A stretch of DNA of 64,000 nucleotides from Acidobacteriota bacterium (GTDB lineage Bacteria > Acidobacteriota > UBA890 > WLXD01). The notes beneath the pieces were generated by a model. It was not told the DNA's origin and ran no database searches. It saw nothing but the letters and a program-made list of their open reading frames with translations. Location of the stretch: contig CBDFKD010000002.1 in assembly GCA_965248695.1 (NCBI GenBank), forward strand, positions 2,976,001 through 3,040,000, written 5' to 3'. Positions 1-64,000 of the stretch are shown piece by piece (position 1 is the stretch's first letter; each line of letters begins with the position of its first letter). The position numbers were made by a program, and so were the translations under genes.

Positions 1-667
1 AGACCCGCAGAGCGCCGCCGGCGGCTACACGGCACTGCACGCCGCGGTGCTCCGTGGTGACCTGCAGACGGTCGAGGCGCTAGTCGCCCACGGCGCGAAT
101 GTCGACGTGTTGCTCACCCGGGGCAGCCCGATCCAGCGCTACGGGTCGCACTGGGCTTTGTCGAGCGCCTGGGCCGGCGCCACACCGCTGCTCCTGGCGA
201 CCCACTACCTGGAAACGAAGATCATGCGTTCGCTTATCGGCCACGGAGCGTCGATCACGCATGCTCTCCCGAACGGTGCCACGCCCCTGCTGGTGGCGGC
301 TGGGACCTCCGTCGAGCGGCGTATCAACCGGCCGTTGGACCACTCTGACACTCCCAGGGTGATCGGGGATATTTTCTTCGAGCGCTCCCCGGAGGCCTCG
401 TTCGAGGCGGTGCGGTTCCTGCTCGACGCCGGGGCCGACGTGAGCCAGACGAATCCCGCGGGCGACACCGCCATGCATGCCGCTGCCGCCAACGGTTTCT
501 CCACCGTAGTCCGGCTGCTCGCCGAGCGCGGCGCCGAGCTGAACGCCAAGAACGACAACGGCCAGACCCCGCTGACGATGACGGCCGGCAGAGGGGCGCT
601 CGGAAGCAAGGCCGACCATCGCGCCCAGGCCGCCGAGTTGCTCCGGGAGCTCGGCGCTACCGAGTGA
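1..667 (+). CDS. Ankyrin repeat protein (5' partial)
   Basis: Repeated ankyrin motifs GYTALHAA, GATPLLLA, GDTAMHAAA, GQTPL; the frame is open to the window edge. Confidence 0.9.
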   Translation, partial: DPQSAAGGYTALHAAVLRGDLQTVEALVAHGANVDVLLTRGSPIQRYGSHWALSSAWAGATPLLLATHYLETKIMRSLIGHGASITHALPNGATPLLVAAGTSVERRINRPLDHSDTPRVIGDIFFERSPEASFEAVRFLLDAGADVSQTNPAGDTAMHAAAANGFSTVVRLLAERGAELNAKNDNGQTPLTMTAGRGALGSKADHRAQAAELLRELGATE

Positions 668-691
668 GGCGCGGGCGCTAGCCTGTCGACA

Positions 692-1135
692 TTACGTCTC
701 TTCGGCGAGCTTCTTCAGCCGATCCATCGCCGCCCGCGCATTGCGCTTCGCCATGATCGTGATCACCGGCGACAGCAGGCGGAGCATGAGCCCGACAGCC
801 CGCCACCGAGCCGAGTAGGTGAGCTCGACACTGTTCTGGCGTGGCGTGATCGAGTAGGTGACCACCATCGGGGATGCGCCGAGGCTGCCGCCCGTCAACT
901 GGATTCGCAGGCAGTTGCCTGGCTGGAAGGCGAGGATCTCGCTGTTGTAGTCGACTACACGGGAACCCTCGCGAATCTGGACGGCTGACCGGGTGCCTAC
1001 CGCCGGTGGTCCCGACGTCATCGGCTCGACATTGACGATGTCCGGGCTCCAGCTCATCACGTGCTGGTCGTCGGCGAGCAGCGGCCACAGCTCCTCGGCA
1101 GTGGTCTCGATGTCGACGCGATGATCGAAGTTCAT
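692..1135 (-). CDS. SRPBCC/START-like family protein
   Basis: 147 aa, VDIETTAEELW...WSPDI...GPPAVGTR pattern and C-terminal helix typical of SRPBCC. Confidence 0.8.
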   Translation of the reverse strand: MNFDHRVDIETTAEELWPLLADDQHVMSWSPDIVNVEPMTSGPPAVGTRSAVQIREGSRVVDYNSEILAFQPGNCLRIQLTGGSLGASPMVVTYSITPRQNSVELTYSARWRAVGLMLRLLSPVITIMAKRNARAAMDRLKKLAEET

Positions 1136-1268
1136 CGGCTCTCGTCCTCAGCTCACGATCACGCTTGCTCATGCAGGCTCCATGACCAACCGCGGGAACC
1201 ATGGCATAGGAGAGGCGCGGGGTGCTACCTTGCCGCCCGTTCCCTTGGCAAACACGCGGGAGGCGACA

Positions 1269-2099
1269 ATGAGCACGGCGCGAGAGCAGTCCCCTTCGGC
1301 GACATGGCAACGGGCAATCCGGGTCGTGAGCCTGGCGCTCGCCGTGAGCGCCTGCGGCGGTGAGTCGACAGAGGCACCTCGAGGGGCGGACCTGACCAAA
1401 CCCATCGAGGCTGATCCCATTGCTTACGATCCGACGATCCTCGACGATCCGGCGCGCACCGACGACGACCGCTACCGCGACGTCGGCATGCGGCCGCTGG
1501 AAATCTATGCGTTCTTCGGCATCGAGCCGGGGATGGTGGTCGGCGATCTGGGCACGGCGCTGATGTACAACGCGCACATCCTCGACCACGTTGTTGGCCC
1601 GCAGGGCAGGGTCCACGCCATCGTGGACTGGGGCCCGACGCTGGCCGACTGGCGATCGGAACGCACGATGCCGGCCTATGAGCAGCGCACAGCCGCCGGT
1701 GCGCTTGGCAACGTCGAGCTCGCCAACACGCTCGAAGACCTGTCTGCCGACAGCCTCGATGCACTGCTCATCATCCGCCATTACCACGACTTCGGCGACC
1801 GCGCGGCACGAATCGCGCAGCTACCGCGGTTTCTGAGGGTGCTGAAGCCGGGCGGCATTCTCGGGGTCATGGATGCCCACACGGACGCGCCCGAGGAGCG
1901 CGACGAGTCCGTACACCGGATGAACGAGGCGCTGGCCCGCGACGAGATCGCCGGCGGCGGGTTCGAACACGTCGCGTCCTCCGATCTACTCCACAACAGC
2001 GACGACACCTTCGACTTCGACGGCCGCGAAGATGATGCCCCGATCCATCGCTACTTCATCCATCGATGGACGATGAAGTTCCGCAAACCGTCAGGCTAG
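1269..2099 (+). CDS. Lipoprotein, predicted class I SAM-dependent methyltransferase
   Basis: GGAGG RBS before ATG 1269; lipobox LAVSAC; D-RYRD...RPLE..FFGIEPGMVV, YHD, LKPGG.LG..D and SDLLHN..D motifs. Confidence 0.75.
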   Translation: MSTAREQSPSATWQRAIRVVSLALAVSACGGESTEAPRGADLTKPIEADPIAYDPTILDDPARTDDDRYRDVGMRPLEIYAFFGIEPGMVVGDLGTALMYNAHILDHVVGPQGRVHAIVDWGPTLADWRSERTMPAYEQRTAAGALGNVELANTLEDLSADSLDALLIIRHYHDFGDRAARIAQLPRFLRVLKPGGILGVMDAHTDAPEERDESVHRMNEALARDEIAGGGFEHVASSDLLHNSDDTFDFDGREDDAPIHRYFIHRWTMKFRKPSG

Positions 2100-2246
2100 A
2101 CATCGATCACGGCCGCATTCTTCGCGTCTTGCGCCATCCGTAACGACGGTCACAGCTCGCCAGCTCCGGCTCATGCTAACGTCAGTCGTTCTCTCTGGTT
2201 CCCGCGCCGGCGCCGGAGCGCAATTCCTCGGCAAATCGGAGTCCTC

Positions 2247-2838
2247 ATGCGCGCCACATCGACCGTTGCACTCGCCCTCTCCACGCTCCTGCTAGCCGCC
2301 CCGGGCCGGGGCACAACAGCAGCGCACCGAGTACGACCCTCTACCGATAACCGCGATGCAGACGACGAACGTCGCAACCCCGATGGCGTTGCCGATCGGA
2401 GACCTGCCGACCATCGACATCTGGTGGTTTCCGCCCGTCTTCACCATCAAGGGCGAGCAGGTCGACTTCGTCGAGATCATGCAGGGGGTGCCGAAGAAGA
2501 AGATCGCAATCGGGTGCTCGGGCGGCTACGTGAACATCGACAACCTGGGCACGGTTCCGCCGGCGAACAACATGCCCGCGAGCGCGAGCGTGAAGATGAC
2601 GCGCATGACCACCGGGGGCAAGGAGAAGAACTTCGGCTCAGTGAAGGCGAACACAGTGCCGTTTCCGGTAGCCATCTGGCTGGCGTTCAAGAGCCGCACG
2701 ATCCCCAAGGACACCGCTTCGATCCATTTCGAGATCAAGTTCAGCGGCACCGGGACGAGCCTCCCGCGCCTGGCGATGAACGTCAACTGCGGCGTGACGA
2801 GCATCGACGCAGTGTCGCGACTGACGATGGAGCCGTAG
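2247..2838 (+). pseudogene. Secreted hypothetical protein split by a +1 frameshift near 2300
   Basis: Signal peptide MRATSTVALALSTLLLAAP in one frame continues as AGAQQQRTEYDPLPITAMQTT... in the 2356..2838 frame if one G of CCGGG is removed. Confidence 0.6.
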
Positions 2839-2861
2839 CGGCGCGAGCGCTAGACCCGGGC

Positions 2862-3134
2862 CTATTCCGACGTGCCGGGACCACCCTTGCGGGTCGCCAA
2901 CTCCGCCAGGACGTTCTCGAGGTCGGGGAAGCCGGCGCCGAACAGCGGACGCGTGATCGCGTTGCCACCGCGCGAGGCGATGACGTTGTCGTCCGCCAGC
3001 ACATCGAACTGGCCCGTCTTGCCGGGTTCGACGGCCGCGTCGAGACCCAGCCGCTGCTTGATGAGGGCGACGAGACTCGCCGCCTTGCTCTCGGAGCGCC
3101 GTCAGGTGGCGCAGGAACGGATTTCGATCTTCAT
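2862..3134 (-). CDS. Rdx (SelW/SelT/SelH-like) selenoprotein, CxxU motif; absent from the ORF track
   Basis: MKIEIRSCAT-U(TGA 3104-3102)-RRSESKAASL...GKTGQFDVLADD..IASR...GFPD; GAGGTG RBS; directly follows the upstream gene; SECIS-like hairpin 3066-3084. Confidence 0.85.
3066..3084 (-). promoter_or_regulatory. Putative bacterial SECIS hairpin (Rdx gene)
   Basis: GGCGGCGA-GTC-TCGTCGCC; loop starts with G, 25 nt after the UGA. Confidence 0.6.
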
Positions 3135-3136
3135 GG

Positions 3137-3982
3137 TCACCTCAGGATGCGTTGATCGCTAAGATCCTTGCCACCCACCGCGGTGGATATCCGAGCGCCG
3201 CGGAACTCGTTGATCTCGAGATCGGCGAACGCGTTGACGATGTTGTACTGCGTCGGCATGTCCTCCCAGCGCGCCCGGTGGAACTGCAACGTCCCGTCGC
3301 CGAGCCAGGCCTGCTCGGGCACTTCGTCCGAGTTACCCGCCGGCGACAGAACCGCGTACTGCACGTCGGCGATCCCCCACTCGCCCGTCTTCGGGATGTA
3401 CTTGTAGTGCAGCGTCCCTCGCAGCTCGCCGTCCGACGGGTCGGGTGGATCGGCGCTGTCGGTCGGGACCGGCAGCTCCTGCAGGTCCTTGACACTCATG
3501 TCGAGGAACTTGAAGCCCATCCAGCTGGCGGTGACGTGAGTTTCGCCCTCGAACACCCGTGGCTCCGGTAGGTCGGCGTAGATCTTCGAGAAGCCGAGCT
3601 CATCGCGTCCGGTAAGGATGGGATCGGTGAGGTTCTCCCAGAGCACGAGCAGCAGGCTGCCGCTGGCGTGATCCTGGCGTCCATCGAACCGGGCCGGAAA
3701 ACTGACTCCGAGGATGTTGTATCCGCGTCCCGCCAGCCACGGAATCTCGGTGATATAGGTGGCGGCCACGGTCACCACCGGCTCGCCGTCGAGCGAGAAG
3801 CCTTGGGGGAGCATCGTCGCCAGCTGGGCGGCGTTGGTCAGACAGCTCACCGCGACTGTCTTCTTGCGCGGTGCGTCGATGTTGTCGAACGTCTCGCCGT
3901 TCGGCCCCCGCCGCGGACCTGTTCGGGGTCCGAAGTGCGTCGGCATGCGGTACATCGCGTCGGGCTCGAACGTGTAGCTCAT
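3137..3982 (-). CDS. Acetoacetate decarboxylase-like family protein
   Basis: YRMPTHFGP, WLAGRGYN, LWEN.TDPILTGRDELGFSK (Schiff-base Lys motif). Confidence 0.8.
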   Translation of the reverse strand: MSYTFEPDAMYRMPTHFGPRTGPRRGPNGETFDNIDAPRKKTVAVSCLTNAAQLATMLPQGFSLDGEPVVTVAATYITEIPWLAGRGYNILGVSFPARFDGRQDHASGSLLLVLWENLTDPILTGRDELGFSKIYADLPEPRVFEGETHVTASWMGFKFLDMSVKDLQELPVPTDSADPPDPSDGELRGTLHYKYIPKTGEWGIADVQYAVLSPAGNSDEVPEQAWLGDGTLQFHRARWEDMPTQYNIVNAFADLEINEFRGARISTAVGGKDLSDQRILR

Positions 3983-4225
3983 GGAAGCAGCGACCTCGAT
4001 TTTGGGGCCGGCCTCACGCTTGCCCGTAGGCTCCAGGCAGTGAAGACGAGCAGCGACACGACGACTAGCGGCCTGTTCCTTCTGGCCATGAGATCACTCC
4101 CTCGTTGGCCGCGGGCTCGGCTCGCAAGCACTTTCAGCGGCACGCTCGACAGCGACCCGTGATCTGTAACCTGTCCGAGGTGTCCGCTAAGATCAACCCC
4201 CCGCAACTTCGACGAGGAGACTCCC

Positions 4226-6376
4226 GTGGACCCTGCCGCGCCACCGCCGCGCAATGCCCGCCGGTGGCCGCTGATCGTGGCGCTGACGTCATGCGGGTGG
4301 GTTGCCACTTCACCGGATCCGGTGCGCGCTTCGCTCGCGATCATCCAGGCGCGCGTTGTCGACGACGCCGCGTTGGCCGATGAGCGGCAGGGCAGCGACT
4401 GGCTGGCGTTCGGCCGCACGTACAGCGAGCAGCGCTTCAGTCCCCTGACCCAGATCAACGCCTCCAACGTCAGCGACCTGGCGGTTGACTGGTATCTCGA
4501 TCTGCCGAACGACCGGGGTCTGGTGTCCACCCCCCTGGTGGTCGACGGAGTGCTGTACTTCAACGGCAGCCTGAACATCGTGAGAGCCGTCGACGCTGCC
4601 ACCGGTGCCCTCCTGTGGGAGTACGACCCGAAGGTCGCGGAACGCGCTTCGAGTCGCCGCGCCCGCATCGGCTGGGACCACAACCGCGGCATCGGCTTCT
4701 GGAAGGGCAAGGTCTACCTCGCCACCTGGGACGGCGTTCTCGTCGCGCTCGACGCCGCCACCGGCCGCGAGCTATGGAGCACGCCGACCGTCGACCCGGA
4801 AGACCACTACTTCATCACCGGCGCCCCGAAGATCTTCAAGGGCAAGGTGCTGGTGGGCAACGGCGGCACCGAGCTCGGCGCTTCCCGCGGCTACGTCACC
4901 GCCTACGACGCCGAGACCGGCGAGCAGGCCTGGCGCTTTTGGATCGTCCCCGGCAACCCCGCCGACGGGTTCGAGAACGAGGCCATGCGGATGGCCGCCG
5001 AGACCTGGACCGGCGAGTGGTGGAAGTACGGCGGCGGTGGCAACGCCTGGCACGGCTTCACCTACGACCACGAGCTCAACGCGCTCTACATCGGTACCGG
5101 CAACGGCTCGCCCTGGAACCAGAAGATCCGCAGCCCGGGGGGCGGCGACAACCTGTTCCTGTCATCCATCGTCGCCCTCGACCCCGACAGCGGCGAATAC
5201 CTCTGGCACTACCAGACGAACCCCGGCGAGACCTGGGATTACAACTCCAACATGGACATCGTCCTGGCCGATCTGACGATCGACGGGCGCGACGTGAAGG
5301 CGATCCTACACGCCCCCAAGAATGGCTTCTTTTATGTGATCGATCGCGCCGCCGGGAAGCTGATCTCCGCCGAGCCGTTCACCGAGGTCACCTGGGCGAC
5401 GGGGATCGACCTCGACACCGGACGACCGATCGAGGTCCCCGGCGCGCGCTTCGAGGAGCGGCCGGCGCGCATCGCGCCGACCGCGAACGGAGCGCACAGC
5501 TGGCACGCCATGTCGTACAACCCGATGACCGGGCTGGCCTACCTTCCCGTCATCCACCAGGCGAACACGTACAGCGACGAGGGCATCGACCTGGACAACT
5601 GGCGCTCTCCACAACGACAGGAGTTCAGCACCGGGGTCTCGACCCTGGGCAGCGGACCGTCCCGCGCGGACGGCGTCCGCGGCTCGCTACAGGCCTGGGA
5701 CCCCGTACGTCAGCAGCTCGCCTGGGAGATTCCGCTGCACGGCTACTGGAACCCGGGAACCATGACGACAGCGGGGAGCCTCGTCTTTCAGGGGCGCGTC
5801 GACGGCGGCTTCGCAGCCTACGACGCGGTCAGCGGCGACGAGCTGTGGACATTCGACCTGGGTCTTGGCATTTCCGCGCCGCCGATTACGTACGCGATCG
5901 ACGGCCGCCAGTATGTCGCGCTGCTCATCGGCTGGGGCGGATCACTGGCCGCGTTCGGTGGCGAGTTCGGAGCGTCGCACGGATGGGCATACGGTGCCCA
6001 AACGCGACGCCTGGTAGTGTTCTCCCTCGACGGTGAGGCGGACCTTCCGGCGCAGCCACCGCGCGAGATCCCGGAGCCGATCAGCTCCGCCGATTTCAAG
6101 GTAGACGCCTCGCTAGCGCAGCAGGGCGCCAGCATCTATCGGATGTGCGTCTACTGTCACGGCGGAGGCGCTCTCTCCTCGGGCATGGCGCCCGACCTGA
6201 GGGCCTCGCGCATCGTGCTTTCGGACATCGCGTTCGCCACCGTCGTCCGCGACGGCTCGCGGCTGCCGCGCGGGATGCCGGTTTACCTCGAGTTCTCCGA
6301 TGCCGAGCTCTTGGCGCTGCAGCACTACATCCGACGGCAGGCCGAGCAGGCATTCGCCAGCGACGGATCGAGATAG
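4226..6376 (+). CDS. PQQ-dependent quinohemoprotein (type II) alcohol dehydrogenase, paralog 1
   Basis: Signal peptide; RFSPLTQIN, W-motif beta-propeller repeats, GTGNGSPW, PGETWDY; C-terminal heme c CVYCH. Confidence 0.92.
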   Translation: MDPAAPPPRNARRWPLIVALTSCGWVATSPDPVRASLAIIQARVVDDAALADERQGSDWLAFGRTYSEQRFSPLTQINASNVSDLAVDWYLDLPNDRGLVSTPLVVDGVLYFNGSLNIVRAVDAATGALLWEYDPKVAERASSRRARIGWDHNRGIGFWKGKVYLATWDGVLVALDAATGRELWSTPTVDPEDHYFITGAPKIFKGKVLVGNGGTELGASRGYVTAYDAETGEQAWRFWIVPGNPADGFENEAMRMAAETWTGEWWKYGGGGNAWHGFTYDHELNALYIGTGNGSPWNQKIRSPGGGDNLFLSSIVALDPDSGEYLWHYQTNPGETWDYNSNMDIVLADLTIDGRDVKAILHAPKNGFFYVIDRAAGKLISAEPFTEVTWATGIDLDTGRPIEVPGARFEERPARIAPTANGAHSWHAMSYNPMTGLAYLPVIHQANTYSDEGIDLDNWRSPQRQEFSTGVSTLGSGPSRADGVRGSLQAWDPVRQQLAWEIPLHGYWNPGTMTTAGSLVFQGRVDGGFAAYDAVSGDELWTFDLGLGISAPPITYAIDGRQYVALLIGWGGSLAAFGGEFGASHGWAYGAQTRRLVVFSLDGEADLPAQPPREIPEPISSADFKVDASLAQQGASIYRMCVYCHGGGALSSGMAPDLRASRIVLSDIAFATVVRDGSRLPRGMPVYLEFSDAELLALQHYIRRQAEQAFASDGSR

Positions 6377-8106
6377 TGGTCCGGGCCCTGCTACTCGGCA
6401 GCTTGGCTTTGTTCGCCGTCTTTTCTGCTGGGTGCGCCGACGGTAGCGATGAGAGCTTCGACATTGTCATCGAAAACGGAATGGTGGTGGATGGAACCGG
6501 GAATCCCCGGTTTCGCGCCGACATCGGGATCCGTGGCGGCTCCATCGTCGCGGTTGGGGATCTCGGCTCCGTAACCGCCGAAAAGACCATCGACGCCGAG
6601 GGTCTCGTGGTTTCTCCCGGGTTCATCGATATACATGCTCACCCGGAGCGAGGGTTCGAGGAGCCGGGTTCAAGCGCCAATCTCAACTATCTGCTCCAGG
6701 GTGTGACCACGGTCGTCACCGGAAACGATGGTGGGGGTACCTTCCGGGTTGCCGAGACCAAGACGAACTGGGAATCACTCGGCATCGGAACCAACGCCGC
6801 CCATCTGGTCGGATTCGGAGCCCTCCGCGAGGAAGTCATGGGAGTGGAGACGCGGGCGCCCACGTCGGATGAGCTGGCGCGAATGCAGGCGCTCGCACGA
6901 CAGGCGATGCAGGAGGGCGCCTGGGGAATGAGCTCGGGCCTGGAGTACGTGCCCGGCCGCTATGCCAGTACCGAAGAGCTCATCGCGGTGGCCGGAGTCG
7001 TCGGCGAGCTCGGTGGGGTCTACTCGAGCCATCAGCGCAACGAGTTCGACGGTGTGCTGGAGGCCACCCAAGAGACCATCAGAATCGCCGACGAAGCGGG
7101 GGTGCGCGGCAACTCGACTCATCTGAAGATTGCGCGAAAGAACAACTGGGGCGTGATGTCCGAGGTCATCGAGCTTATCAACGAGGCGCGGGCTCGAGGC
7201 GTGGACGTCGGCGCCGACCTGTACCCGTATCACTTCGCATCGGGAGGGCCGATTCTCCCGATCGCGAGAAACGGTGGCTGGGCTCCGTTTCATCTCCCGA
7301 GCGACATGGAGCCGTTTGTCGAGCTGAGACAGGCCCTCAGCGACCGGAGCCTGCCGGACTCCGAGAGACAGGAGCTGAGGGATCGTTACGTCGATGAGCT
7401 GGCGATGGCGCTGTCCGATGTCTCGAAGCGGGAACAGATCAGGGAATCGGTCTTGATCGGCACCCCGGAAAGTCCGAGTTCAGTGGCTCTGGCGGGCTGG
7501 GATAGCTATCTGGTCGTCGTGGCCGACAAGAACGCGGATCTGGTCGGACGGATCCTCTCGGACATTGCCGCGGAGCAAACCCGCGATCCCTTCGACGTCG
7601 CCGCGGATCTCGTCATCGATGAGCCTGACCTGTACGTTGCATGTGGGGTCATGTCGGAAGACGACATGCGCCTCGCAATGCAGCAGGATTGGCTGATGTT
7701 CTCCAGTGACGGAGGCGCGTTGCCCATCGTGCGGGAGTCTGACGCGCCGCGCATCAGTCATCCTCGCTCTTTCGGCAGTCAGGCCAGAGTACTCGGCAGG
7801 TACGTGAGGGAACAGGAGGTCTTGACGCTCGAGAACGCCATCAGAAAGATGAGCTCCCTTCCCGCCGAGTTCCTCCAAATGAAGGATCGAGGCCTGCTCA
7901 TGAGCGGATACCGCGCGGATATCGCCGTGTTCGATCCGGACACCATCAGAGAAAACGCCACTCATGCAAACGCTCGCCAGTACAGCAGCGGGATGCACTC
8001 CGTCCTAGTGAATGGGCAGCTCGCGATCGACAACGGCGAGTTCACCGGTGGACTCTACGGAAGGGTGCTGACGCCCCGTTTGGAGCGCATGTCGCAGGCG
8101 CCTTAG
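6376..8106 (+). CDS. N-acyl-D-amino acid deacylase / amidohydrolase family lipoprotein
   Basis: GTG overlapping the upstream stop; lipobox FSAGC; VDGTG, PGFIDIHAH, HPRSFG, ADIAVFD. Confidence 0.88.
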   Translation: MVRALLLGSLALFAVFSAGCADGSDESFDIVIENGMVVDGTGNPRFRADIGIRGGSIVAVGDLGSVTAEKTIDAEGLVVSPGFIDIHAHPERGFEEPGSSANLNYLLQGVTTVVTGNDGGGTFRVAETKTNWESLGIGTNAAHLVGFGALREEVMGVETRAPTSDELARMQALARQAMQEGAWGMSSGLEYVPGRYASTEELIAVAGVVGELGGVYSSHQRNEFDGVLEATQETIRIADEAGVRGNSTHLKIARKNNWGVMSEVIELINEARARGVDVGADLYPYHFASGGPILPIARNGGWAPFHLPSDMEPFVELRQALSDRSLPDSERQELRDRYVDELAMALSDVSKREQIRESVLIGTPESPSSVALAGWDSYLVVVADKNADLVGRILSDIAAEQTRDPFDVAADLVIDEPDLYVACGVMSEDDMRLAMQQDWLMFSSDGGALPIVRESDAPRISHPRSFGSQARVLGRYVREQEVLTLENAIRKMSSLPAEFLQMKDRGLLMSGYRADIAVFDPDTIRENATHANARQYSSGMHSVLVNGQLAIDNGEFTGGLYGRVLTPRLERMSQAP

Positions 8107-8222
8107 GCGATCGTCCGCCGATCGCTTGAACCGCGCGCCTCCGTTGCCCGCGCCAGTGCGCATCGCTAGAGTCGTGCCAGCTCGCATCTCGCACGACAAC
8201 ACGAAAAACGGAGGCTCGTCCA

Positions 8223-10346
8223 TTGAACGGTCGTTGGTCACTGACTCGGGGACTCGGCTGCTCGCTGCTGCTCGCGACCATGGTGCTGTCGCCTGAAGCG
8301 GCGTGGACCATCGGCGCCTCGCAAACGCCCACCGTGGTGGACGACGCGGCGATGGCCAACGAAACGCAGGGCGACAACTGGCTGGCGTTCGGCCGCACCT
8401 ACAGCGAGCAGCGTTTCAGCCCGCTCACCCAGATCAACTCGCTCAACGTCGCCGACCTGTCGGTCGACTGGTACCTGGATCTGCCGACCGACCGCGGGCT
8501 GACCTCCACCCCGCTCGTCGTCGACGGCATTCTGTACTTCATCGGCAGCATGAACGTCGTGCGCGCGGTCGACGGTGCTACCGGCAGGATGCTCTGGGAG
8601 TACGACCCCGACATCGTCGGCAACGCCGCCCACCGCATGCGGTCCGGGTGGGATCACAACCGCGGAATCGCCTTCTGGAAAGGCAAGGTCTACGTCGCTA
8701 CCTGGGACGGTCGACTCAACGCCGTCGACGCCGCCACCGGCGAGGAGCTGTGGAGCGTGATGACGGTCGATCCGTCCGCGCACTACTACATCACGGGGGC
8801 GCCGAAGGTCTTCAAGGGCAAGGTACTGATCGGCAACGGCGGTGCCGATCGCGGCGCCTCGCGCGGCTACGTCACCGCCTACGACGCCGAGACCGGCGAG
8901 CAGGCCTGGCGCTTCTGGATCGTCCCCGGCAACCCAGCCGACGGCTTCGAGAACGACGCCATGCGGATGGCCGCCGAGACCTGGACCGGAGAGTGGTGGA
9001 AGCTCGGGGGCGGCGGCAATTCCTGGCACGGCTTCACCTACGACGCCGAGCTCGATGCGCTGTACATCGGCACCGGTAACGGCGCGCCCTGGAACCAGAA
9101 GCTCCGCAGTCCCGGCGGCGGCGACAACTTGTTCCTGTGCTCGATCGTCGCCCTCGATCCCGACACCGGCGAGTACCTCTGGCATTACCAGACCACGCCG
9201 GGTGAGACCTGGGACTACAACTCCAACATGGACATCGTGCTCGCCGACCTCGAGATCGACGGACGCGAGGTCAAGGCGCTTCTCCACGCCCCCAAGAACG
9301 GCTTCTTTTACGTCATCGATCGGGAAACCGGAAAGCTACTCTCGGCGGAGCCGTACGCCGAAGTGAGCTGGGCCACGGAGATCGATCTGCAGACCGGGCG
9401 CCCGGTCGAGGTTCCCGGCGCCCGCTACGGGGACCGGCCGGCCCGGATCACCCCCTCGTACGCCGGCGCCCACAACTGGCAAGCGATGTCCTACAACCCG
9501 CTCACGGGGTTGACGTACATCCCCGCCATCCACCTGACGATGATGTTCAGCGACGAGGGCATCGATCTCGAGAGCTGGCAGCCCGGCCCGCGTCAGGGCG
9601 CCGGGGTGCGGGCGACCAGCGTCGGATCGCCGCGGTCGGACGGAGCCTCCGGTTCGTTGCTCGCATGGGATCCCGTACGCCAGCAGCTTGCCTGGGAGGT
9701 TCCGCTGACCGGCCTATGGAACGCCGGCACGATGACGAGTGCCGGCAACTTGGTGTTCCAGGGTCGCACCGACGGAGCCTTCGCCGCCCACAGCGCCCAG
9801 ACCGGCGAGACGCTGTGGACCTTCGACATGGGCTCCGGGATCTCGGCGCCCCCGATCACCTACATGATCGACGGGCGCCAGTACGTGGCCCTCCTGGTCG
9901 GCTGGGGTGGCGTGTGGACAGGGATCGGCGGAGCCGAGGCGGCGGCGCCCGGATGGGCGTACGGCGTTCATCCGCGGCGTCTTGTGGCGTTCTCGCTCGA
10001 CGGCGACACTGAGCTGCCGCCCTCGCCGCCACCCATGGTTCCGGTGCCGCTGCATGCCCCCGACTTCGTCGTCGATGAAGCCCTGGCTCAGCAAGGCGCC
10101 AGGGAGTTCGGCGTCGGCTGCGGCGGCTGCCACGGTGGGCTGGTCGCGGGAGGTCAGGCGCCCGACCTGAGGGCGTCGCTCGTGGTGCTGTCAGACGTTG
10201 CGTTCGCGACGGTCGTCCGCGACGGCTCCCGCCTGGCTCGCGGGATGCCGGCCTATCCCGAGCTCACCGAACAGCAGCTCCTGGCGATGCGTCACTTCAT
10301 CCGCGCTGTGGCGGAGCGCGACGCGACAGAATCAAGCGCCCGATAG
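8223..10346 (+). CDS. PQQ-dependent quinohemoprotein (type II) alcohol dehydrogenase, paralog 2
   Basis: GGAGG RBS; very similar to 4226..6376; heme c CGGCH. Confidence 0.92.
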   Translation: MNGRWSLTRGLGCSLLLATMVLSPEAAWTIGASQTPTVVDDAAMANETQGDNWLAFGRTYSEQRFSPLTQINSLNVADLSVDWYLDLPTDRGLTSTPLVVDGILYFIGSMNVVRAVDGATGRMLWEYDPDIVGNAAHRMRSGWDHNRGIAFWKGKVYVATWDGRLNAVDAATGEELWSVMTVDPSAHYYITGAPKVFKGKVLIGNGGADRGASRGYVTAYDAETGEQAWRFWIVPGNPADGFENDAMRMAAETWTGEWWKLGGGGNSWHGFTYDAELDALYIGTGNGAPWNQKLRSPGGGDNLFLCSIVALDPDTGEYLWHYQTTPGETWDYNSNMDIVLADLEIDGREVKALLHAPKNGFFYVIDRETGKLLSAEPYAEVSWATEIDLQTGRPVEVPGARYGDRPARITPSYAGAHNWQAMSYNPLTGLTYIPAIHLTMMFSDEGIDLESWQPGPRQGAGVRATSVGSPRSDGASGSLLAWDPVRQQLAWEVPLTGLWNAGTMTSAGNLVFQGRTDGAFAAHSAQTGETLWTFDMGSGISAPPITYMIDGRQYVALLVGWGGVWTGIGGAEAAAPGWAYGVHPRRLVAFSLDGDTELPPSPPPMVPVPLHAPDFVVDEALAQQGAREFGVGCGGCHGGLVAGGQAPDLRASLVVLSDVAFATVVRDGSRLARGMPAYPELTEQQLLAMRHFIRAVAERDATESSAR

Positions 10347-10406
10347 CCGTCTCGTCCCGGGGAACGATCCGCTTCGGGACGAGGTGGACCAGATGCGGGT
10401 CGACGC

Positions 10407-10805
10407 TTGATCCTGCCGGACTCCTCGGTGTGGATCGACTACTTCAACGGCATCGACTGCCCCGAGACCGACCGCCTGCACGAGCTGTTGGCCGCGGAGC
10501 TCGTGGTGGTCGGGGACCTGATCCTGCTGGAGATCCTGCAGGGCTTCCGCACCGATGGCGGCTGCCGGACTGCCCGGGGTTGGCTCGTTCAGATACCGTT
10601 CGCAGAGCTCGGCGGACGCCAGGTGGCGCTGGCCGCGGCCGGCAACTACCGCCGCCTGCGCCGCAAGGGCGTCACGGTGCACAAGACCATCGACGTCGTC
10701 ATCGCGACGTACTGCATCCTGAACCGGCACCCGCTCCTGTACACGGACCGTGACTTCGATCCCATGGTCGACCACCTGGGTCTGACATCGGCGCTGGCAC
10801 AGTGA
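10407..10805 (+). CDS. vapC: PIN-domain (VapC-like) ribonuclease
   Basis: ILPDSSVWIDYF, EILQG, KTIDVVIA, DRDF PIN acidic motifs. Confidence 0.88.
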   Translation: MILPDSSVWIDYFNGIDCPETDRLHELLAAELVVVGDLILLEILQGFRTDGGCRTARGWLVQIPFAELGGRQVALAAAGNYRRLRRKGVTVHKTIDVVIATYCILNRHPLLYTDRDFDPMVDHLGLTSALAQ

Positions 10806-10853
10806 AACCACGCGCGGTACTGGGCCTGATGGCGATGATGTGCGTAGCGGCCG

Positions 10854-12308
10854 CTAGCGGCCCGACTCTGCGATCCGATAGAGACGGGACGCCGTGCGGA
10901 GAAACAGGCTGCCACGCACCATTGCCGGCGTCGCCATGATCATCTCGTCGAGGCTGTTGACCCCGAGCACCTCGAACTCGGCGCCGGCGCTGATCACGTA
11001 GGTATCGCCATCCTCGCTGGCTGCGAAGATGCGGTCGTTGTAGGCCCAGGGCGAGGCGGTGTAGGCGGTGGCTGCCGAGATCCGCCGCTTGTCGTAGACC
11101 TCGGCACCGGTACGCGCATCGTGGGCCGTCATGAAGCCACGATCGTAGAGAGTGTAGTACTGGTCGCCGTACACCAGCGGCGACGGGTTGTAGGGCGCTC
11201 CCTGCCCCAGCGACCAGGCGACGTGGTCGTTAGAGTTCTCTCCTGCCTGCACCGAGATATCGCCCGCAGCGCCCGGCCGGATCGCGTAGACCGGGCGATG
11301 CTCGTCGCCAACGTAGCCGGACGCGAGGTACAGCAGCCCGAACTCGGTGAACGGGGTTGGAATCGTTATGGAGGACATTCCGGCAAGCTCCCACAGGAGC
11401 TCGCCTTCGAGGTCATAGGAGCGCACCCGGTCGGTGCCCGAAGTGACCACCTCGGTACGCCGCTCGTTCGCCCATATGAACGGCGTCGCCCAGTTGGTCC
11501 CCTCGTCGCGCAGCACGGTCCAGAAGTCCTCGCCGGTGACGGCATCCACTGCGCTCATGAACGACTGATCGTCGTTGTCGTTGACGATGTAAAGGCGTCC
11601 CTCATGCAGCGCCGGAGAAGCCGCCGTGCCCCAGCCGAAGCGCGTCTCGACCATCGGCCAGCGCCGCTCCCACAGCATCTCACCGTCAAGGTCGAGTGCG
11701 AACAGGCCGACGTTGCCGAAGTAGACGTAGATCCGCTTGCCGTCGGTGACCGGGGTCTCGGAGGAATAGCTGTTCTTGAGGTGGCGAGGCATATCGGGAA
11801 CGCCCGCGTGCAACTCCGTTTCCCAGCGCAGCTCACCGGTATCGACATCGTAGGCAAATGCGACCCAGCGGTGAGGGTCCGTCGGGATCGGCCGTTCGCC
11901 GCCGAAATAAAGTCCGGGAGTCGGCTCCTCCCCGGGTACGGTGCTGACCACCGACGTCACCACGACCAGGTCGCCCGTGACGATCGGCGAGCTCCAGCCC
12001 ATCCCCGGAACACTGGACGTCCAGACGACGTTGTCCGTTGCGCTCCAGCTGATCGGCAGCACCGGGTCGGCTGCGATGCCACGCGCGCCAGGCCCGCGAA
12101 ACTGGCGCCATTCCTGAGCCTCGGATACCAGATCTCTCGACGCCTGCGCCGTTGTAGCGGACGCCTCCTGCTGGACTCCGTCGGGGTTTTGCGCCAGAGT
12201 CGCCAGCGGCAGTGCCACGGCGGAGAGGACAACAACCTGCCCTGCCCGCCGGAGGAGAGGAGCCGTGGATCGTGGAAAACGGGCACTCGGGGCGAAGCTG
12301 TCAGGCAT
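10854..12308 (-). CDS. PQQ-binding-like beta-propeller protein (BamB-like repeats); start uncertain
   Basis: WRQFRGP, GWSSPI, ASP/PSP repeats, ATPA..G.LFLRT. Confidence 0.85.
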   Translation of the reverse strand: MPDSFAPSARFPRSTAPLLRRAGQVVVLSAVALPLATLAQNPDGVQQEASATTAQASRDLVSEAQEWRQFRGPGARGIAADPVLPISWSATDNVVWTSSVPGMGWSSPIVTGDLVVVTSVVSTVPGEEPTPGLYFGGERPIPTDPHRWVAFAYDVDTGELRWETELHAGVPDMPRHLKNSYSSETPVTDGKRIYVYFGNVGLFALDLDGEMLWERRWPMVETRFGWGTAASPALHEGRLYIVNDNDDQSFMSAVDAVTGEDFWTVLRDEGTNWATPFIWANERRTEVVTSGTDRVRSYDLEGELLWELAGMSSITIPTPFTEFGLLYLASGYVGDEHRPVYAIRPGAAGDISVQAGENSNDHVAWSLGQGAPYNPSPLVYGDQYYTLYDRGFMTAHDARTGAEVYDKRRISAATAYTASPWAYNDRIFAASEDGDTYVISAGAEFEVLGVNSLDEMIMATPAMVRGSLFLRTASRLYRIAESGR

Positions 12309-12450
12309 TGCAGCCATCCTTTCCCTTCTGTCGTGCACCAACTCCGAGAACGCTCCGATGGAGCATCCTATCGGAGAGTGGCAATCTCACGGGGGTGGTC
12401 CCGGAGCCCAACGGTACTCGACACCGACCCAGATCGACAAAGACGTTCAA
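12265..12450 (+). pseudogene. N-terminal remnant of a PQQ-dependent (glucose/quinate-type) dehydrogenase lipoprotein
   Basis: Strong RBS GGAGGAGAGGAG, lipobox LLSC, then EWQSHGGGPGAQRYSTPTQIDK, after which similarity ends. Confidence 0.6.
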
Positions 12451-12490
12451 ACCGGCGCCGTCCCGCGGGCGGCGCCCCGAGGAGAGGAAA

Positions 12491-13348
12491 ATGGTCGCGA
12501 CTAGAGCTCTTCGTTCCACCGTGGGGTTGATGCTGTTCTGCCTGTTTGCTGCCGCAAGCGCACACGGGCAAGCCCCATCGGGGCGGATCTACAACACGGT
12601 GAAGCAGAAGCTCATGGACGGGCAGCCGGTCGTCGGCGGCACGGTGACGTCACCGGACCCCAACATCTACTGCGCCATGGCCAACTCCGGGTTCGACTTT
12701 CTCTGGATCGAGATGCAACACAGCCCGCTGGGCTACCAGGACGTCGCGCGCATGATCTGGGCCTGCCGGGGTGCGCCGGCGATTCCGTTCATTCGCGTTC
12801 CGGACGCGCACGAGGGCGACATCCAGAAGGCAGTCGACATCGGAGCGCTCGGGATCGTCGTACCGATGGTCGCCACGGCCGAGAAGATGGAGCGGGCGGT
12901 GCGCTTCGCCAAGTTCCCGCCACTGGGCGAGCGCAGCCAGGGAGGCGGCCAGTACGGGGCGCTCTGGGGCGACGACTACCGAGCGACCGCAAACGACAAC
13001 ATCATGGTGGTCGCCATGATCGAACAGCTTACCGGCGTCGCCGCGGTCGAGGAGATCGCCGCCGTCCCCGGGGTCGACGCGGTCTTCGCCGCGGCCACGG
13101 ATCTCGGGAGCTTCTCGGGTAAGCGTCAGGGCGATCCGGAGTTCGAGGCACTGGTGGTGACGATCCGCGATGCAACCTTGGGCGCTGGCCTGGCGCTCGG
13201 CGGCCCGCTAGGGTGGGCGAACCGCGAGGGCTTCAACTTTTTCCAGGCTGCCGACGACACCTACCTTGTTCGCCTGGGAGCGCAAACGGCGTTGGAGAAC
13301 GCCGGCGACGGAATCGCCAGAATCGAAGGCACGGAGCAGCAGCGGTAA
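12491..13348 (+). CDS. HpcH/HpaI aldolase family protein with signal peptide
   Basis: GFDFLWIEMQHS, DIGALGIVVPMV, AMIE, VPGVD; GAGG RBS. Confidence 0.88.
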   Translation: MVATRALRSTVGLMLFCLFAAASAHGQAPSGRIYNTVKQKLMDGQPVVGGTVTSPDPNIYCAMANSGFDFLWIEMQHSPLGYQDVARMIWACRGAPAIPFIRVPDAHEGDIQKAVDIGALGIVVPMVATAEKMERAVRFAKFPPLGERSQGGGQYGALWGDDYRATANDNIMVVAMIEQLTGVAAVEEIAAVPGVDAVFAAATDLGSFSGKRQGDPEFEALVVTIRDATLGAGLALGGPLGWANREGFNFFQAADDTYLVRLGAQTALENAGDGIARIEGTEQQR

Positions 13349-13417
13349 ACCGCTCGGCTGGACGGTGCTCGGACCGCAGGCCCGAACCGACGCTCGCCAT
13401 GAGGGCGGGGGCCGTAG

Positions 13418-13831
13418 TCAGGACAACGCCACATGCGGACGCACACTATCGACCGTCGTCCGCGCGGCCGTCCTCGCGCGCTCGGCGTCGGCACGATCGT
13501 AGAAGCCCGTCGGTGTCAGGTCTTCGGCACCGTAGAAGGCGATCTCACGGTCACGGCGCAGGTCCTTGGAGATCGCGGTGAGCTCGTCGAGCCGATCCCG
13601 GACCGGCTGTGGCAATCGATCCTGCTCGGCGATCAGCACGCCGGAAACGTCGTGGATCCGTGGCGGCACCACGCCGTGGGCCCGCAGCAAGCCCTTCAAA
13701 GCGAGCTCGACGATCTCCTGCGACTCGCGCACCACGTCCGCCCAGCTGCCTGCTTCGAACAGGACGTCGAGGGCGCGCAGCCGCACATCGGCGCGCCAGA
13801 CGTGGTCCTGTGCCAGGTTCCGGTCATGCAT
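13418..13831 (-). CDS. HEPN domain protein (toxin partner of MNT)
   Basis: VVRESQEIVELALKGLL...PPRIHDV...REIAFYG. Confidence 0.85.
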   Translation of the reverse strand: MHDRNLAQDHVWRADVRLRALDVLFEAGSWADVVRESQEIVELALKGLLRAHGVVPPRIHDVSGVLIAEQDRLPQPVRDRLDELTAISKDLRRDREIAFYGAEDLTPTGFYDRADAERARTAARTTVDSVRPHVALS

Positions 13832-13834
13832 CCA

Positions 13835-14380
13835 TCAGGCCGCCTCCATCCAATAGGGATGGCCGTCGATGAGGCGACGGATGATACGGCCTGCGGCGAT
13901 GTCGGCGCGCACACGTGCCAGGCGCCGCGACACGGCGACCTCGCGCTCGAACAAGACCAGCCCGTCAATCGCCGCCTCTGCCCAGATGCCGGCGACGACA
14001 TTGTCGGCGGGAGGCAGGCTGACGAAATGCGGCTCCACTGGCCGACCGTCCCAGGAAACGGGTTCAGCGTCCCAGCGACGATACAGCTCTCGGGTCACCT
14101 GCGCTCCTTCATCGACCACGACGAGCAAATCCACGTCTGAGTCGGCGTGCATCTGGGCGCGGGCCCACGAACCGAAGCCGATCACGCCGGCCAGAGCCTC
14201 GCCGGCGACGCTCGCGGCGCGCGTGACGGCTGCCAGCGCACCGGCATCTGCCATCGACCCGGAGGGCGAGGCGAGCTTGCGTGCGCAGTACTCGTTCAAC
14301 GACAGCCCGGCACCGTCGGCCGCCCGTCGAAGCGCTGTGTGGAGCGCGGGTTCGATGCGCAGGAGGAATCGACCCGACAT
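13835..14380 (-). CDS. HicB-like RHH domain fused to a minimal nucleotidyltransferase (MNT) antitoxin
   Basis: SGRFLLRIEPALH...GLSLNEYC (HicB-like) then FGSWAR...SDVDLLVV (GS-x-DxD). Confidence 0.85.
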   Translation of the reverse strand: MSGRFLLRIEPALHTALRRAADGAGLSLNEYCARKLASPSGSMADAGALAAVTRAASVAGEALAGVIGFGSWARAQMHADSDVDLLVVVDEGAQVTRELYRRWDAEPVSWDGRPVEPHFVSLPPADNVVAGIWAEAAIDGLVLFEREVAVSRRLARVRADIAAGRIIRRLIDGHPYWMEAA

Positions 14381-14382
14381 GG

Positions 14383-14436
14383 TGATATCATTCATCAACA
14401 GTTAATGATATCAGTTCGACATCTATACTGATATCA
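14383..14436. promoter_or_regulatory. Three TGATATCA palindromes at 23-bp period; putative autoregulatory operator
   Basis: TGATATCA at 14383, 14406 and 14429 in an AT-rich patch just upstream of the HicB-MNT ATG. Confidence 0.75.
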
Positions 14437-14465
14437 CAACTGGAATCCGCCGGCGTGCCGTACGG

Positions 14466-15536
14466 CTACTCCCCGCCGCTTCTTTCCTCGTAGCGGGCGC
14501 CGCGCAGCACGTTCTCCAGCGAGTAGTTGCCCTCGTGGCAGGCGTACTCGTACAGCGGTTGATCGAAACGCTCGAACGGAATCTCGCCGCCCCAGACGCT
14601 GGTGTACATCGTCGGGTCGTCGATGGTGAACTCGTAGTGGATCGTGTTCTCGCCCACGCGCGTGAATCGCTCGGTCACCTTCCGCTGCGCAGACGGCGGC
14701 ACACCGCGGAATGCATGGTCTGGTTTCAGGTTGGTGGTTTCGACCACCAACGTGTCGCCCTCCCATCGACCCCACGAGTCACCGAACCAGGGGCGCATGC
14801 CCGGCGGCTGTGACGAAGGGTCGCCGAGCCGGATGATCCGCACGTCGTGCACCATCTCCGTCATGATCAGGACGTGGTCGGCGTTCTGTACGATGGTGTA
14901 GTTGTTGTTGTACCAGTAGTTGGGAACCATCGGCGGGCCGGCGTTGGAGCCGAACGACACCAGGCAACGCTGTGCCAGCGGTAACAGCTCCGGATGGTCC
15001 TGCGGACCGAACTGGTCGCGGAACTCCCGCAGCGCCTCGACACGCTCCTCGCCCTCGGCCGTCAGATCAGGCACCAGGCCGTCCGGAGGATCGGTGACCA
15101 AGGAGCTCCGGGACTCGCCATTGACGACAGCTACCCGCTCGCCAGGCTCCCGATAGACCTCGTTGTAGCACCCCGTGGCGGTGTCGATACAGACCGGATA
15201 CTCGCCACCGGACGGCGGCGGAGCACGATCCGGATCGCTCGGCGCGCTGCCCGCTACGACCTCGGCCGCCTGACCCGCCTCGATGGCAGCAACCTGTTCG
15301 ACAGTCAGAACGGCCCCCTGTCCCTCCGGGCGCTGAACTGGCGTGAGCGTGGCGTTGGTCCAGTTGCCCTGCAGATCAGGGTGCCCGTGCGGCGTGCGCG
15401 GCACCTCCCAAACGGCGCCGGAGGAGGCGCTCTGCGCCACCGCTGGAACGAGTGAGGTCGAGACGAGCCCTGCTACCGCGACGACGACGATTGCACAAAG
15501 GCGAAGCTGCATCCAAGGCCGCGAGATCGCGTTCAT
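14466..15536 (-). CDS. Conserved secreted hypothetical protein (PRTP.G.PDLQG.W ... YEYACHEGN type)
   Basis: Signal peptide; GDSWGRWEGDTLVVETTN, ERF, YEYACHEGN. Confidence 0.75.
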   Translation of the reverse strand: MNAISRPWMQLRLCAIVVVAVAGLVSTSLVPAVAQSASSGAVWEVPRTPHGHPDLQGNWTNATLTPVQRPEGQGAVLTVEQVAAIEAGQAAEVVAGSAPSDPDRAPPPSGGEYPVCIDTATGCYNEVYREPGERVAVVNGESRSSLVTDPPDGLVPDLTAEGEERVEALREFRDQFGPQDHPELLPLAQRCLVSFGSNAGPPMVPNYWYNNNYTIVQNADHVLIMTEMVHDVRIIRLGDPSSQPPGMRPWFGDSWGRWEGDTLVVETTNLKPDHAFRGVPPSAQRKVTERFTRVGENTIHYEFTIDDPTMYTSVWGGEIPFERFDQPLYEYACHEGNYSLENVLRGARYEERSGGE

Positions 15537-15853
15537 GTTGGCTCCTGTGCGCCGGTGGCCGTTTTACAGTACATAGACTCTTTCACAAGCACCACGGGCT
15601 CGAAACCGATGGCACTATCGACCCCCGCGTGTTCTGAAGATCTGGGGGTCGTGCTCATTGTCCTCACCAGCGGCTATGGGATCAGCTATTGCGGCGGCCG
15701 GCCAACGCGGCATCCCCGCCGATGGTTACACCTCGGAGGGCCGGAAGAAGGAGTCGGCGCCCGCCTCGGCTTCTTCCCGGAAACGACGCGCATGGGGTCG
15801 ATCAGCGGTGCCGTAGAGTCCCTCGTTCGCGGCATCGGTATCATCGTGGAGAG

Positions 15854-17470
15854 CTAGACCGTAAGGCCGTCGGCCGCGTCCTCAGTACCGGACCCGGGGC
15901 CGGCCTTCCGGTCATCGGGAGCAGTAAGCGCCTTCTCGTCGGACCGCAGCGATCTGGTCAGCGAAACAGCCATCGCTACCCCGGCGAACAGGATCGGGAA
16001 CGACGCCAGCAGCGAGGCCAACCGGATGATCTGCAGTCCGCCGACGAACAGCATGAACAGCGGCAACGCGCCCAGTATCAGCGCCCAGAACAGCCGATGC
16101 GAACGACCCGGGTTGTCGTCGGCGTGGAGCTCTCGAGTCACCGTCGCGGCGATCGTGTAGGAGGCCGAGTCGTAGCTCGTGGCGGCAGACACGACGCTCA
16201 CCACCAGCAGGATCCCCAGCGCCACGACGCTCACCGGCAGCGTCGCGATGATCTTGGCCGTCGCCACGCTCATGCCGGCGTCGGCGAGAACGTTGCTCAC
16301 CGGCAGAAGGTTCTCGAGCTCCAGGTACAGCGCGTAGTTTCCGAGGACGAAGAAGGATACCCAGCAGCCGCCACTGCCCAGACAGGTCATCCCCACAATC
16401 ACCTGACGAAGCGTGCGCCCACGAGAGATCCGGGTCACGAAAGTACCTACCACCGGGGCGAAGGCGATCCACCAAGCCCAATAGAAGACTGTCCAGGACT
16501 CGACGAAGCCGGTGTTCTGGATCGGGTCGGTCCAGGTCAGCATGCGAACGAAATTCGTTGTCATCATGCCGAGTGTCTCGGTGGTCAGCTCGAGAATGAA
16601 CAGCGTCGGCCCGACCACGACGATGTAGGCGAGGAGCAGCCCGAAAAGCACCACGTTGAGATCACTCAGACGCTTGATGCCGGCCTCCAGGCCGAGATAC
16701 ACGCTAACGCCGAACAGCACGACGCAAACGCCGATCGCGAGTGCCTCCAACGCGAACGACGTGCCAATACCGAGCAGCTCGGCGGTGCTCGCCGCGACCA
16801 ACGGCGCGATGAACCCGAGCGAGGTGCCGGCACCACCGAGAATTCCGAGTACGGCGGTGAGGTTCACCAGACGGCCGAAAAAGCTTCGATGCCCGTTCGC
16901 ACCAAGCAATCCGTGGCAGGCGGTACTGGCGCACAGGTGGGGCACCCGGTTGACGTAGAACGGGTAGGCGATCGCCACGGTCGGCAAGGCGTAGATACAC
17001 CACGCGACGATCCCCCAATGGAACGGACCATAGGCCGTCGCCCAGCTGATCGCCTCGGCCGACTGCGGCTCGGCCCCGAACGGTGGATTGTTGTAGTAGG
17101 CGACCCACTCCACCGCCCCCCACGACACCAGCGCCGCTCCGGTGCCGGCACAGAACAACATGCCGCCCCAAGAGAACGTCGAGAAATCGGGCTCCTGCTC
17201 CTCGGCGCCGAGGCGCACCGAGCCGAAGCGTCCGAACGCGATCCACGCCAGGAAGACGATGACCCCGACAGCGAACCACTGGTAGAGAAAACCGAAGTGG
17301 CTCGTCAGTCGGTCGTACAGGTCGGAAACGAAGTCACCTGCGCGCTCGGGCGCAAGCCCCAGAGGGACACAGATGGTGCCGACGACGACTAGCACGACGG
17401 AGAGCATCAGCCAGTCGATCTGCGGCGCCAACGCGCCCCGATCGACCGTCTCCCCGGCCGGCTGATTCAA
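15854..17470 (-). CDS. BCCT family (betaine/carnitine/choline) transporter
   Basis: MLFCAGTG, FHWG, WTVFYWAWWIAFAP.VG.FVTRISRGRT; TTG start overlaps the upstream TGA. Confidence 0.92.
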   Translation of the reverse strand: MNQPAGETVDRGALAPQIDWLMLSVVLVVVGTICVPLGLAPERAGDFVSDLYDRLTSHFGFLYQWFAVGVIVFLAWIAFGRFGSVRLGAEEQEPDFSTFSWGGMLFCAGTGAALVSWGAVEWVAYYNNPPFGAEPQSAEAISWATAYGPFHWGIVAWCIYALPTVAIAYPFYVNRVPHLCASTACHGLLGANGHRSFFGRLVNLTAVLGILGGAGTSLGFIAPLVAASTAELLGIGTSFALEALAIGVCVVLFGVSVYLGLEAGIKRLSDLNVVLFGLLLAYIVVVGPTLFILELTTETLGMMTTNFVRMLTWTDPIQNTGFVESWTVFYWAWWIAFAPVVGTFVTRISRGRTLRQVIVGMTCLGSGGCWVSFFVLGNYALYLELENLLPVSNVLADAGMSVATAKIIATLPVSVVALGILLVVSVVSAATSYDSASYTIAATVTRELHADDNPGRSHRLFWALILGALPLFMLFVGGLQIIRLASLLASFPILFAGVAMAVSLTRSLRSDEKALTAPDDRKAGPGSGTEDAADGLTV

Positions 17471-18381
17471 GCGAACGCGGCCTTCAACGCCTGGATGTGG
17501 GGCACGCCGAGGCCGCAGCATCCGCCGATGATCTGGGCACCAGCGTCTACCCAGACACGAGTCTCGCGCACCAGATCCTCCGGATCGATGATGTCCACGA
17601 ACTGCCAGTTGGGCATCGTGAAGTACCCCGACTCCGGGTAGGCCCCGATCGGACCCGACCAGTGCTCCTTCACCGTGGCGAGTCCCGGTCCGGTGTCGGC
17701 GATGGCGCTATGCATGACGTTGACCACCCCGATGCCCGATCCAGCCAGCTCGCTTACCAGCTGCCCGACGTCCACCTCCGATCTGTCGAAGCCGACGACG
17801 TTGCCGGTGTCGGCATCGACCATACAGCTCACACCGAGCCACACCGGCAGGCCGGTGGCCACCGCCGCCTCGACCTGCATCGGCGAGTACTCCGGGTGGT
17901 AGCACATCTCCAGCGCGATCAGCTCCGCACCCGCCCCGGCGAGCACGTCGGCCTGGCGGCGAAAGCCGTCAGCGAGTTGCTCGGGCCCGGGAGCGGAGTC
18001 CGGATTTACCCAGGGGCACATCGATCCGGCGATCGCCAAGGGCCCCTGCGCTGCCTGCTCGCGCGCCTGCAGCGCCACCTCGACCCCGCGGACGTTGATG
18101 CTCTCCATCTGGTCGCCGAGCCCCGCGAGGTTCAGCGCTTCCTGGCCAGAGGCGAAGGTGTTGGTAATGATCACCTCTGCCCCGGCCTCGATGTAGTCGA
18201 CGTGGGCGTCACGCACCATCTCGGGGTGCGTCTGCAGCGCCACGCCACTCCAGTTCTTGTCGTTCATCGGCACGCCGCGAGCCTCGAGCTCGGTGCCCAT
18301 GGCGCCGTCGATCAGCACCAGGCCGCCGCCAGCGATCTTGTCGTGTAGCCAATCCGGTCCGCATCGTCCGGGAGGTGCCAT
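17467..18381 (-). CDS. Homocysteine S-methyltransferase family protein
   Basis: LIDGAMGTELE, H.DYIEAGA.VI.TNTF, IIGGCCG zinc motif. Confidence 0.9.
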   Translation of the reverse strand: MAPPGRCGPDWLHDKIAGGGLVLIDGAMGTELEARGVPMNDKNWSGVALQTHPEMVRDAHVDYIEAGAEVIITNTFASGQEALNLAGLGDQMESINVRGVEVALQAREQAAQGPLAIAGSMCPWVNPDSAPGPEQLADGFRRQADVLAGAGAELIALEMCYHPEYSPMQVEAAVATGLPVWLGVSCMVDADTGNVVGFDRSEVDVGQLVSELAGSGIGVVNVMHSAIADTGPGLATVKEHWSGPIGAYPESGYFTMPNWQFVDIIDPEDLVRETRVWVDAGAQIIGGCCGLGVPHIQALKAAFA

Positions 18382-18535
18382 GCCGATGATCTCCTTCGTT
18401 TGCTTTTCGCCAGCGAGAACGGCGGGGCCAGCGTGCGGAACGGGCTTCAGCGCATGGGTCAGATCCGACACGGGCGCCGCTGGTGCGCACGGAGTCTACA
18501 CCCGCGCGCGAGCATAGGGACCAGGCACGGCCTTC

Positions 18536-19762
18536 ATGCCAACCGGCTACCCTAGATCCGTGAAGGAGATTGGAGCCTGTATCTCGATTGCGCTACTGGT
18601 GGCGACCGCGCCCGGCGCCCCGGACGGCGACGGACCGGTCCGTAGCGCGCCGATCATCACGCCGATGGCGGCCGCCATCGACATCCCGACCTGCGGCAAT
18701 CGGCGGCAGCTGTACTCGGTGGCGCCCGTCGACCCCGCCGATCTGAGCCACATCATCCCGTTGGGCAACCTCAATCCGCCGGGGCACACTTTCCCCACGG
18801 CCCACTTCTACCAGCACATCAGGCGCGTGGTGCCAGGCGACCGTTCGACACCCTCAGTGGAGGTGCCGGTCGTGGCGCCAGGCCAGGTCTGGATTACCCG
18901 CATCTCCTACACCGAGAACCTGGATCAGGGAACGAAGGACTACTCGTTGCGGTTCTCGCCGTGCGTCGAGCACGAGGCCTATTTCATCCACCTGACGACG
19001 CTGGCTCGCAAGCTCGACCGGCAGCTGGTGGAGCCGCTGAGTTGCAACGAGTACACCACCGGGGGCGAGCAGTGGCGACAATGCACCAAGGAGGTGCACA
19101 CAGAGCTTGCCGCCGGCGACGCGATCGGGACTGCCGGCGGGGCGCTCGACCGCAACGCCCTCGACCTCGGCGCCTCCGATTCCAGAGCCACGCCATCCGT
19201 CTACGCGAATCCGCAGCGCTGGGAGCATCGGCCCCAGCAGCTGATCTTGGTGTGCGCGCTGGACTATTTCGCCCCTGCGGTGCGACGGCGGCTGCGCTCA
19301 CTTCTCGGCGACGCCGAGACCCGTCGCAAGGAGCCGCCGCGCTGCGGTGAGGTGGCCCAGGACGCCCCCGGCACTCTGCAGGGGATCTGGTTTGTCGCCG
19401 GAACTCGCGAGCTGATCTCCGAGGACCGTCACCTTGCCCTGGCTCACGACAACATCGATCCGGCCAAGGGTGTGTTCTCGGTCGGCACGTCGATGCGCAA
19501 GAGTGGCCTCGCTTCCGCCACCTATTTCTTCGAGCCGGCGACGGCCGGGAGACGAAACCGCGACTTCGGGCAGGTCCGCAAGCGCAACAAGGTCTACTGC
19601 TACGAGGTGAGCCGCCGCTTCGCCGCGGAGACAGACCCGCTGACGGTCATCCTCGCCATGTTGACCGGCCCGTCGACGTTGCGGCTGCAGCGCAGCGAGC
19701 TCAGCGCCTGCGGCGGTCCCCCGTGGCAGATGGGTAACGACTACACCGAGTTCGAGCGCTAG
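18536..19762 (+). CDS. Secreted Cys-containing hypothetical protein
   Basis: 408 aa ORF with coding-like codon usage, hydrophobic N-terminus, IIPLGNLNPPGHTFPTAHFY motif. Confidence 0.65.
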   Translation: MPTGYPRSVKEIGACISIALLVATAPGAPDGDGPVRSAPIITPMAAAIDIPTCGNRRQLYSVAPVDPADLSHIIPLGNLNPPGHTFPTAHFYQHIRRVVPGDRSTPSVEVPVVAPGQVWITRISYTENLDQGTKDYSLRFSPCVEHEAYFIHLTTLARKLDRQLVEPLSCNEYTTGGEQWRQCTKEVHTELAAGDAIGTAGGALDRNALDLGASDSRATPSVYANPQRWEHRPQQLILVCALDYFAPAVRRRLRSLLGDAETRRKEPPRCGEVAQDAPGTLQGIWFVAGTRELISEDRHLALAHDNIDPAKGVFSVGTSMRKSGLASATYFFEPATAGRRNRDFGQVRKRNKVYCYEVSRRFAAETDPLTVILAMLTGPSTLRLQRSELSACGGPPWQMGNDYTEFER

Positions 19763-19840
19763 CAGCGGGAGACGCCCGGCGAGATGCGGACGCTACCGGG
19801 CGGTCCTTTTCGCCCGGATCGACTATAAGATGTCGGCAGC

Positions 19841-21067
19841 ATGAAGAGCACCTGGCGACGAAGTACCACGATAGCCCTTGGCGCCCTCGCAGGGCTGGCT
19901 GCCTGCTCCAATCAGGAGACCGGGGTGCCGGAGCAGACGAACCCGTCGCCGCAGACCCCCGCGGTGCAGGCGGCGCACGACGCAGTCAGCAACCCCGACG
20001 ATACGTACGTCGACGAGCTCGGGATGGAGTTCGGGATACCCATCAACCATCCTGCCATCGTCCACCCGGGCTCCGACGACTTTCCCAGCGGTCCGGCGGT
20101 GGGCGAGCGACTCCCCGACTTCACGCTGCCGAACCAGCACGGGGAAATGATCGATTTCCAGCAACACCACGCGGGCCAGAAGGCGGTTGTTGTCTTCTAT
20201 CGATCCGCCGTCTGGTGACCCTACTGCATGACGCAGCTGGTCGAGCTGCAGAAGAAGATCGGCGAGTTCGAAGCTGCTGGCATCCGCGTGTACGGCGTCA
20301 GCTACGACCCGCAGTCGGAGCTCGAGGCCTTCTCGGACCGCTACGGGATCACCTATGACCTGCTTTCGGACGTCGATTCGGCGGTTATCCGGCGGTTCGG
20401 GATTCTCAACACACTCGTCGACCCGGACGACCCTCGCGCCAGCGACCTGTATGGGATTCCGTTTCCGGGCACCTATGTAGCCGACGCATCCGGCGTCGTC
20501 ACCGAGAAGTTCTTCAACCGCCACTACGCGACCCGCGACTCGGCTGGGACGATCCTCGACAAGGCGCTCGGCGAGGTCCTGCTTCACGAGGAGGCACCGC
20601 AAACTGATCAGCAAGATGAGCGCGTCCGCATCACCGCCTTCCTCTCGGATACGGATCTGAAACTCGAGGTCACCAACACGCTCTACGTCCGTCTCGAGCT
20701 GGCGGCGAACCACCACGTCTACGCCGAGCCCCTTCCCCAGGGTTTCTACCCGACCACGGTCGACGTGCAACCGGCCCGTGGCCTCAGGGTCGGCGACGCG
20801 ATCTACCCGCCAACCAGACCGAGAGAGTTCGAGATCCTCGGCGTGACGCTCAACGTCTACGAGGATGCCGCCGAGATCGCTGTTCCAATCACCGCGACGA
20901 CACTGCTGTGGGACGATTCGGAAACCCTCGAGGCCGATAGCACCCTGCCGCTCGAGCTGGATATCGTGGTCGACTACCAGGTCTGCAGTGAGACCATCTG
21001 CTACCGGCCGGAGACGGCGCGACTGCAGATCGAGGTACCGATCGCGGCATTGGAAGAGCCGCAGTGA
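19841..21067 (+). CDS. Lipoprotein selenoprotein: AhpC/TSA-like redoxin (UPYC) fused to a DsbD-N-like domain
   Basis: ORFs 19841..20218 and 20228..21067 share a frame; FYRSAVW-U(TGA 20216-20218)-PYCMTQLVELQ; lipobox LAAC; C-terminal HVY...VCSETICY. Confidence 0.88.
20233..20249 (+). promoter_or_regulatory. Putative bacterial SECIS hairpin
   Basis: GCAGCT-GGTCG-AGCTGC, loop 20 nt after the UGA. Confidence 0.65.
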
Positions 21068-21352
21068 TCCGCGGGTCGTAGGCACTGCCCCATCGCCGGA
21101 AAACGTCGCCACGGCCATCACGAATTGACCGGGCGGTCGGCTTCCGCGCGGCGACCGAGCCGACACCGCACCGTCAAGAATCCGAGCTGCGCTGAGTCCG
21201 CATCCCCGGACTGGTATGGTGCCTCCTTCTGCCGCCCTGTGAGCCCGCTATGAGCTCCAGGCTGCAGAACGAGAGGAGCTAATGGGCAACGAAAGAGCGC
21301 GTCACGAAGGGGATCGACACCTGCTCGCGAGCGGCCAGCATCGAGAACCGTC

Positions 21353-23530
21353 GTGAGTGGGCGCGGCCCTCGGATCGTCATGGCGTGCGGTCTTCTGGCG
21401 ACCTTCGCGACCGGCACTGCGGCAGTGCCGGCCTTGCAGAACCCTCAACAGGTGTTCGACCGCGCGGTCGAGGACTTCCGCGCCGGACGGCTACACGATG
21501 CCGCGACGGCGTTCGACCGCCTGGTCGAGCTCGCCCCGGGCTCCGCTGCGCATCTGTGGCAGCGCGGCATCGCTCTCTACTACGTCGGTCGCTACCAGGA
21601 CTGCCGTGAGCAGTTCGAAGCACACCGCACAGTCAATCCGAACGACGTCGAGAACGCTGCCTGGCACTTCCTGTGCGTTGCCCGCGCCGAGTCTCCGGCG
21701 GCGGCGGGCGCCGCGCTGTTGCCGGTGGGGCCGGACGCGCGCGCACCGATGGCGGAGATCTATCGCATGTTCCGCGGCGAGCTGGCGGCCGATGAGCTAT
21801 TGACCGCGGCCGGCGCCGGGGTATCGGCGCAGTTCTACGCCCACCTCTACCTTGGCCTCTATCACGAGGCTTGGGGACGCGACGAGGCCGCGCTACGACA
21901 CATCCAAACCGCCGCCGACAATCGATACGCCGACGTAGGTGGGTACATGCACATGGTGGCACGGGTGCACTTGGGCGCTCAGCGAACTGACTACGGCGAC
22001 CTCCTGGATCTCTTCGAGGGTTGGCGAGCGTTCGAGAGACCGACCTTCACCGACGGCGTGCCGGACTACTCCCGCGCTGCGATGGCAACACAGGCAGACG
22101 CGCTGCCGGCCTACCGCGCCCGGCTCGAGGCGATCGAGATCGACTCATGGCCGATCGCCCAGCAGATCGACTGGCACCTGGTGCGCGCCGAGATGAACGG
22201 GCTCGACTTCGATCATCGCGTACGGCGACCGTGGGCCAACAATCCTGCCTTCTACGTGATGCTGTTCCCGGCCGAGTCGGACGTGCCTGCCCACGAGGGC
22301 CCGGTCATCCACGGCTGGATCGATACCTGGACGTACGACTACCCGCTATCGCCCGCCGACGCCGCCGCGCTGACCGAGCGCGTGGCGGCGATCCCGCCGC
22401 TGCTGGAGCAGGCGCGCGGCAATCTGGTGGGCGATGGACACGATCTGTGGCGCATGAGCGTGGGCTCGATACGTGGCCAGAGTGCCAACCTCGCCAGCTT
22501 CGGGGAACGAGTAGCCGGCACGAGCGCCGCACTCGACCGCGCGGTCCAGGAGGCCATCGTCGCCAGCGATCGCTTCGCTGGGTGGCTCGAGCTTCAGTTA
22601 CCTTCCAAGACCGGGGTGTCGGGCGTCGGAAAAGACAACTACAGCTGGTATCTGCAGAACGTCCACCTTGTTCCCTACACCTGGGAGCAGCAGCTCACGC
22701 TGATGCGCCGCGAGCTCTGGCGCGCCCATGCGTCGCTTCGGCTCGAAGAGAACCGCAACCGCCACCTGCCGCGGCTGAGCCGCTACCAGTCTGCCGTCGA
22801 GTACGACGAGGCGCTCAACACCGCGGTCACCGAGTACATGGAGTTTCTCGCGGAAGAAGAGATCCTGACGATCCGTGACTACATGGACGAGGCGCTGCGC
22901 GAGCGGATTGGTCGTTTTGCGCCCCCCTCGCGCGCCGACGGACTGCGCGGCTTTTTCGCCGAGGTCGACTACCGAGACGGCGAGGTCATGCGCACCCACG
23001 GGTATCACTGGTTCGACCTCGCCCGCATGCGACTCGAGCCGCACGAGAGCCCGATTCGGCGCGTTCCTGCCCTGTTCAACATCTATGACGCGCGCTCCGA
23101 GGGCATGGCCACCGGCATCGAGGAGATGATGATGCACGCCGGCGCCTTCGACGATAAGCCGCGCGCCCGTGAGCTGATCTGGATCTTGCTGGCACAACGC
23201 GCTGCACGCGCTATCGGCGGTCTCATGCAGCACGGTCGGGAATGGTCGCTACAGGAGGCCGCCGAGTTCGCCTCCGAGTGGGTGCCGCGCGGCTGGCTAC
23301 CGTCCGACGGGGCGACGATCCAGTTCGAGGAGCACTTCTACCTTACGCAGCCCGGCTACGGCACGAGCTATGTCATGGGCAAGATCGAGATCGAGCAGCT
23401 TCTTGCCGAGCGCGCCATCCAGCTTGGCGACGAGTTCAGCCTCAAGCGATTCATGGACGAGTTTTCCGCCGTCGGAGTGATCCCGGTATCCATGGTTCGC
23501 TGGGAGCTCACCGGTCGCAGCGAAGAGTAG
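21353..23530 (+). CDS. TPR domain fused to a DUF885-family (metallopeptidase-like) domain
   Basis: N-terminal LWQRGIALYY/NDVENAAW TPR block; C-terminal RSEG.A.G.EE, YL.QPGYGTSY..GK, F.LK.F.D.F...G.IP. Confidence 0.75.
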   Translation: MSGRGPRIVMACGLLATFATGTAAVPALQNPQQVFDRAVEDFRAGRLHDAATAFDRLVELAPGSAAHLWQRGIALYYVGRYQDCREQFEAHRTVNPNDVENAAWHFLCVARAESPAAAGAALLPVGPDARAPMAEIYRMFRGELAADELLTAAGAGVSAQFYAHLYLGLYHEAWGRDEAALRHIQTAADNRYADVGGYMHMVARVHLGAQRTDYGDLLDLFEGWRAFERPTFTDGVPDYSRAAMATQADALPAYRARLEAIEIDSWPIAQQIDWHLVRAEMNGLDFDHRVRRPWANNPAFYVMLFPAESDVPAHEGPVIHGWIDTWTYDYPLSPADAAALTERVAAIPPLLEQARGNLVGDGHDLWRMSVGSIRGQSANLASFGERVAGTSAALDRAVQEAIVASDRFAGWLELQLPSKTGVSGVGKDNYSWYLQNVHLVPYTWEQQLTLMRRELWRAHASLRLEENRNRHLPRLSRYQSAVEYDEALNTAVTEYMEFLAEEEILTIRDYMDEALRERIGRFAPPSRADGLRGFFAEVDYRDGEVMRTHGYHWFDLARMRLEPHESPIRRVPALFNIYDARSEGMATGIEEMMMHAGAFDDKPRARELIWILLAQRAARAIGGLMQHGREWSLQEAAEFASEWVPRGWLPSDGATIQFEEHFYLTQPGYGTSYVMGKIEIEQLLAERAIQLGDEFSLKRFMDEFSAVGVIPVSMVRWELTGRSEE

Positions 23531-23543
23531 GACGAGGGCTGAG

Positions 23544-25160
23544 ATGCTCGATGTCGGCGACGCGTACCCTCCCTTCGAGCTACAGCGTGCCGATGGGGAG
23601 GCGTGGAGCTCCACCCCGGAAACCGTGGCCGGCCCGGTGCTGCTCGCGATCCTGGAGACCGACTGTCCGACGTGTCGGCTGATCGTCCCTTACCTATCGC
23701 GCCTCGACGAAGCGCTGTCTCCGACCCCCGGGCGAGTAGTGGCGGTGTCGCAGGACTCTTCGGCCGACACCGACGCAATGCTCAGCAGTCTCCGCTTCAG
23801 CCCGCCGGCGCTGATCGATGACCAGCTCGACGTCTCTCGAACTTTCGACCCCCCGAGCGTGCCGGCGCTGTTCGTTCTGGGAACCGATGGACGCCTCGAA
23901 TTCGCTTCCATTGGCTTCGATAAGGGCGACCTGAACCAGATCGCCGCCCGCATGATGGAGGCCTACGGGCTGGCAGTCCGGTGCATCGCCGAACCCGACG
24001 ATGGGGCACCGGAGAGCAAGCCCGGCTGTGCATCGCGGCACGTGGAGCCCCCCGACGATGCCGCGATGCCACGCGCGGCGCCGATCGACCTGCACCCGCA
24101 GGAGGGAACACGGGCGACCAGGCTGACACTCGACGAGGATATCGACCTCTACGAGTACTGCATGGACGCCGGGTTCTCGCCGTGCCTGCCGGTGGTCCCT
24201 CCCACTGCGGCGCGCGTCGATCGCACCCTCGCGGCGACCCCCTTGCCCGCCGACCGGGTGATCGGCCTGGTACCTCCGTGCTACGGCGAGGCTACCGTCG
24301 AGAAGATCGCCGCCAACGCCGTGATGGCCGGCTGCAAGCCCGAGTACATGGAACTGCTGGTGCCGCTGATACGAGCCGCTTGCGACGAGCGCTTCAACCT
24401 CCATGGCGTGCAGGCCACTACCCACTCCGCCACACCGTTGGCGATCGTCAGTGGCCCGGCCGTCGATCGCCTCGGACTGACCTGCGGCGCCGGGCTGTTC
24501 GGAAACACGGCGCGCGCCAACAGCACCATCGGTAGGGCGTTCCAGCTCGTGATCACGAATCTCGGCGGCGCGCTACCGGGCGAGATCGACATGTCGACGT
24601 TGGGGAATCCCGGCAAGTTCTCCTATTGCATCGCCGAGAACCGTGCGGCGAGCCCCTGGGAGCCGCTGCATGTCGAGGACGGATTCGGTGCTAACGACAG
24701 CACGGTCACGCTGTTCGGGGCGGCCGGCATCCAGGAGGTCAGCGACCATACCGCTCGTTCCGGCGCGCAGCTCTTGCGAACGATCGCCGCGACGCTCGCC
24801 GTGGTCTGGAGCTGGCGTGTCTGTGGGCGCGTCGACGCGTTGCTGGTGATGTCGCCGGAGCATGCGGCGACAATGGCGGCGGATGGATTCACCAAGACCG
24901 ACATACGCGATTTCCTGTTCGACAACACCGGTGTGCCGTTGCGGGCGTTCGATCACGACGGCACCGAGGGGTCTCAACTTCGCGACAGGTACGATGAGAT
25001 CCGCATCGATGGGGAGCCGCACTATCGCAAGTTCAGCGACCCGAGCCAGATTCGCATTGTCGTCGCCGGCGGCACAGCAGGTAAATTCTCCGCGGTGATC
25101 GGCGGTTGGCCATCCGGTCCCGGCGGTACCCAGATCGTCACCTACCCGGTCGCGTGGTGA
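23544..25160 (+). CDS. Redoxin (CPTC) domain fused to the uncharacterised domain that accompanies UGSC proteins
   Basis: ETDCPTC; LPVVPPT..RV, ATVEKIAANAVMAGCKPEY, ATTH, RANSTIGRA, GNPGK, IVVAGG. Confidence 0.75.
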   Translation: MLDVGDAYPPFELQRADGEAWSSTPETVAGPVLLAILETDCPTCRLIVPYLSRLDEALSPTPGRVVAVSQDSSADTDAMLSSLRFSPPALIDDQLDVSRTFDPPSVPALFVLGTDGRLEFASIGFDKGDLNQIAARMMEAYGLAVRCIAEPDDGAPESKPGCASRHVEPPDDAAMPRAAPIDLHPQEGTRATRLTLDEDIDLYEYCMDAGFSPCLPVVPPTAARVDRTLAATPLPADRVIGLVPPCYGEATVEKIAANAVMAGCKPEYMELLVPLIRAACDERFNLHGVQATTHSATPLAIVSGPAVDRLGLTCGAGLFGNTARANSTIGRAFQLVITNLGGALPGEIDMSTLGNPGKFSYCIAENRAASPWEPLHVEDGFGANDSTVTLFGAAGIQEVSDHTARSGAQLLRTIAATLAVVWSWRVCGRVDALLVMSPEHAATMAADGFTKTDIRDFLFDNTGVPLRAFDHDGTEGSQLRDRYDEIRIDGEPHYRKFSDPSQIRIVVAGGTAGKFSAVIGGWPSGPGGTQIVTYPVAW

Positions 25161-25194
25161 AAGCAACCGCCGGCCACTTCACAGGAGCCCGGTC

Positions 25195-25734
25195 ATGCCA
25201 GAGATCTTGGTAAACCCGCTCGACGAAGCCGCCCAGGCACCACAGCCGGCGGCCCCTCGGCTCGACGAGCTCGAAGGCAAGACGATCGGACTGCTCGACA
25301 TCAGCAAACCCGGCGGCAGCGTGCTGCTGGACAGGTTGGAGGAGCTGTTGCGCGAGCACCATGGGGTAACAAGCTTCGTGCGGGAGGTGAAGCCGACGTA
25401 CACGAAGCCCGCCCCCGACAGTGTGCTGCAGCGGCTCGGTCTCGCCGACGGCGTCATCGAGGCGCTGGCCGACTGAGGATCGTGCACAACGTGCAGTTTG
25501 CACGACTCCGTCAGCCTCGAGAATCGCGGCATTCCCACCGTTCCGATCGCCACCGACGAGTTCCGCACTGCCGCACGAATCCAGGCGAACCGACTCGGGC
25601 GTCCGGATCTCGATGCAGTCTACGTTTCGCATCCCATCCAGGATCAGACCGAGGCCGAGATCCAGGCGCGGGCGGAAGCAGCCATCGGACAGATCGTCGA
25701 CCGACTCACCACCGCCGCCGGCAACGAGACCTGA
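25195..25734 (+). CDS. UGSC-family selenoprotein
   Basis: ORFs 25195..25476 and 25498..25734 share a frame; IEALAD-U(TGA 25474-25476)-GSCTTCSLHD...ENRGIPT...HP. Confidence 0.9.
25490..25504 (+). promoter_or_regulatory. Putative bacterial SECIS hairpin
   Basis: CGTGCA-GTT-TGCACG, loop 19 nt after the UGA. Confidence 0.65.
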
Positions 25735-26712
25735 TCACAGTCCGAGCAGACGACCGGCGTTGCCCCCCAGGATCGCGGCACGCTCGGCGTCCGAGATCTG
25801 TAGCGCGTCGATCGACGTTCGCATCTTCTCCAAACTGCCGATCATGTGCGGGTAGTCGCTGCCGGCAACGAGCTGGCCGGCTCCCGCGAAGTCGATCGTC
25901 AGCTGCAGGCAGGCCGGATCGAAGTTGACCGTGTCGTAGTAGAAGTCCTTCAGAACTTCACTCGGCCGCCGGCTCAGATGCTCGCGACAGCGACGGAAGG
26001 CCTCGTAGCCGCGGTCGAGTCGCTCGGCGAGGAACGGAATCGCGCCGCCGTTGTGGCACAGCACCCAGCGAATCCCCGGAAACTGTTCCGGCACGCCGGC
26101 GAAGACCAGGTGAGCCGCCGCCAGCGTCGTGTCGAAGAGGAATCCGACCAGCGGCATGAGCATGAACTCCTCCATCGCCTCCACCCCGAGCGGATACGTC
26201 GGGTGGATGTAGATGATCGCTCCGGCGCTGCTGGCACGCTCATAAAGGGGCCAGAACCGCTCGTCGGCCAGAGCAACGCCACCGGCGTTGCTGTACAGCA
26301 TCACGCCAGGAAAGCCGTGCTCGTCGAGTACCCGGTCGAGCTCCAGCGCCGCGGCGGCCGGGTTGTTGAGCGGCAGGTGCCCGAGTGCAGTGAATCGATC
26401 CGGATGGGCGGCCACGGCGGCGGCCAGCCCGTCGTTCACCACCATCGCCAGGTCGGCGGCACGCTGCGGCGACTCGATGCTGGTACCCGGAGCGGTGAAG
26501 CTGATGACCTGGCGGTCCACACCGCTCTCGTCGATCACGCCACAACGAAAATCGATGTCGCGATGACCCGGAACCAGGACGTTGTAGTCGCCGGGCGAGT
26601 GCAAGACCGGGTTGCCGTGGTCGTCGCTGCTGACGCGGAACGCACTGGGTCCCGCCGTGACCGCAGCGACGTAGTCCGGAGGAAAGTAGTGGTTGTGGAA
26701 ATCGATGATCAT
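25735..26712 (-). CDS. Amidohydrolase_2 family (ACMSD-like) protein
   Basis: IIDFHNH, YIHP, H.GGAIPFL..R, GSDYP. Confidence 0.88.
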   Translation of the reverse strand: MIIDFHNHYFPPDYVAAVTAGPSAFRVSSDDHGNPVLHSPGDYNVLVPGHRDIDFRCGVIDESGVDRQVISFTAPGTSIESPQRAADLAMVVNDGLAAAVAAHPDRFTALGHLPLNNPAAAALELDRVLDEHGFPGVMLYSNAGGVALADERFWPLYERASSAGAIIYIHPTYPLGVEAMEEFMLMPLVGFLFDTTLAAAHLVFAGVPEQFPGIRWVLCHNGGAIPFLAERLDRGYEAFRRCREHLSRRPSEVLKDFYYDTVNFDPACLQLTIDFAGAGQLVAGSDYPHMIGSLEKMRTSIDALQISDAERAAILGGNAGRLLGL

Positions 26713-28082
26713 GCGGAGCTCACTGACGGGGACCTGGCAGTCCACCACATGTACACCGGCAGGCCGGCACCGACCATCCCAAGGCCTGAGAGGCTCCCAG
26801 CGGGATCACTGATGATGTGGTTGACGACAACGGCGAACGCGGCGAGGGCGAACAGGAATGGCGTCACGGGATAGCCGACGATGCGGTATTCGGGCGTCCG
26901 CTTGGCCGACCTTCGCAGCTTGATCAATCCCAGCGCCAGAACGCCAAAGAACACCCATTCGGTGTAGATAACGCGCGTGAACAGCGCTCGATAGGTTCCG
27001 CTGAGCACCAGCACCGATGCCCAGAACGCCTGCAACACTACCGCGCGATGCGGCGTCCGATAGCGTGGGTGCACCTCCCCCACCCAGGCGAACAGCAGGC
27101 CGTCGCGCGCCATCGCGTAGTAGACCCTGGGTCCGGACAGAACGATTCCGGCGAGGGCACCGAAGGTCGAAAACAACACCAGTGCGATCATCGCCGTGCT
27201 GCCACCGGTGCCCAGCACCGTGTCGGCGGCGTCAGCCGCGATGCGCTGAGAATGGATCACCGTATCGATGGGCAGGAGGTAGAAGTACACCCCGTTGAGT
27301 GCGATGTAGCACGCCGTAACGATCGTCACGCCCCAGATGAGGGCCCGTGGGATGGTGCGGTGCGGCTCGATCGTCTCCTCGGCGTTGTAGCTCACCATAT
27401 GCCAGCCGCCGAAGGCGAACAGAGCTGCCGACACCGCGAGCACGAAGTCCGACAGGCCGCCGCCGCCGAGGAACGCGAACCCGGGTAGAGCCACCAGGCC
27501 CGATCCATCAGCGACTGCAACGTCAGACACAGCCTCCTCCGAGGCCGGCTGCCCGAGCGCCAGGCCGAGGACGACGATGAGCACGATTGCGGCCACCTTC
27601 ACCACGGTGAACGCCGCCTGGAGGTTGCTACCGTGCTCCACACCGCGGTAGTTGACCGCCGACAGCAGCAGAATCGTCGCCACAGCCACCAGTCGCGTCG
27701 ACGTGTCACCGAGCGGGACCAGGAAGGCAGCGTAGGATGCGAACACCATCGCCACCGCAGCGATGATTCCCGAGTGCATCACCCAGAACATTGCCCAACC
27801 CCACAGGAAGCCGAGCCAGCCGCCGAATTGCGCGCGTAGATATACATAGACGCCACCGCTGGCCGGCATCGAAGAGGCCAACTCGGCGACCACCAGCGCC
27901 CCGAGCATGGTCAACACGCCGGCCGTCAGCCACACCAGCGCGGCGCCGGTCATCGAGGGTACCCGTCCGGTGACCTCGGACGGCTGAACGAAGATGGAGG
28001 CGCCGATGATCGTGCCGACAACCATCGCCGTCGCGTGACGCGGGCCGATGGCGCGACGCAGCTCTGTCCCGCCGGGGGTCAA
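26709..28082 (-). CDS. APC family amino acid permease
   Basis: GTIIGASIF..P, AELAS..P.SGG.YVY, FAFGGW, PRVYYAMARDG. Confidence 0.9.
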   Translation of the reverse strand: MTPGGTELRRAIGPRHATAMVVGTIIGASIFVQPSEVTGRVPSMTGAALVWLTAGVLTMLGALVVAELASSMPASGGVYVYLRAQFGGWLGFLWGWAMFWVMHSGIIAAVAMVFASYAAFLVPLGDTSTRLVAVATILLLSAVNYRGVEHGSNLQAAFTVVKVAAIVLIVVLGLALGQPASEEAVSDVAVADGSGLVALPGFAFLGGGGLSDFVLAVSAALFAFGGWHMVSYNAEETIEPHRTIPRALIWGVTIVTACYIALNGVYFYLLPIDTVIHSQRIAADAADTVLGTGGSTAMIALVLFSTFGALAGIVLSGPRVYYAMARDGLLFAWVGEVHPRYRTPHRAVVLQAFWASVLVLSGTYRALFTRVIYTEWVFFGVLALGLIKLRRSAKRTPEYRIVGYPVTPFLFALAAFAVVVNHIISDPAGSLSGLGMVGAGLPVYMWWTARSPSVSSA

Positions 28083-28291
28083 GCGTGCTCTCGCAGCGTG
28101 CTCATATCCGCACTCTGTCAGGAAGTGCGCTCGGCTGAAAGCCGCAGGGGGCGAGCACAACCTACCTTGGAGGAAGTACTGTCCGTTCGAGTCGGTTAGT
28201 TTGACCGGATCTCGAACGAGATCGCCGGACCAGCCATCGACGCTGCCTGACGGAACCACGCTTACAACAATTCTCTGGAGCAACGCGCCTC

Positions 28292-29254
28292 ATGAAGATC
28301 ATCAGCGCAGATGAAGTACATGCCGCGCTCAGCTATCCCGAATTGGTCGACGCACTCCAAGACGCCTTCGGCAAGGACTTCAACCAGCCGCCGCGCCAGG
28401 TCTTCCTGCTCGATGACGCGGACGACAACTTCGACGCCTTTGCGCTGCTACCCGCCTGGAACGACACGATTATCGCCGTCAAGGCGTTCACCTACTTCCC
28501 CAGCAATTCGCCACCGCACGATCTTCTCTACTCCAAGATCATGATCTTCGACCGGCCGCACGGCGTGCCCTTGGCGTTGGTGGACGGCACCACGTGCACG
28601 TTCTGGCGCACCGGCGGAGTCTCGGGCCTGGCCACGCGTCTGCTGAGTCGTGAGGAATCTTCCACCATGTTGCTACTGGGAACCGGCAACCTGTCTACCT
28701 ACACGATCCGAGCCAACGCTTCGGTACGTCCCCTCGACAAGATCATGGTCTGGGGGAACCCCGAGGGCCTACCGCTGATGGCCGATGCCGAAGCTGTTGT
28801 CGCGCAGATGTCGGAGGAGCTGCCCGGCATCGAGTTCTCGGTGATCACCGACCTCGAAAGCGCCTGCGGCGAAGCCGACATCATCGTCTGCGCTACCGCG
28901 TCTCCCGACATCTTGATCCGCGGCGCCTGGGTCAAGGAAGGGACGCACGTCGACTTGATCGGCAACCACCACGCCGACAAGCGCGAATGCGACACCGAGT
29001 TGATCACCAACGGCCGCGTCTACGCCGACAGCTACGTCAACGCCTTCAAGGAGGCCGGTGAGATCTTGGTGCCCATCGAAGAGGGCGTGTTCACGAAGGA
29101 AGACGTAGTCGCCGAGCTTTCCGAGATGTGTTCGGGCAAGGCGACCCTGCGTACCGACGACCAAGAAATCACCGTGTTCAAGGCCATCGGCCAGGCAGTA
29201 ACCGACCTGGTGGCCGCGAGCACGGCGTACTCGGCATCGGAACGCGACGCCTAG
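28292..29254 (+). CDS. Ornithine cyclodeaminase / mu-crystallin family imine reductase
   Basis: DGT..T.WRT, GTGN, IIVCAT, GTHVDLIG, EAGE, TVFK..G.A..DL. Confidence 0.88.
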   Translation: MKIISADEVHAALSYPELVDALQDAFGKDFNQPPRQVFLLDDADDNFDAFALLPAWNDTIIAVKAFTYFPSNSPPHDLLYSKIMIFDRPHGVPLALVDGTTCTFWRTGGVSGLATRLLSREESSTMLLLGTGNLSTYTIRANASVRPLDKIMVWGNPEGLPLMADAEAVVAQMSEELPGIEFSVITDLESACGEADIIVCATASPDILIRGAWVKEGTHVDLIGNHHADKRECDTELITNGRVYADSYVNAFKEAGEILVPIEEGVFTKEDVVAELSEMCSGKATLRTDDQEITVFKAIGQAVTDLVAASTAYSASERDA

Positions 29255-29261
29255 CCGGGGC

Positions 29262-29750
29262 TCATTCGCCGCTGTAGGCGACGTAGATCTTGCGCACGCC
29301 ATCCGGCACGCCGAAGGTACCGGTCCAGCCCTTGGGAAGCACGACGCCATCACCGGGAACATGGGTGCTGGCGTTGCCGTCGGTGTCTGTGAGGACGATC
29401 TTGCCCTGCAGCACGTACATCATCTCGTCGACCGCGTACGGGTCGGGCACGTCGAGCACTCCTGGGGTGGCCTCCCAGACGCCGATCGTGAGCTTGCCGT
29501 CGGCGCTCTGGTAGAAAGTGTGCCCGCGAGCATCGAAGTCACTGCGGTCCGGGTAGTAAGGGCTGTACTCGCCTAGCCCTTTGCCCGCGAGCTTGGCGCC
29601 ATCGAACTCGACCGCCGACATCGCAGCCGCTGCCGCCTCGGCGTAAGGGGCCACCGGGCCCAACTGGCCGATGATCGCGCCTGCCGACACCAGCGCCACG
29701 CTCCAGGCAACCAATCCAAGAGCTCGAGTCTTGCTGTTGTTGCGACGCAT
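29262..29750 (-). CDS. Secreted cupin (EutQ/DUF861-like) protein
   Basis: GVWEATPG, DEMMYVLQG, PGD.V.LPKGWTG, RKIY. Confidence 0.8.
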   Translation of the reverse strand: MRRNNSKTRALGLVAWSVALVSAGAIIGQLGPVAPYAEAAAAAMSAVEFDGAKLAGKGLGEYSPYYPDRSDFDARGHTFYQSADGKLTIGVWEATPGVLDVPDPYAVDEMMYVLQGKIVLTDTDGNASTHVPGDGVVLPKGWTGTFGVPDGVRKIYVAYSGE

Positions 29751-29867
29751 CCCTTACGCCCTCCTGTCGAGAGTGGTCGGACCCGTGCGAGGCACGTGCC
29801 GGACGAGCATATTCAGCTTGCGTCGGGAACCTATCACGTGATCGATACCGGATAGCCGCGGCGGAGC

Positions 29868-29975
29868 CTGGAAGCGTCCGCGCTCCGCCCGGAAAGACCG
29901 TCGGCACGTCACGTGCCGGAAACGGCCGCTGGAAGCGTCCGCGCTCCGCCCGGAAAGACCGTCGGCACCTCACGT
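29868..29975. repeat. 47-bp direct repeat, two copies, 61-bp period
   Basis: CTGGAAGCGTCCGCGCTCCGCCCGGAAAGACCGTCGGCAC(G/C)TCACGT at 29868 and 29929, one mismatch. Confidence 0.9.
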
Positions 29976-29986
29976 TGGAGCGTTCG

Positions 29987-30658
29987 ATGTCAAGACGTTG
30001 GCGAACCAAGCTGATCGGCGCGATAGGGGCCCAGCGCCGGCAGGTTATCGGGCTGGTGCTGATCATTGCGGTGGTTTCGATGGCGGCGTGCGACGCGAGC
30101 GGCAATGTCGCGGGAGGGACTACGCCTGCCACACAGATCCTGTGCGACGCGTTCTTCTTCTTCGCGACCAAAGGGGTGGATGGTGACGGCTGTGACCGCT
30201 TTAACGGGAGGAACACGCACTTGGCCTACGCGGGAATTGTGCGCGCCCGGGCTGGCCAGGCCGCCGTTTTCGCTCACCTTCAGACCCAACATCATGTTGC
30301 GGAGGGGCGTGTAGCGGCACCAAAGGTCCCTGCAATGACTCTCGACATCCCCCTGCGAGTCTTGGCCGAGCCCGGAGTAAGCAGCGCCACTATTACCGTC
30401 GGCGTGAATCTCTTCGACAAGAAATTAGAGCCGCCGAAGAAGCAGTTTAAGTCCATCACAGTGGAGCTACGCGTCAAGGGCAAGATCGTCGGCAAGGGCT
30501 CGGGTAACTTCGACAAGACGCAGGGAAGCGCAAGCGTCGAGTTCGAGGGACTGAAACTCGCCGCCAAGGACGTTGCCGAAGCGACCGTCAAGCTCACCGG
30601 TGGCCAGGTTGTGGACACGACGATTCTGGCGATCGGAGCGGCCGCCGGTGAGGAGTAG
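29987..30658 (+). CDS. Secreted/lipoprotein hypothetical protein
   Basis: Hydrophobic stretch ending MAAC; Lys-rich beta-strand pattern; similar to the next gene. Confidence 0.65.
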   Translation: MSRRWRTKLIGAIGAQRRQVIGLVLIIAVVSMAACDASGNVAGGTTPATQILCDAFFFFATKGVDGDGCDRFNGRNTHLAYAGIVRARAGQAAVFAHLQTQHHVAEGRVAAPKVPAMTLDIPLRVLAEPGVSSATITVGVNLFDKKLEPPKKQFKSITVELRVKGKIVGKGSGNFDKTQGSASVEFEGLKLAAKDVAEATVKLTGGQVVDTTILAIGAAAGEE

Positions 30659-30713
30659 CCCCGCCTCGCGTCGGCCCTCATATTCCACCACCCAGCAAGC
30701 CTCGAGAAAGGAC

Positions 30714-31268
30714 ATGGCACACGATCGCACCCAACTCACGCACGACCGGATCCGACGCGCGGACCTTCGCAGGTTCCGAATGGTCGCCCTCTCCACCGTG
30801 CTCCTGCTGGCCATCGTCGCAACCCTGGGGACGTCCTCTCAGCCGCGAGCGGCAAAAGGTGCGAGCCACGTGGGCAGCACCGCCCTTGACCTAATCGCCG
30901 CCGTTGGGCAAGTGAAGGCCGGAGGAATCGGGAAACAGACGCTCCGGGTCCCACTCGAAATGATCAGCGGCGGGTCCGCCACCTCCACTGCCATTGATGT
31001 AGCCGTTGGAGTGCTGATCCTCGACGAGGAGGGCCAGATAGCCAAGAAGCTGTTCAAATCGATGTCGGTCGAGCTGCGTCGCAACGGGTCCACGGTGGCG
31101 AAACGCAGCGCGAAGCTCACCAAGAAAAACGGCGGCGCCACAATCCAGTTCGACGGTCTGGAAGCGGCATCCGCGGACGAGATCGACGCCGTGGTCACGT
31201 TCAAGGGCGGTGCGGTCAGCGACGCCTTCGTGGTTGTGAATGCAGCCACCAGGTTGGCCACCAGCTAG
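30714..31268 (+). CDS. Secreted hypothetical protein, paralog of the upstream gene
   Basis: AAAGGA RBS; shares KK.FKS..VELR..G and F.GL..A..D...A.V...GG.V.D with 29987..30658. Confidence 0.65.
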   Translation: MAHDRTQLTHDRIRRADLRRFRMVALSTVLLLAIVATLGTSSQPRAAKGASHVGSTALDLIAAVGQVKAGGIGKQTLRVPLEMISGGSATSTAIDVAVGVLILDEEGQIAKKLFKSMSVELRRNGSTVAKRSAKLTKKNGGATIQFDGLEAASADEIDAVVTFKGGAVSDAFVVVNAATRLATS

Positions 31269-31329
31269 CGGACGCCTGGCAGACGGCGATGTGAGCCTGG
31301 ACATGGTGACCCCACCGCACCAGGTCGTC

Positions 31330-31841
31330 GGAAGATCCGACCCCGCACCGAGGTCGCCGCCCAGTGAGACACGGCCGATCACATACAGATAGTAGCTGCC
31401 GCCGACCCTGATGACGGTAGGGTCGGCAAGGCGCACCACCTCATCGAGGCTACCAAGAGTGTCGCGCACAGTGCTCAACAGATTCAATCCGGCAATCCGG
31501 GCCGCGGCGTAGCCGTCTTCCACGGTCAAGTCGGCGCCGACCTTGCCGGATCTGGGCGATCCATCGGGATACCGCGGCGTATGACCGGCGGTGAACAGGA
31601 TGTTTCCGGTGCGCACCGCCGTTACGTACACCGCCACGGGTCGCGGCGCGGCCGGCAGCTCGATGCCGAGCTCGCGCAGCCGCTGCTCCGGAGTTGACGC
31701 CTGCAGCACTGGGACTCGCGCCGCGGGGGCCGCACCTGCGGCGGTAGTGCCACCGCTGGCCATCGCCACGAGCGTGCCTCCAGCCGCACCGGCGAAGCAC
31801 CGAGTGTGAAGAAAGCTCCGGCGGGTTTCGCTCGTCGACAT
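31330..31841 (-). pseudogene. Truncated Tat-signal RidA-family gene joined to an unrelated (GH43-like) fragment
   Basis: TRRSFL Tat motif; RLRELGIELP..P.PVA.YV, GKVGADL.VE.GY.AAR..GLN.L...LGSLD.V.R, then an abrupt switch to ADPTVIRVGGSYYLY. Confidence 0.65.
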
Positions 31842-32074
31842 GTGTGGATATCTCCGTTTCCTGGCGGGCCTGGGACCGTTGATGGCCGCGAGTCGTTCGA
31901 GAAAACGGCCCTCGCAGGCCGACCTTGGTGCCTTCATTGATCGCATGCTAGCAATGGCCCCCTGCATCGGCTACGTTCGGCGACCTTCGTCCTTGACGCG
32001 TCGAGCCCGGCCGAATACCTTCGGATGTAGATATTCATTTGTAGAGTATTCCACTCGTTCCCCGAGCGGACGCG

Positions 32075-32410
32075 ATGCCCGGCAGGTTTCTCGCTGAATT
32101 CGAGCTGTACGTAATGCTGGCGATCGCCCGGCTGAACGACGGCGCATACGGCGCCGCCATCCGCAGCGAAATCGAGGAGCGTACTGGCCGGCCAGTATCG
32201 ATCGGGGCGCTGTACGCTACGCTCAGCCGGTTGGGCAGCAAGCGGCTGCTCGAGTTCGAGGAGACGGAGCAACCAGGGCAGCGCGGCCGGCCGCGCAAGT
32301 ACTGCCGCATCACTGCAGAGGGTCAGCAATCGCTCGAGCACTCTACGGCGATGTTGAGACGGATGATGGATGGTGTCGCCGCCGACCGGACCGGCGGGAG
32401 CTCCCGATGA
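32075..32410 (+). CDS. PadR-family transcriptional regulator (acidobacterial type)
   Basis: LAEFE..VMLA, AYG..I..EI, SIGALYATL.RL, GRPRKY..IT.EG. Confidence 0.9.
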   Translation: MPGRFLAEFELYVMLAIARLNDGAYGAAIRSEIEERTGRPVSIGALYATLSRLGSKRLLEFEETEQPGQRGRPRKYCRITAEGQQSLEHSTAMLRRMMDGVAADRTGGSSR

Positions 32411-35133
32411 GCGAACCGGCTCCCCCCAAGCGTGCCCGGCGCCTGTTGGAGCTAGCGATCCACCCCGAGGATCGACGTTTCGCCCTGGCCGATCTGGAGG
32501 AGGAGTTCGAGCGGCGGACCAAGCGGCGCGGCGTCGAGGCGGCGCGAAAGTGGTATCGAACCCAGGCTGCACGCTCATTGGCCCCGCTACTGGTTAGCCG
32601 ATTCGTTCGCCTACGGCGGGGGCTGGCCGCCGAGCTGGTAACCAACCTCGGCGCCGCCGTGCGCTCGCTCGCCGCCTCGCCGATGATCGCGCTGGCGACC
32701 ATTTTGTCGCTGGCGGTCGGCATCGCCGCTGCGACCTCGGTATTCACCGCCACCAACGCCTTCCTGCTCCGGCCGGCAAGCGCCAGCATCCTGGAACCGG
32801 AACGGCTGGTATCGATCTACACAGCGAAGCAGGACGGTAGCTCGTACCGGCAGACTTCCTTTCCGGATTTCGAGGACATCCGGCTTCAGGTGAATGCGTT
32901 CAGCGATTTGGCCGCGGTCCGTATGGCCGTGCTGCGAGTGTCCGAGGGATCTCGCCGGCGGAGTATCGCCGCCGAGATCGTCACCGGCAACTACTTCGAT
33001 CTGCTCGGGATCACGCCGAAGGTCGGCCGCTTCTTCCAGGCCGAAGAGAGCCAGATCGGCAGCGCCGAGCGACTCGTCGTGATCAGTCACCGCATGTGGC
33101 AGACGCGTTTCGGCGGCAGTGACGACGTCGTCGGAGCAACGCTCGACCTCGACGGGATTCCGTTTACGGTAGTCGGGATCGCACCGGCCGACCTCACCGG
33201 CCGCATCCCGGCGCTCAAGATCGACGCCTGGGTGCCGCTCGGCATCCCCGGGGGCATGTACCACTCCGACGAACGCGAGCTTGCCGACCGTAGCGATCGC
33301 GAGCACATGGTGATTGGACGACTGCGCCAGGGCATGAGCGTCGAGCAAGCCGGCGCGCAGCTGGAGCTTCTCAGCACTAGACTGCACGCGAGGTACCCGC
33401 AGGATTGGGAGGACGAAGGCGCCCGGCCGCTGTCACTGACCCTGCTAGCCGGTCGCAACTCGCACATCCCGCCAGATTTCCTCAAGGCGGCGGCAGGGTT
33501 CAGCGGCCTGGTCATGGCCGCGGCGGCGCTGATCCTACTGGTCGCGTGCTTCAACGTGGCGAGCTTGTTCCTCGCCCGTGCCGGTCGGCGCGCGCCCGAA
33601 ATGGCCATCTGGCTGGCGCTCGGTGCGAGCCGACGGCGGCTGGTGATGATGCTGCTGACCGAGAGCGTGACCCTGGCACTATTCGCTTGTGCGCTCGGGG
33701 TCTTCCTGTCAGCTCGCGCGATGGGGCTGATGGACTCGGTTTCGCTGCCAATCGGCGATCTGTCGATGGAGTTCGACTTCAGCATCGACTATCGGGTCCT
33801 CGGGTTTGCCCTGCTTGTGTCGATCGCCACCAGCGTCGTGTTCGGCCTGGCTCCGGCGCTAGAAGCCTCCAAGCCGAGCCTGCTGCCGTCGCTGAAAGGA
33901 GACACGCTTCAAGCGCGTCGACGTCATCGGCCACTGGGACTGCGCAACCTGCTCGTGGTTGGCCAAGTGGCGACGGCGTTGATCTTCGTTGTCGGCGCCG
34001 GAGTTACGCTCAGCAGCTTCGACGCGCTGATCGACGCAGACTGGGGAGTGCAGCCCGACCGCATCGCGTTGCTCTCCAAGAACCTCCGCAAGGACATCCC
34101 TCCGGACGCCTTCGTCTCACACTACCGAGATCTGCTGGCGCGTTTCCGAGCCCACCCGGAGGTCGAAGACGCTCAGCTGGCTAGGGTGGTCGAAGGGGGA
34201 ATCTTCGCGGCGGCCAACACCGTGGAGATCCGGGTGGCAGGTTACGAGCGCGCCAGCGACGAATCACTCACGGTGCCGTTCAATGCCGTTGCGCCCGGGT
34301 ACATGGAAATGGTCGCGATTCGTCTGATCAGGGGGCGTACAATCGGTGAGCTTGACGACGCTGGGTCGGTTCACGCCGCCGTCGTCACCGAGGCCTTCGT
34401 GCGGCGCTTCTGGGGCGAACGCGACGGCCTCGGAGAGCAATTCAGCGTCGTTGCAACTCATGAAATGGGCGACCCGCAACGCAGCCCGGTCACTACCCAC
34501 GAGATCGTCGGCGTTGCTGTTGACGCTCGCTATCAGGGCTTCGAGGGCGCCGACGACCTGTACATCTGGTCAGCGCTCTATCAACAGCCGTCTCGCCGGA
34601 CGATGCTCCTGCTGCAGGGCCGCAGCAGCGCCGAATCGATGGTCCGGCTGCTGGCCGAAGAGATCGACCCGAACGACGGGGAGTTCGCCCTGGTGTCGCC
34701 GCGGACCTACGCCGAGCTGATCAGTTTCCAGTTCGGGTTCCTGAACGCCACCGCCAAGGTCCTCGGCTGGGCCGGCGCGTTCGGTCTGGCGCTCGCCGCG
34801 ATCGGCATTTACGGCATGGTCAGCTTCGCGGTGACGCGCCGCAACAAGGAGCTCGCGGTACGCCAAGCGGTCGGAGCCCTCCCGGGTCAGGTCATGCAAG
34901 CCGTGCTCAGAGAAGGGCTGCAGCTGTCGGTTTGGGGTCTCGCCGTGGGCCTGGTCGTGATCGTTCCGCTGACGGCACTGCTGCGGGCGGACTTGGCAGG
35001 GATCAGCCCGGTCGACCCAGCCTCCACCGCCTTCGGCGCAGCCGTTCTCATGGCCGTCGCCCTGATCGCAAGCCTGATCCCGGCCCGACGAGTCACCCGC
35101 CTCGACCCGGTCGCCACGCTTCGCGAAGATTAG
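32407..35133 (+). CDS. ADOP-type duplicated MacB/FtsX ABC permease
   Basis: Two MacB/FtsX halves: LAVGIAA.T.VF, ACFNVA.L.LAR, GIYG.VSF.V.RR.KE.AVR.A.GA, PARR...DP...LR; paired with PadR, no ATPase gene nearby. Confidence 0.9.
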   Translation: MSEPAPPKRARRLLELAIHPEDRRFALADLEEEFERRTKRRGVEAARKWYRTQAARSLAPLLVSRFVRLRRGLAAELVTNLGAAVRSLAASPMIALATILSLAVGIAAATSVFTATNAFLLRPASASILEPERLVSIYTAKQDGSSYRQTSFPDFEDIRLQVNAFSDLAAVRMAVLRVSEGSRRRSIAAEIVTGNYFDLLGITPKVGRFFQAEESQIGSAERLVVISHRMWQTRFGGSDDVVGATLDLDGIPFTVVGIAPADLTGRIPALKIDAWVPLGIPGGMYHSDERELADRSDREHMVIGRLRQGMSVEQAGAQLELLSTRLHARYPQDWEDEGARPLSLTLLAGRNSHIPPDFLKAAAGFSGLVMAAAALILLVACFNVASLFLARAGRRAPEMAIWLALGASRRRLVMMLLTESVTLALFACALGVFLSARAMGLMDSVSLPIGDLSMEFDFSIDYRVLGFALLVSIATSVVFGLAPALEASKPSLLPSLKGDTLQARRRHRPLGLRNLLVVGQVATALIFVVGAGVTLSSFDALIDADWGVQPDRIALLSKNLRKDIPPDAFVSHYRDLLARFRAHPEVEDAQLARVVEGGIFAAANTVEIRVAGYERASDESLTVPFNAVAPGYMEMVAIRLIRGRTIGELDDAGSVHAAVVTEAFVRRFWGERDGLGEQFSVVATHEMGDPQRSPVTTHEIVGVAVDARYQGFEGADDLYIWSALYQQPSRRTMLLLQGRSSAESMVRLLAEEIDPNDGEFALVSPRTYAELISFQFGFLNATAKVLGWAGAFGLALAAIGIYGMVSFAVTRRNKELAVRQAVGALPGQVMQAVLREGLQLSVWGLAVGLVVIVPLTALLRADLAGISPVDPASTAFGAAVLMAVALIASLIPARRVTRLDPVATLRED

Positions 35134-35256
35134 TGGCCCAGCCCCCGTAAAGGCTGACGAGCGCAAGTACCGGCCCGAGTATTGACGCTCCGAAACCATG
35201 TGCGAACATGGCGCCCACCGATCTGGTCTTCCGAAACCAAATGCAGGTGAACGCTC

Positions 35257-35628
35257 ATGACAATGGACGCCGCGACCGAGTTCGCTGATCTCGCAGCTGC
35301 TGACCCGAACATCCAGGCTCAACTAGACGCGGTGTCCTCGACGGACGCCGGAGAGCGCGTCGACGCGCTCGTCGGCGTCGGCGCGCAGGCGGGCTACGAC
35401 TTCACTTCCGAGGACTACTACAACTCGGGCTCAATACGCGCCGCGGAGGTGAATGAGGCCTGGCCGGTCGAGACGGCGCAACAGGCGGCGCCGGTGGCGT
35501 CGCCGTTGCAGCCTTACGCGCAGTATGGCTCCCCGTACAGCGCCTTCCCGCCCATACCGCCACCGATGCCGACATATTTGCCGCCGCCGCCCTACATACC
35601 ACACAAGGAACCTGGCGAAGGGGCGTAG
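35257..35628 (+). CDS. Nif11-like leader peptide protein with Pro/Tyr-rich C-terminus
   Basis: F..AAADPNIQAQL...LV..GAQAGYDFTSED matches the Nif11 leader pattern. Confidence 0.65.
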   Translation: MTMDAATEFADLAAADPNIQAQLDAVSSTDAGERVDALVGVGAQAGYDFTSEDYYNSGSIRAAEVNEAWPVETAQQAAPVASPLQPYAQYGSPYSAFPPIPPPMPTYLPPPPYIPHKEPGEGA

Positions 35629-35691
35629 ACGCCCTGCCGACACGCAATTCACCGCCCTCTACCGTGTGGCGACCTCCGGCGCGGTACCACC

Positions 35692-36864
35692 TTAACGATC
35701 GGGCAGGTTCAGCGGCCGGTAGTAAGGCTGGTCGCCGAGCTCCTCGAACTTCGCCACCCAGTTGGCACCCGCGTCGTCCGGGGTAAACGACCAGTCCTGG
35801 CGGTGATAGTTCCAACTGTTGGGATTCAAGGTCTGGGCCACCTCCCAGTAGGAATTCGCGAGCTCGGCGTCGCCGGCGAGATGGAAATGCGCCGCGAGTC
35901 GGAAATTGGCGTCGGCAAGGGCCTCGTCGGACGTTCGGGCGCGAATGTCGGGGGCAAGCTCGTCGGGGCCCAGCGCGTAGACGCTCGCGCTGCCGTTCTC
36001 GACCCAGTCGCGAACCGCCGGCAGGTAATCGTCGGTGCCGAACGAGAGATCTCCGAAGGCGTACTCGCGCGTGTAGGCGCCCTCGTCATGGCGCACGATA
36101 ACGCCCTGCTCGTCGATCAGCACCGCTGTCGGCACGTTGACCATGTTGTACAGGGCGCTGACCGTGTGGCGTGGGTCGATGAGGGCCGTGAACTTCGCGT
36201 CGGCAGCATCGTAGAACTCACCCGCCGCGGCCTCGCCACCGGTGTCCTGGGCGACAGCCACGATCTCGAGGTTCTGGTCCGCGAGCTCCTCGTAGAGAGC
36301 CTGCCAACCTGGCAGGTCGAGGCGGCAGCCTCACCACGAGGCCCACGTGAGCAGCAGCACTTTCTTGCCGCGAAAGTCCGAGAGACGTACAACGTCGCCG
36401 TTCCGATCCGGGAGCGCGAAATCGGGCGCCAGTGCGTGGTCAACGAGGTCCGCTTGCAGGATCGGGATCTCGCTGAAGCTCCAGGTGTGGTGAGCACGAT
36501 CCACGACATAGGCTTGGTGGAGCTTGCGCGCAAAGGCGGTGAGGCTGAACCACCGCTGCCCGTCGCGGGTGACAACGATATCGCTGTCGTCGGTCTGGTT
36601 GACGGGGATGCAGAGTGTGTCGAGACAAGCGCCCTCGGGCTTGAGCTCGAAGCCGTTGACCCGAGTCAGATCCGCTGGCGTCACCCAGAGATCGGACGGA
36701 TCCGCGAGCGTCTGCTCGACGGTCACCACGTGACCGGCGTGGAGGACGGTGGTCGGCACCTGCTCGGTGGTTGCGCATGCCGGGGTCATGGCTGTCGCTC
36801 CGACCAATAGAGTGGCCGGCATCAGGTGTGATCGCATCGTGCGCATCCCTTGCTGTCGGGTCAT
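35692..36864 (-). CDS. TlpA/AhpC-like redoxin selenoprotein with UGC motif (start may be 36837)
   Basis: ORFs 36331..36864 and 35692..36261 share a frame; APDFALPD..G...LSDFRGKKVLLLTWASW-U(TGA 36333-36331)-GCRLDLPGWQ. Confidence 0.88.
36300..36316 (-). promoter_or_regulatory. Putative bacterial SECIS hairpin
   Basis: CCTGCCA-GGT-TGGCAGG, loop 21 nt after the UGA. Confidence 0.7.
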
Positions 36865-36952
36865 CGTTTGTCGGCCTGCTGCACAGATTGCAGAGGTTAG
36901 TTAGGATTCCCTCCCCCGTCTACTCATCGTGATCCGGCCACCTGCCTTACCC

Positions 36953-38038
36953 ATGCCTCCTCCGGTTCGAATCGCACTATTCGGCAACTCGCACGCCGAG
37001 GGCATCCAGCTTCCGGCGCTGGCCCATATCGGGGGCAACGAGGTCGTCGGAATCGCCGGTCACAATGCCGACAAAGCAGCGTCGACGGCGGCGCGCTGGG
37101 GAATCGAGCGCTCGACATCGGATTGGCGCGAGCTTCTCGAGCTCGAACCGGACCTGGTGCTGGTCAGCACGCCGGTAGATCTGCACGCGGAGATGGTCCG
37201 CGGCGCTCTCGGCACGGGTGCCGCGGTGCTGTGTGAGAAGCCGTTCACCCTCGACGTACGGCAAGCCGAAGAGCTCACCGAGCTCGCCGCCGGCAGGCTT
37301 GCACTGATCAACTACCAGCTGCGCTGGAATCCTGTCCGCCGCCAGATCCGTTCGCTCTGCCAGGACGGCTCGGTAGGCCAGGTGCAGCATGTCCGGGCCG
37401 ACCTGATGCTGAGCACTACGGGCTTCGAGCATCGGCCGTACACCTGGTGGTCGCAGTCAGACCGGGGCGGAGGCGTGCTCGGAGCCACCGGAACCCACGT
37501 GGTCGACGGTATTCTGTCGATGTTCGGGCCGATTGAGTCTGTCAGCGCCCGGCTCGAGACCTTCGTCAAGCAACGAAAAGACGCCACCGGCGTCGAGCAC
37601 GAGGTCAGCTCAGACGATTATGCGGAGCTATGGTTGCGCCTCGACAGCGGCGTCCGGGTGAGCATTACCGTGAGCCTGGCTCTACCCGGAGCGGCCCGCT
37701 GGCTGCTGGAGATTTCGGGAACCGAAGGCGCTCTCAGGCTCGATCGCGAACAGCGCTTGAGCGGTGGGCCGAACGGGGCCGATCCTGCCCCGATCGACTG
37801 CGACACCAGCTGGATGCCACCGGAGCAATACGGCATCCAAGGTCGAGGTCCGTTCGCTGCCCTCGAGGTGCCATTCCTGGCGGACGTCGTGGCGGCCGTC
37901 GCCGACGGTCGGACCGAGCTCGAGGAGGCCGCGACGTTCGCTGACGGCCTCGCAAACGTACGCATCCTCGAGGCGGCGCGGCAGTCGGCCGGCAATGGCG
38001 GGGCGTGGGTGCGCGTGCGCAGGTGCGCCAAAGCGTAA
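36953..38038 (+). CDS. Gfo/Idh/MocA family oxidoreductase
   Basis: STP..LH, VLCEKP, GGG.LG..G.H..D. Confidence 0.9.
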   Translation: MPPPVRIALFGNSHAEGIQLPALAHIGGNEVVGIAGHNADKAASTAARWGIERSTSDWRELLELEPDLVLVSTPVDLHAEMVRGALGTGAAVLCEKPFTLDVRQAEELTELAAGRLALINYQLRWNPVRRQIRSLCQDGSVGQVQHVRADLMLSTTGFEHRPYTWWSQSDRGGGVLGATGTHVVDGILSMFGPIESVSARLETFVKQRKDATGVEHEVSSDDYAELWLRLDSGVRVSITVSLALPGAARWLLEISGTEGALRLDREQRLSGGPNGADPAPIDCDTSWMPPEQYGIQGRGPFAALEVPFLADVVAAVADGRTELEEAATFADGLANVRILEAARQSAGNGGAWVRVRRCAKA

Positions 38039-38083
38039 TTCACCGGCACGGCGATAAGCGATCGCGTTGGTGCCGGGCCACGC

Positions 38084-39019
38084 CTACGAGCTCGCCACCG
38101 GCTCCTGCGCCAAGGCCAGCGGTCGTGGTCGAGTCGCTGCGCTTTGGCGCACGATCTGCAACACGCGCTCGCGCTCCTCGCCGATCAACAGCATACGCGG
38201 CGCCCGCACCGTTTCCGTGCCGTAGCCCATCTCGGCGCAGGTGAGCTTGATGTACTGCACCAGCTTCGGATGACTGTCGAAGTGCAGCATCGGCATGTAC
38301 CAGCGGTAGATGTCCAGCGCACGCTGCCAGTCGCCCGCCATCGCCGCGTCCCAGAGCATGCGGTTCTCCTGCGGGAAGGCATCCACGAGGCCTGAGATCC
38401 AGCCAGTACAGCCAAGCAGGATGCTCTCGAGCGCGACATCATCGAGGCCGGAGAAGATCAGGTAGCGATCACCGAGCACGTTGAACAGGTCGGTGACTCG
38501 CCGCGGGTCACCGGAGGCCTCCTTGATGCAGACGATATTTTCGACATCGGCCAGCTCCTGGAACATCTCGGGCGTGATGTCGACCCGGTACACGGGCGGA
38601 TTATTGTAGCACATGATCGGCAAGCTCATTGAGGCTGCCACGGTGCGATAGTGGTTCACCGTCTCACGCGCGTCGGAGTTGTAAACCATGGCGGGCATGA
38701 GCATGAGCCCGTCCATGCCGGCCGCCTCGGCCGCCTGCGCAGTCGCGCACGCGCCCTGAGTGGTGAACTCGGCAACCCCGTTGAGGATCGGCACGCGGTC
38801 GCCGGCGACCTCCTTGGTCGCCGTCAGCACCTCGACCTTCTCGTCGAGCGACAGCGAGCAGTTCTCGCCGATGGTGCCCAGCATGATCAGCCCGTGGATG
38901 CCGTCGTCGAGCAGAGCTTCCACGTGTTCCTGGGTGGCCCGGAGGTTGAGCGAAAAATCGTCATGGAATTGCGTGGGAACGGCAGGGAACACCCCGTTCC
39001 AATCAACCTTGTGTGCCAT
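38084..39019 (-). CDS. DapA-like lyase, resembling pyrroline-4-hydroxy-2-carboxylate deaminase (LhpC type)
   Basis: W.GVFPA.PTQF, GTIGEN, YNNP, IKEASGD, GWISGL..AFP.E, KLVQYIKL. Confidence 0.8.
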   Translation of the reverse strand: MAHKVDWNGVFPAVPTQFHDDFSLNLRATQEHVEALLDDGIHGLIMLGTIGENCSLSLDEKVEVLTATKEVAGDRVPILNGVAEFTTQGACATAQAAEAAGMDGLMLMPAMVYNSDARETVNHYRTVAASMSLPIMCYNNPPVYRVDITPEMFQELADVENIVCIKEASGDPRRVTDLFNVLGDRYLIFSGLDDVALESILLGCTGWISGLVDAFPQENRMLWDAAMAGDWQRALDIYRWYMPMLHFDSHPKLVQYIKLTCAEMGYGTETVRAPRMLLIGEERERVLQIVRQSAATRPRPLALAQEPVASS

Positions 39020-39086
39020 AGGGTGTTTCTCCGGCGTAAACGGACTCCAGGCGTCGCTTGAACTCGGACCTAGGGTAGCGGAAGCG

Positions 39087-40205
39087 CTACGACTCAGCCT
39101 CCTCGGGAACCTCGACGATCAGCCGTAGCGTCGGATGAGTCTCGGGCGCGGTGATGGCGTTGAGGACCTCGAACTGCAGCTCGAAGCTCGACCGCTCCTC
39201 ACCGGTCACCTCGAGGGAAAGCTCGCCGTGCGCCGGCACGCGAAGTATCGATGGGTGCTTGGCGAAGCGATGGCCGTCGATGCTGCGCAGCTCGAATGCG
39301 GCATCCGATCGGTTGGCGAGCGTCAAACGGATGACGTCGTAGTTGTCTCGTCCGCTGACCTTCGCCACCGTCAACGAGGAGTGGATCAACGGCATCAACA
39401 TCTCCTCGCGGCCGATCAGGAAGTTGCCCATCCACGCCACGGTACGGTTCGACCGAAGCGCCTCCTGCACCGATTCGACGCTGCGCTCCTCGGCGAACAC
39501 CAGCGTCACGGTGCGATGGGCGCCATCGTGGATCGCGTATTCCCAGTCGATCAGACCATGGATATCGGAGACCCCGAGGATCGCCAGGTCGTTGTCCAGC
39601 GCGATCTGGAGCGTCTCGGCGGTATACCAGTACTCGTTGGCCACCTCGATGCCGTGGAGCATGCCGTCGGCGATGAGTTGCAAGTGCATATCGGCGATTC
39701 GTGCGACCCCGTACGAAGCCGTGTACGACGGATGGTTCCAGAAAACGAAGCCGCCCTGTTCGTTGGCTGCCCGGAACGCGTCCATGGGATCGTCGGCCAG
39801 CAGCGCGTTGGCGTCAGTGATGAACACGGCATTGACGTGGCCCAGGGGCAGGGCGCGCGTCACCTCGGCGCCGTTGACGACCATCAAATCGGAGCCCAGA
39901 GCCTCGTTGTGCTCGCTCGCAAGAACGAACGACCGGTTGCGGTCCGGATGCGGAATGTCCTCTGACTTGGGCTGATACTCCAGATGCTCGGTAACCGCGA
40001 CGAGGTCGAGCCCGTCGCGAATCGATTCCTGCACCCGGATTGGGGGCCACACCATGCCGTCCGAAAACACCGAGTGCGTATGCAGATCGATGACGAGCGT
40101 GTGGTATCCCGGCACGTTCGGGAACTCAATGGCACGCTCCTGAGCGAACGTCACGGCGCTGGTGAACAAAGCGGCCAGGGCGACAACAGTGCGCGCTCCG
40201 GTCAT
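39087..40205 (-). CDS. Secreted PHP-domain phosphoesterase
   Basis: DLHTHSVFSDG.VWP, TEH.EY.P, GH.NA, WNHP, SDIH. Confidence 0.85.
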   Translation of the reverse strand: MTGARTVVALAALFTSAVTFAQERAIEFPNVPGYHTLVIDLHTHSVFSDGMVWPPIRVQESIRDGLDLVAVTEHLEYQPKSEDIPHPDRNRSFVLASEHNEALGSDLMVVNGAEVTRALPLGHVNAVFITDANALLADDPMDAFRAANEQGGFVFWNHPSYTASYGVARIADMHLQLIADGMLHGIEVANEYWYTAETLQIALDNDLAILGVSDIHGLIDWEYAIHDGAHRTVTLVFAEERSVESVQEALRSNRTVAWMGNFLIGREEMLMPLIHSSLTVAKVSGRDNYDVIRLTLANRSDAAFELRSIDGHRFAKHPSILRVPAHGELSLEVTGEERSSFELQFEVLNAITAPETHPTLRLIVEVPEEAES

Positions 40206-40244
40206 CGAGGTCTCCTCGTTGCACCGGCAGGGCCGGTGTCGGTG

Positions 40245-40520
40245 TAGTGGCCTGTAACAGATGATCGTTGCCTATCGCAGATGGGATTTGCGGGTGAGAT
40301 CAAGGCGCGGCGACGCTGTCGATGCTAGGGACACCGTCGAGGAGCCGCAACGCCGAGATCGCCCGCAACTGCCCATCTGTCCACAGGATGGCGGCGAACT
40401 GGGCCCGCCTGCGGCGTTGCTCCTCCTCGATAATGGGCAAACATTGTCTCGTCGGATCGCCTGGCATCCGAGCCCATTTCGCCACCACGATAGGCAACGA
40501 TCATCTGTTACAGGCCACTA
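40245..40520 (+). mobile_element. MITE-like element, copy 1 (276 bp, 33-bp perfect TIRs)
   Basis: TAGTGGCCTGTAACAGATGATCGTTGCCTATCG ... CGATAGGCAACGATCATCTGTTACAGGCCACTA; second copy at 53282. Confidence 0.88.
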
Positions 40521-41627
40521 GTTGGTACGAAGCAGCTTATGGCAGAGCAGCTTGGAGAGATTCAACAACAGCTTGCCTGCCGCCACCGGATCCTCACCCA
40601 TGAGCTCGCGCAGGGCGCTTTCGCTCAGCGACAGCACACGTGTGCCGTCCTGGACGGCATAGACATCCGCCGATCTCGGGCTCTCGAGCAGAAACGCCAT
40701 CTCACCGACCACATCGCCCGAGGTGCAAACTGCGACAACGGTGTCGTCGACGCGGATCTCGAGCAGTCCGTCGAGCACCACGAACATGTTATGGGCAACG
40801 TTCCCTTGCTTGATCAGGTGGTCGCCCTGCCGACACTCGATGGTATTGCTCTTGGCGAGGCAGCGCTCCTCCTCGGCCGTTTCGAGGCCATCGAACAGGT
40901 GGATGGGATTCCGCGACAGCTCGAGTGCGCGGTCGACATCGCCCCAGTAGCGCTCCTTGCTGGTGAGCGCAGCGCTCACCACCGCGCCGTGGTTGGCGAG
41001 CAGATCAGCGAGGCACGCGGGCAGGCGGGATTCGGCACCGAAGTCAGGCAGGATAGGGACCAGGCTCGACCCGATCGTGCGCATGTACTCGAGATCCTCT
41101 GGAACCATCACCAGGGGAATCAGATACCCGGTTTCCGGGCTGTTGACGTTCGTACTCGAGTAGGTACGGAACCCCATTCCCATGTAGAGGTTCAACAGGT
41201 GGGGCTCGCAGTCTCCGAACATCAGCTGAATTCGCCGGTCGGCAACGAACTCGAGGTAACGCCTGAACATACGGAAGACGAGGTCGGTTCCACGCTGCTC
41301 CGTGGTCACCATGAAGCGCTCACCGACAACGATCTGCTGGCGGGGGATCTGCTCCAGGAACGGCGCGAGCCCATACTGCTCGACGTGCCGATCGCTGAAG
41401 TGCGCGTCCGCGCCCCAGGTGAGCCGCATCGTACCGACGGTGCCGCCGCAATCATCGCGGGCGTAGTAGAGACGGCTCGCGGCGTCGTCAGGCTCGATCA
41501 GCAGCCGGTTCTCATGGTCGGCGATTGAGCCGTAGCGGTTCATCTCCTGCACGTAGACATCGTAGCGCAGGCGATAGACGGCCTTGTGCTCAGCCTCGGT
41601 CTGGGCACGACCGATCTCAGGCTTCAT
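40518..41627 (-). CDS. GNAT-like (AHL synthase/FeeM-like) domain fused to a cyclic-nucleotide-binding domain
   Basis: VYRLRYDVYV.E, GT.RL, LY..MGF; C-terminal GD.VGEMAFL...PRSADV. Confidence 0.78.
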   Translation of the reverse strand: MKPEIGRAQTEAEHKAVYRLRYDVYVQEMNRYGSIADHENRLLIEPDDAASRLYYARDDCGGTVGTMRLTWGADAHFSDRHVEQYGLAPFLEQIPRQQIVVGERFMVTTEQRGTDLVFRMFRRYLEFVADRRIQLMFGDCEPHLLNLYMGMGFRTYSSTNVNSPETGYLIPLVMVPEDLEYMRTIGSSLVPILPDFGAESRLPACLADLLANHGAVVSAALTSKERYWGDVDRALELSRNPIHLFDGLETAEEERCLAKSNTIECRQGDHLIKQGNVAHNMFVVLDGLLEIRVDDTVVAVCTSGDVVGEMAFLLESPRSADVYAVQDGTRVLSLSESALRELMGEDPVAAGKLLLNLSKLLCHKLLRTN

Positions 41628-41713
41628 GGGTCGAGTCCTGCAGCACGGCGAGGATCGGGATCGGAGCTCGTCTTCCGGATCGCGATCCTAGCCCAGCGCG
41701 GCGGCAGTATCGA

Positions 41714-42451
41714 CTATGGCAGGTGGTCGTGAGCCATGTCCGGAACGTTGTAAGGCACCGGGATGACCTGCTCGGCAAGGCGGAGCTTGAGTAGCTGCAG
41801 CAGCGTTACGTCGATCGGATCGAGCTCCGCCAGCAGCTGCCCTGGAAGCTCGCTGCGTTGCGGCGCCCACGCGTCGTCCTCGCGCGCCAGATCTTGCACT
41901 TGCAGGGCGACGGCGTCGCCGACCGTGATCGGCAACTGGTCGAAGTGCCGCCCGCGAACCACGACCGCGCCGGCGGCAGCGTCGCCGATCGATTCGAGCT
42001 CCATGCGCTCTGGCTCGACCGACACCACGCGCAGGCCCGTCACCACGACTTCAAGGCGCGAACGCGGGCGGCCACCAGCGGCAATCTCAACCAGCGTGAC
42101 TTCCTGTGCGGTACGAACGATATCCAGCCAGGCCTCCCGACTACCGCGGTGATCTAGCAACTGCCCCTCGGCAACCATCCCCTCGAGCTCCCAGTCGGGC
42201 TCCACATACCGGAACTGGAAGCGTAGCGGCTCGTCACTGACGTCGGCGTCCACCAGGGCGACCCCGTTGTCCGACGTGGAGTCGACAACGGTGCTCTCGG
42301 CACCCGGCAACCAGCCATCAATCGCGGCGCTGGCCACCGCAGGTGGAATTGGCGGGGTACTCGGGCCGCAGGCCGAAGCGGCAAGCAATGCTGCCGCCGC
42401 TGCGCACACCCTGGTACGCCGCACGTTCTTCCTCAGCAACTCGCGGTTCAT
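41714..42451 (-). CDS. Hypothetical lipoprotein
   Basis: Lipobox AASAC after a basic N-terminus; no recognised domain. Confidence 0.55.
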   Translation of the reverse strand: MNRELLRKNVRRTRVCAAAAALLAASACGPSTPPIPPAVASAAIDGWLPGAESTVVDSTSDNGVALVDADVSDEPLRFQFRYVEPDWELEGMVAEGQLLDHRGSREAWLDIVRTAQEVTLVEIAAGGRPRSRLEVVVTGLRVVSVEPERMELESIGDAAAGAVVVRGRHFDQLPITVGDAVALQVQDLAREDDAWAPQRSELPGQLLAELDPIDVTLLQLLKLRLAEQVIPVPYNVPDMAHDHLP

Positions 42452-42486
42452 GTCCTACCCTCGTGCGGGGTCATGAGTGGGCATGA

Positions 42487-42518
42487 GAAAACCCCCGCGG
42501 GGCTCGCCCGCGGGGGTT
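42487..42518 (-). terminator. Rho-independent terminator
   Basis: AACCCCCGCGGG-loop-CCCGCGGGGGTT hairpin ending in a T run on the minus strand, just after the 42544 stop. Confidence 0.75.
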
Positions 42519-42543
42519 AACCCTGCGTAACTCGGGTCTCGGT

Positions 42544-42903
42544 CTAGCTGGCGCTGACGTGCTCGACGCTCGTGACCTTCATGGCCTTGAGGCCATCGCG
42601 CTCCATCATCGTGCCGGTGATCTTGACCTGATGCGCTGCGTGGTTGCTCAGCGACTTGAAGGCGTCCATCTCGGACCGGTCCGGCATCAGCACGAGCACC
42701 TGACCGTCTTCCGTCAGCAGGGAGGCGGGCACGCCCATCTCCAGGCACATCTCGGTGCAGCCGGCCTCTTCGGGGCCATGGGCGCCGGCGGCGTAGCAGG
42801 CCGTGTCGATCACCCTACCGGCGACGGTCTCCTGCATCGGCGCGGCAACCGCGACCGAGGCGACAACCATGACCAGCGCTAGAGCTGAAGCTACTCGCTT
42901 CAT
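42544..42903 (-). CDS. Small periplasmic Cys/His-containing hypothetical protein
   Basis: CAGGAG RBS, signal peptide, G.VID..CY...H...C...C..G.P pattern. Confidence 0.75.
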   Translation of the reverse strand: MKRVASALALVMVVASVAVAAPMQETVAGRVIDTACYAAGAHGPEEAGCTEMCLEMGVPASLLTEDGQVLVLMPDRSEMDAFKSLSNHAAHQVKITGTMMERDGLKAMKVTSVEHVSAS

Positions 42904-43106
42904 AAGAAGATACTCCTGAGTCGAAGGAATCTTGTTGGGGACGCGGTATTTCCAGGCTAGCAACGGGGGGAGGAACGAGTGTCACGCTCCCGACCAACCG
43001 CGTGACCTAGCATACAGAAGCAGTCACGATTCACCAGGGGCTGGTGGATTCTCGCGACCATGCGGTCGTTCACCCGGTCGCCAAGCGACCGGGTTCCCCT
43101 GCTCGG

Positions 43107-45035
43107 CTACTGGTCGCTTTCTGGCGCCGACGCAGGTGCCGACGTGATCTCTACGGGCACCCAGTTGACGTAGCCGATCATCATCTCGTCGAAGGTCTGC
43201 TCGCCCCAGCCGACTTCGTCGGTCGGGTCGGGGTTGGCCGGGTTGTTGGCGCTGTTGTCATACCAGGCAGTGGCCCGCAGGATGGTGCCAGCCGCTACCG
43301 GGCGGGGTGTGCGGAGCTCGTAGTTCAGCTGCCAGTTGAAATCGTAGCGCGGTATCGAAAGCAGCTCCTCGACCTCGCCTTCAGGAGAGACGAGCTCGTA
43401 GCGAAACGCGACGCCGCGGACATGCGTGTGCGGCAGCAGCGACAGCAGCACCGAAGCATCTTCGAATGTGTGCTCCGCGACGACCTCGTGGCGTTCTGCA
43501 CCGGGTGGAATCACGAAGCGCGTGTTGAGCGCCGAGCTCGTCTGAACCTCGGTATGCGCCGGCTCGTCGGCGAAGTGGAGTCCGATCCGGGTCTCATCGA
43601 CCCACGGGCGTCCGTTGGGCGTGTAGTGGAGTTGCACCTTGAGCCATGCGCCGGCGGGTAGCAGCTTGCCGAACCCGTCCGGGTATCGGAGGCCGTCCTG
43701 CCCGGGAACGCTGCTGGCGAAGTAGCTGCGTGCGCCACCCTGGAGCACGCGCTCGGCGTCCGGATCCCCCTCCAGCGCCCGCGCCCGGATGTCCGGGTGC
43801 TCGACGAACAGCAGCGCGTGATGCAGGACCTCGGGAGCGCCAGGGAGAATCTCCACCGCCTGCAGCCAGCGATCCTCGGCGAAGTCCGTCTTGATGTACT
43901 GGTACTGGTAGTCGACTACGCCTTCTCTCGGGACATTGAAAGGCTCGGGAATCGGCAGCTCGGCGTCAGGCTTTCCCAGCGTCCAGCCCTTGGTCCAGCG
44001 AATCGGCATCGGCGCCTCGGCCGGATCACCTTCCGGTGTATCGGCGGCCAGCCACTGGTTGAACGATGCCATCTCCTCGTCGGTGAGCGAAGGATCGTTG
44101 GCCCACTCCTCGTGCCCCTCGGCGAACCAGGGCGGCATGAGGCCGTCAGCAAGCACCCACTCGATCATGTCCTTGCGCCGTACGACGTCCTGATAGTCGA
44201 CCATCGGGAACGGCCCCGCGGCGCCCTCGCGATGGCAGCGCTGACAGCGCGCCTGGACGATGCGGCTTACCCGGTTGTGCCACGTCGGGGCCGCGGCGGC
44301 CACGTCAGCGGCTTCGTCCGGCGCCAGGTAGCAGCCCGGGGCCAGCGTGGCGCGTACGACCGGAAGCGATGCTGAGGCGGTCGCCTCGAGCGCCCCCCGC
44401 AAGTACTCCTGTCCAGCAGCTGGCTTCGTATAGCCGAGCCCGTACTGATCGTCCACCGCCCCGCGGTACATGAGGGTGCGCGCCGCATCCAGCACGAAGA
44501 CCTCGGTCGACGTGACCGCGCCCAATGCCGCAGCGATGCGACCTTCGGGGTCGATAACGTACTCGCCGTCGAAGCCGTACCACTCGATTTCCTGTAGGCC
44601 CTCCGCGGCCGTGCCGTAGGGCATCGGGTCGACATACAGGAAGTCGAAGCCCTGCGGATCGAACTCCGTTTCCATTGCCGCAAGCCGGGGCCCGTACTTC
44701 TTCGACAACGGGCAGCCAGGATCGCGCATGGCGATAACCAGACCTCGCGAACCGGTCAGCTCGGTGAGCCGGACGGCACGCCCCCCGAGTGTGCGCACCT
44801 CGAGGTCCGCAATCAGCTCGCCGACGCGTGGTGCGTCATTACCCAGGACTACGGGCCCGCCGCGATATTGCAAGGCGTGTCCCGCCACCTTTGGCGCAGT
44901 GGCGTTCTGCGCCACCGCGGGCTGCGCCTGGGCCGAGTCGAATGCGATAGCCAACACCGCGGGCGCCAGAAGCAGCCCCCCGAGCGATAGCGCTCGAGTC
45001 GTCGTGCGGTTGCGATGCGAGGTTGTCAGCTTCAT
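43107..45035 (-). CDS. Redoxin + c-type heme + copper type II monooxygenase-like multidomain protein
   Basis: CPLS...YRGAVDDQY...GC; CQRCH, MPPW; VLHH, QLHY.P.G, PHTH.RG, YDFNWQ, EMM. Confidence 0.85.
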   Translation of the reverse strand: MKLTTSHRNRTTTRALSLGGLLLAPAVLAIAFDSAQAQPAVAQNATAPKVAGHALQYRGGPVVLGNDAPRVGELIADLEVRTLGGRAVRLTELTGSRGLVIAMRDPGCPLSKKYGPRLAAMETEFDPQGFDFLYVDPMPYGTAAEGLQEIEWYGFDGEYVIDPEGRIAAALGAVTSTEVFVLDAARTLMYRGAVDDQYGLGYTKPAAGQEYLRGALEATASASLPVVRATLAPGCYLAPDEAADVAAAAPTWHNRVSRIVQARCQRCHREGAAGPFPMVDYQDVVRRKDMIEWVLADGLMPPWFAEGHEEWANDPSLTDEEMASFNQWLAADTPEGDPAEAPMPIRWTKGWTLGKPDAELPIPEPFNVPREGVVDYQYQYIKTDFAEDRWLQAVEILPGAPEVLHHALLFVEHPDIRARALEGDPDAERVLQGGARSYFASSVPGQDGLRYPDGFGKLLPAGAWLKVQLHYTPNGRPWVDETRIGLHFADEPAHTEVQTSSALNTRFVIPPGAERHEVVAEHTFEDASVLLSLLPHTHVRGVAFRYELVSPEGEVEELLSIPRYDFNWQLNYELRTPRPVAAGTILRATAWYDNSANNPANPDPTDEVGWGEQTFDEMMIGYVNWVPVEITSAPASAPESDQ

Positions 45036-45130
45036 TCGTCCTTGTCCGTCCGCAAGGGCGCCCGAGCGGCGCCGAGAGTCAGGTGAAATAGTATGTCGCC
45101 GGCACCGGGGGAACCACACGAGTGCCGCAG

Positions 45131-45958
45131 CTAGCCACCCGCGATGGCAGAAATTCGCACGCCTCCGACCGCCCCCGACGCAAACAGATCGGCGACCACC
45201 CGGTAGAAGTGCTCGAGGCCGTCGACGATCTCGGGACCGTGGATTTCGACGTTGCGGGCTCGGGCGGCACCGAACGAGTGCGCCCGCTCCGCTGTGAACG
45301 TCGTCCACGGCGCGGACATGTCCTGCACGGCAATATCGGTGAAATGCGCCGCCCGCAGCTGCTCACGGTACTCCTCCGGTGACGGTAGATACGGGCACTG
45401 AACCTCCTGCCGAAGGTCGCGCCATTGTTCCGCGCCGGGCTCCCGGAGCTTCGTGTAGTCCTCTATCCAAAGGTGCCCACCGGGTTCCAACAGCCTGCGG
45501 CAGACGCCCAACAAGCGCCGCCGCTCGGGAATGTGCAGGAACACAAGAAGCGACAGCAGCACGTCGAAGGTGCCGCTGTACAGATCGCTCTCGTCCTCTT
45601 CAGCAAGCACGTCGCCGACACGATGCAGCACCCGATCGGCGAGGCCGCAGCGGCGCGTCAGGTCTTTGCCCAGTCGATGCAGATCCGGCTGCAGCTCGAG
45701 CGCAGTGACCTTGCAGCCCGTGCGCTGGGCAACGTAGCGCGCCGGGCCACCGATACCCGAGCCGACATCGAGCACGCGACTGTCGGGGGCCAACGTGAGC
45801 TCCTCGATCGCCGCATCGAGTGCCTCGACACCGTGGTAGTGGTACTGATCATGCGCGGTGAGATCGTCGACCTCGAGCGGCGCGCCGTCGACGATACCGT
45901 CGGCCTCGAGCTCGGCGTAGATTCGCTCGACGTGATCGTAGAGCTTCATCTCCTTCAT
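45131..45958 (-). CDS. SAM-dependent methyltransferase (sarcosine/dimethylglycine N-methyltransferase-like)
   Basis: DQYHY.G, VLDVGSGIGGPAR, L.PGG...IED. Confidence 0.8.
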   Translation of the reverse strand: MKEMKLYDHVERIYAELEADGIVDGAPLEVDDLTAHDQYHYHGVEALDAAIEELTLAPDSRVLDVGSGIGGPARYVAQRTGCKVTALELQPDLHRLGKDLTRRCGLADRVLHRVGDVLAEEDESDLYSGTFDVLLSLLVFLHIPERRRLLGVCRRLLEPGGHLWIEDYTKLREPGAEQWRDLRQEVQCPYLPSPEEYREQLRAAHFTDIAVQDMSAPWTTFTAERAHSFGAARARNVEIHGPEIVDGLEHFYRVVADLFASGAVGGVRISAIAGG

Positions 45959-45975
45959 CCGAGCATCTCGCGCCG

Positions 45976-47448
45976 TCAGCGCACACGCTCAAACCGCAGT
46001 CCGCTGACGCGGCCGCCATCCAGCGTAAATCGGGTCGCCCGGCCGCTGTCGGAAGGCTCGAACGTCACTGTCAGACGCGGCGCCTCGAACACACCCTGCC
46101 CAGCAGCTCGCAACGGCAGCGGCTCCATACCCGGGATGGTGAGCACGAGATCTCCCGCCGCCGAGCCGACACCGTAGGTGGAGTCGACCTCGCTGCCGTA
46201 GAAGCTACCGACGTAACCGGCGAGCTCGGCAGCAGTCAGCTGCACGCTCGTCCCGGGCTCGTCGGTCGCCGTCTGGGCCCCACGCGACGGGAGCTGCAAC
46301 GGTGCGAGCTCTGGCACCAGCGGCCGCAGGTAGACGTCGGCGATCTCCAGAGCCAGGCGCACGGCGTTGGCAGTGCCGCCGTTCACTGCCGTGAACACCG
46401 CCAGCCCCTGGTCGGGATACCGTACCGTGTGCGCCGTGAAGGCGGCGAAGCCACCAGAATGATGCACGCGCCGCAGCCCGCGGTCATCGTCGAACGTCAG
46501 GCCAAACGCATAGCTCAGCTCGGTGCCATCGTTGAGTGTCCCGCGCTCGCCCATGCGCCCAATGAGCTCCGCATCGCCGCCGTCCAGGTGCGCGAACCAA
46601 TGGCGCATGTCCACCGCGGTGGTAAAGATACCGCCGGCGCCGACGAAATCTCGCTGTGAAAGGTAGAGCCGCCACCAGCCGTCGCCCTCGCCGGCGCGCA
46701 CATAGCCGTAGGCGCGCTCGGGCACAACGGCGCCGTGATCGTCCTTGAACAGCGAGCTGGTCATCCCCAGAGGCTCGAAGATCTCGGCGCGGGCAAACTC
46801 GGCCAGCGTCTTGCCGCTGACGCGCTCCACCAGCACTCCCATCAGGAAGTACCCCGAATTGCTGTAGAGGAATCGCTCCCCTGGCGGGAAGTTCAGGCCG
46901 CGCTGGCGCGCCAGCAGTGCGAACGTCGCATCGGCGGTCGCCAGCTGATCGGATCGGTAACCGGCATAGCGCGCCAGCTCGTTGTAGTCGCGCAGCCCGC
47001 TGGTGTGATGCACCAGGTGGCGGATGGTCACTACCCCCTCCGGATAGCTCGGGATCTCCGGCAAGTGCTTGCGGATGTCGTCGTCCAGATGCAGCTCCCC
47101 ACGCCCGGCAAGAATCGCGATCGCCATCGCCGCGAACTGCTTGGATACCGAGCCCACCCGAAACACCGTCGACGGGGTGTTGGGGATCCCGTACTCCAGA
47201 TTCGCCAGCCCGTAGCCGCGCGCGTAGACGAGATCGCGGTCCAGGTAGACGCCGAGTACACCACCGGGCCCGTCGTCCAGATCGAGGGGCTCCACCAGCG
47301 CGTCGACGGCGGCCGATCGTGCGTCGTTGGCCCCGAATCGGACGGCTGTCGTCCCAGGCCTCGATTCGGCAACGACGCCACAGCCGACGGCTGCGGTCAC
47401 CAGAACGACGATGGCGAGCAGAGGGCATCTGCGGCGAGGTTCGCGCAT
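45976..47448 (-). CDS. Serine hydrolase, beta-lactamase class C-like lipoprotein
   Basis: F.VGSVSK, L.HHTSGL, YSNSGY, HSGG. Confidence 0.9.
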   Translation of the reverse strand: MREPRRRCPLLAIVVLVTAAVGCGVVAESRPGTTAVRFGANDARSAAVDALVEPLDLDDGPGGVLGVYLDRDLVYARGYGLANLEYGIPNTPSTVFRVGSVSKQFAAMAIAILAGRGELHLDDDIRKHLPEIPSYPEGVVTIRHLVHHTSGLRDYNELARYAGYRSDQLATADATFALLARQRGLNFPPGERFLYSNSGYFLMGVLVERVSGKTLAEFARAEIFEPLGMTSSLFKDDHGAVVPERAYGYVRAGEGDGWWRLYLSQRDFVGAGGIFTTAVDMRHWFAHLDGGDAELIGRMGERGTLNDGTELSYAFGLTFDDDRGLRRVHHSGGFAAFTAHTVRYPDQGLAVFTAVNGGTANAVRLALEIADVYLRPLVPELAPLQLPSRGAQTATDEPGTSVQLTAAELAGYVGSFYGSEVDSTYGVGSAAGDLVLTIPGMEPLPLRAAGQGVFEAPRLTVTFEPSDSGRATRFTLDGGRVSGLRFERVR

Positions 47449-47540
47449 TGGTCCAAAATCCTCCGAGCTCTGGGAATGCGCGCGCCGCGAAGAATCCCGT
47501 CGCGAAGCCGGCCACATCAGTGCCTCTCGACGGTGGTGCC

Positions 47541-49616
47541 TCATCCGCCGAAGTCCGCGAATCCCTTGCCGTCGGCCACGAGTTGTTCGAGCAATGCCGA
47601 CGGATGCCAAAAACCGTCCTGATCCTGCTGCTCGAAGCGCTTCAGCGCATCGAGCAGCGTCGGCAACCCGACGGCGTCGGCGTAGAACATCGGGCCACCG
47701 CGATAAACCGGCCAGCCGTAACCGCACACCCATGCCACGTCGATGTCGCTTGACCGTGAGCTGATGCCTTCCTCGAGGATCTTGGCGCCCTCGTTGATCA
47801 TCGGATAGATGCTGCGCTGCAGGGTCTCCTCGTCGCTGATTTCGCGACGCGTCGCGCCGGTGGTCTCAGCGAGCTCCAAGATGAGCTTCTCCACCTCCGG
47901 ATCGGGGCTGCCGCCGCGCGTCTCCGGGTCGTATTTGTAGTATCCGGCGCCGGTCTTCTGGCCGCGCCGTCCCCTCTCGCACAGGCGGTCGCGAAGCGTC
48001 TTGCCCTCCGCTGCCTCGCCATCCCAGTGGATGTCGAGACCGGCCAGATCTGCCATCGCGAACGGCCCCATCGGCATGCCGAAGTCGTAGTTGACCCGAT
48101 CGATGTCCCACGGCATCGGCCCCTCGAGCACCATCCGGTCGACCTGCGCGCTGCGCTGAAAGAGCATGCGATTGCCGATGAATCCCGGGCACACGCCCGA
48201 GACGACCGCCACCTTGCGGATTTTCTTGGCGAGCGCCATCACGGTGGCCATGACTTCCTTGGAGGTCTGGCCGGCACGCACGACCTCGAGCAACCGCATG
48301 ACGTTGGCCGGGCTGAAGAAGTGCAAGCCCACCACCATCTCTGGCCGCCCGGTTACCGCCGCGATCTCATTGACGTCGAGCGCCGAGGTGTTGGTGGCCA
48401 GGATGGCGCCGTCCTTGACGATGCCGTCGAGCTTGGTGAATACCTCCAACTTGAGATCCATGTTCTCGAAAACGGCTTCGATGACGAGATCGCAGTCGGC
48501 GACATCATCGAGCGACAGCGTCGGCGCCAGCAGGCCCATGCGCTCGTCGACCTGCTCGGCGGTCATCCGACCGCGCTTGGCGCTGCGCTCGTAGTTGCTC
48601 CGCACGACGCCGAGACCACGGTTGAGCGCTTCCTGGCCCGCCTCGACGATGGTGACCGGTGTTCCGGTGTTGAGGAAGTTCATCGCAATGCCGCCGCCCA
48701 TGGTCCCGGCCCCGATGATTCCAACCGTAGTGATCGGAATCTTCGGCGTGTCCTTGGGAATATCGGGGATCTTGCTCGCGGCGCGCTCGGCGAAGAAGTA
48801 GTGGCGCTGCGCCGCGGATTTGTCGCCGTACATCAGCTCGTCAAACCGCTCGCGCTCGATCCGAAGGGCCTCGTCGAAGGGCTTCGACAGCGCGTCCTCG
48901 ACGCAGCGGACCACCGCCTCGGGAGCGTCGAAGCCGCGTGTCTTGCGAGCAATCGACTTGCGGAACCGGTCGAAGAGCTCCGGCTCCTGTCGAGCTTCGT
49001 CGAGCCTGTGGTCGAGGTCGCGTACCAGCGGCAGCTCCGCGCCGGTCTCGATGACCTTACGGGTGAACGCCAGGCCACCTTCCAGAACGTCGTCGACGAT
49101 CTCGTCGATGAGCCCGTGCTCCAGCGCGAAGTCGGCGCGTACCATGCGGCCCGAGACCATCATATCCAGGCCCCTCTCCACGCCCACCAGCCGCGGTAAT
49201 CTCTGTGTGCCGCCAGCCCCCGGGATGAGCCCGAGATGCACCTCTGGCTGGCCGAACCGCGCGGTGGGCACCGCCACGCGGTAGTGGCAGCACATCGCGG
49301 TCTCCAGGCCACCACCGAGCGCGGTGCCGTGGATCGACGAGATGACCGGCTTGGAAGCGCCCTCGATGACCATCTGCACGTCAAAGAGCGAGGTCCCCTC
49401 GATCGGCTTGCCAAACTCGCGGATATCGGCACCGGCGATGTACGTGCGCCCCTCGCAGACGATGAGAATCGCCGCGGCCGTATCGTCGGCGTCGGCGGCC
49501 GATACCGCCGCGTGCAGCCCGTCGCGGACCCCGCGGCTGAGGGCGTTTACCGGCGGGTTGTCGATATGGACAACCGCGATCCCGTCTTCAACTTGCATCT
49601 GCACCAGGTCGCTCAT
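47541..49616 (-). CDS. Enoyl-CoA hydratase / 3-hydroxyacyl-CoA dehydrogenase bifunctional enzyme
   Basis: [36 protein letters not shown]; [16 protein letters not shown]. Confidence 0.95.
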
Positions 49617-49726
49617 CTTGCCGATAGCTCCAGCATTGGATTCGTGCTAACACCTCAGGCTCGAAGAGCTTATACAGACCGACTGATCGGTGCCCGACGG
49701 CACCGACCCGGACGCAGGAGTGGAAG

Positions 49727-50917
49727 ATGCGCGAAGCCGTCGTCGTTGCGAGCTCGCGAACGCCGCTGGCCAAATCGTTCCGCGGCTCGTTCAACATGAC
49801 GCGGCCTGACGACTTCCTGGCCCACTGCATCAAGGACGTGCTGGCCAAGGCGCCGGTGCTCGACGCGGCCGAGCTGGAAGATGTCATCATCGGCTGCGCC
49901 GTACCCGAGGGCACTCAGGGTTCGAACGTTGCCCGCGTGGCGATCATGCGGGCCGAGCTGCCGATGAGCATCGCGGCCACGACGGTGAATCGATTCTGCA
50001 GCTCGGGTCTGCAGGCGGTCGCCATGGCGGCGCACCAGATCATCAACGAAGACGCCGACGCCGCAATCGGTGGCGGCGTCGAGAGCATCACCCAGACGTT
50101 CACCGCTGATGTCAGCCGCAACCCCTGGGTCGATGAGCACGTTCCCGGCGCCTACATGGCGATGGGTGACACGGCCGAAGTGGTGGCGAAGCGCTACCGG
50201 ATCAGCCGTGATGCGCAGGACGAGTACGCGCTCAGCAGCCAGCTGCGCACCGCCGCGGCCCAGCAGGAGGGGCGGCTCGACGAGGAGCTGGCTCCGATGC
50301 AGGTTACGCGCGCCATACTCGACAGGAAGACCGGCGACGTCGTCGGTGAACAGGAGCACCTTCTCGAAGCCGACGAATGCAATCGGCCGGATACCACGCT
50401 CGAGGGACTCGCCAGCCTGAAGCCCTATTTCGACCGTGACAGCGGGCATGGAAGCGTTACTCCAGGCAACTCGTCACAGCTGTCCGACGGCGCATCGGCG
50501 ACCTTGCTCCTGTCGCGCGAGCGTGCCGAGGCGCTGGGAATCCAGCCGAAGCTGGTGTGCCGCGGCCTCGCTGTCGCCGGCTGCGAGCCCGATGAGATGG
50601 GCATCGGACCGGTGGTCGCCGTGCCCAAGCTGTTGCGGCGACACGACCTCACGATCGACGACATCGACCTGTGGGAGCTCAACGAGGCATTCGCGTCGCA
50701 GGTGGTGTACTGCCGAGACCAGCTCGGGCTCGATCCCGACAAGCTCAACGTCAACGGCGGCTCGATCGCCATCGGCCATCCCTTCGGCATGACCGGATCG
50801 CGCATGGTGGGCACGCTGGCCAACGAGATGGCGCGCCGCGAAGCCCGCTACGGCGTGGTGACCATGTGCATCGGCGGCGGACAGGGCGCCGCAGGTCTCT
50901 TCGAGCGGTGCGGGTAG
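49727..50917 (+). CDS. Acetyl-CoA C-acyltransferase (thiolase)
   Basis: [27 protein letters not shown]. Confidence 0.95.
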
Positions 50918-50928
50918 GGCCCGGCGCA

Positions 50929-52136
<1,208 letters not shown>

Positions 52137-52140
<4 letters not shown>

Positions 52141-53198
52141 GCGGACCGCAGGGTCTGATCGATGTGCGCGACAACCATCGCTTCGACGAGCCGGCGCTGC
52201 ACCGGTATCTCGCTGACAACCTCGACGGCTATCGCGGCGAGGCGCGCATCCGGCAGTTCGCCGGCGGGCAGTCCAACCCCACCTTCCTGCTGACCGCGCC
52301 GGAGCCCGAGAGCAGCGCGGCGAGCGGCGACCGCGCCGCCACCTGGGTGCTGCGCAAGAAGCCGCCGGGCACGCTGCTACCGAGCGCCCACGCGGTCGAG
52401 CGCGAGTACCGTATCTATGAGGCGCTGGCGAACACCGATGTGCCCGTTCCGGGCATGCACCTGCTGTGTGAGGACGATTCGATCATCGGTACGCCCTTCT
52501 ACGTCATGGAGCACGTTCGCGGGAGGATCTTCCCGGATGCCAACCTTCCCGATGTGGAACCCGCGGATCGTCCAGCAATCTACAAGGAGATGATCCGCGT
52601 ATTGGCGGCGCTGCACGGGGTCGACTACGTGGCCAAGGGATTGGCGGACTTCGGCAAGCCGGGCAACTACTTCCTGCGTCAGACCGGTCGCTGGACCAAG
52701 CAGTACCTGGCGGCGCAGACCGACGACATCCCGTCGATGGACCGGCTGATCGAATGGCTTCCGGACAACGCGCCCGACGACGACACCACGACCGTCGTTC
52801 ACGGCGACTACCAGCTGTACAACATGGTCTTTCACCCGACCGAGCCGCGCGCGCTCGCGGTACTCGACTGGGAGATCTCGACGCTGGGGAATCCGCTCTC
52901 CGATCTCGCCTACAACTGCATGAAGTACTACTGGGATGGTCCGGGCTCCTCGGTACGCGGCAACTCGACCGTGCCGCCGGAGCACGACATGGTGGCCGAC
53001 TACTGCGCCCTGACCGGCCGCGACGGTGTTGAGAACTGGAGCTTCTGCCTGGCGTTCTCGGCCTTCCGTATGGCGAGCATCCTCCAGGGGGTGTACAAGC
53101 GCGGCCTGCAAGGGAACGCAGCCTCTTCGCGCGCACTGCAGATGAAGGATCTGGTGACCCTGACAGCAGATACGGGCTGGGAGCTGGCCAACAGCTGA
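52137..53198 (+). CDS. Phosphotransferase (APH-like kinase) family protein
   Basis: [38 protein letters not shown]; ATGA overlap with the ACAD gene. Confidence 0.92.
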
Positions 53199-53281
53199 TC
53201 CGCTAGCTGCCTTCGGGTCTGCGCGCGAGCCGGCCGTGGCGGAAGCCTGGCGACCTGGTACGACGTCTGACCGCGGCGTGC

Positions 53282-53557
53282 TAGTGGCCTGTAACAGATG
53301 ATCGTTGCCTATCGTGGTGACGAAATGGGCCCGGATGCCAGGCGGTCCGACGAGACAATGTTCGCCCATTTTCAAGGAGGAGCAAGGCCGCAGGCGGGCC
53401 CAGTTCGCCGCCATCCTGTGGACAGATGGGCAGTTGCGGGCGATATCGGCGTTGCGGCTCCTCGATGATGCCCCTAGCATCGACTGCGTCGCCGCGCCTT
53501 GATCTCACCCGCAAATCCCATCTGCGATAGGCAACGATCATCTGTTACAGGCCACTA
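53282..53557 (-). mobile_element. MITE-like element, copy 2 (inverted relative to copy 1)
   Basis: Same 33-bp TIRs; CTAG at both ends (53281-53284 and 53555-53558); interior is the reverse complement of copy 1 with a few substitutions. Confidence 0.88.
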
Positions 53558-53559
53558 GC

Positions 53560-54348
53560 TCATCCCAGGAACGAGCCGCCGTCCATTCCGATCGCCTGGC
53601 CGTTGATCCCGCGACCGCCCTCCTGGCACAACAACAGCGCCATTTGGGCCACCTCGTCCGGGTCCAGGGCCCGCCGTTGTGGTGTGTCCGCCAGGATCGT
53701 CGCCTCGGCTTCGTCGTGGCTCATTCCCGTCTTGCCCATGATGTTCTCGATCGCCTTGGTGACCAGCTCCGTGGCCACCCAGCCCGGGCAGATGGCGTTC
53801 ACCGTCACGCCGCGCTCCCCCATCTCGGCCGCGATACAGCGGGTGAAGCCGAGCATGGCGTGCTTCGACGCGGCGTAGGCCGAGACGTACTTGGCACCGG
53901 TGCGCGACAGCACCGACCCGATGTTGATCACCCTCCCCCAGCCACGCTCAGCCATCGCCGGCGCGAACGCCTTGGTGCACAGGAACGTGCCGGTGACGTT
54001 GATCGTCATGATCCGGTTCCACTCCTCCAGGGACAGGCGATGCAGCGGCGCCGAAGTAGCGATGCCGGCGTTGTTCACCAGGATGTCGACGTCACCGATC
54101 TCGTGGGCCACCGTCCGCGCCAGCGCGTCGATACTCTCCGCATCGGCAACATCGCAGGTCGTGGCCTGGGCCTGGAGTCCACGGTCACGAAGCGACCTCG
54201 CCACCGTATCCACCTGATCCGCCGACCGTGCCGCAACCAGCACCTGAGCGCCGGCCTCGGCCAGTGTCTCCGCGATCGCCGCGCCAATGCCACGTCCGCC
54301 GCCCGTAATGACGGCATTCCTGCCGCTCAGTGTTCCGTCCATCGTCAT
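53560..54348 (-). CDS. Short-chain dehydrogenase/reductase
   Basis: TGGGRGIG, NNAG, YAASK, NAICPG. Confidence 0.93.
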   Translation of the reverse strand: MTMDGTLSGRNAVITGGGRGIGAAIAETLAEAGAQVLVAARSADQVDTVARSLRDRGLQAQATTCDVADAESIDALARTVAHEIGDVDILVNNAGIATSAPLHRLSLEEWNRIMTINVTGTFLCTKAFAPAMAERGWGRVINIGSVLSRTGAKYVSAYAASKHAMLGFTRCIAAEMGERGVTVNAICPGWVATELVTKAIENIMGKTGMSHDEAEATILADTPQRRALDPDEVAQMALLLCQEGGRGINGQAIGMDGGSFLG

Positions 54349-54387
54349 TTCATCGTGTCCGATTGGTGGTGGTGGGCGTCGAGAGGC

Positions 54388-56157
54388 TCACTGGCATAGT
54401 GGCCGCAGAGTGTGCACGAACGCCGCCGCCACGGTCGGATCCGCCAGTGCCGGATCGCCCACCCCCTGGCGCGCGATCCGGATCGTGGTGATGCCGTTGG
54501 GAAACATGATGACGCGCTGCTCGCCCCAGCCCGACATGTACGGCAGGTCGACGCTGCAGCCTTCGGCGACCGTGAACGGCCAGTGCCAGGTCGCCATGTG
54601 GTAGGTGCGCATCCCGGCCTCGGTCGGGCGCCCGTACCCGAGCCCGCGGATGGGCGTCTCGTACATCAACTCCGCCAGCTTGGCACGGTGGAGGATCTGT
54701 CGACCGTCGTGCTCGCCGCCGTTCTGCAGCAGTATGGCGAGGCGGGCGAGCTCATCGAGGGTGGCGTAGAAGCCCTGCTGGACGGTCGGTACGCCCACGG
54801 GTCCGTCGGGCTCATTGGTCAGGCTGATCGCAGGGCCGTGGATTCCGATCGGGCGGTACACCTCGTCCAGGAGGAACCGCCAGAGGCTGGCGTCGGGTCC
54901 TTCTCTCTCCTTGAGGTAGGCGTCCGCGATGACGCCGACGAGGAACATGTCCTGGTCCCGGTATCGGAACACCTCTCCGGGACCCCAGGGGTGTTCGGTC
55001 GCGTCGAGGATGGCGACCACCTTGTCGCCTGCTGACTCCTCGTCGTACCACTCGTAGCGAACCAGGTAGCCGTCGCCGGAGTTGTTGGGCTCGGTGACTT
55101 CGCTTCCCTCGCCCAGGCCCGTAGCCATGTTGAGCGCATCACCGACCGTCACCCCGTTCCAGCCATCGTGCGGCGGCTGCACCGCGACGTAATCTAGCAC
55201 CGGCAGTTCGAATACCTCCGGACCGTACTTCTGCGCCAGTGCCAGCATGCCGACGGCGGCAACCGCGGTCTTGGTGACCGACCAGACGCCGAACCGCTGC
55301 TCATCGCAGTAGGGCAGATCTCCGTGCGGCGTGAAACACGGCGTCCGGTACAGCACCCCGTCGCGCACCAGGGCCAGGGCGATCACCGCGGGGTCGAGAG
55401 GTCGCTCTGAACCCTCCAGCTCCTCGAGCCCGACCCCGGCGCCGAGCTCGTCCCAGGCAGCCACGGGCAAGCGCTGCTCGAGCTCGGTGGCGTAGTCGGC
55501 AGCCAGCGCGTCGCGGTCGGGAACCGGGCCCGGCTCGTACGCCATCTCCAGCTGACCCCAGGCCTCGAAGAAGCCCTCCGCGTAGAACGGCGAGGTCTCG
55601 GTGAGGATCTGGTAGCGCAGCCCGGAGACCTCGGTGCCGTCGTACAGGAACGTCGCGACGCCGTTGTGCGACTCGCCTTCCATGTGGTTGCCGAGCGCAA
55701 ACCCGAACGAAGCCCGCGACCATGCCCCATCGGCCGGCTCTGACCAGATGCGCCCCGGAAACACGAGGATGTCCCAGTACGAACCGCCCCTCTGGCGCGA
55801 TCCGACACGAATCAGGCTCCGGTCGGCCGGAACGAGATGGTCTTCATGGGTAAAGAACGCGAGCTCCGCGCCAGGGAACAGCTGCGTATCCCGACCGAGC
55901 ACCGTTCGTGGCTCGACCTGCGTCGGATCGGTGATCATCTCGGCGCCCTGGACGATCAGCGTTCCCTGGAAGGGGGCATGGGCTGCCGAGGCGCCTTCGC
56001 CTGGCAGGAAGGCGGAGTTCGGGACCACCCCCTCCGGCGCCGCCGCGGAGAGGAGCTCTTCCGCCGGAAGCACTGGTGGCGACGGTCGATCGCAGCCCAT
56101 CATCACAAGGGCGCAGAGCAGGCTCGCCGTCAGGGGCTGGAGAGATCGCATGGTCAT
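54388..56157 (-). CDS. Serine hydrolase (class C beta-lactamase/NylB-like) lipoprotein
   Basis: Lipobox MMGC; WSVTK, LNMATG, PGE.FRY, GWG. Confidence 0.78.
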   Translation of the reverse strand: MTMRSLQPLTASLLCALVMMGCDRPSPPVLPAEELLSAAAPEGVVPNSAFLPGEGASAAHAPFQGTLIVQGAEMITDPTQVEPRTVLGRDTQLFPGAELAFFTHEDHLVPADRSLIRVGSRQRGGSYWDILVFPGRIWSEPADGAWSRASFGFALGNHMEGESHNGVATFLYDGTEVSGLRYQILTETSPFYAEGFFEAWGQLEMAYEPGPVPDRDALAADYATELEQRLPVAAWDELGAGVGLEELEGSERPLDPAVIALALVRDGVLYRTPCFTPHGDLPYCDEQRFGVWSVTKTAVAAVGMLALAQKYGPEVFELPVLDYVAVQPPHDGWNGVTVGDALNMATGLGEGSEVTEPNNSGDGYLVRYEWYDEESAGDKVVAILDATEHPWGPGEVFRYRDQDMFLVGVIADAYLKEREGPDASLWRFLLDEVYRPIGIHGPAISLTNEPDGPVGVPTVQQGFYATLDELARLAILLQNGGEHDGRQILHRAKLAELMYETPIRGLGYGRPTEAGMRTYHMATWHWPFTVAEGCSVDLPYMSGWGEQRVIMFPNGITTIRIARQGVGDPALADPTVAAAFVHTLRPLCQ

Positions 56158-56237
56158 CTTCCTCGAGGACAAGGGTGCGGGACCGACCGACGGCATCATC
56201 GCCCAGCATCCCGGCCACTGCCAGCGGCCCGTGATTC

Positions 56238-56715
56238 TCAGGAACCGCTCGCGGGAGCGAGAGCGTTGAGCCGCTCGCCGAAGTTCAGAATCGCGTGCAG
56301 GCGGTCAGGAGGGTCCGCCGGATCGCGGTGTCTAACCATCAGGAATCGCCCGTCGGCGGCCACGTCGAACGACGCCTTGACGAGCCCGAGCCAGAACCGC
56401 GCAGTGCTGAAGAGCACGTCACGCTCGACAACCAGTGCTTCCGGGTCCGCCCGGATCGTAGCGGCGTGGAATCGTGACGACCTCAGCGAGCGGTAGATCA
56501 ACTCGGAGCCGACAGCGGACCATGCCGGATTCAGGCCGTCTTCGACCGACACCTGGAGGTCGGCCCCGTCGGGGAAGCGCCTGACGTAGACCTGTCGGCG
56601 ACCGGTCCGGTCCGACTCGAACGCCAGGAGGCTACCGTCGGTACACCTCGCCCATGCCGCCAGCACCGAGCGGCTCGATGATCTCGAAATGTCCAATTCT
56701 GGTGCCAGGTTCCAC
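56238..56715 (-). pseudogene. Ser/Thr kinase-TolB repeat gene collapsed by a large internal deletion
   Basis: [25 protein letters not shown] (kinase subdomain I) joined out of frame near 56640 to [19 protein letters not shown]...P.WS...FDV..DG.FL (PD40 tail). Confidence 0.85.
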
Positions 56716-56788
56716 TGCGTTCTCCGCGGCGGAGGCTACTACACGCTGCCGCCGGCCGATGGGTTAAGCCTCCTGGCGGGAGACGAAC

Positions 56789-58210
56789 TCACCAGAGCTG
56801 TTCCTCCTTCACCGGACCGTCGTCCCACATCTGGGCGCTGGAGATATTCGGCATGCCCCAGTTGTTGCCGTTCCACCCGCCGAAGCCGTCCAGCCGAAAA
56901 GCCCAGAAGCCGGAGTTGAAGTCGCTCACTACGATGAGACCATCGGCATCGCGCACGTCGACGCCCCAGGCGCCGGTGTAGATGTTGCCGGTGGTGGCTT
57001 GCGGCGGTCGCTCGTCGTCGCCATAGAGCATCGGCCCCACCCGCGTCTGGTAGTAGCCCAGCGTGAAGGGGTGCTTCGGGTCGGTCATGTCGACGATCTG
57101 CAGCCCGTCGTCCTGGGCCGAGATGAACACGTACGGCCAGCGCACCTCATGGTTATGAGTGGAGCCGCCGAACTTGGCGATCCAGGCGCCGATGCCAGCG
57201 CCGGTGATGATATTCGGCGTGCGCTCCTCCGACCCCGGCGGCCGAAGATCGAAGAACCGCACGGGAGAGTGCTGATACGTGGGCTCCGGCATTCCGATGG
57301 CGTAGCGACCATCGGGCGTCGGCGTGAAGGTGTGTCCGTCCATGACGCCAGGAATGCCGGTAACCGTGGTGATCAGCTGGGGGTTCTCGACGTCGGTGAC
57401 GTTGAACACGTGGAAGCCACCGGTACCGGCGCCGTAGAACCGGTCCTGCTCGGCGTCGGGCAGGTACCCCATGAACATGTCGTGCCACTGGCGGCTGCGC
57501 TCCGCTCGCGGTGACGGGACCGGAATGTTCGAAACCGGCTCCGTGATGCCACGACCCAGCTGTCCGAAGTCATAGAGGAAGACGTCCTCCGACTGGGTGG
57601 TGGCGGCCAGCAGCGCGCGGCCATTGGAATGCCGGTAGGTGAAGATGTTGTGAATCCCACCCACCATGTCGGGCAACCGGATCTCGGCCACCTTGCGCAC
57701 CGTCGAGGCGTCCGGCAGCCCGGTAACATCGAAGATCACCGCCCCGAGGTCGGCGTCGGGGCCGCCCTGCGCGAACTGACACGAGACCGCCACGTAGTAG
57801 CGGCCGTTGTCCTTGGCGTACTTGATGTCGACGCAACCGGTGCCCTGGTGCAAATCCGGATCGTCGATGATCCAGCGGTAAAGAACCCGCGGCCGCTCCG
57901 GGTCCTCGATGCTGATGGCGTAGAAGCCGGAGTGACCGAAGCGCTGGGCGATGTAGGCATAGGGTCGCGACATCTCCTGCTCGAGCTCGATGTCCGCGTG
58001 GCTGAACCGGATGCCCGGCAGCGGCAGGTGCGATACGACCTCGATGTTCGGCGTGCCCGGCATGCCCACCGGATGACCGGTCTCCGGCTGGATGCAGGTC
58101 GGGTCACCGAAGCATGTCACCTGCGCTTCGGCGTCTGAGGCCACAAGAAAGCAAGCCAAAGCGGTGAGAACGAGCAGGGACAAAGCGGTCAGCGGACTGG
58201 CTTGGCGCAT
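56789..58210 (-). CDS. Secreted LVIVD-repeat-like beta-propeller protein
   Basis: Signal peptide; repeated xxFDVT.P units, HN/HD motifs, GAWGVD..VVSD.N.G. Confidence 0.75.
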   Translation of the reverse strand: MRQASPLTALSLLVLTALACFLVASDAEAQVTCFGDPTCIQPETGHPVGMPGTPNIEVVSHLPLPGIRFSHADIELEQEMSRPYAYIAQRFGHSGFYAISIEDPERPRVLYRWIIDDPDLHQGTGCVDIKYAKDNGRYYVAVSCQFAQGGPDADLGAVIFDVTGLPDASTVRKVAEIRLPDMVGGIHNIFTYRHSNGRALLAATTQSEDVFLYDFGQLGRGITEPVSNIPVPSPRAERSRQWHDMFMGYLPDAEQDRFYGAGTGGFHVFNVTDVENPQLITTVTGIPGVMDGHTFTPTPDGRYAIGMPEPTYQHSPVRFFDLRPPGSEERTPNIITGAGIGAWIAKFGGSTHNHEVRWPYVFISAQDDGLQIVDMTDPKHPFTLGYYQTRVGPMLYGDDERPPQATTGNIYTGAWGVDVRDADGLIVVSDFNSGFWAFRLDGFGGWNGNNWGMPNISSAQMWDDGPVKEEQLW

Positions 58211-58439
58211 TGAGCACTCCTGGATCCGAGTGAGTGTAGGTTCGTATAGCCCCGTTGATCAGAGCCGCAACGGCCGGATTATCGGTGCGAGGTCATCCCC
58301 ACACAACCGCTCGCGCGCCGCGGCCTCACGGTAGGTTCCAGCAAGAGGGCGCTCGCGCCGCTGCCGCGATGATTCGCCAGCCGCTTACGCGGTGCGGGCT
58401 CGGAACCGGCGCACCTTGGCGCGGTTACGCCGCGCTAGC

Positions 58440-58527
58440 ATCGACGGCGCTCACCGCTACCGAGGCCTACAGGGCGGGCACCGCGGCAGACGACGACCAA
58501 ACACTGCTGGTGCTTCGCCGCCGCTAG
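58440..58527 (+). pseudogene. C-terminal remnant of a PP2C/SpoIIE-type phosphatase
   Basis: ...EAYRAGTAADDDQTLLVLRRR* matches the terminal DD.T.LV motif; no upstream gene body. Confidence 0.5.
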
Positions 58528-58568
58528 CCCGCCCGTAAGGCCTCCGGAGGAGGAGCCCTCCGCCGTCT

Positions 58569-59525
58569 CTAACTGTCGAACAAGGTCGGCTTGAACGCCA
58601 GCACCTCGGCCTCGGCGCGCTGGGCCTGCCCTACGGTGAAGTGGTCCATGCAGGCGTCGTCGCTGTAGTCCATGAAATTGAAGATGGGATCTTCGCCGGC
58701 CTGATTCGGGCAGCTGTCCCGACCGATGGGGCAACCTGACGCCGGGCTGCGCTCCGCCGGGGTGTCGTCCACCAGATCGCCCTCCCCGCTGCACCCGTTG
58801 CCGGTCTCGTCGAACGTGTGGTAGAGCCCGATCCAGTGACCGACCTCGTGCACAGCCGTATCGCCCTCGTTGAACGGCGCCTCGTCGCCGCCCGACACCG
58901 TCGAATACAGCAAGACCACGCCATGACGGGTATCCGACTCGTTGTAGTCGCTCGGGAACGAGGCGTAGCCGAGAACACCCTGTGTCGGTCGGCAGGTGTA
59001 GATGTTGAGCGTCCGTTCCGGAGCCACAGCGTTCTTCTTCTTGAATTTCCTCTCCTGTGCCCGCTTGAGGCATTTCTTGGCGAAGGCGTTGTTCTTGTGA
59101 CGGCGGATCTCTGTCAAATCGAAGGCGACATCGCCATCCTGGAAGGCGTCGTTTAGAACTACCATCTGCTGCTGCACCTGATCGTCGGTCACGTCGAACT
59201 TGCCGTTCTTGGTGGTCACAATGTGAAAGACGACCGGAATCGTCGTAGCGCGCCGCTCGACACGGGCTCACACGCGACGCAAGTACGGCTGCAAGAGCGC
59301 ATCAACCAGGTCACGCTCCTGCTGGCTGGGCGTGCGCGCGGCGCAACGAACGCCGAGGTGCCGGCTTGATGGGGGCCCGGCGAAGATGTTCTGCGGCAGG
59401 CTGGCGCGGTCGACGCGGCTTTCTTGCGCCAGGGCGCGGATAGTCTGCAGCGAGTCCTCCTGGGCGGAGGCCGCGGAGACCGGGATTAGCACGGCGATAA
59501 CGGTAAACAGCGCAGCAGCCTTCAC
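58569..59525 (-). CDS. Secreted M43 (pappalysin/ulilysin-like) zinc metalloprotease interrupted by an in-frame TGA at 59270-59268
   Basis: Signal and pro-peptide (RCAAR) ORF in frame with IPVVFHIV...LGYA.FP...HEVGHWIGLYHTF...NFMDY. Confidence 0.8.
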
Positions 59526-59594
59526 GTGTCGCTCTCCACAGGGGCGGGAATACGGCCATTCCTTATAGAACGCGCACTCTGCCCCCCAGAAGGC

Positions 59595-61322
59595 TCATCG
59601 CTCGATCACTCGCCCCGGAAGTGCCCCCGTCAACTGCCCGTCGTCGAGGGTCAGTTTGCCGTTGACCAGGACATGACGCATGCCGCTCGGGTAGCGATGC
59701 GGCTCGAGGATGGTGGCGCGGTCGGCGACCGTGTCGTAGTCGAAAACCACGATGTCGGCCGCCGCGCCCGCCCGCAGGACACCTCGATCCGTGAGCCCGA
59801 TAATCTGCGCCGGCAGGCCTGTCGACGAGCGCACCGCGAACGGCAGGCTGATGATGCCGCGGTCGCGTGCGTAGTGGCCGAGCTTGCGGGGGTAGCTGCC
59901 GTAGTAGCGGGGGTGCTGTCCGGGCTCCATGTCGAGCTGGATGCTGGCGTCCGTTGAGGTCGCGGTGTAGTCCTGGATCATGTAGTTCTCGACATCGAAC
60001 CGGTGCCCGGCGATGGGACGGAACGTCACCCCCGAGAGCATCTCTGGCGTACCCTCGAGGGCGAACGCAATCAACTGCTCGGACGGTGAGCGTCCGCTCA
60101 CCTCGGCGACCTCGGCCAGCGTCTGGCCGACCAGCGCGTCGTCCGGTGGTGCCGCCACGATGACGTGCCGATCGGCGCCACCCTGCATGTCGAGCAGGTG
60201 CTCGATGTCCTCCGCCAGCAGCGCCCGCGTAGCCGGATCGTCCAGGTGGTGGCGCAGGTTCTGCTTGTGGTCGACATACAGTGCCGGGTCGCCAAGGCGG
60301 GGATCGTCGAGGCCGCCGGTGCGATCCGTGCCGGGCGGGGCGTAGGCCCACCGCGGGATCACCGCGGTCGCGCCACCGCCGAACGTCTCGTAGGGATACT
60401 GGTCCAGATACACCTGCACGCCGTCCGCACGGGCGCGCTCGATCATCAGCACGTCGGTGGACGATTGTCCCCAGGTCGATGGGCCCTTGGCCTTGATATG
60501 GCTGCCGACGACCCGGATACCGGTCTCGCGCCCGATACGGATCGTCTCCGCCATGCCATCAGTGCCCGTGAGTCGCCACCCATCCACCAAGCTGGGCGTC
60601 TGCCAGAGCGGCAGCGGCGACTGGCTCCGCTGGTGGGCGTAGTAGAAGCCATCGTACTCACCAACCACATGCGCCAGCGCAATGAGCTCCCCGCTGGTGC
60701 TGAACCTCCCCGGTCGATACTCCGGTCCAGCTCCGAGACCCCACGCACCGTCCTCCATGCCGTGCCGCACAAGATCGCGCATGCGGGCGATCTCGTCTTC
60801 GGTGGCGGCGCGCTCGTAATCGTCTCCCATCACCTGCCGACGCACCGTGGCGTGGCCGACCATGGGTACAACGTTCAGAGCGATTCCCTTCGAGCGGTAG
60901 GCGGCGATCTCGTTGGCAACCGGCCAACGCACGTTGCGGCCATCGGGGCCAACGACCACCGTCGTGACCCCCTGGGCGACGAGATTGTGTGCCTTGCGCT
61001 CCTCGACGCTGTCACCGGCGAGGCCCCGATCGGCGTGCGAGTGCATGTCGATGAAGCCCGGCACCACATGCAGGCCGGTGGCGTCGATCACCCGCGCCGC
61101 CGTCGCCGCGCTCAGATCGCCGATTGCAGCAATGCGCTCCCCCGCAATCCCGACATCCGCACGGATCGCCGGGTTGCCGGTGCCGTCAAGCACCTGACCA
61201 TTGCGAATAAGCACGTCGAAGCTCTGCGGCGCAGCTGCAACCGCGCCGACGCAGAGCGTCGCGCCGAGCAGCCCGGTCAGCACCCCGCGCCGCCGACTCG
61301 TAGACACCAACAGGTGCCTCAA
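59595..61322 (-). CDS. N-acyl-D-amino acid deacylase / amidohydrolase family, secreted
   Basis: TTG overlapping the upstream TGA; LDGTG, PGFIDMHSH, HPR.YG.YPR, ADIVVFD. Confidence 0.88.
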   Translation of the reverse strand: MRHLLVSTSRRRGVLTGLLGATLCVGAVAAAPQSFDVLIRNGQVLDGTGNPAIRADVGIAGERIAAIGDLSAATAARVIDATGLHVVPGFIDMHSHADRGLAGDSVEERKAHNLVAQGVTTVVVGPDGRNVRWPVANEIAAYRSKGIALNVVPMVGHATVRRQVMGDDYERAATEDEIARMRDLVRHGMEDGAWGLGAGPEYRPGRFSTSGELIALAHVVGEYDGFYYAHQRSQSPLPLWQTPSLVDGWRLTGTDGMAETIRIGRETGIRVVGSHIKAKGPSTWGQSSTDVLMIERARADGVQVYLDQYPYETFGGGATAVIPRWAYAPPGTDRTGGLDDPRLGDPALYVDHKQNLRHHLDDPATRALLAEDIEHLLDMQGGADRHVIVAAPPDDALVGQTLAEVAEVSGRSPSEQLIAFALEGTPEMLSGVTFRPIAGHRFDVENYMIQDYTATSTDASIQLDMEPGQHPRYYGSYPRKLGHYARDRGIISLPFAVRSSTGLPAQIIGLTDRGVLRAGAAADIVVFDYDTVADRATILEPHRYPSGMRHVLVNGKLTLDDGQLTGALPGRVIER

Positions 61323-62836
61323 GCGGAACCGACGATCTCGTCCATGTACCACTCGACAAAGTCGCTCGGGCCGCTCTCCCCGATCGAGTAGCGACCGGCG
61401 CTGTAGCTCCCTGAACCCACGCCCCGGTGGTTGTTCTCGACTACCCAGATGTCCTCCTGGATCGTCACGTGCCAGAGAGCCATCAGGTCGTCGGGGTCGT
61501 AGTCGCGTCCCTCGACCGCGTCCGGGTGCACGAGCCACATCAGCTCGCAATCGGTCTGCGCCGCTCCGCGCGGGGTGAAGCGCGCGATGGCAACATGGTC
61601 GTCGTAGCACTGAGCGTAGTAGGAAAAGAACCGCGTCGCCGCGACCCGGGTCCCATACGTCCATTCGCTGATGTTGGGGAGCAACGGCGCCAGCTGCGTG
61701 CCGTCCATGGAGCCGGTTATGTAGTCGGGATTGAGCCTTCCGAACACGCGGTATTGGTCGGAAGCAGCGCCGCTTCCCATTCCCATCGCGCCGCCGAACC
61801 CACCACGCAGGTTGCGCTGCCCCTCCGGCCGGACCCAGGCGCGCACAGCGGTAGCCCGTTGCTCGAGCTGTTCGGCCGTGCCCTCTATGTCGTAGTTGTG
61901 GGTCGTCACCAGCGATTTGTGGGAAGGCCCGCAGTGATAGCACTCCTGGAAGTTCTCCAGCGCCAGCTTCCAGTTGCCCGCGATCGGATACTGCCGCCGA
62001 ACCGCGACCTTGAGATCGGCGGTGCCGTAGTACTCGAGCGTGGGGCGCATGCCGCCAACCTGGGCCTCGAAGTCCGATGGCTCATCCGCTTGCGAGAGGT
62101 TGAGGAAGATGTTGCCCTCCAGGTCACGCAGATGGCACGGGATGAGTCCGTTGTCGGCCGGATCGAAATCCTCCTGCATGCCGTAGGCATAGATGAGGCT
62201 GCCCTCGGTATCGTACGTTCAGGCATGGTACGGACACCGGAAGACGGGGCTGCTGCCGCTACTTCCGAGTTGCTTCACTGACAGGCGAGGATCGCCGGGT
62301 ACCGCGTCGCCGTCGTGACGGCACAGCCGCGATCCGCGGTGTCGGCAGACGTTGTGGAAACCGTTTACCTGGCCGTCGTTTCCGCGCACGATGATGACGC
62401 TGTCGCTGCTGCCGTACCCGAAGACGAAGTAGTCGCCGGCGTTCGGAATCCGCGAGGCATGGTCGGCGAACATCCACTGGCTCTCGGCCAGGAACGCCTC
62501 GTCCCGAAGATAGTGCTCCTCCTCGAGGTAGTACTTCGCCGGAATCGTCGTGCCCGGCTGCCAGCCTTCCGCGTAGCGGCGCCTGACGGTCGAGGCGACC
62601 GTGCTCGGGTGGGCACCGACGCCGCCGTAGCCGATGACGCGCCCCGGTGGGTTGATGCGGGCAGCGGCCCCGTTCGGGGCTGCCGTGGCCGCCGTGGGCG
62701 ACCCGTTAGCGGCGAGCGTCTCTCCGTGCAGAGCTCCTGGAAGCGCTACGGCCGCGGCGCCGGCTGCCACGGATTTCTTGGCGAAATCTCGTCGGCTGAC
62801 AGTACCTGTTACGTCTTCGCGATCGCGCTTCTTCAT
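61319..62836 (-). CDS. Rieske ring-hydroxylating oxygenase alpha subunit (GbcA-like) with Tat signal, interrupted by an in-frame TGA at 62221-62219
   Basis: SRRDFAK; CRHRG...CPYHA*TYD Rieske motif; NWK...ENF.ECYHC..H and ED mononuclear iron motifs in the in-frame downstream ORF. Confidence 0.85.
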
Positions 62837-62890
62837 ACCGATCTCCCCGAATGACTCTGCCTCCTGAGACGGCGTTTCGCCGCCTGACAG

Positions 62891-64000
62891 TCAGGAGTCT
62901 ATTGGCGCCGACGACGGCGTCACAAGGGGCGGCGCGGCCGGATCGGGGTCCTCCGTGAGCCGGTGCCCGAGATCGGCTGTCTCCGAAGGAACCAGGAGGA
63001 GACCGCACCTCCGAGCCCAATCGCCGAGCGCGGCGCTGCTGGTGGTACGGACCAGAGGCGCCGCCAGGAGCAGTCCCGCCAAGATCGGGGCAAGCCAGGG
63101 GACAAACGCCGGGCTATAGATCAACGTGACTCCGAGCCAGGCAACGCCGATGCCACTGATCCAGCACGTTTTCCTGAGGGCCGTCGGCCAGGAGACGTCC
63201 ATGCCGTGCCGTCGCTGGACGCTCCACTGAACCGTGTGCCCGGTCAACACGCTGAGAACAAACCGGCAGTGGTACATCATCATGAGCGGCGCCGTTACGA
63301 CCGCGAAGACCATCTCTATCAGGGCGCTGACAACGAGCCTGCCGGCGCCGCCGAAGGATCTCCGATTCCGCGCCAAGGCAAGCCCAAGCGCCAGCAGCTT
63401 GGGCACGAACAGGATGACGACCGTGACCAGGAGCAGTGAAAGCACCGACTGCGCGCCAGGCAACGGCAAGGCCGCGAGCAGGTCGTACGGTACGGCAGCA
63501 GCGAGGCGGATCTCGCTGCTGTCGAACACGACGTACGCCGTGCTCGTCAAGAGCATCAATAGCCACAGCAGCGACGAGACGTAGCCCATGGCGCCGAGCA
63601 CGAAATGTAGCCGGCTCATCGGATGCAACCCGCGAGCCAGCAACAGCCGCAGATGTTGCAGGCTCCCCTGAGCCCAACGGCGGTCGCGCGTGGCGTAGTC
63701 GAGGATGGTGCCGGGCAACTCCTCGTAGCTGCCGCCGACCGACGGTAGCAGGTACACATGCCATCCGGCGCGCCGCAGCAGCGCTGCCTCGACGAAGTCG
63801 TGGCTGAGGATCTCGCCTCCCCAGGGCGGTTCGCCGCGCAGCACCGGCAGGTCGCAGTGGTCGATGAAGGCACTCAGCCGCACGATGGCGTTGTGGCCCC
63901 AGTAGTTGGCGGCATCCCCCTGCCAGAAGCTCTGTCCGGTAGCGATCATCGGGCTGTACACACAGGCAGCGAACTGCAGCAACCGACCGAACAGCGTCGT
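62891..64000 (-). CDS. opgH: Glucans biosynthesis glucosyltransferase H (5' partial)
   Basis: NYWGHNAI.R, ILSHDFVEAALLRRAGW, GSYEE.P, RDRRW.QG.LQH. Confidence 0.93.
   Translation of the reverse strand, partial: TTLFGRLLQFAACVYSPMIATGQSFWQGDAANYWGHNAIVRLSAFIDHCDLPVLRGEPPWGGEILSHDFVEAALLRRAGWHVYLLPSVGGSYEELPGTILDYATRDRRWAQGSLQHLRLLLARGLHPMSRLHFVLGAMGYVSSLLWLLMLLTSTAYVVFDSSEIRLAAAVPYDLLAALPLPGAQSVLSLLLVTVVILFVPKLLALGLALARNRRSFGGAGRLVVSALIEMVFAVVTAPLMMMYHCRFVLSVLTGHTVQWSVQRRHGMDVSWPTALRKTCWISGIGVAWLGVTLIYSPAFVPWLAPILAGLLLAAPLVRTTSSAALGDWARRCGLLLVPSETADLGHRLTEDPDPAAPPLVTPSSAPIDS

Follow-up and report, generated by a model that had tools for sequence, protein, structure and literature searches.

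In selenocysteine (Sec) insertion of the Escherichia coli fdhF/fdnG type, the UGA codon is followed by a short hairpin inside the open reading frame. The model of this bacterial element (bSECIS) in the Fig. 2 legend of PMC13188914 gives a loop of 3-9 nt with G among its first two positions, a stem of 4-16 bp, a spacing of 16-37 nt and a minimum free energy (MFE) of at most -7.5 kcal/mol. Table 2 of PMC2398784 includes four family types among the abundant marine selenoproteins, named SelW-like CxxU, UGSC-containing, Prx-like 1 UxxC and Prx-like UGC-containing. Table 2 of PMC12013277 lists three selenoprotein genes in Occallatibacter riparius, the lone acidobacterium of that benchmark, and the same source puts the bacterial record at about 46.

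Here we consider a 64,000-nt stretch of DNA from an uncultured member of the Acidobacteriota (the window), which holds four in-frame TGA codons at 3104(-), 20216(+), 25474(+) and 36333(-), below sites 1 to 4; for the two on the minus strand (3104, 36333) the coordinate is that of the codon's first base in the reading direction. An earlier note on this DNA had proposed Sec at the catalytic Cys of four redox genes, with the contexts C-A-T-U, W-U-P-Y-C, D-U-G-S-C and W-U-G-C. All four codons were found where it had placed them, in frames that are otherwise open and coding-like in composition on both sides, and the contexts match the sequence as written. In our judgement these UGAs are very probably Sec codons at redox-active Cys positions, and the four genes genuine selenoprotein genes. 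Strong support comes from family membership, from Cys at the same column in full-length homologues, from a TGA kept in 78 genomes in one family, from constraint on a hairpin at the RNA level and from database homologues that are broken at the codon. All four families had been described by 2008 from ocean metagenomes, and the window genes are new members of them. The predicted features are as follows.

2862..3134, minus strand: SelW-like (Rdx-fold) selenoprotein gene, predicted; 90 codons plus TAG; C8-A-T-U11
3102..3104, minus strand: predicted Sec codon (UGA) of the SelW-like gene, from translation
3066..3084, minus strand: SECIS-like hairpin of the SelW-like gene, 8-bp stem and GUC loop
19841..21067, plus strand: peroxiredoxin-like (AhpC/TSA) and DsbD_N-like fusion selenoprotein gene, predicted; 408 codons plus TGA stop; W-U126-P-Y-C
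20216..20218, plus strand: predicted Sec codon (UGA) of the Prx-like gene, from translation and TGA conservation
20233..20249, plus strand: predicted SECIS hairpin of the Prx-like gene, GCAGCU/GGUCG/AGCUGC
25195..25734, plus strand: UGSC-family selenoprotein gene, predicted; 179 codons plus TGA stop; D-U94-G-S-C
25474..25476, plus strand: predicted Sec codon (UGA) of the UGSC gene, from translation
25490..25504, plus strand: SECIS-like hairpin of the UGSC gene, CGUGCA/GUU/UGCACG
35692..36864, minus strand: ResA/TlpA-like thiol:disulfide oxidoreductase selenoprotein gene (WAxxUGC), predicted; 390 codons plus TAA; W-A-S-W-U178-G-C
36331..36333, minus strand: predicted Sec codon (UGA) of the WAxxUGC gene, from translation
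36300..36316, minus strand: SECIS-like hairpin of the WAxxUGC gene, CCUGCCA/GGU/UGGCAGG

The genes had been described as unlinked, which does not hold for sites 2 and 3; these lie only 5 kb apart in one co-directional run (18536-25734, plus strand).

Membership in known selenoprotein families

Single Pfam or NCBIfam domains span the UGA in all four genes. The gene at site 2 shares with the Prx-like UxxC selenoproteins (PF00578; 'Prx-like 1' in PMC2398784; reviewed in PMC13188914) an AhpC/TSA domain in which Sec comes first in UxxC, a SECIS element directly downstream and Cys homologues that read CxxC. The AhpC-TSA model (PF00578) scores 105.7 bits against a cut-off of 26, U taking the place of the first Cys of the CxxC centre, and Cys stands at U126 (WCxxC) in four of four aligned full-length homologues. 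The window protein differs from these relatives in a C-terminal DsbD_N-like fusion (PF11412, 47.5 bits, cut-off 25), in which C382 and C387 do not vary across 10 aligned sequences, and in an N-terminus that resembles a lipoprotein signal (LAAC, lipobox read by eye). This architecture is almost always in the Sec form in the genome collection, and mostly acidobacterial (74 of 80 loci by title). The term 'DsbD' has no occurrence in the main text of PMC2398784 or of PMC12013277, and appears once in PMC13188914, for a rhodanese/DsbD fusion-like protein.

The coding sequence of the Prx-like gene is conserved on both sides of the TGA, and TGA itself occupies the column in 78 of the 79 species-representative loci that include it, the lone exception (L006) carrying TGT. 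In protein databases, 116 of the 120 homologues listed cover only the 55-68% of the protein that follows the UGA, and a look-up of the clusters of six homologues gave no useful names. The prediction that gene callers split these genes is borne out by the window's own gene, which has an ATG three codons past the UGA and whose database protein (P0005) is the 279-aa piece after it.

The gene at site 3 has the exact motif of the UGSC family, D-U-G-S-C at residues 93-97, and exceeds both curated cut-offs (PF24696, 167.7 bits against 25; NF041046, 149.7 bits against 125). A conserved partner gene (23544-25160) lies 34 nt upstream, and here this neighbour carries an extra N-terminal CxxC thioredoxin-like domain. 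Relatives on plasmids include TGA-bearing genes from Paracoccus and Acidovorax and six genes with TGC or TGT at the U column.

The protein of site 4 has the WAxxUGC motif and the TlpA/ResA-type thioredoxin-fold domain of the ResA-like WAxxUGC family (NF041054) and of 'Prx-like (UGC-containing)', and at 390 aa is similar in length to the 354-position model of the former. It differs in that its match to NF041054 is split into two stretches, the best covering model positions 6-205, and at 280.5 bits stays under the equivalog cut-off of 300; we therefore class it as closely related, with the motif in common, and not as an equivalog. AhpC-TSA and Redoxin score 74.3 and 54.7 bits, and the ResA model PRK03147 reaches 79.7 bits, below its cut-off of 170. 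Of its 150 top-ranking cluster representatives, 37 stop just short of the U column, 41 have Cys there (25 WAxxCGC, 16 WAxxCxxC) and one reads WAxxWGC. In a tblastn search of plasmids, the 105 records matched were all distant TlpA/ResA genes of the Cys type, and not one spanned 80% of the query.

The SelW-like protein of site 1 resembles bacterial SelW-like/Rdx proteins (PF10262) in its length of about 90 aa, in a CxxU placed in the loop that follows strand 1, in the strand-helix-strand-strand-strand-helix order of 2fa8, 3dex, 2obk and 2p0g, and in belonging to relatives among which Sec forms outnumber Cys forms (427 against 56 for SelW-like in Table 2 of PMC2398784). It differs in a divergent sequence, with Pfam Rdx just under its cut-off (21.0 bits against 22.6, E 4e-4, C scored for U) and NF041051 at 16.9 bits against 88. 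Structure comparison of the predicted model (pLDDT 69.7, moderate) confirms the SelW-like fold, the ten best PDB chains all being SelW-related with TM 0.57-0.81, among them the four bacterial structures just named. Its setting differs as well: the gene starts 2 nt past the TGA stop of an upstream acetoacetate-decarboxylase-family gene (3137-3982), to which it is apparently translationally coupled. Seventeen of 18 database homologues have 76 aa or fewer, and 10 of the 11 aligned begin past the U column; there was no Cys homologue among those recovered, and U is assigned by motif position. Searching plasmids by tblastn gave no match. The alignment of homologues at the UGA column, a check that the earlier note had proposed, thus places Cys there in Prx, WAxxUGC and UGSC relatives.

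Hairpins downstream of the UGA codons

The four hairpins are exactly as the earlier note described them, with stems of 6-8 bp, loops that start 19-25 nt after the UGA and the loop sequences GUC, GGUCG, GUU and GGU. In the SelW-like gene GGCGGCGA/GUC/UCGUCGCC has its loop start at 25 nt and a free energy of -13.0 kcal/mol; the corresponding values are 20 nt and -10.4 kcal/mol for the Prx-like gene, 19 nt and -7.4 kcal/mol for the UGSC gene, the weakest, and 21 nt and -11.5 kcal/mol for the WAxxUGC gene. As in the E. coli type, a loop opening with G and then G or U lies 16-37 nt away (criteria of PMC13188914), and the bSECIS geometry is satisfied at all four sites, the bare UGSC hairpin being borderline at just short of the -7.5 kcal/mol limit.

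Such geometry is easily come by in coding DNA of 65% GC, where SECIS-like hairpins are frequent. We took as controls 3728 in-frame positions in 33 window genes and counted as comparable any perfect stem of at least 4 bp with a loop of 3-10 nt that has G among its first two positions and a spacing of 16-37 nt. Energies of -7.4, -10.4, -11.5 and -13.0 kcal/mol were reached by 18.2%, 6.5%, 4.7% and 2.9% of control positions, so that each window hairpin alone is weak evidence. Together they are unlikely to be a chance product (Fisher combined p = 0.005), and the -7.4 threshold is met by 4/4 Sec-candidate TGAs against 5/21 ordinary TGA stops (one-sided p = 0.01). In MFE folds of the 65 nt after the UGA, the described hairpin appears in the optimal fold at one of the four sites, that of the SelW-like gene, and is absent from it at, for instance, the WAxxUGC gene; whole-segment z-scores for sites 1-4 are 0.30, -1.20, -2.99 and -1.39.

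Comparison between genomes speaks for the Prx-like element. Its stem pairs fully in all 51 distinct homologous sequences, five pairs being invariant and the sixth showing a compensatory change from G-C to A-U. Codons +5 to +10 each use a single codon in 92-100% of 78 sequences, compared with 45-74% for Leu, Val and Thr codons elsewhere in the gene; the suppression of synonymous variation is confined to the hairpin codons. At the UGSC site, the TGA-bearing proteobacterial plasmid genes have the same 19-nt spacing and a 3-nt G-U-N loop (GUG), but a stem of 8 bp where the window has 6 bp, and one stem position is swapped, C-G here and G-C on the plasmids. Cys-form UGSC genes have a hairpin at the 19-nt spacing in 0/6 cases and nearby in 2/6, the latter a chance result of complementary bases in the codons for conserved residues (SW...HD). 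The SelW-like and WAxxUGC families are both absent from the 80 Prx loci, and the evidence for their hairpins comes from this one genome.

The earlier note had further called the hairpin shared. A covariance model was built from the Prx-family element, the four unrelated hairpins giving no usable alignment, and in a scan of the window it scored 63.7 bits at its own site; the other three sites gave no match at E <= 10. What the hairpins have in common is generic to bacterial SECIS elements, and we reject 'shared' in the homologous sense. The four elements also differ from the E. coli type in that they have no sequence likeness to one another or to a family model, and no Rfam match.

Other readings of the UGA codons

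An in-frame TGA is by itself no proof of Sec, since the window contains a fifth that is clearly not Sec: it lies at 62221(-) in a Rieske oxygenase gene, in place of an otherwise invariant Trp. When all six frames were scanned, 629 in-frame TGA junctions came up in the window, 28 of which passed a filter on downstream coding composition; beyond the four sites there was no selenoprotein candidate (stricter junction filters missed sites 1 and 3). The junctions at 13837, 59270 and 59597 separate neighbouring genes that share a frame (Pfam), and the remaining ones that passed were judged by eye to lie in antisense or non-coding frames. Reassignment of TGA to Trp is rejected, with TGA ending 21 window gene models and only one Trp position affected; UGA is still a common stop codon of this organism, including the true stops of two of the four selenoprotein genes.

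The alternative that survives best is that the UGAs are read as Cys or another standard residue, by a tRNA(Sec)-like tRNA(Cys) acting as opal suppressor or by near-cognate tRNA(Trp). PMC5389517 describes a tRNA(Cys) of the SelC* type in some anaerobes, a mimic of tRNA(Sec), and also suppressor-like tRNAs of an unusual kind in Acidobacteria; one WAxxUGC relative reads W at the column, and nothing in the window separates Sec from Cys insertion. The window has no tRNA gene and no Rfam family, and none of its 50 ORF translations matches families named SelA, SelB or SelD (E <= 1e-4), in agreement with the earlier note, which had put selA, selB, selC and selD outside it. We nevertheless regard decoding as a standard residue as improbable: each of the four families is on record, by curation or publication, as a selenoprotein family, the hairpins match the SelB-type SECIS model, and the strict use of TGA over TGC or TGT in 78 of 79 genomes is hard to explain by Cys insertion.

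That Cys codons were turned into TGA by nonsense mutation or faulty assembly, leaving pseudogenes or mis-assembled genes, is less probable still. The Rieske oxygenase gene of the window, with TGA for an invariant Trp codon, is one such case of damage, and only one base separates TGC or TGT from TGA, but random damage would not be expected to strike four times independently at catalytic Cys columns of known selenoprotein families. Moreover, the Prx TGA is common to 78 other genomes, the UGSC TGA recurs in plasmid genes of two proteobacterial genera, and past each TGA the in-frame coding composition continues and a hairpin is present. Least credible is a true stop at the UGAs with the downstream parts, if made, being separate proteins from internal starts; gene callers do yield exactly such fragments (P0005 and the SelW-like and WAxxUGC fragments) and gene 2 offers its early ATG, but single domains cross all four UGAs, each fragment would lack half of the thioredoxin fold and the active-site residue, and Cys-form homologues are single full-length proteins.

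Products, selenoprotein density and significance

Sec insertion itself, the SelB mechanism, cellular location and electron path are what we infer from these genes. By analogy with E. coli, SelB-GTP-Sec-tRNA(Sec) would be brought to the ribosome by the hairpin that follows each UGA at 19-25 nt, and the products would be thiol/selenol oxidoreductases. The SelW-like product is predicted to be a small cytoplasmic CxxU protein, and the UGSC (UxxC) gene is paired with the conserved partner gene, which here carries a CxxC thioredoxin-like domain. The Prx-like lipoprotein and the ResA/TlpA-like protein with its UGC centre are probably exported; in the former, the DsbD-alpha-like two-cysteine domain, whose redox activity is predicted, could pass reducing equivalents to the fused UxxC peroxiredoxin-like domain.

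The 12-kb flanks of the 80 related Prx loci contained no tRNA(Sec) in a tRNA scan, which called tRNA-Glu(CTC) in 17 loci and one tRNA-Pro. These flanks gave 120 motif-bearing TGA junctions, mostly the Prx gene itself, including a second Prx copy in one locus (L070). Sixteen junctions, the two L070 Prx copies and 14 others chosen by eye from about 40, were compared with NCBIfam; only a CYCXC-family candidate in locus L021 and the second L070 copy look real, the others being same-frame neighbouring genes or without a match. Against the two further candidates in these 882 kb from 80 related genomes, about 0.14 selenoprotein genes besides Prx would be expected in the window where there are three, although the flank rate is a lower bound, its filter needing a Cys/Ser/Thr motif next to the UGA. 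From this density the earlier note had inferred an unusually large selenoproteome. It is conceivable, if rather unlikely, that the selenoproteome of this acidobacterial lineage is far above the three genes of O. riparius, might come near 46 and may favour exported thiol/selenol enzymes. Were such a weighting towards exported enzymes true, it would mean heavy selenium use outside the cytoplasm in an aerobic heterotroph.

To specialists the four genes will be unsurprising, their family types having been listed from ocean metagenomes in 2008. With the families known already, the main value of the finding is corrected annotation: hundreds of database entries, and the record of the window genome, present these enzymes as half-proteins without their active site. 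The extreme conservation of the Prx element at the nucleotide level makes it a clean natural case of an RNA signal overriding synonymous drift. A literature search found no paper on selenoprotein use in Vicinamibacteria, Thermoanaerobaculia or Holophagales (for Thermoanaerobaculia, the word was absent among the matches listed). The genomes with the Prx/DsbD-alpha fusion are spread over these three groups, and this lipoprotein-type enzyme uses Sec, not Cys, in 78 of 79 species-level genomes; given the spread of the Sec form, the decoding of Sec must be common across those classes.

Four very probable selenoprotein genes of known families

In this uncultured acidobacterium, gene callers have mis-split four genuine selenoprotein genes, each belonging to a family already described. 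At the coordinates given in the earlier note, four uninterrupted proteins result once TGA is read as selenocysteine (U):

2862-3134, - strand: gene 1, SelW-like, 90 aa, MKIEIRSCATU... (TGA at 3104)
19841-21067, + strand: gene 2, Prx-like, 408 aa, ...FYRSAVWUPYCMTQLVELQ... (TGA at 20216)
25195-25734, + strand: gene 3, UGSC, 179 aa, ...ALADUGSCTTC... (TGA at 25474)
35692-36864, - strand: gene 4, WAxxUGC, 390 aa, ...LLTWASWUGCRLD... (TGA at 36333)

A second TGA is the true stop of genes 2 and 3, so that one codon has two meanings inside a single gene. TGA also terminates 21 other gene models of the window, whose G+C is 64-67% throughout. Judged from sequence, the four UGAs are very likely decoded as selenocysteine.

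Gene 3 falls in the UGSC family (PF24696 in Pfam, 167.7 bits; NF041046 in NCBIfam, 149.7 bits, cut-off 125). Gene 4 scores 74.3 bits against AhpC/TSA (Pfam) and 280.5 bits, slightly below the cut-off of 300, against the equivalog NF041054, 'ResA-like WAxxUGC motif-containing protein'. Gene 2 combines AhpC/TSA (105.7 bits) with DsbD_N (47.5 bits) in one fusion protein; its hydrophobic N-terminal segment ends LAAC, judged by eye a lipoprotein-type signal, and the N-terminus of gene 4 is likewise hydrophobic by eye. Because gene 1 matched the Rdx/SelW family below threshold (E 4e-4; 21.0 bits, cut-off 22.6), its fold was predicted from a 12-sequence alignment, with moderate confidence (pLDDT 69.7). 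The predicted fold is closest to the bacterial SelW-related structures 2fa8, 3dex, 2obk, 2p0g and 2ojl (TM 0.57-0.81 over the ten best chains), with mouse SelW (2npb) a lower-ranked match. [quoted passage not shown]

The claim that UGA occupies a catalytic Cys position was borne out by Cys forms at the U column for genes 2, 3 and 4. A word-indexed search gave 266 relatives of gene 2, and among the 120 listed, 116 span just 55-68% of the query, the post-UGA part, typically beginning at a Met three codons past the UGA; all four listed relatives with 83-93% coverage have WCxxC at the U column. The window's own gene 2 entry (P0005) is such a 279-aa post-UGA fragment, in line with the predicted gene-caller splitting. 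The 150 top-ranked relatives of gene 4, each representing a cluster at 50% identity, include 37 that terminate exactly at ...WAxx, 25 with WAxxCGC, 16 with WAxxCxxC and one with WAxxWGC, which has Trp at the U column; the motif is absent from 71, most of which, judging by match coordinates, are probably post-U fragments. For gene 1, 17 of 18 relatives are no longer than 76 aa and 10 of the 11 aligned start past the U column; the sole aligned relative spanning it has Arg there, and no Cys form was found among the 18.

Hairpins downstream of the UGA codons

As described in the 2026 review, the bacterial SECIS model specifies a stem of 4-16 bp, a loop of 3-9 nt whose first two positions include G, in most cases with G or U next, a spacing of 16-37 nt and an MFE of at most -7.5 kcal/mol (PMC13188914). 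All four sites satisfy its geometry, with bare-hairpin energies of -13.0, -10.4, -7.4 and -11.5 kcal/mol for sites 1-4. Among 3728 in-frame control positions these energies were reached at 2.9, 6.5, 18.2 and 4.7%, respectively, and 5 of the 21 true TGA stops of the window reach -7.4 in the same search. Any one hairpin taken singly is thus weak evidence; over the four sites the joint p is 0.005. In unconstrained 65-nt folds the originally proposed hairpin was retained at site 1 only. Nor are the four hairpins "shared" in the sense of being homologous: when a covariance model was built for the Prx element, it recovered its own site at 63.7 bits and none of the remaining three at E <= 10.

One scan of a species-representative genome collection gave 80 loci with relatives of gene 2. 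By title, 74 are Acidobacteriota (Vicinamibacterales, Thermoanaerobaculia including Candidatus Multivorans, Holophagales and unclassified), and of the other six, two each are Gammaproteobacteria and Binataceae, one is from Deltaproteobacteria and one is an unnamed bacterium. Nearest to the window is L001, a MAG contig of Acidobacteriota, whose gene 2 protein has 85% identity and which shares upstream synteny with the window (BCCT transporter 95% and homocysteine methyltransferase 90% identical). Of the 80 loci, 78 have TGA as the U-column codon and one (L006) has TGT; the fetched piece of L079 does not include the column. L073 has an additional TGT paralogue, and L070, a Pseudohongiella MAG, carries tandem Prx-DsbD_N genes (5878-7062 and 7340-8548), both with TGA.

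Across these loci the 17 hairpin-forming bases, GCAGCUGGUCGAGCUGC, are nearly invariant. All 306 stem cells are paired in the 51 distinct 48-nt sequences, with five invariant pairs, whose invariance is by itself uninformative on structure, and one compensatory change, G-C to A-U, in L069. More telling are the codons: at positions +5 to +10 (T Q L V E L) a single codon is used in 100, 99, 92, 97, 100 and 99% of 78 distinct sequences, and the commonest codon accounts for 45-74% of Leu, Val and Thr elsewhere in the same conserved stretch. Frozen synonymous sites over the hairpin, exactly at the expected SECIS position, show selection on the RNA.

The SECIS stretch in the 48 nt after the Prx TGA, ACGCAGCUGGUCGAGCUGCA, is near-identical from Acidobacteriota to the Gammaproteobacteria, Binataceae and Deltaproteobacteria loci. 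This identity across phyla may reflect either very strong constraint or movement of the gene between phyla.

A tRNA-Glu(CTC) gene lies less than 6 kb from the Prx gene in 17 of the 80 loci (L005, L011, L012, L014, L039, L041, L042, L047, L048, L053, L054, L057, L063, L064, L066, L071 and L074), mostly Thermoanaerobaculia or Candidatus Multivorans by title; this conserved neighbourhood is absent from the window.

The UGSC gene and its partner

A tblastn search of plasmid records with gene 3 matched 13, of which 10 were fetched. Three, two Paracoccus (identical over the compared stretch) and one Acidovorax, have TGA at the U column, and there the gene is annotated as split, truncated or absent; six have TGC or TGT, and one (L085) could not be aligned there. 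In every TGA-bearing gene, an 8-bp hairpin carries a 3-nt GUG loop that begins 19 nt past the UGA. The gene 3 hairpin (GUU loop) equals these in spacing and loop size and differs by a swapped stem position, C-G in place of G-C. None of the six Cys-form genes has a hairpin at the 19-nt spacing; two haloarchaeal ones have a hairpin 1-2 nt off it, since the codons for the conserved residues SW...(H/Y)D happen to be complementary. The difference between TGA and Cys-form genes is real, though not a clean one.

Residues ~190-538 of the gene upstream of gene 3 (23544-25160, +) are homologous to 'hypothetical protein' genes adjacent to UGSC in 8 of the 10 fetched loci, four of these matches having weak E-values; the hosts are Acidovorax, Paracoccus, Variovorax, Embleya, Natrinema, Halalkalicoccus and Roseovarius. 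This region matches no Pfam family, and its atlas look-alikes are unnamed 'thioredoxin family' clusters; in one cluster of lower similarity (score 0.87), which is no more than a lead, 16% of members have UGSC. Unlike the plasmid partners, the window's protein has an extra N-terminal CPTC thioredoxin-like domain. The UGSC gene and its partner look like a conserved two-gene redox module.

Other TGAs, neighbours and selenoprotein density

When all six frames were scanned for TGA junctions flanked on either side by coding-like sequence, the four sites were recovered; the remaining hits, three same-frame gene boundaries and one Rieske case, do not extend the set:

61319-62836, - strand: alpha subunit of a Rieske oxygenase that resembles stachydrine demethylase (4qup/3vca, E 3e-56)

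Its TGA (62219-62221, context CPYHA-TGA-TYD) takes the place of the Trp that is invariant in the iron-sulfur motif CPYHxW and present in 119 of 120 homologues; intact full-length relatives reach 93% identity, and the hairpin (-6.1) is weaker than each of the four candidates. The Trp column rules out selenocysteine, leaving a Trp-to-stop change (a recent nonsense mutation) or an assembly error, and the case cautions against treating all in-frame TGAs as selenocysteine. Arg replaces U in one SelW-like relative and Trp in one Rieske relative (P0129, P0151), both single cases; Arg (CGA/AGA) and Trp (TGG) codons are one-base neighbours of TGA. Such single Arg or Trp relatives hint at occasional loss of the Sec codon, or at sequencing errors.

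The genes had been called unlinked. This stands for sites 1 and 4 only, as the other two share a single co-directional run of genes (18536-19762, 19841-21067, 21353-23530, 23544-25160, 25195-25734), with gaps of 13 and 34 nt between its last three genes. Two other thioredoxin-fold genes of the window have cysteine (CPTC at 23544-25160, CPLS at 43107-45308). An acetoacetate-decarboxylase-family gene (3137-3982, -) has its TGA stop 2 nt before the SelW-like gene start (3134-3139), an arrangement that suggests translational coupling of the selenoprotein to a decarboxylase-like enzyme. Elsewhere, a HEPN-domain gene directly follows, and is in frame with, a HicB/nucleotidyltransferase gene (13418-14398, -); the two make a typical MNT-HEPN toxin-antitoxin pair. 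The window also holds a separate PIN-domain gene (10407-10805, +), an ankyrin-repeat protein at its edge (2-667, +) and paralogous PQQ-dependent dehydrogenases (4226-6376, + and 8223-10346, +), each with a C-terminal cytochrome c domain.

The largest bacterial selenoprotein set reported has at least 46 genes, and the sole acidobacterium of the same benchmark has 3 (PMC12013277). Literature searches on Acidobacteriota and Vicinamibacter turned up no paper on selenoproteins of the classes concerned, and among the papers listed for Thermoanaerobaculia none contained that name. A density filter that recovered all four window sites, plus two false positives in the window, was applied to 978 kb of related loci and flagged 120 junctions, mostly the Prx gene itself. 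Sixteen were checked with NCBIfam (14 chosen by eye from ~40 others, and both L070 Prx copies), and only two were credible: the second L070 copy and a candidate CYCXC-family (seleno)protein in a Vicinamibacterales MAG (L021, 1229-1966; TGA in ART-U-PVC; sub-threshold at 61.3 bits, cut-off 90). Extra candidate selenoprotein genes therefore number 2 in ~882 kb of flank, a lower bound because the filter demands a Cys/Ser/Thr motif beside the UGA, versus 3 in 63 kb of the window (Poisson p = 4e-4). Selenoproteins may be more numerous in this genome than in related ones, as the proposed unusually large selenoproteome would have it, or the window may be a local cluster.
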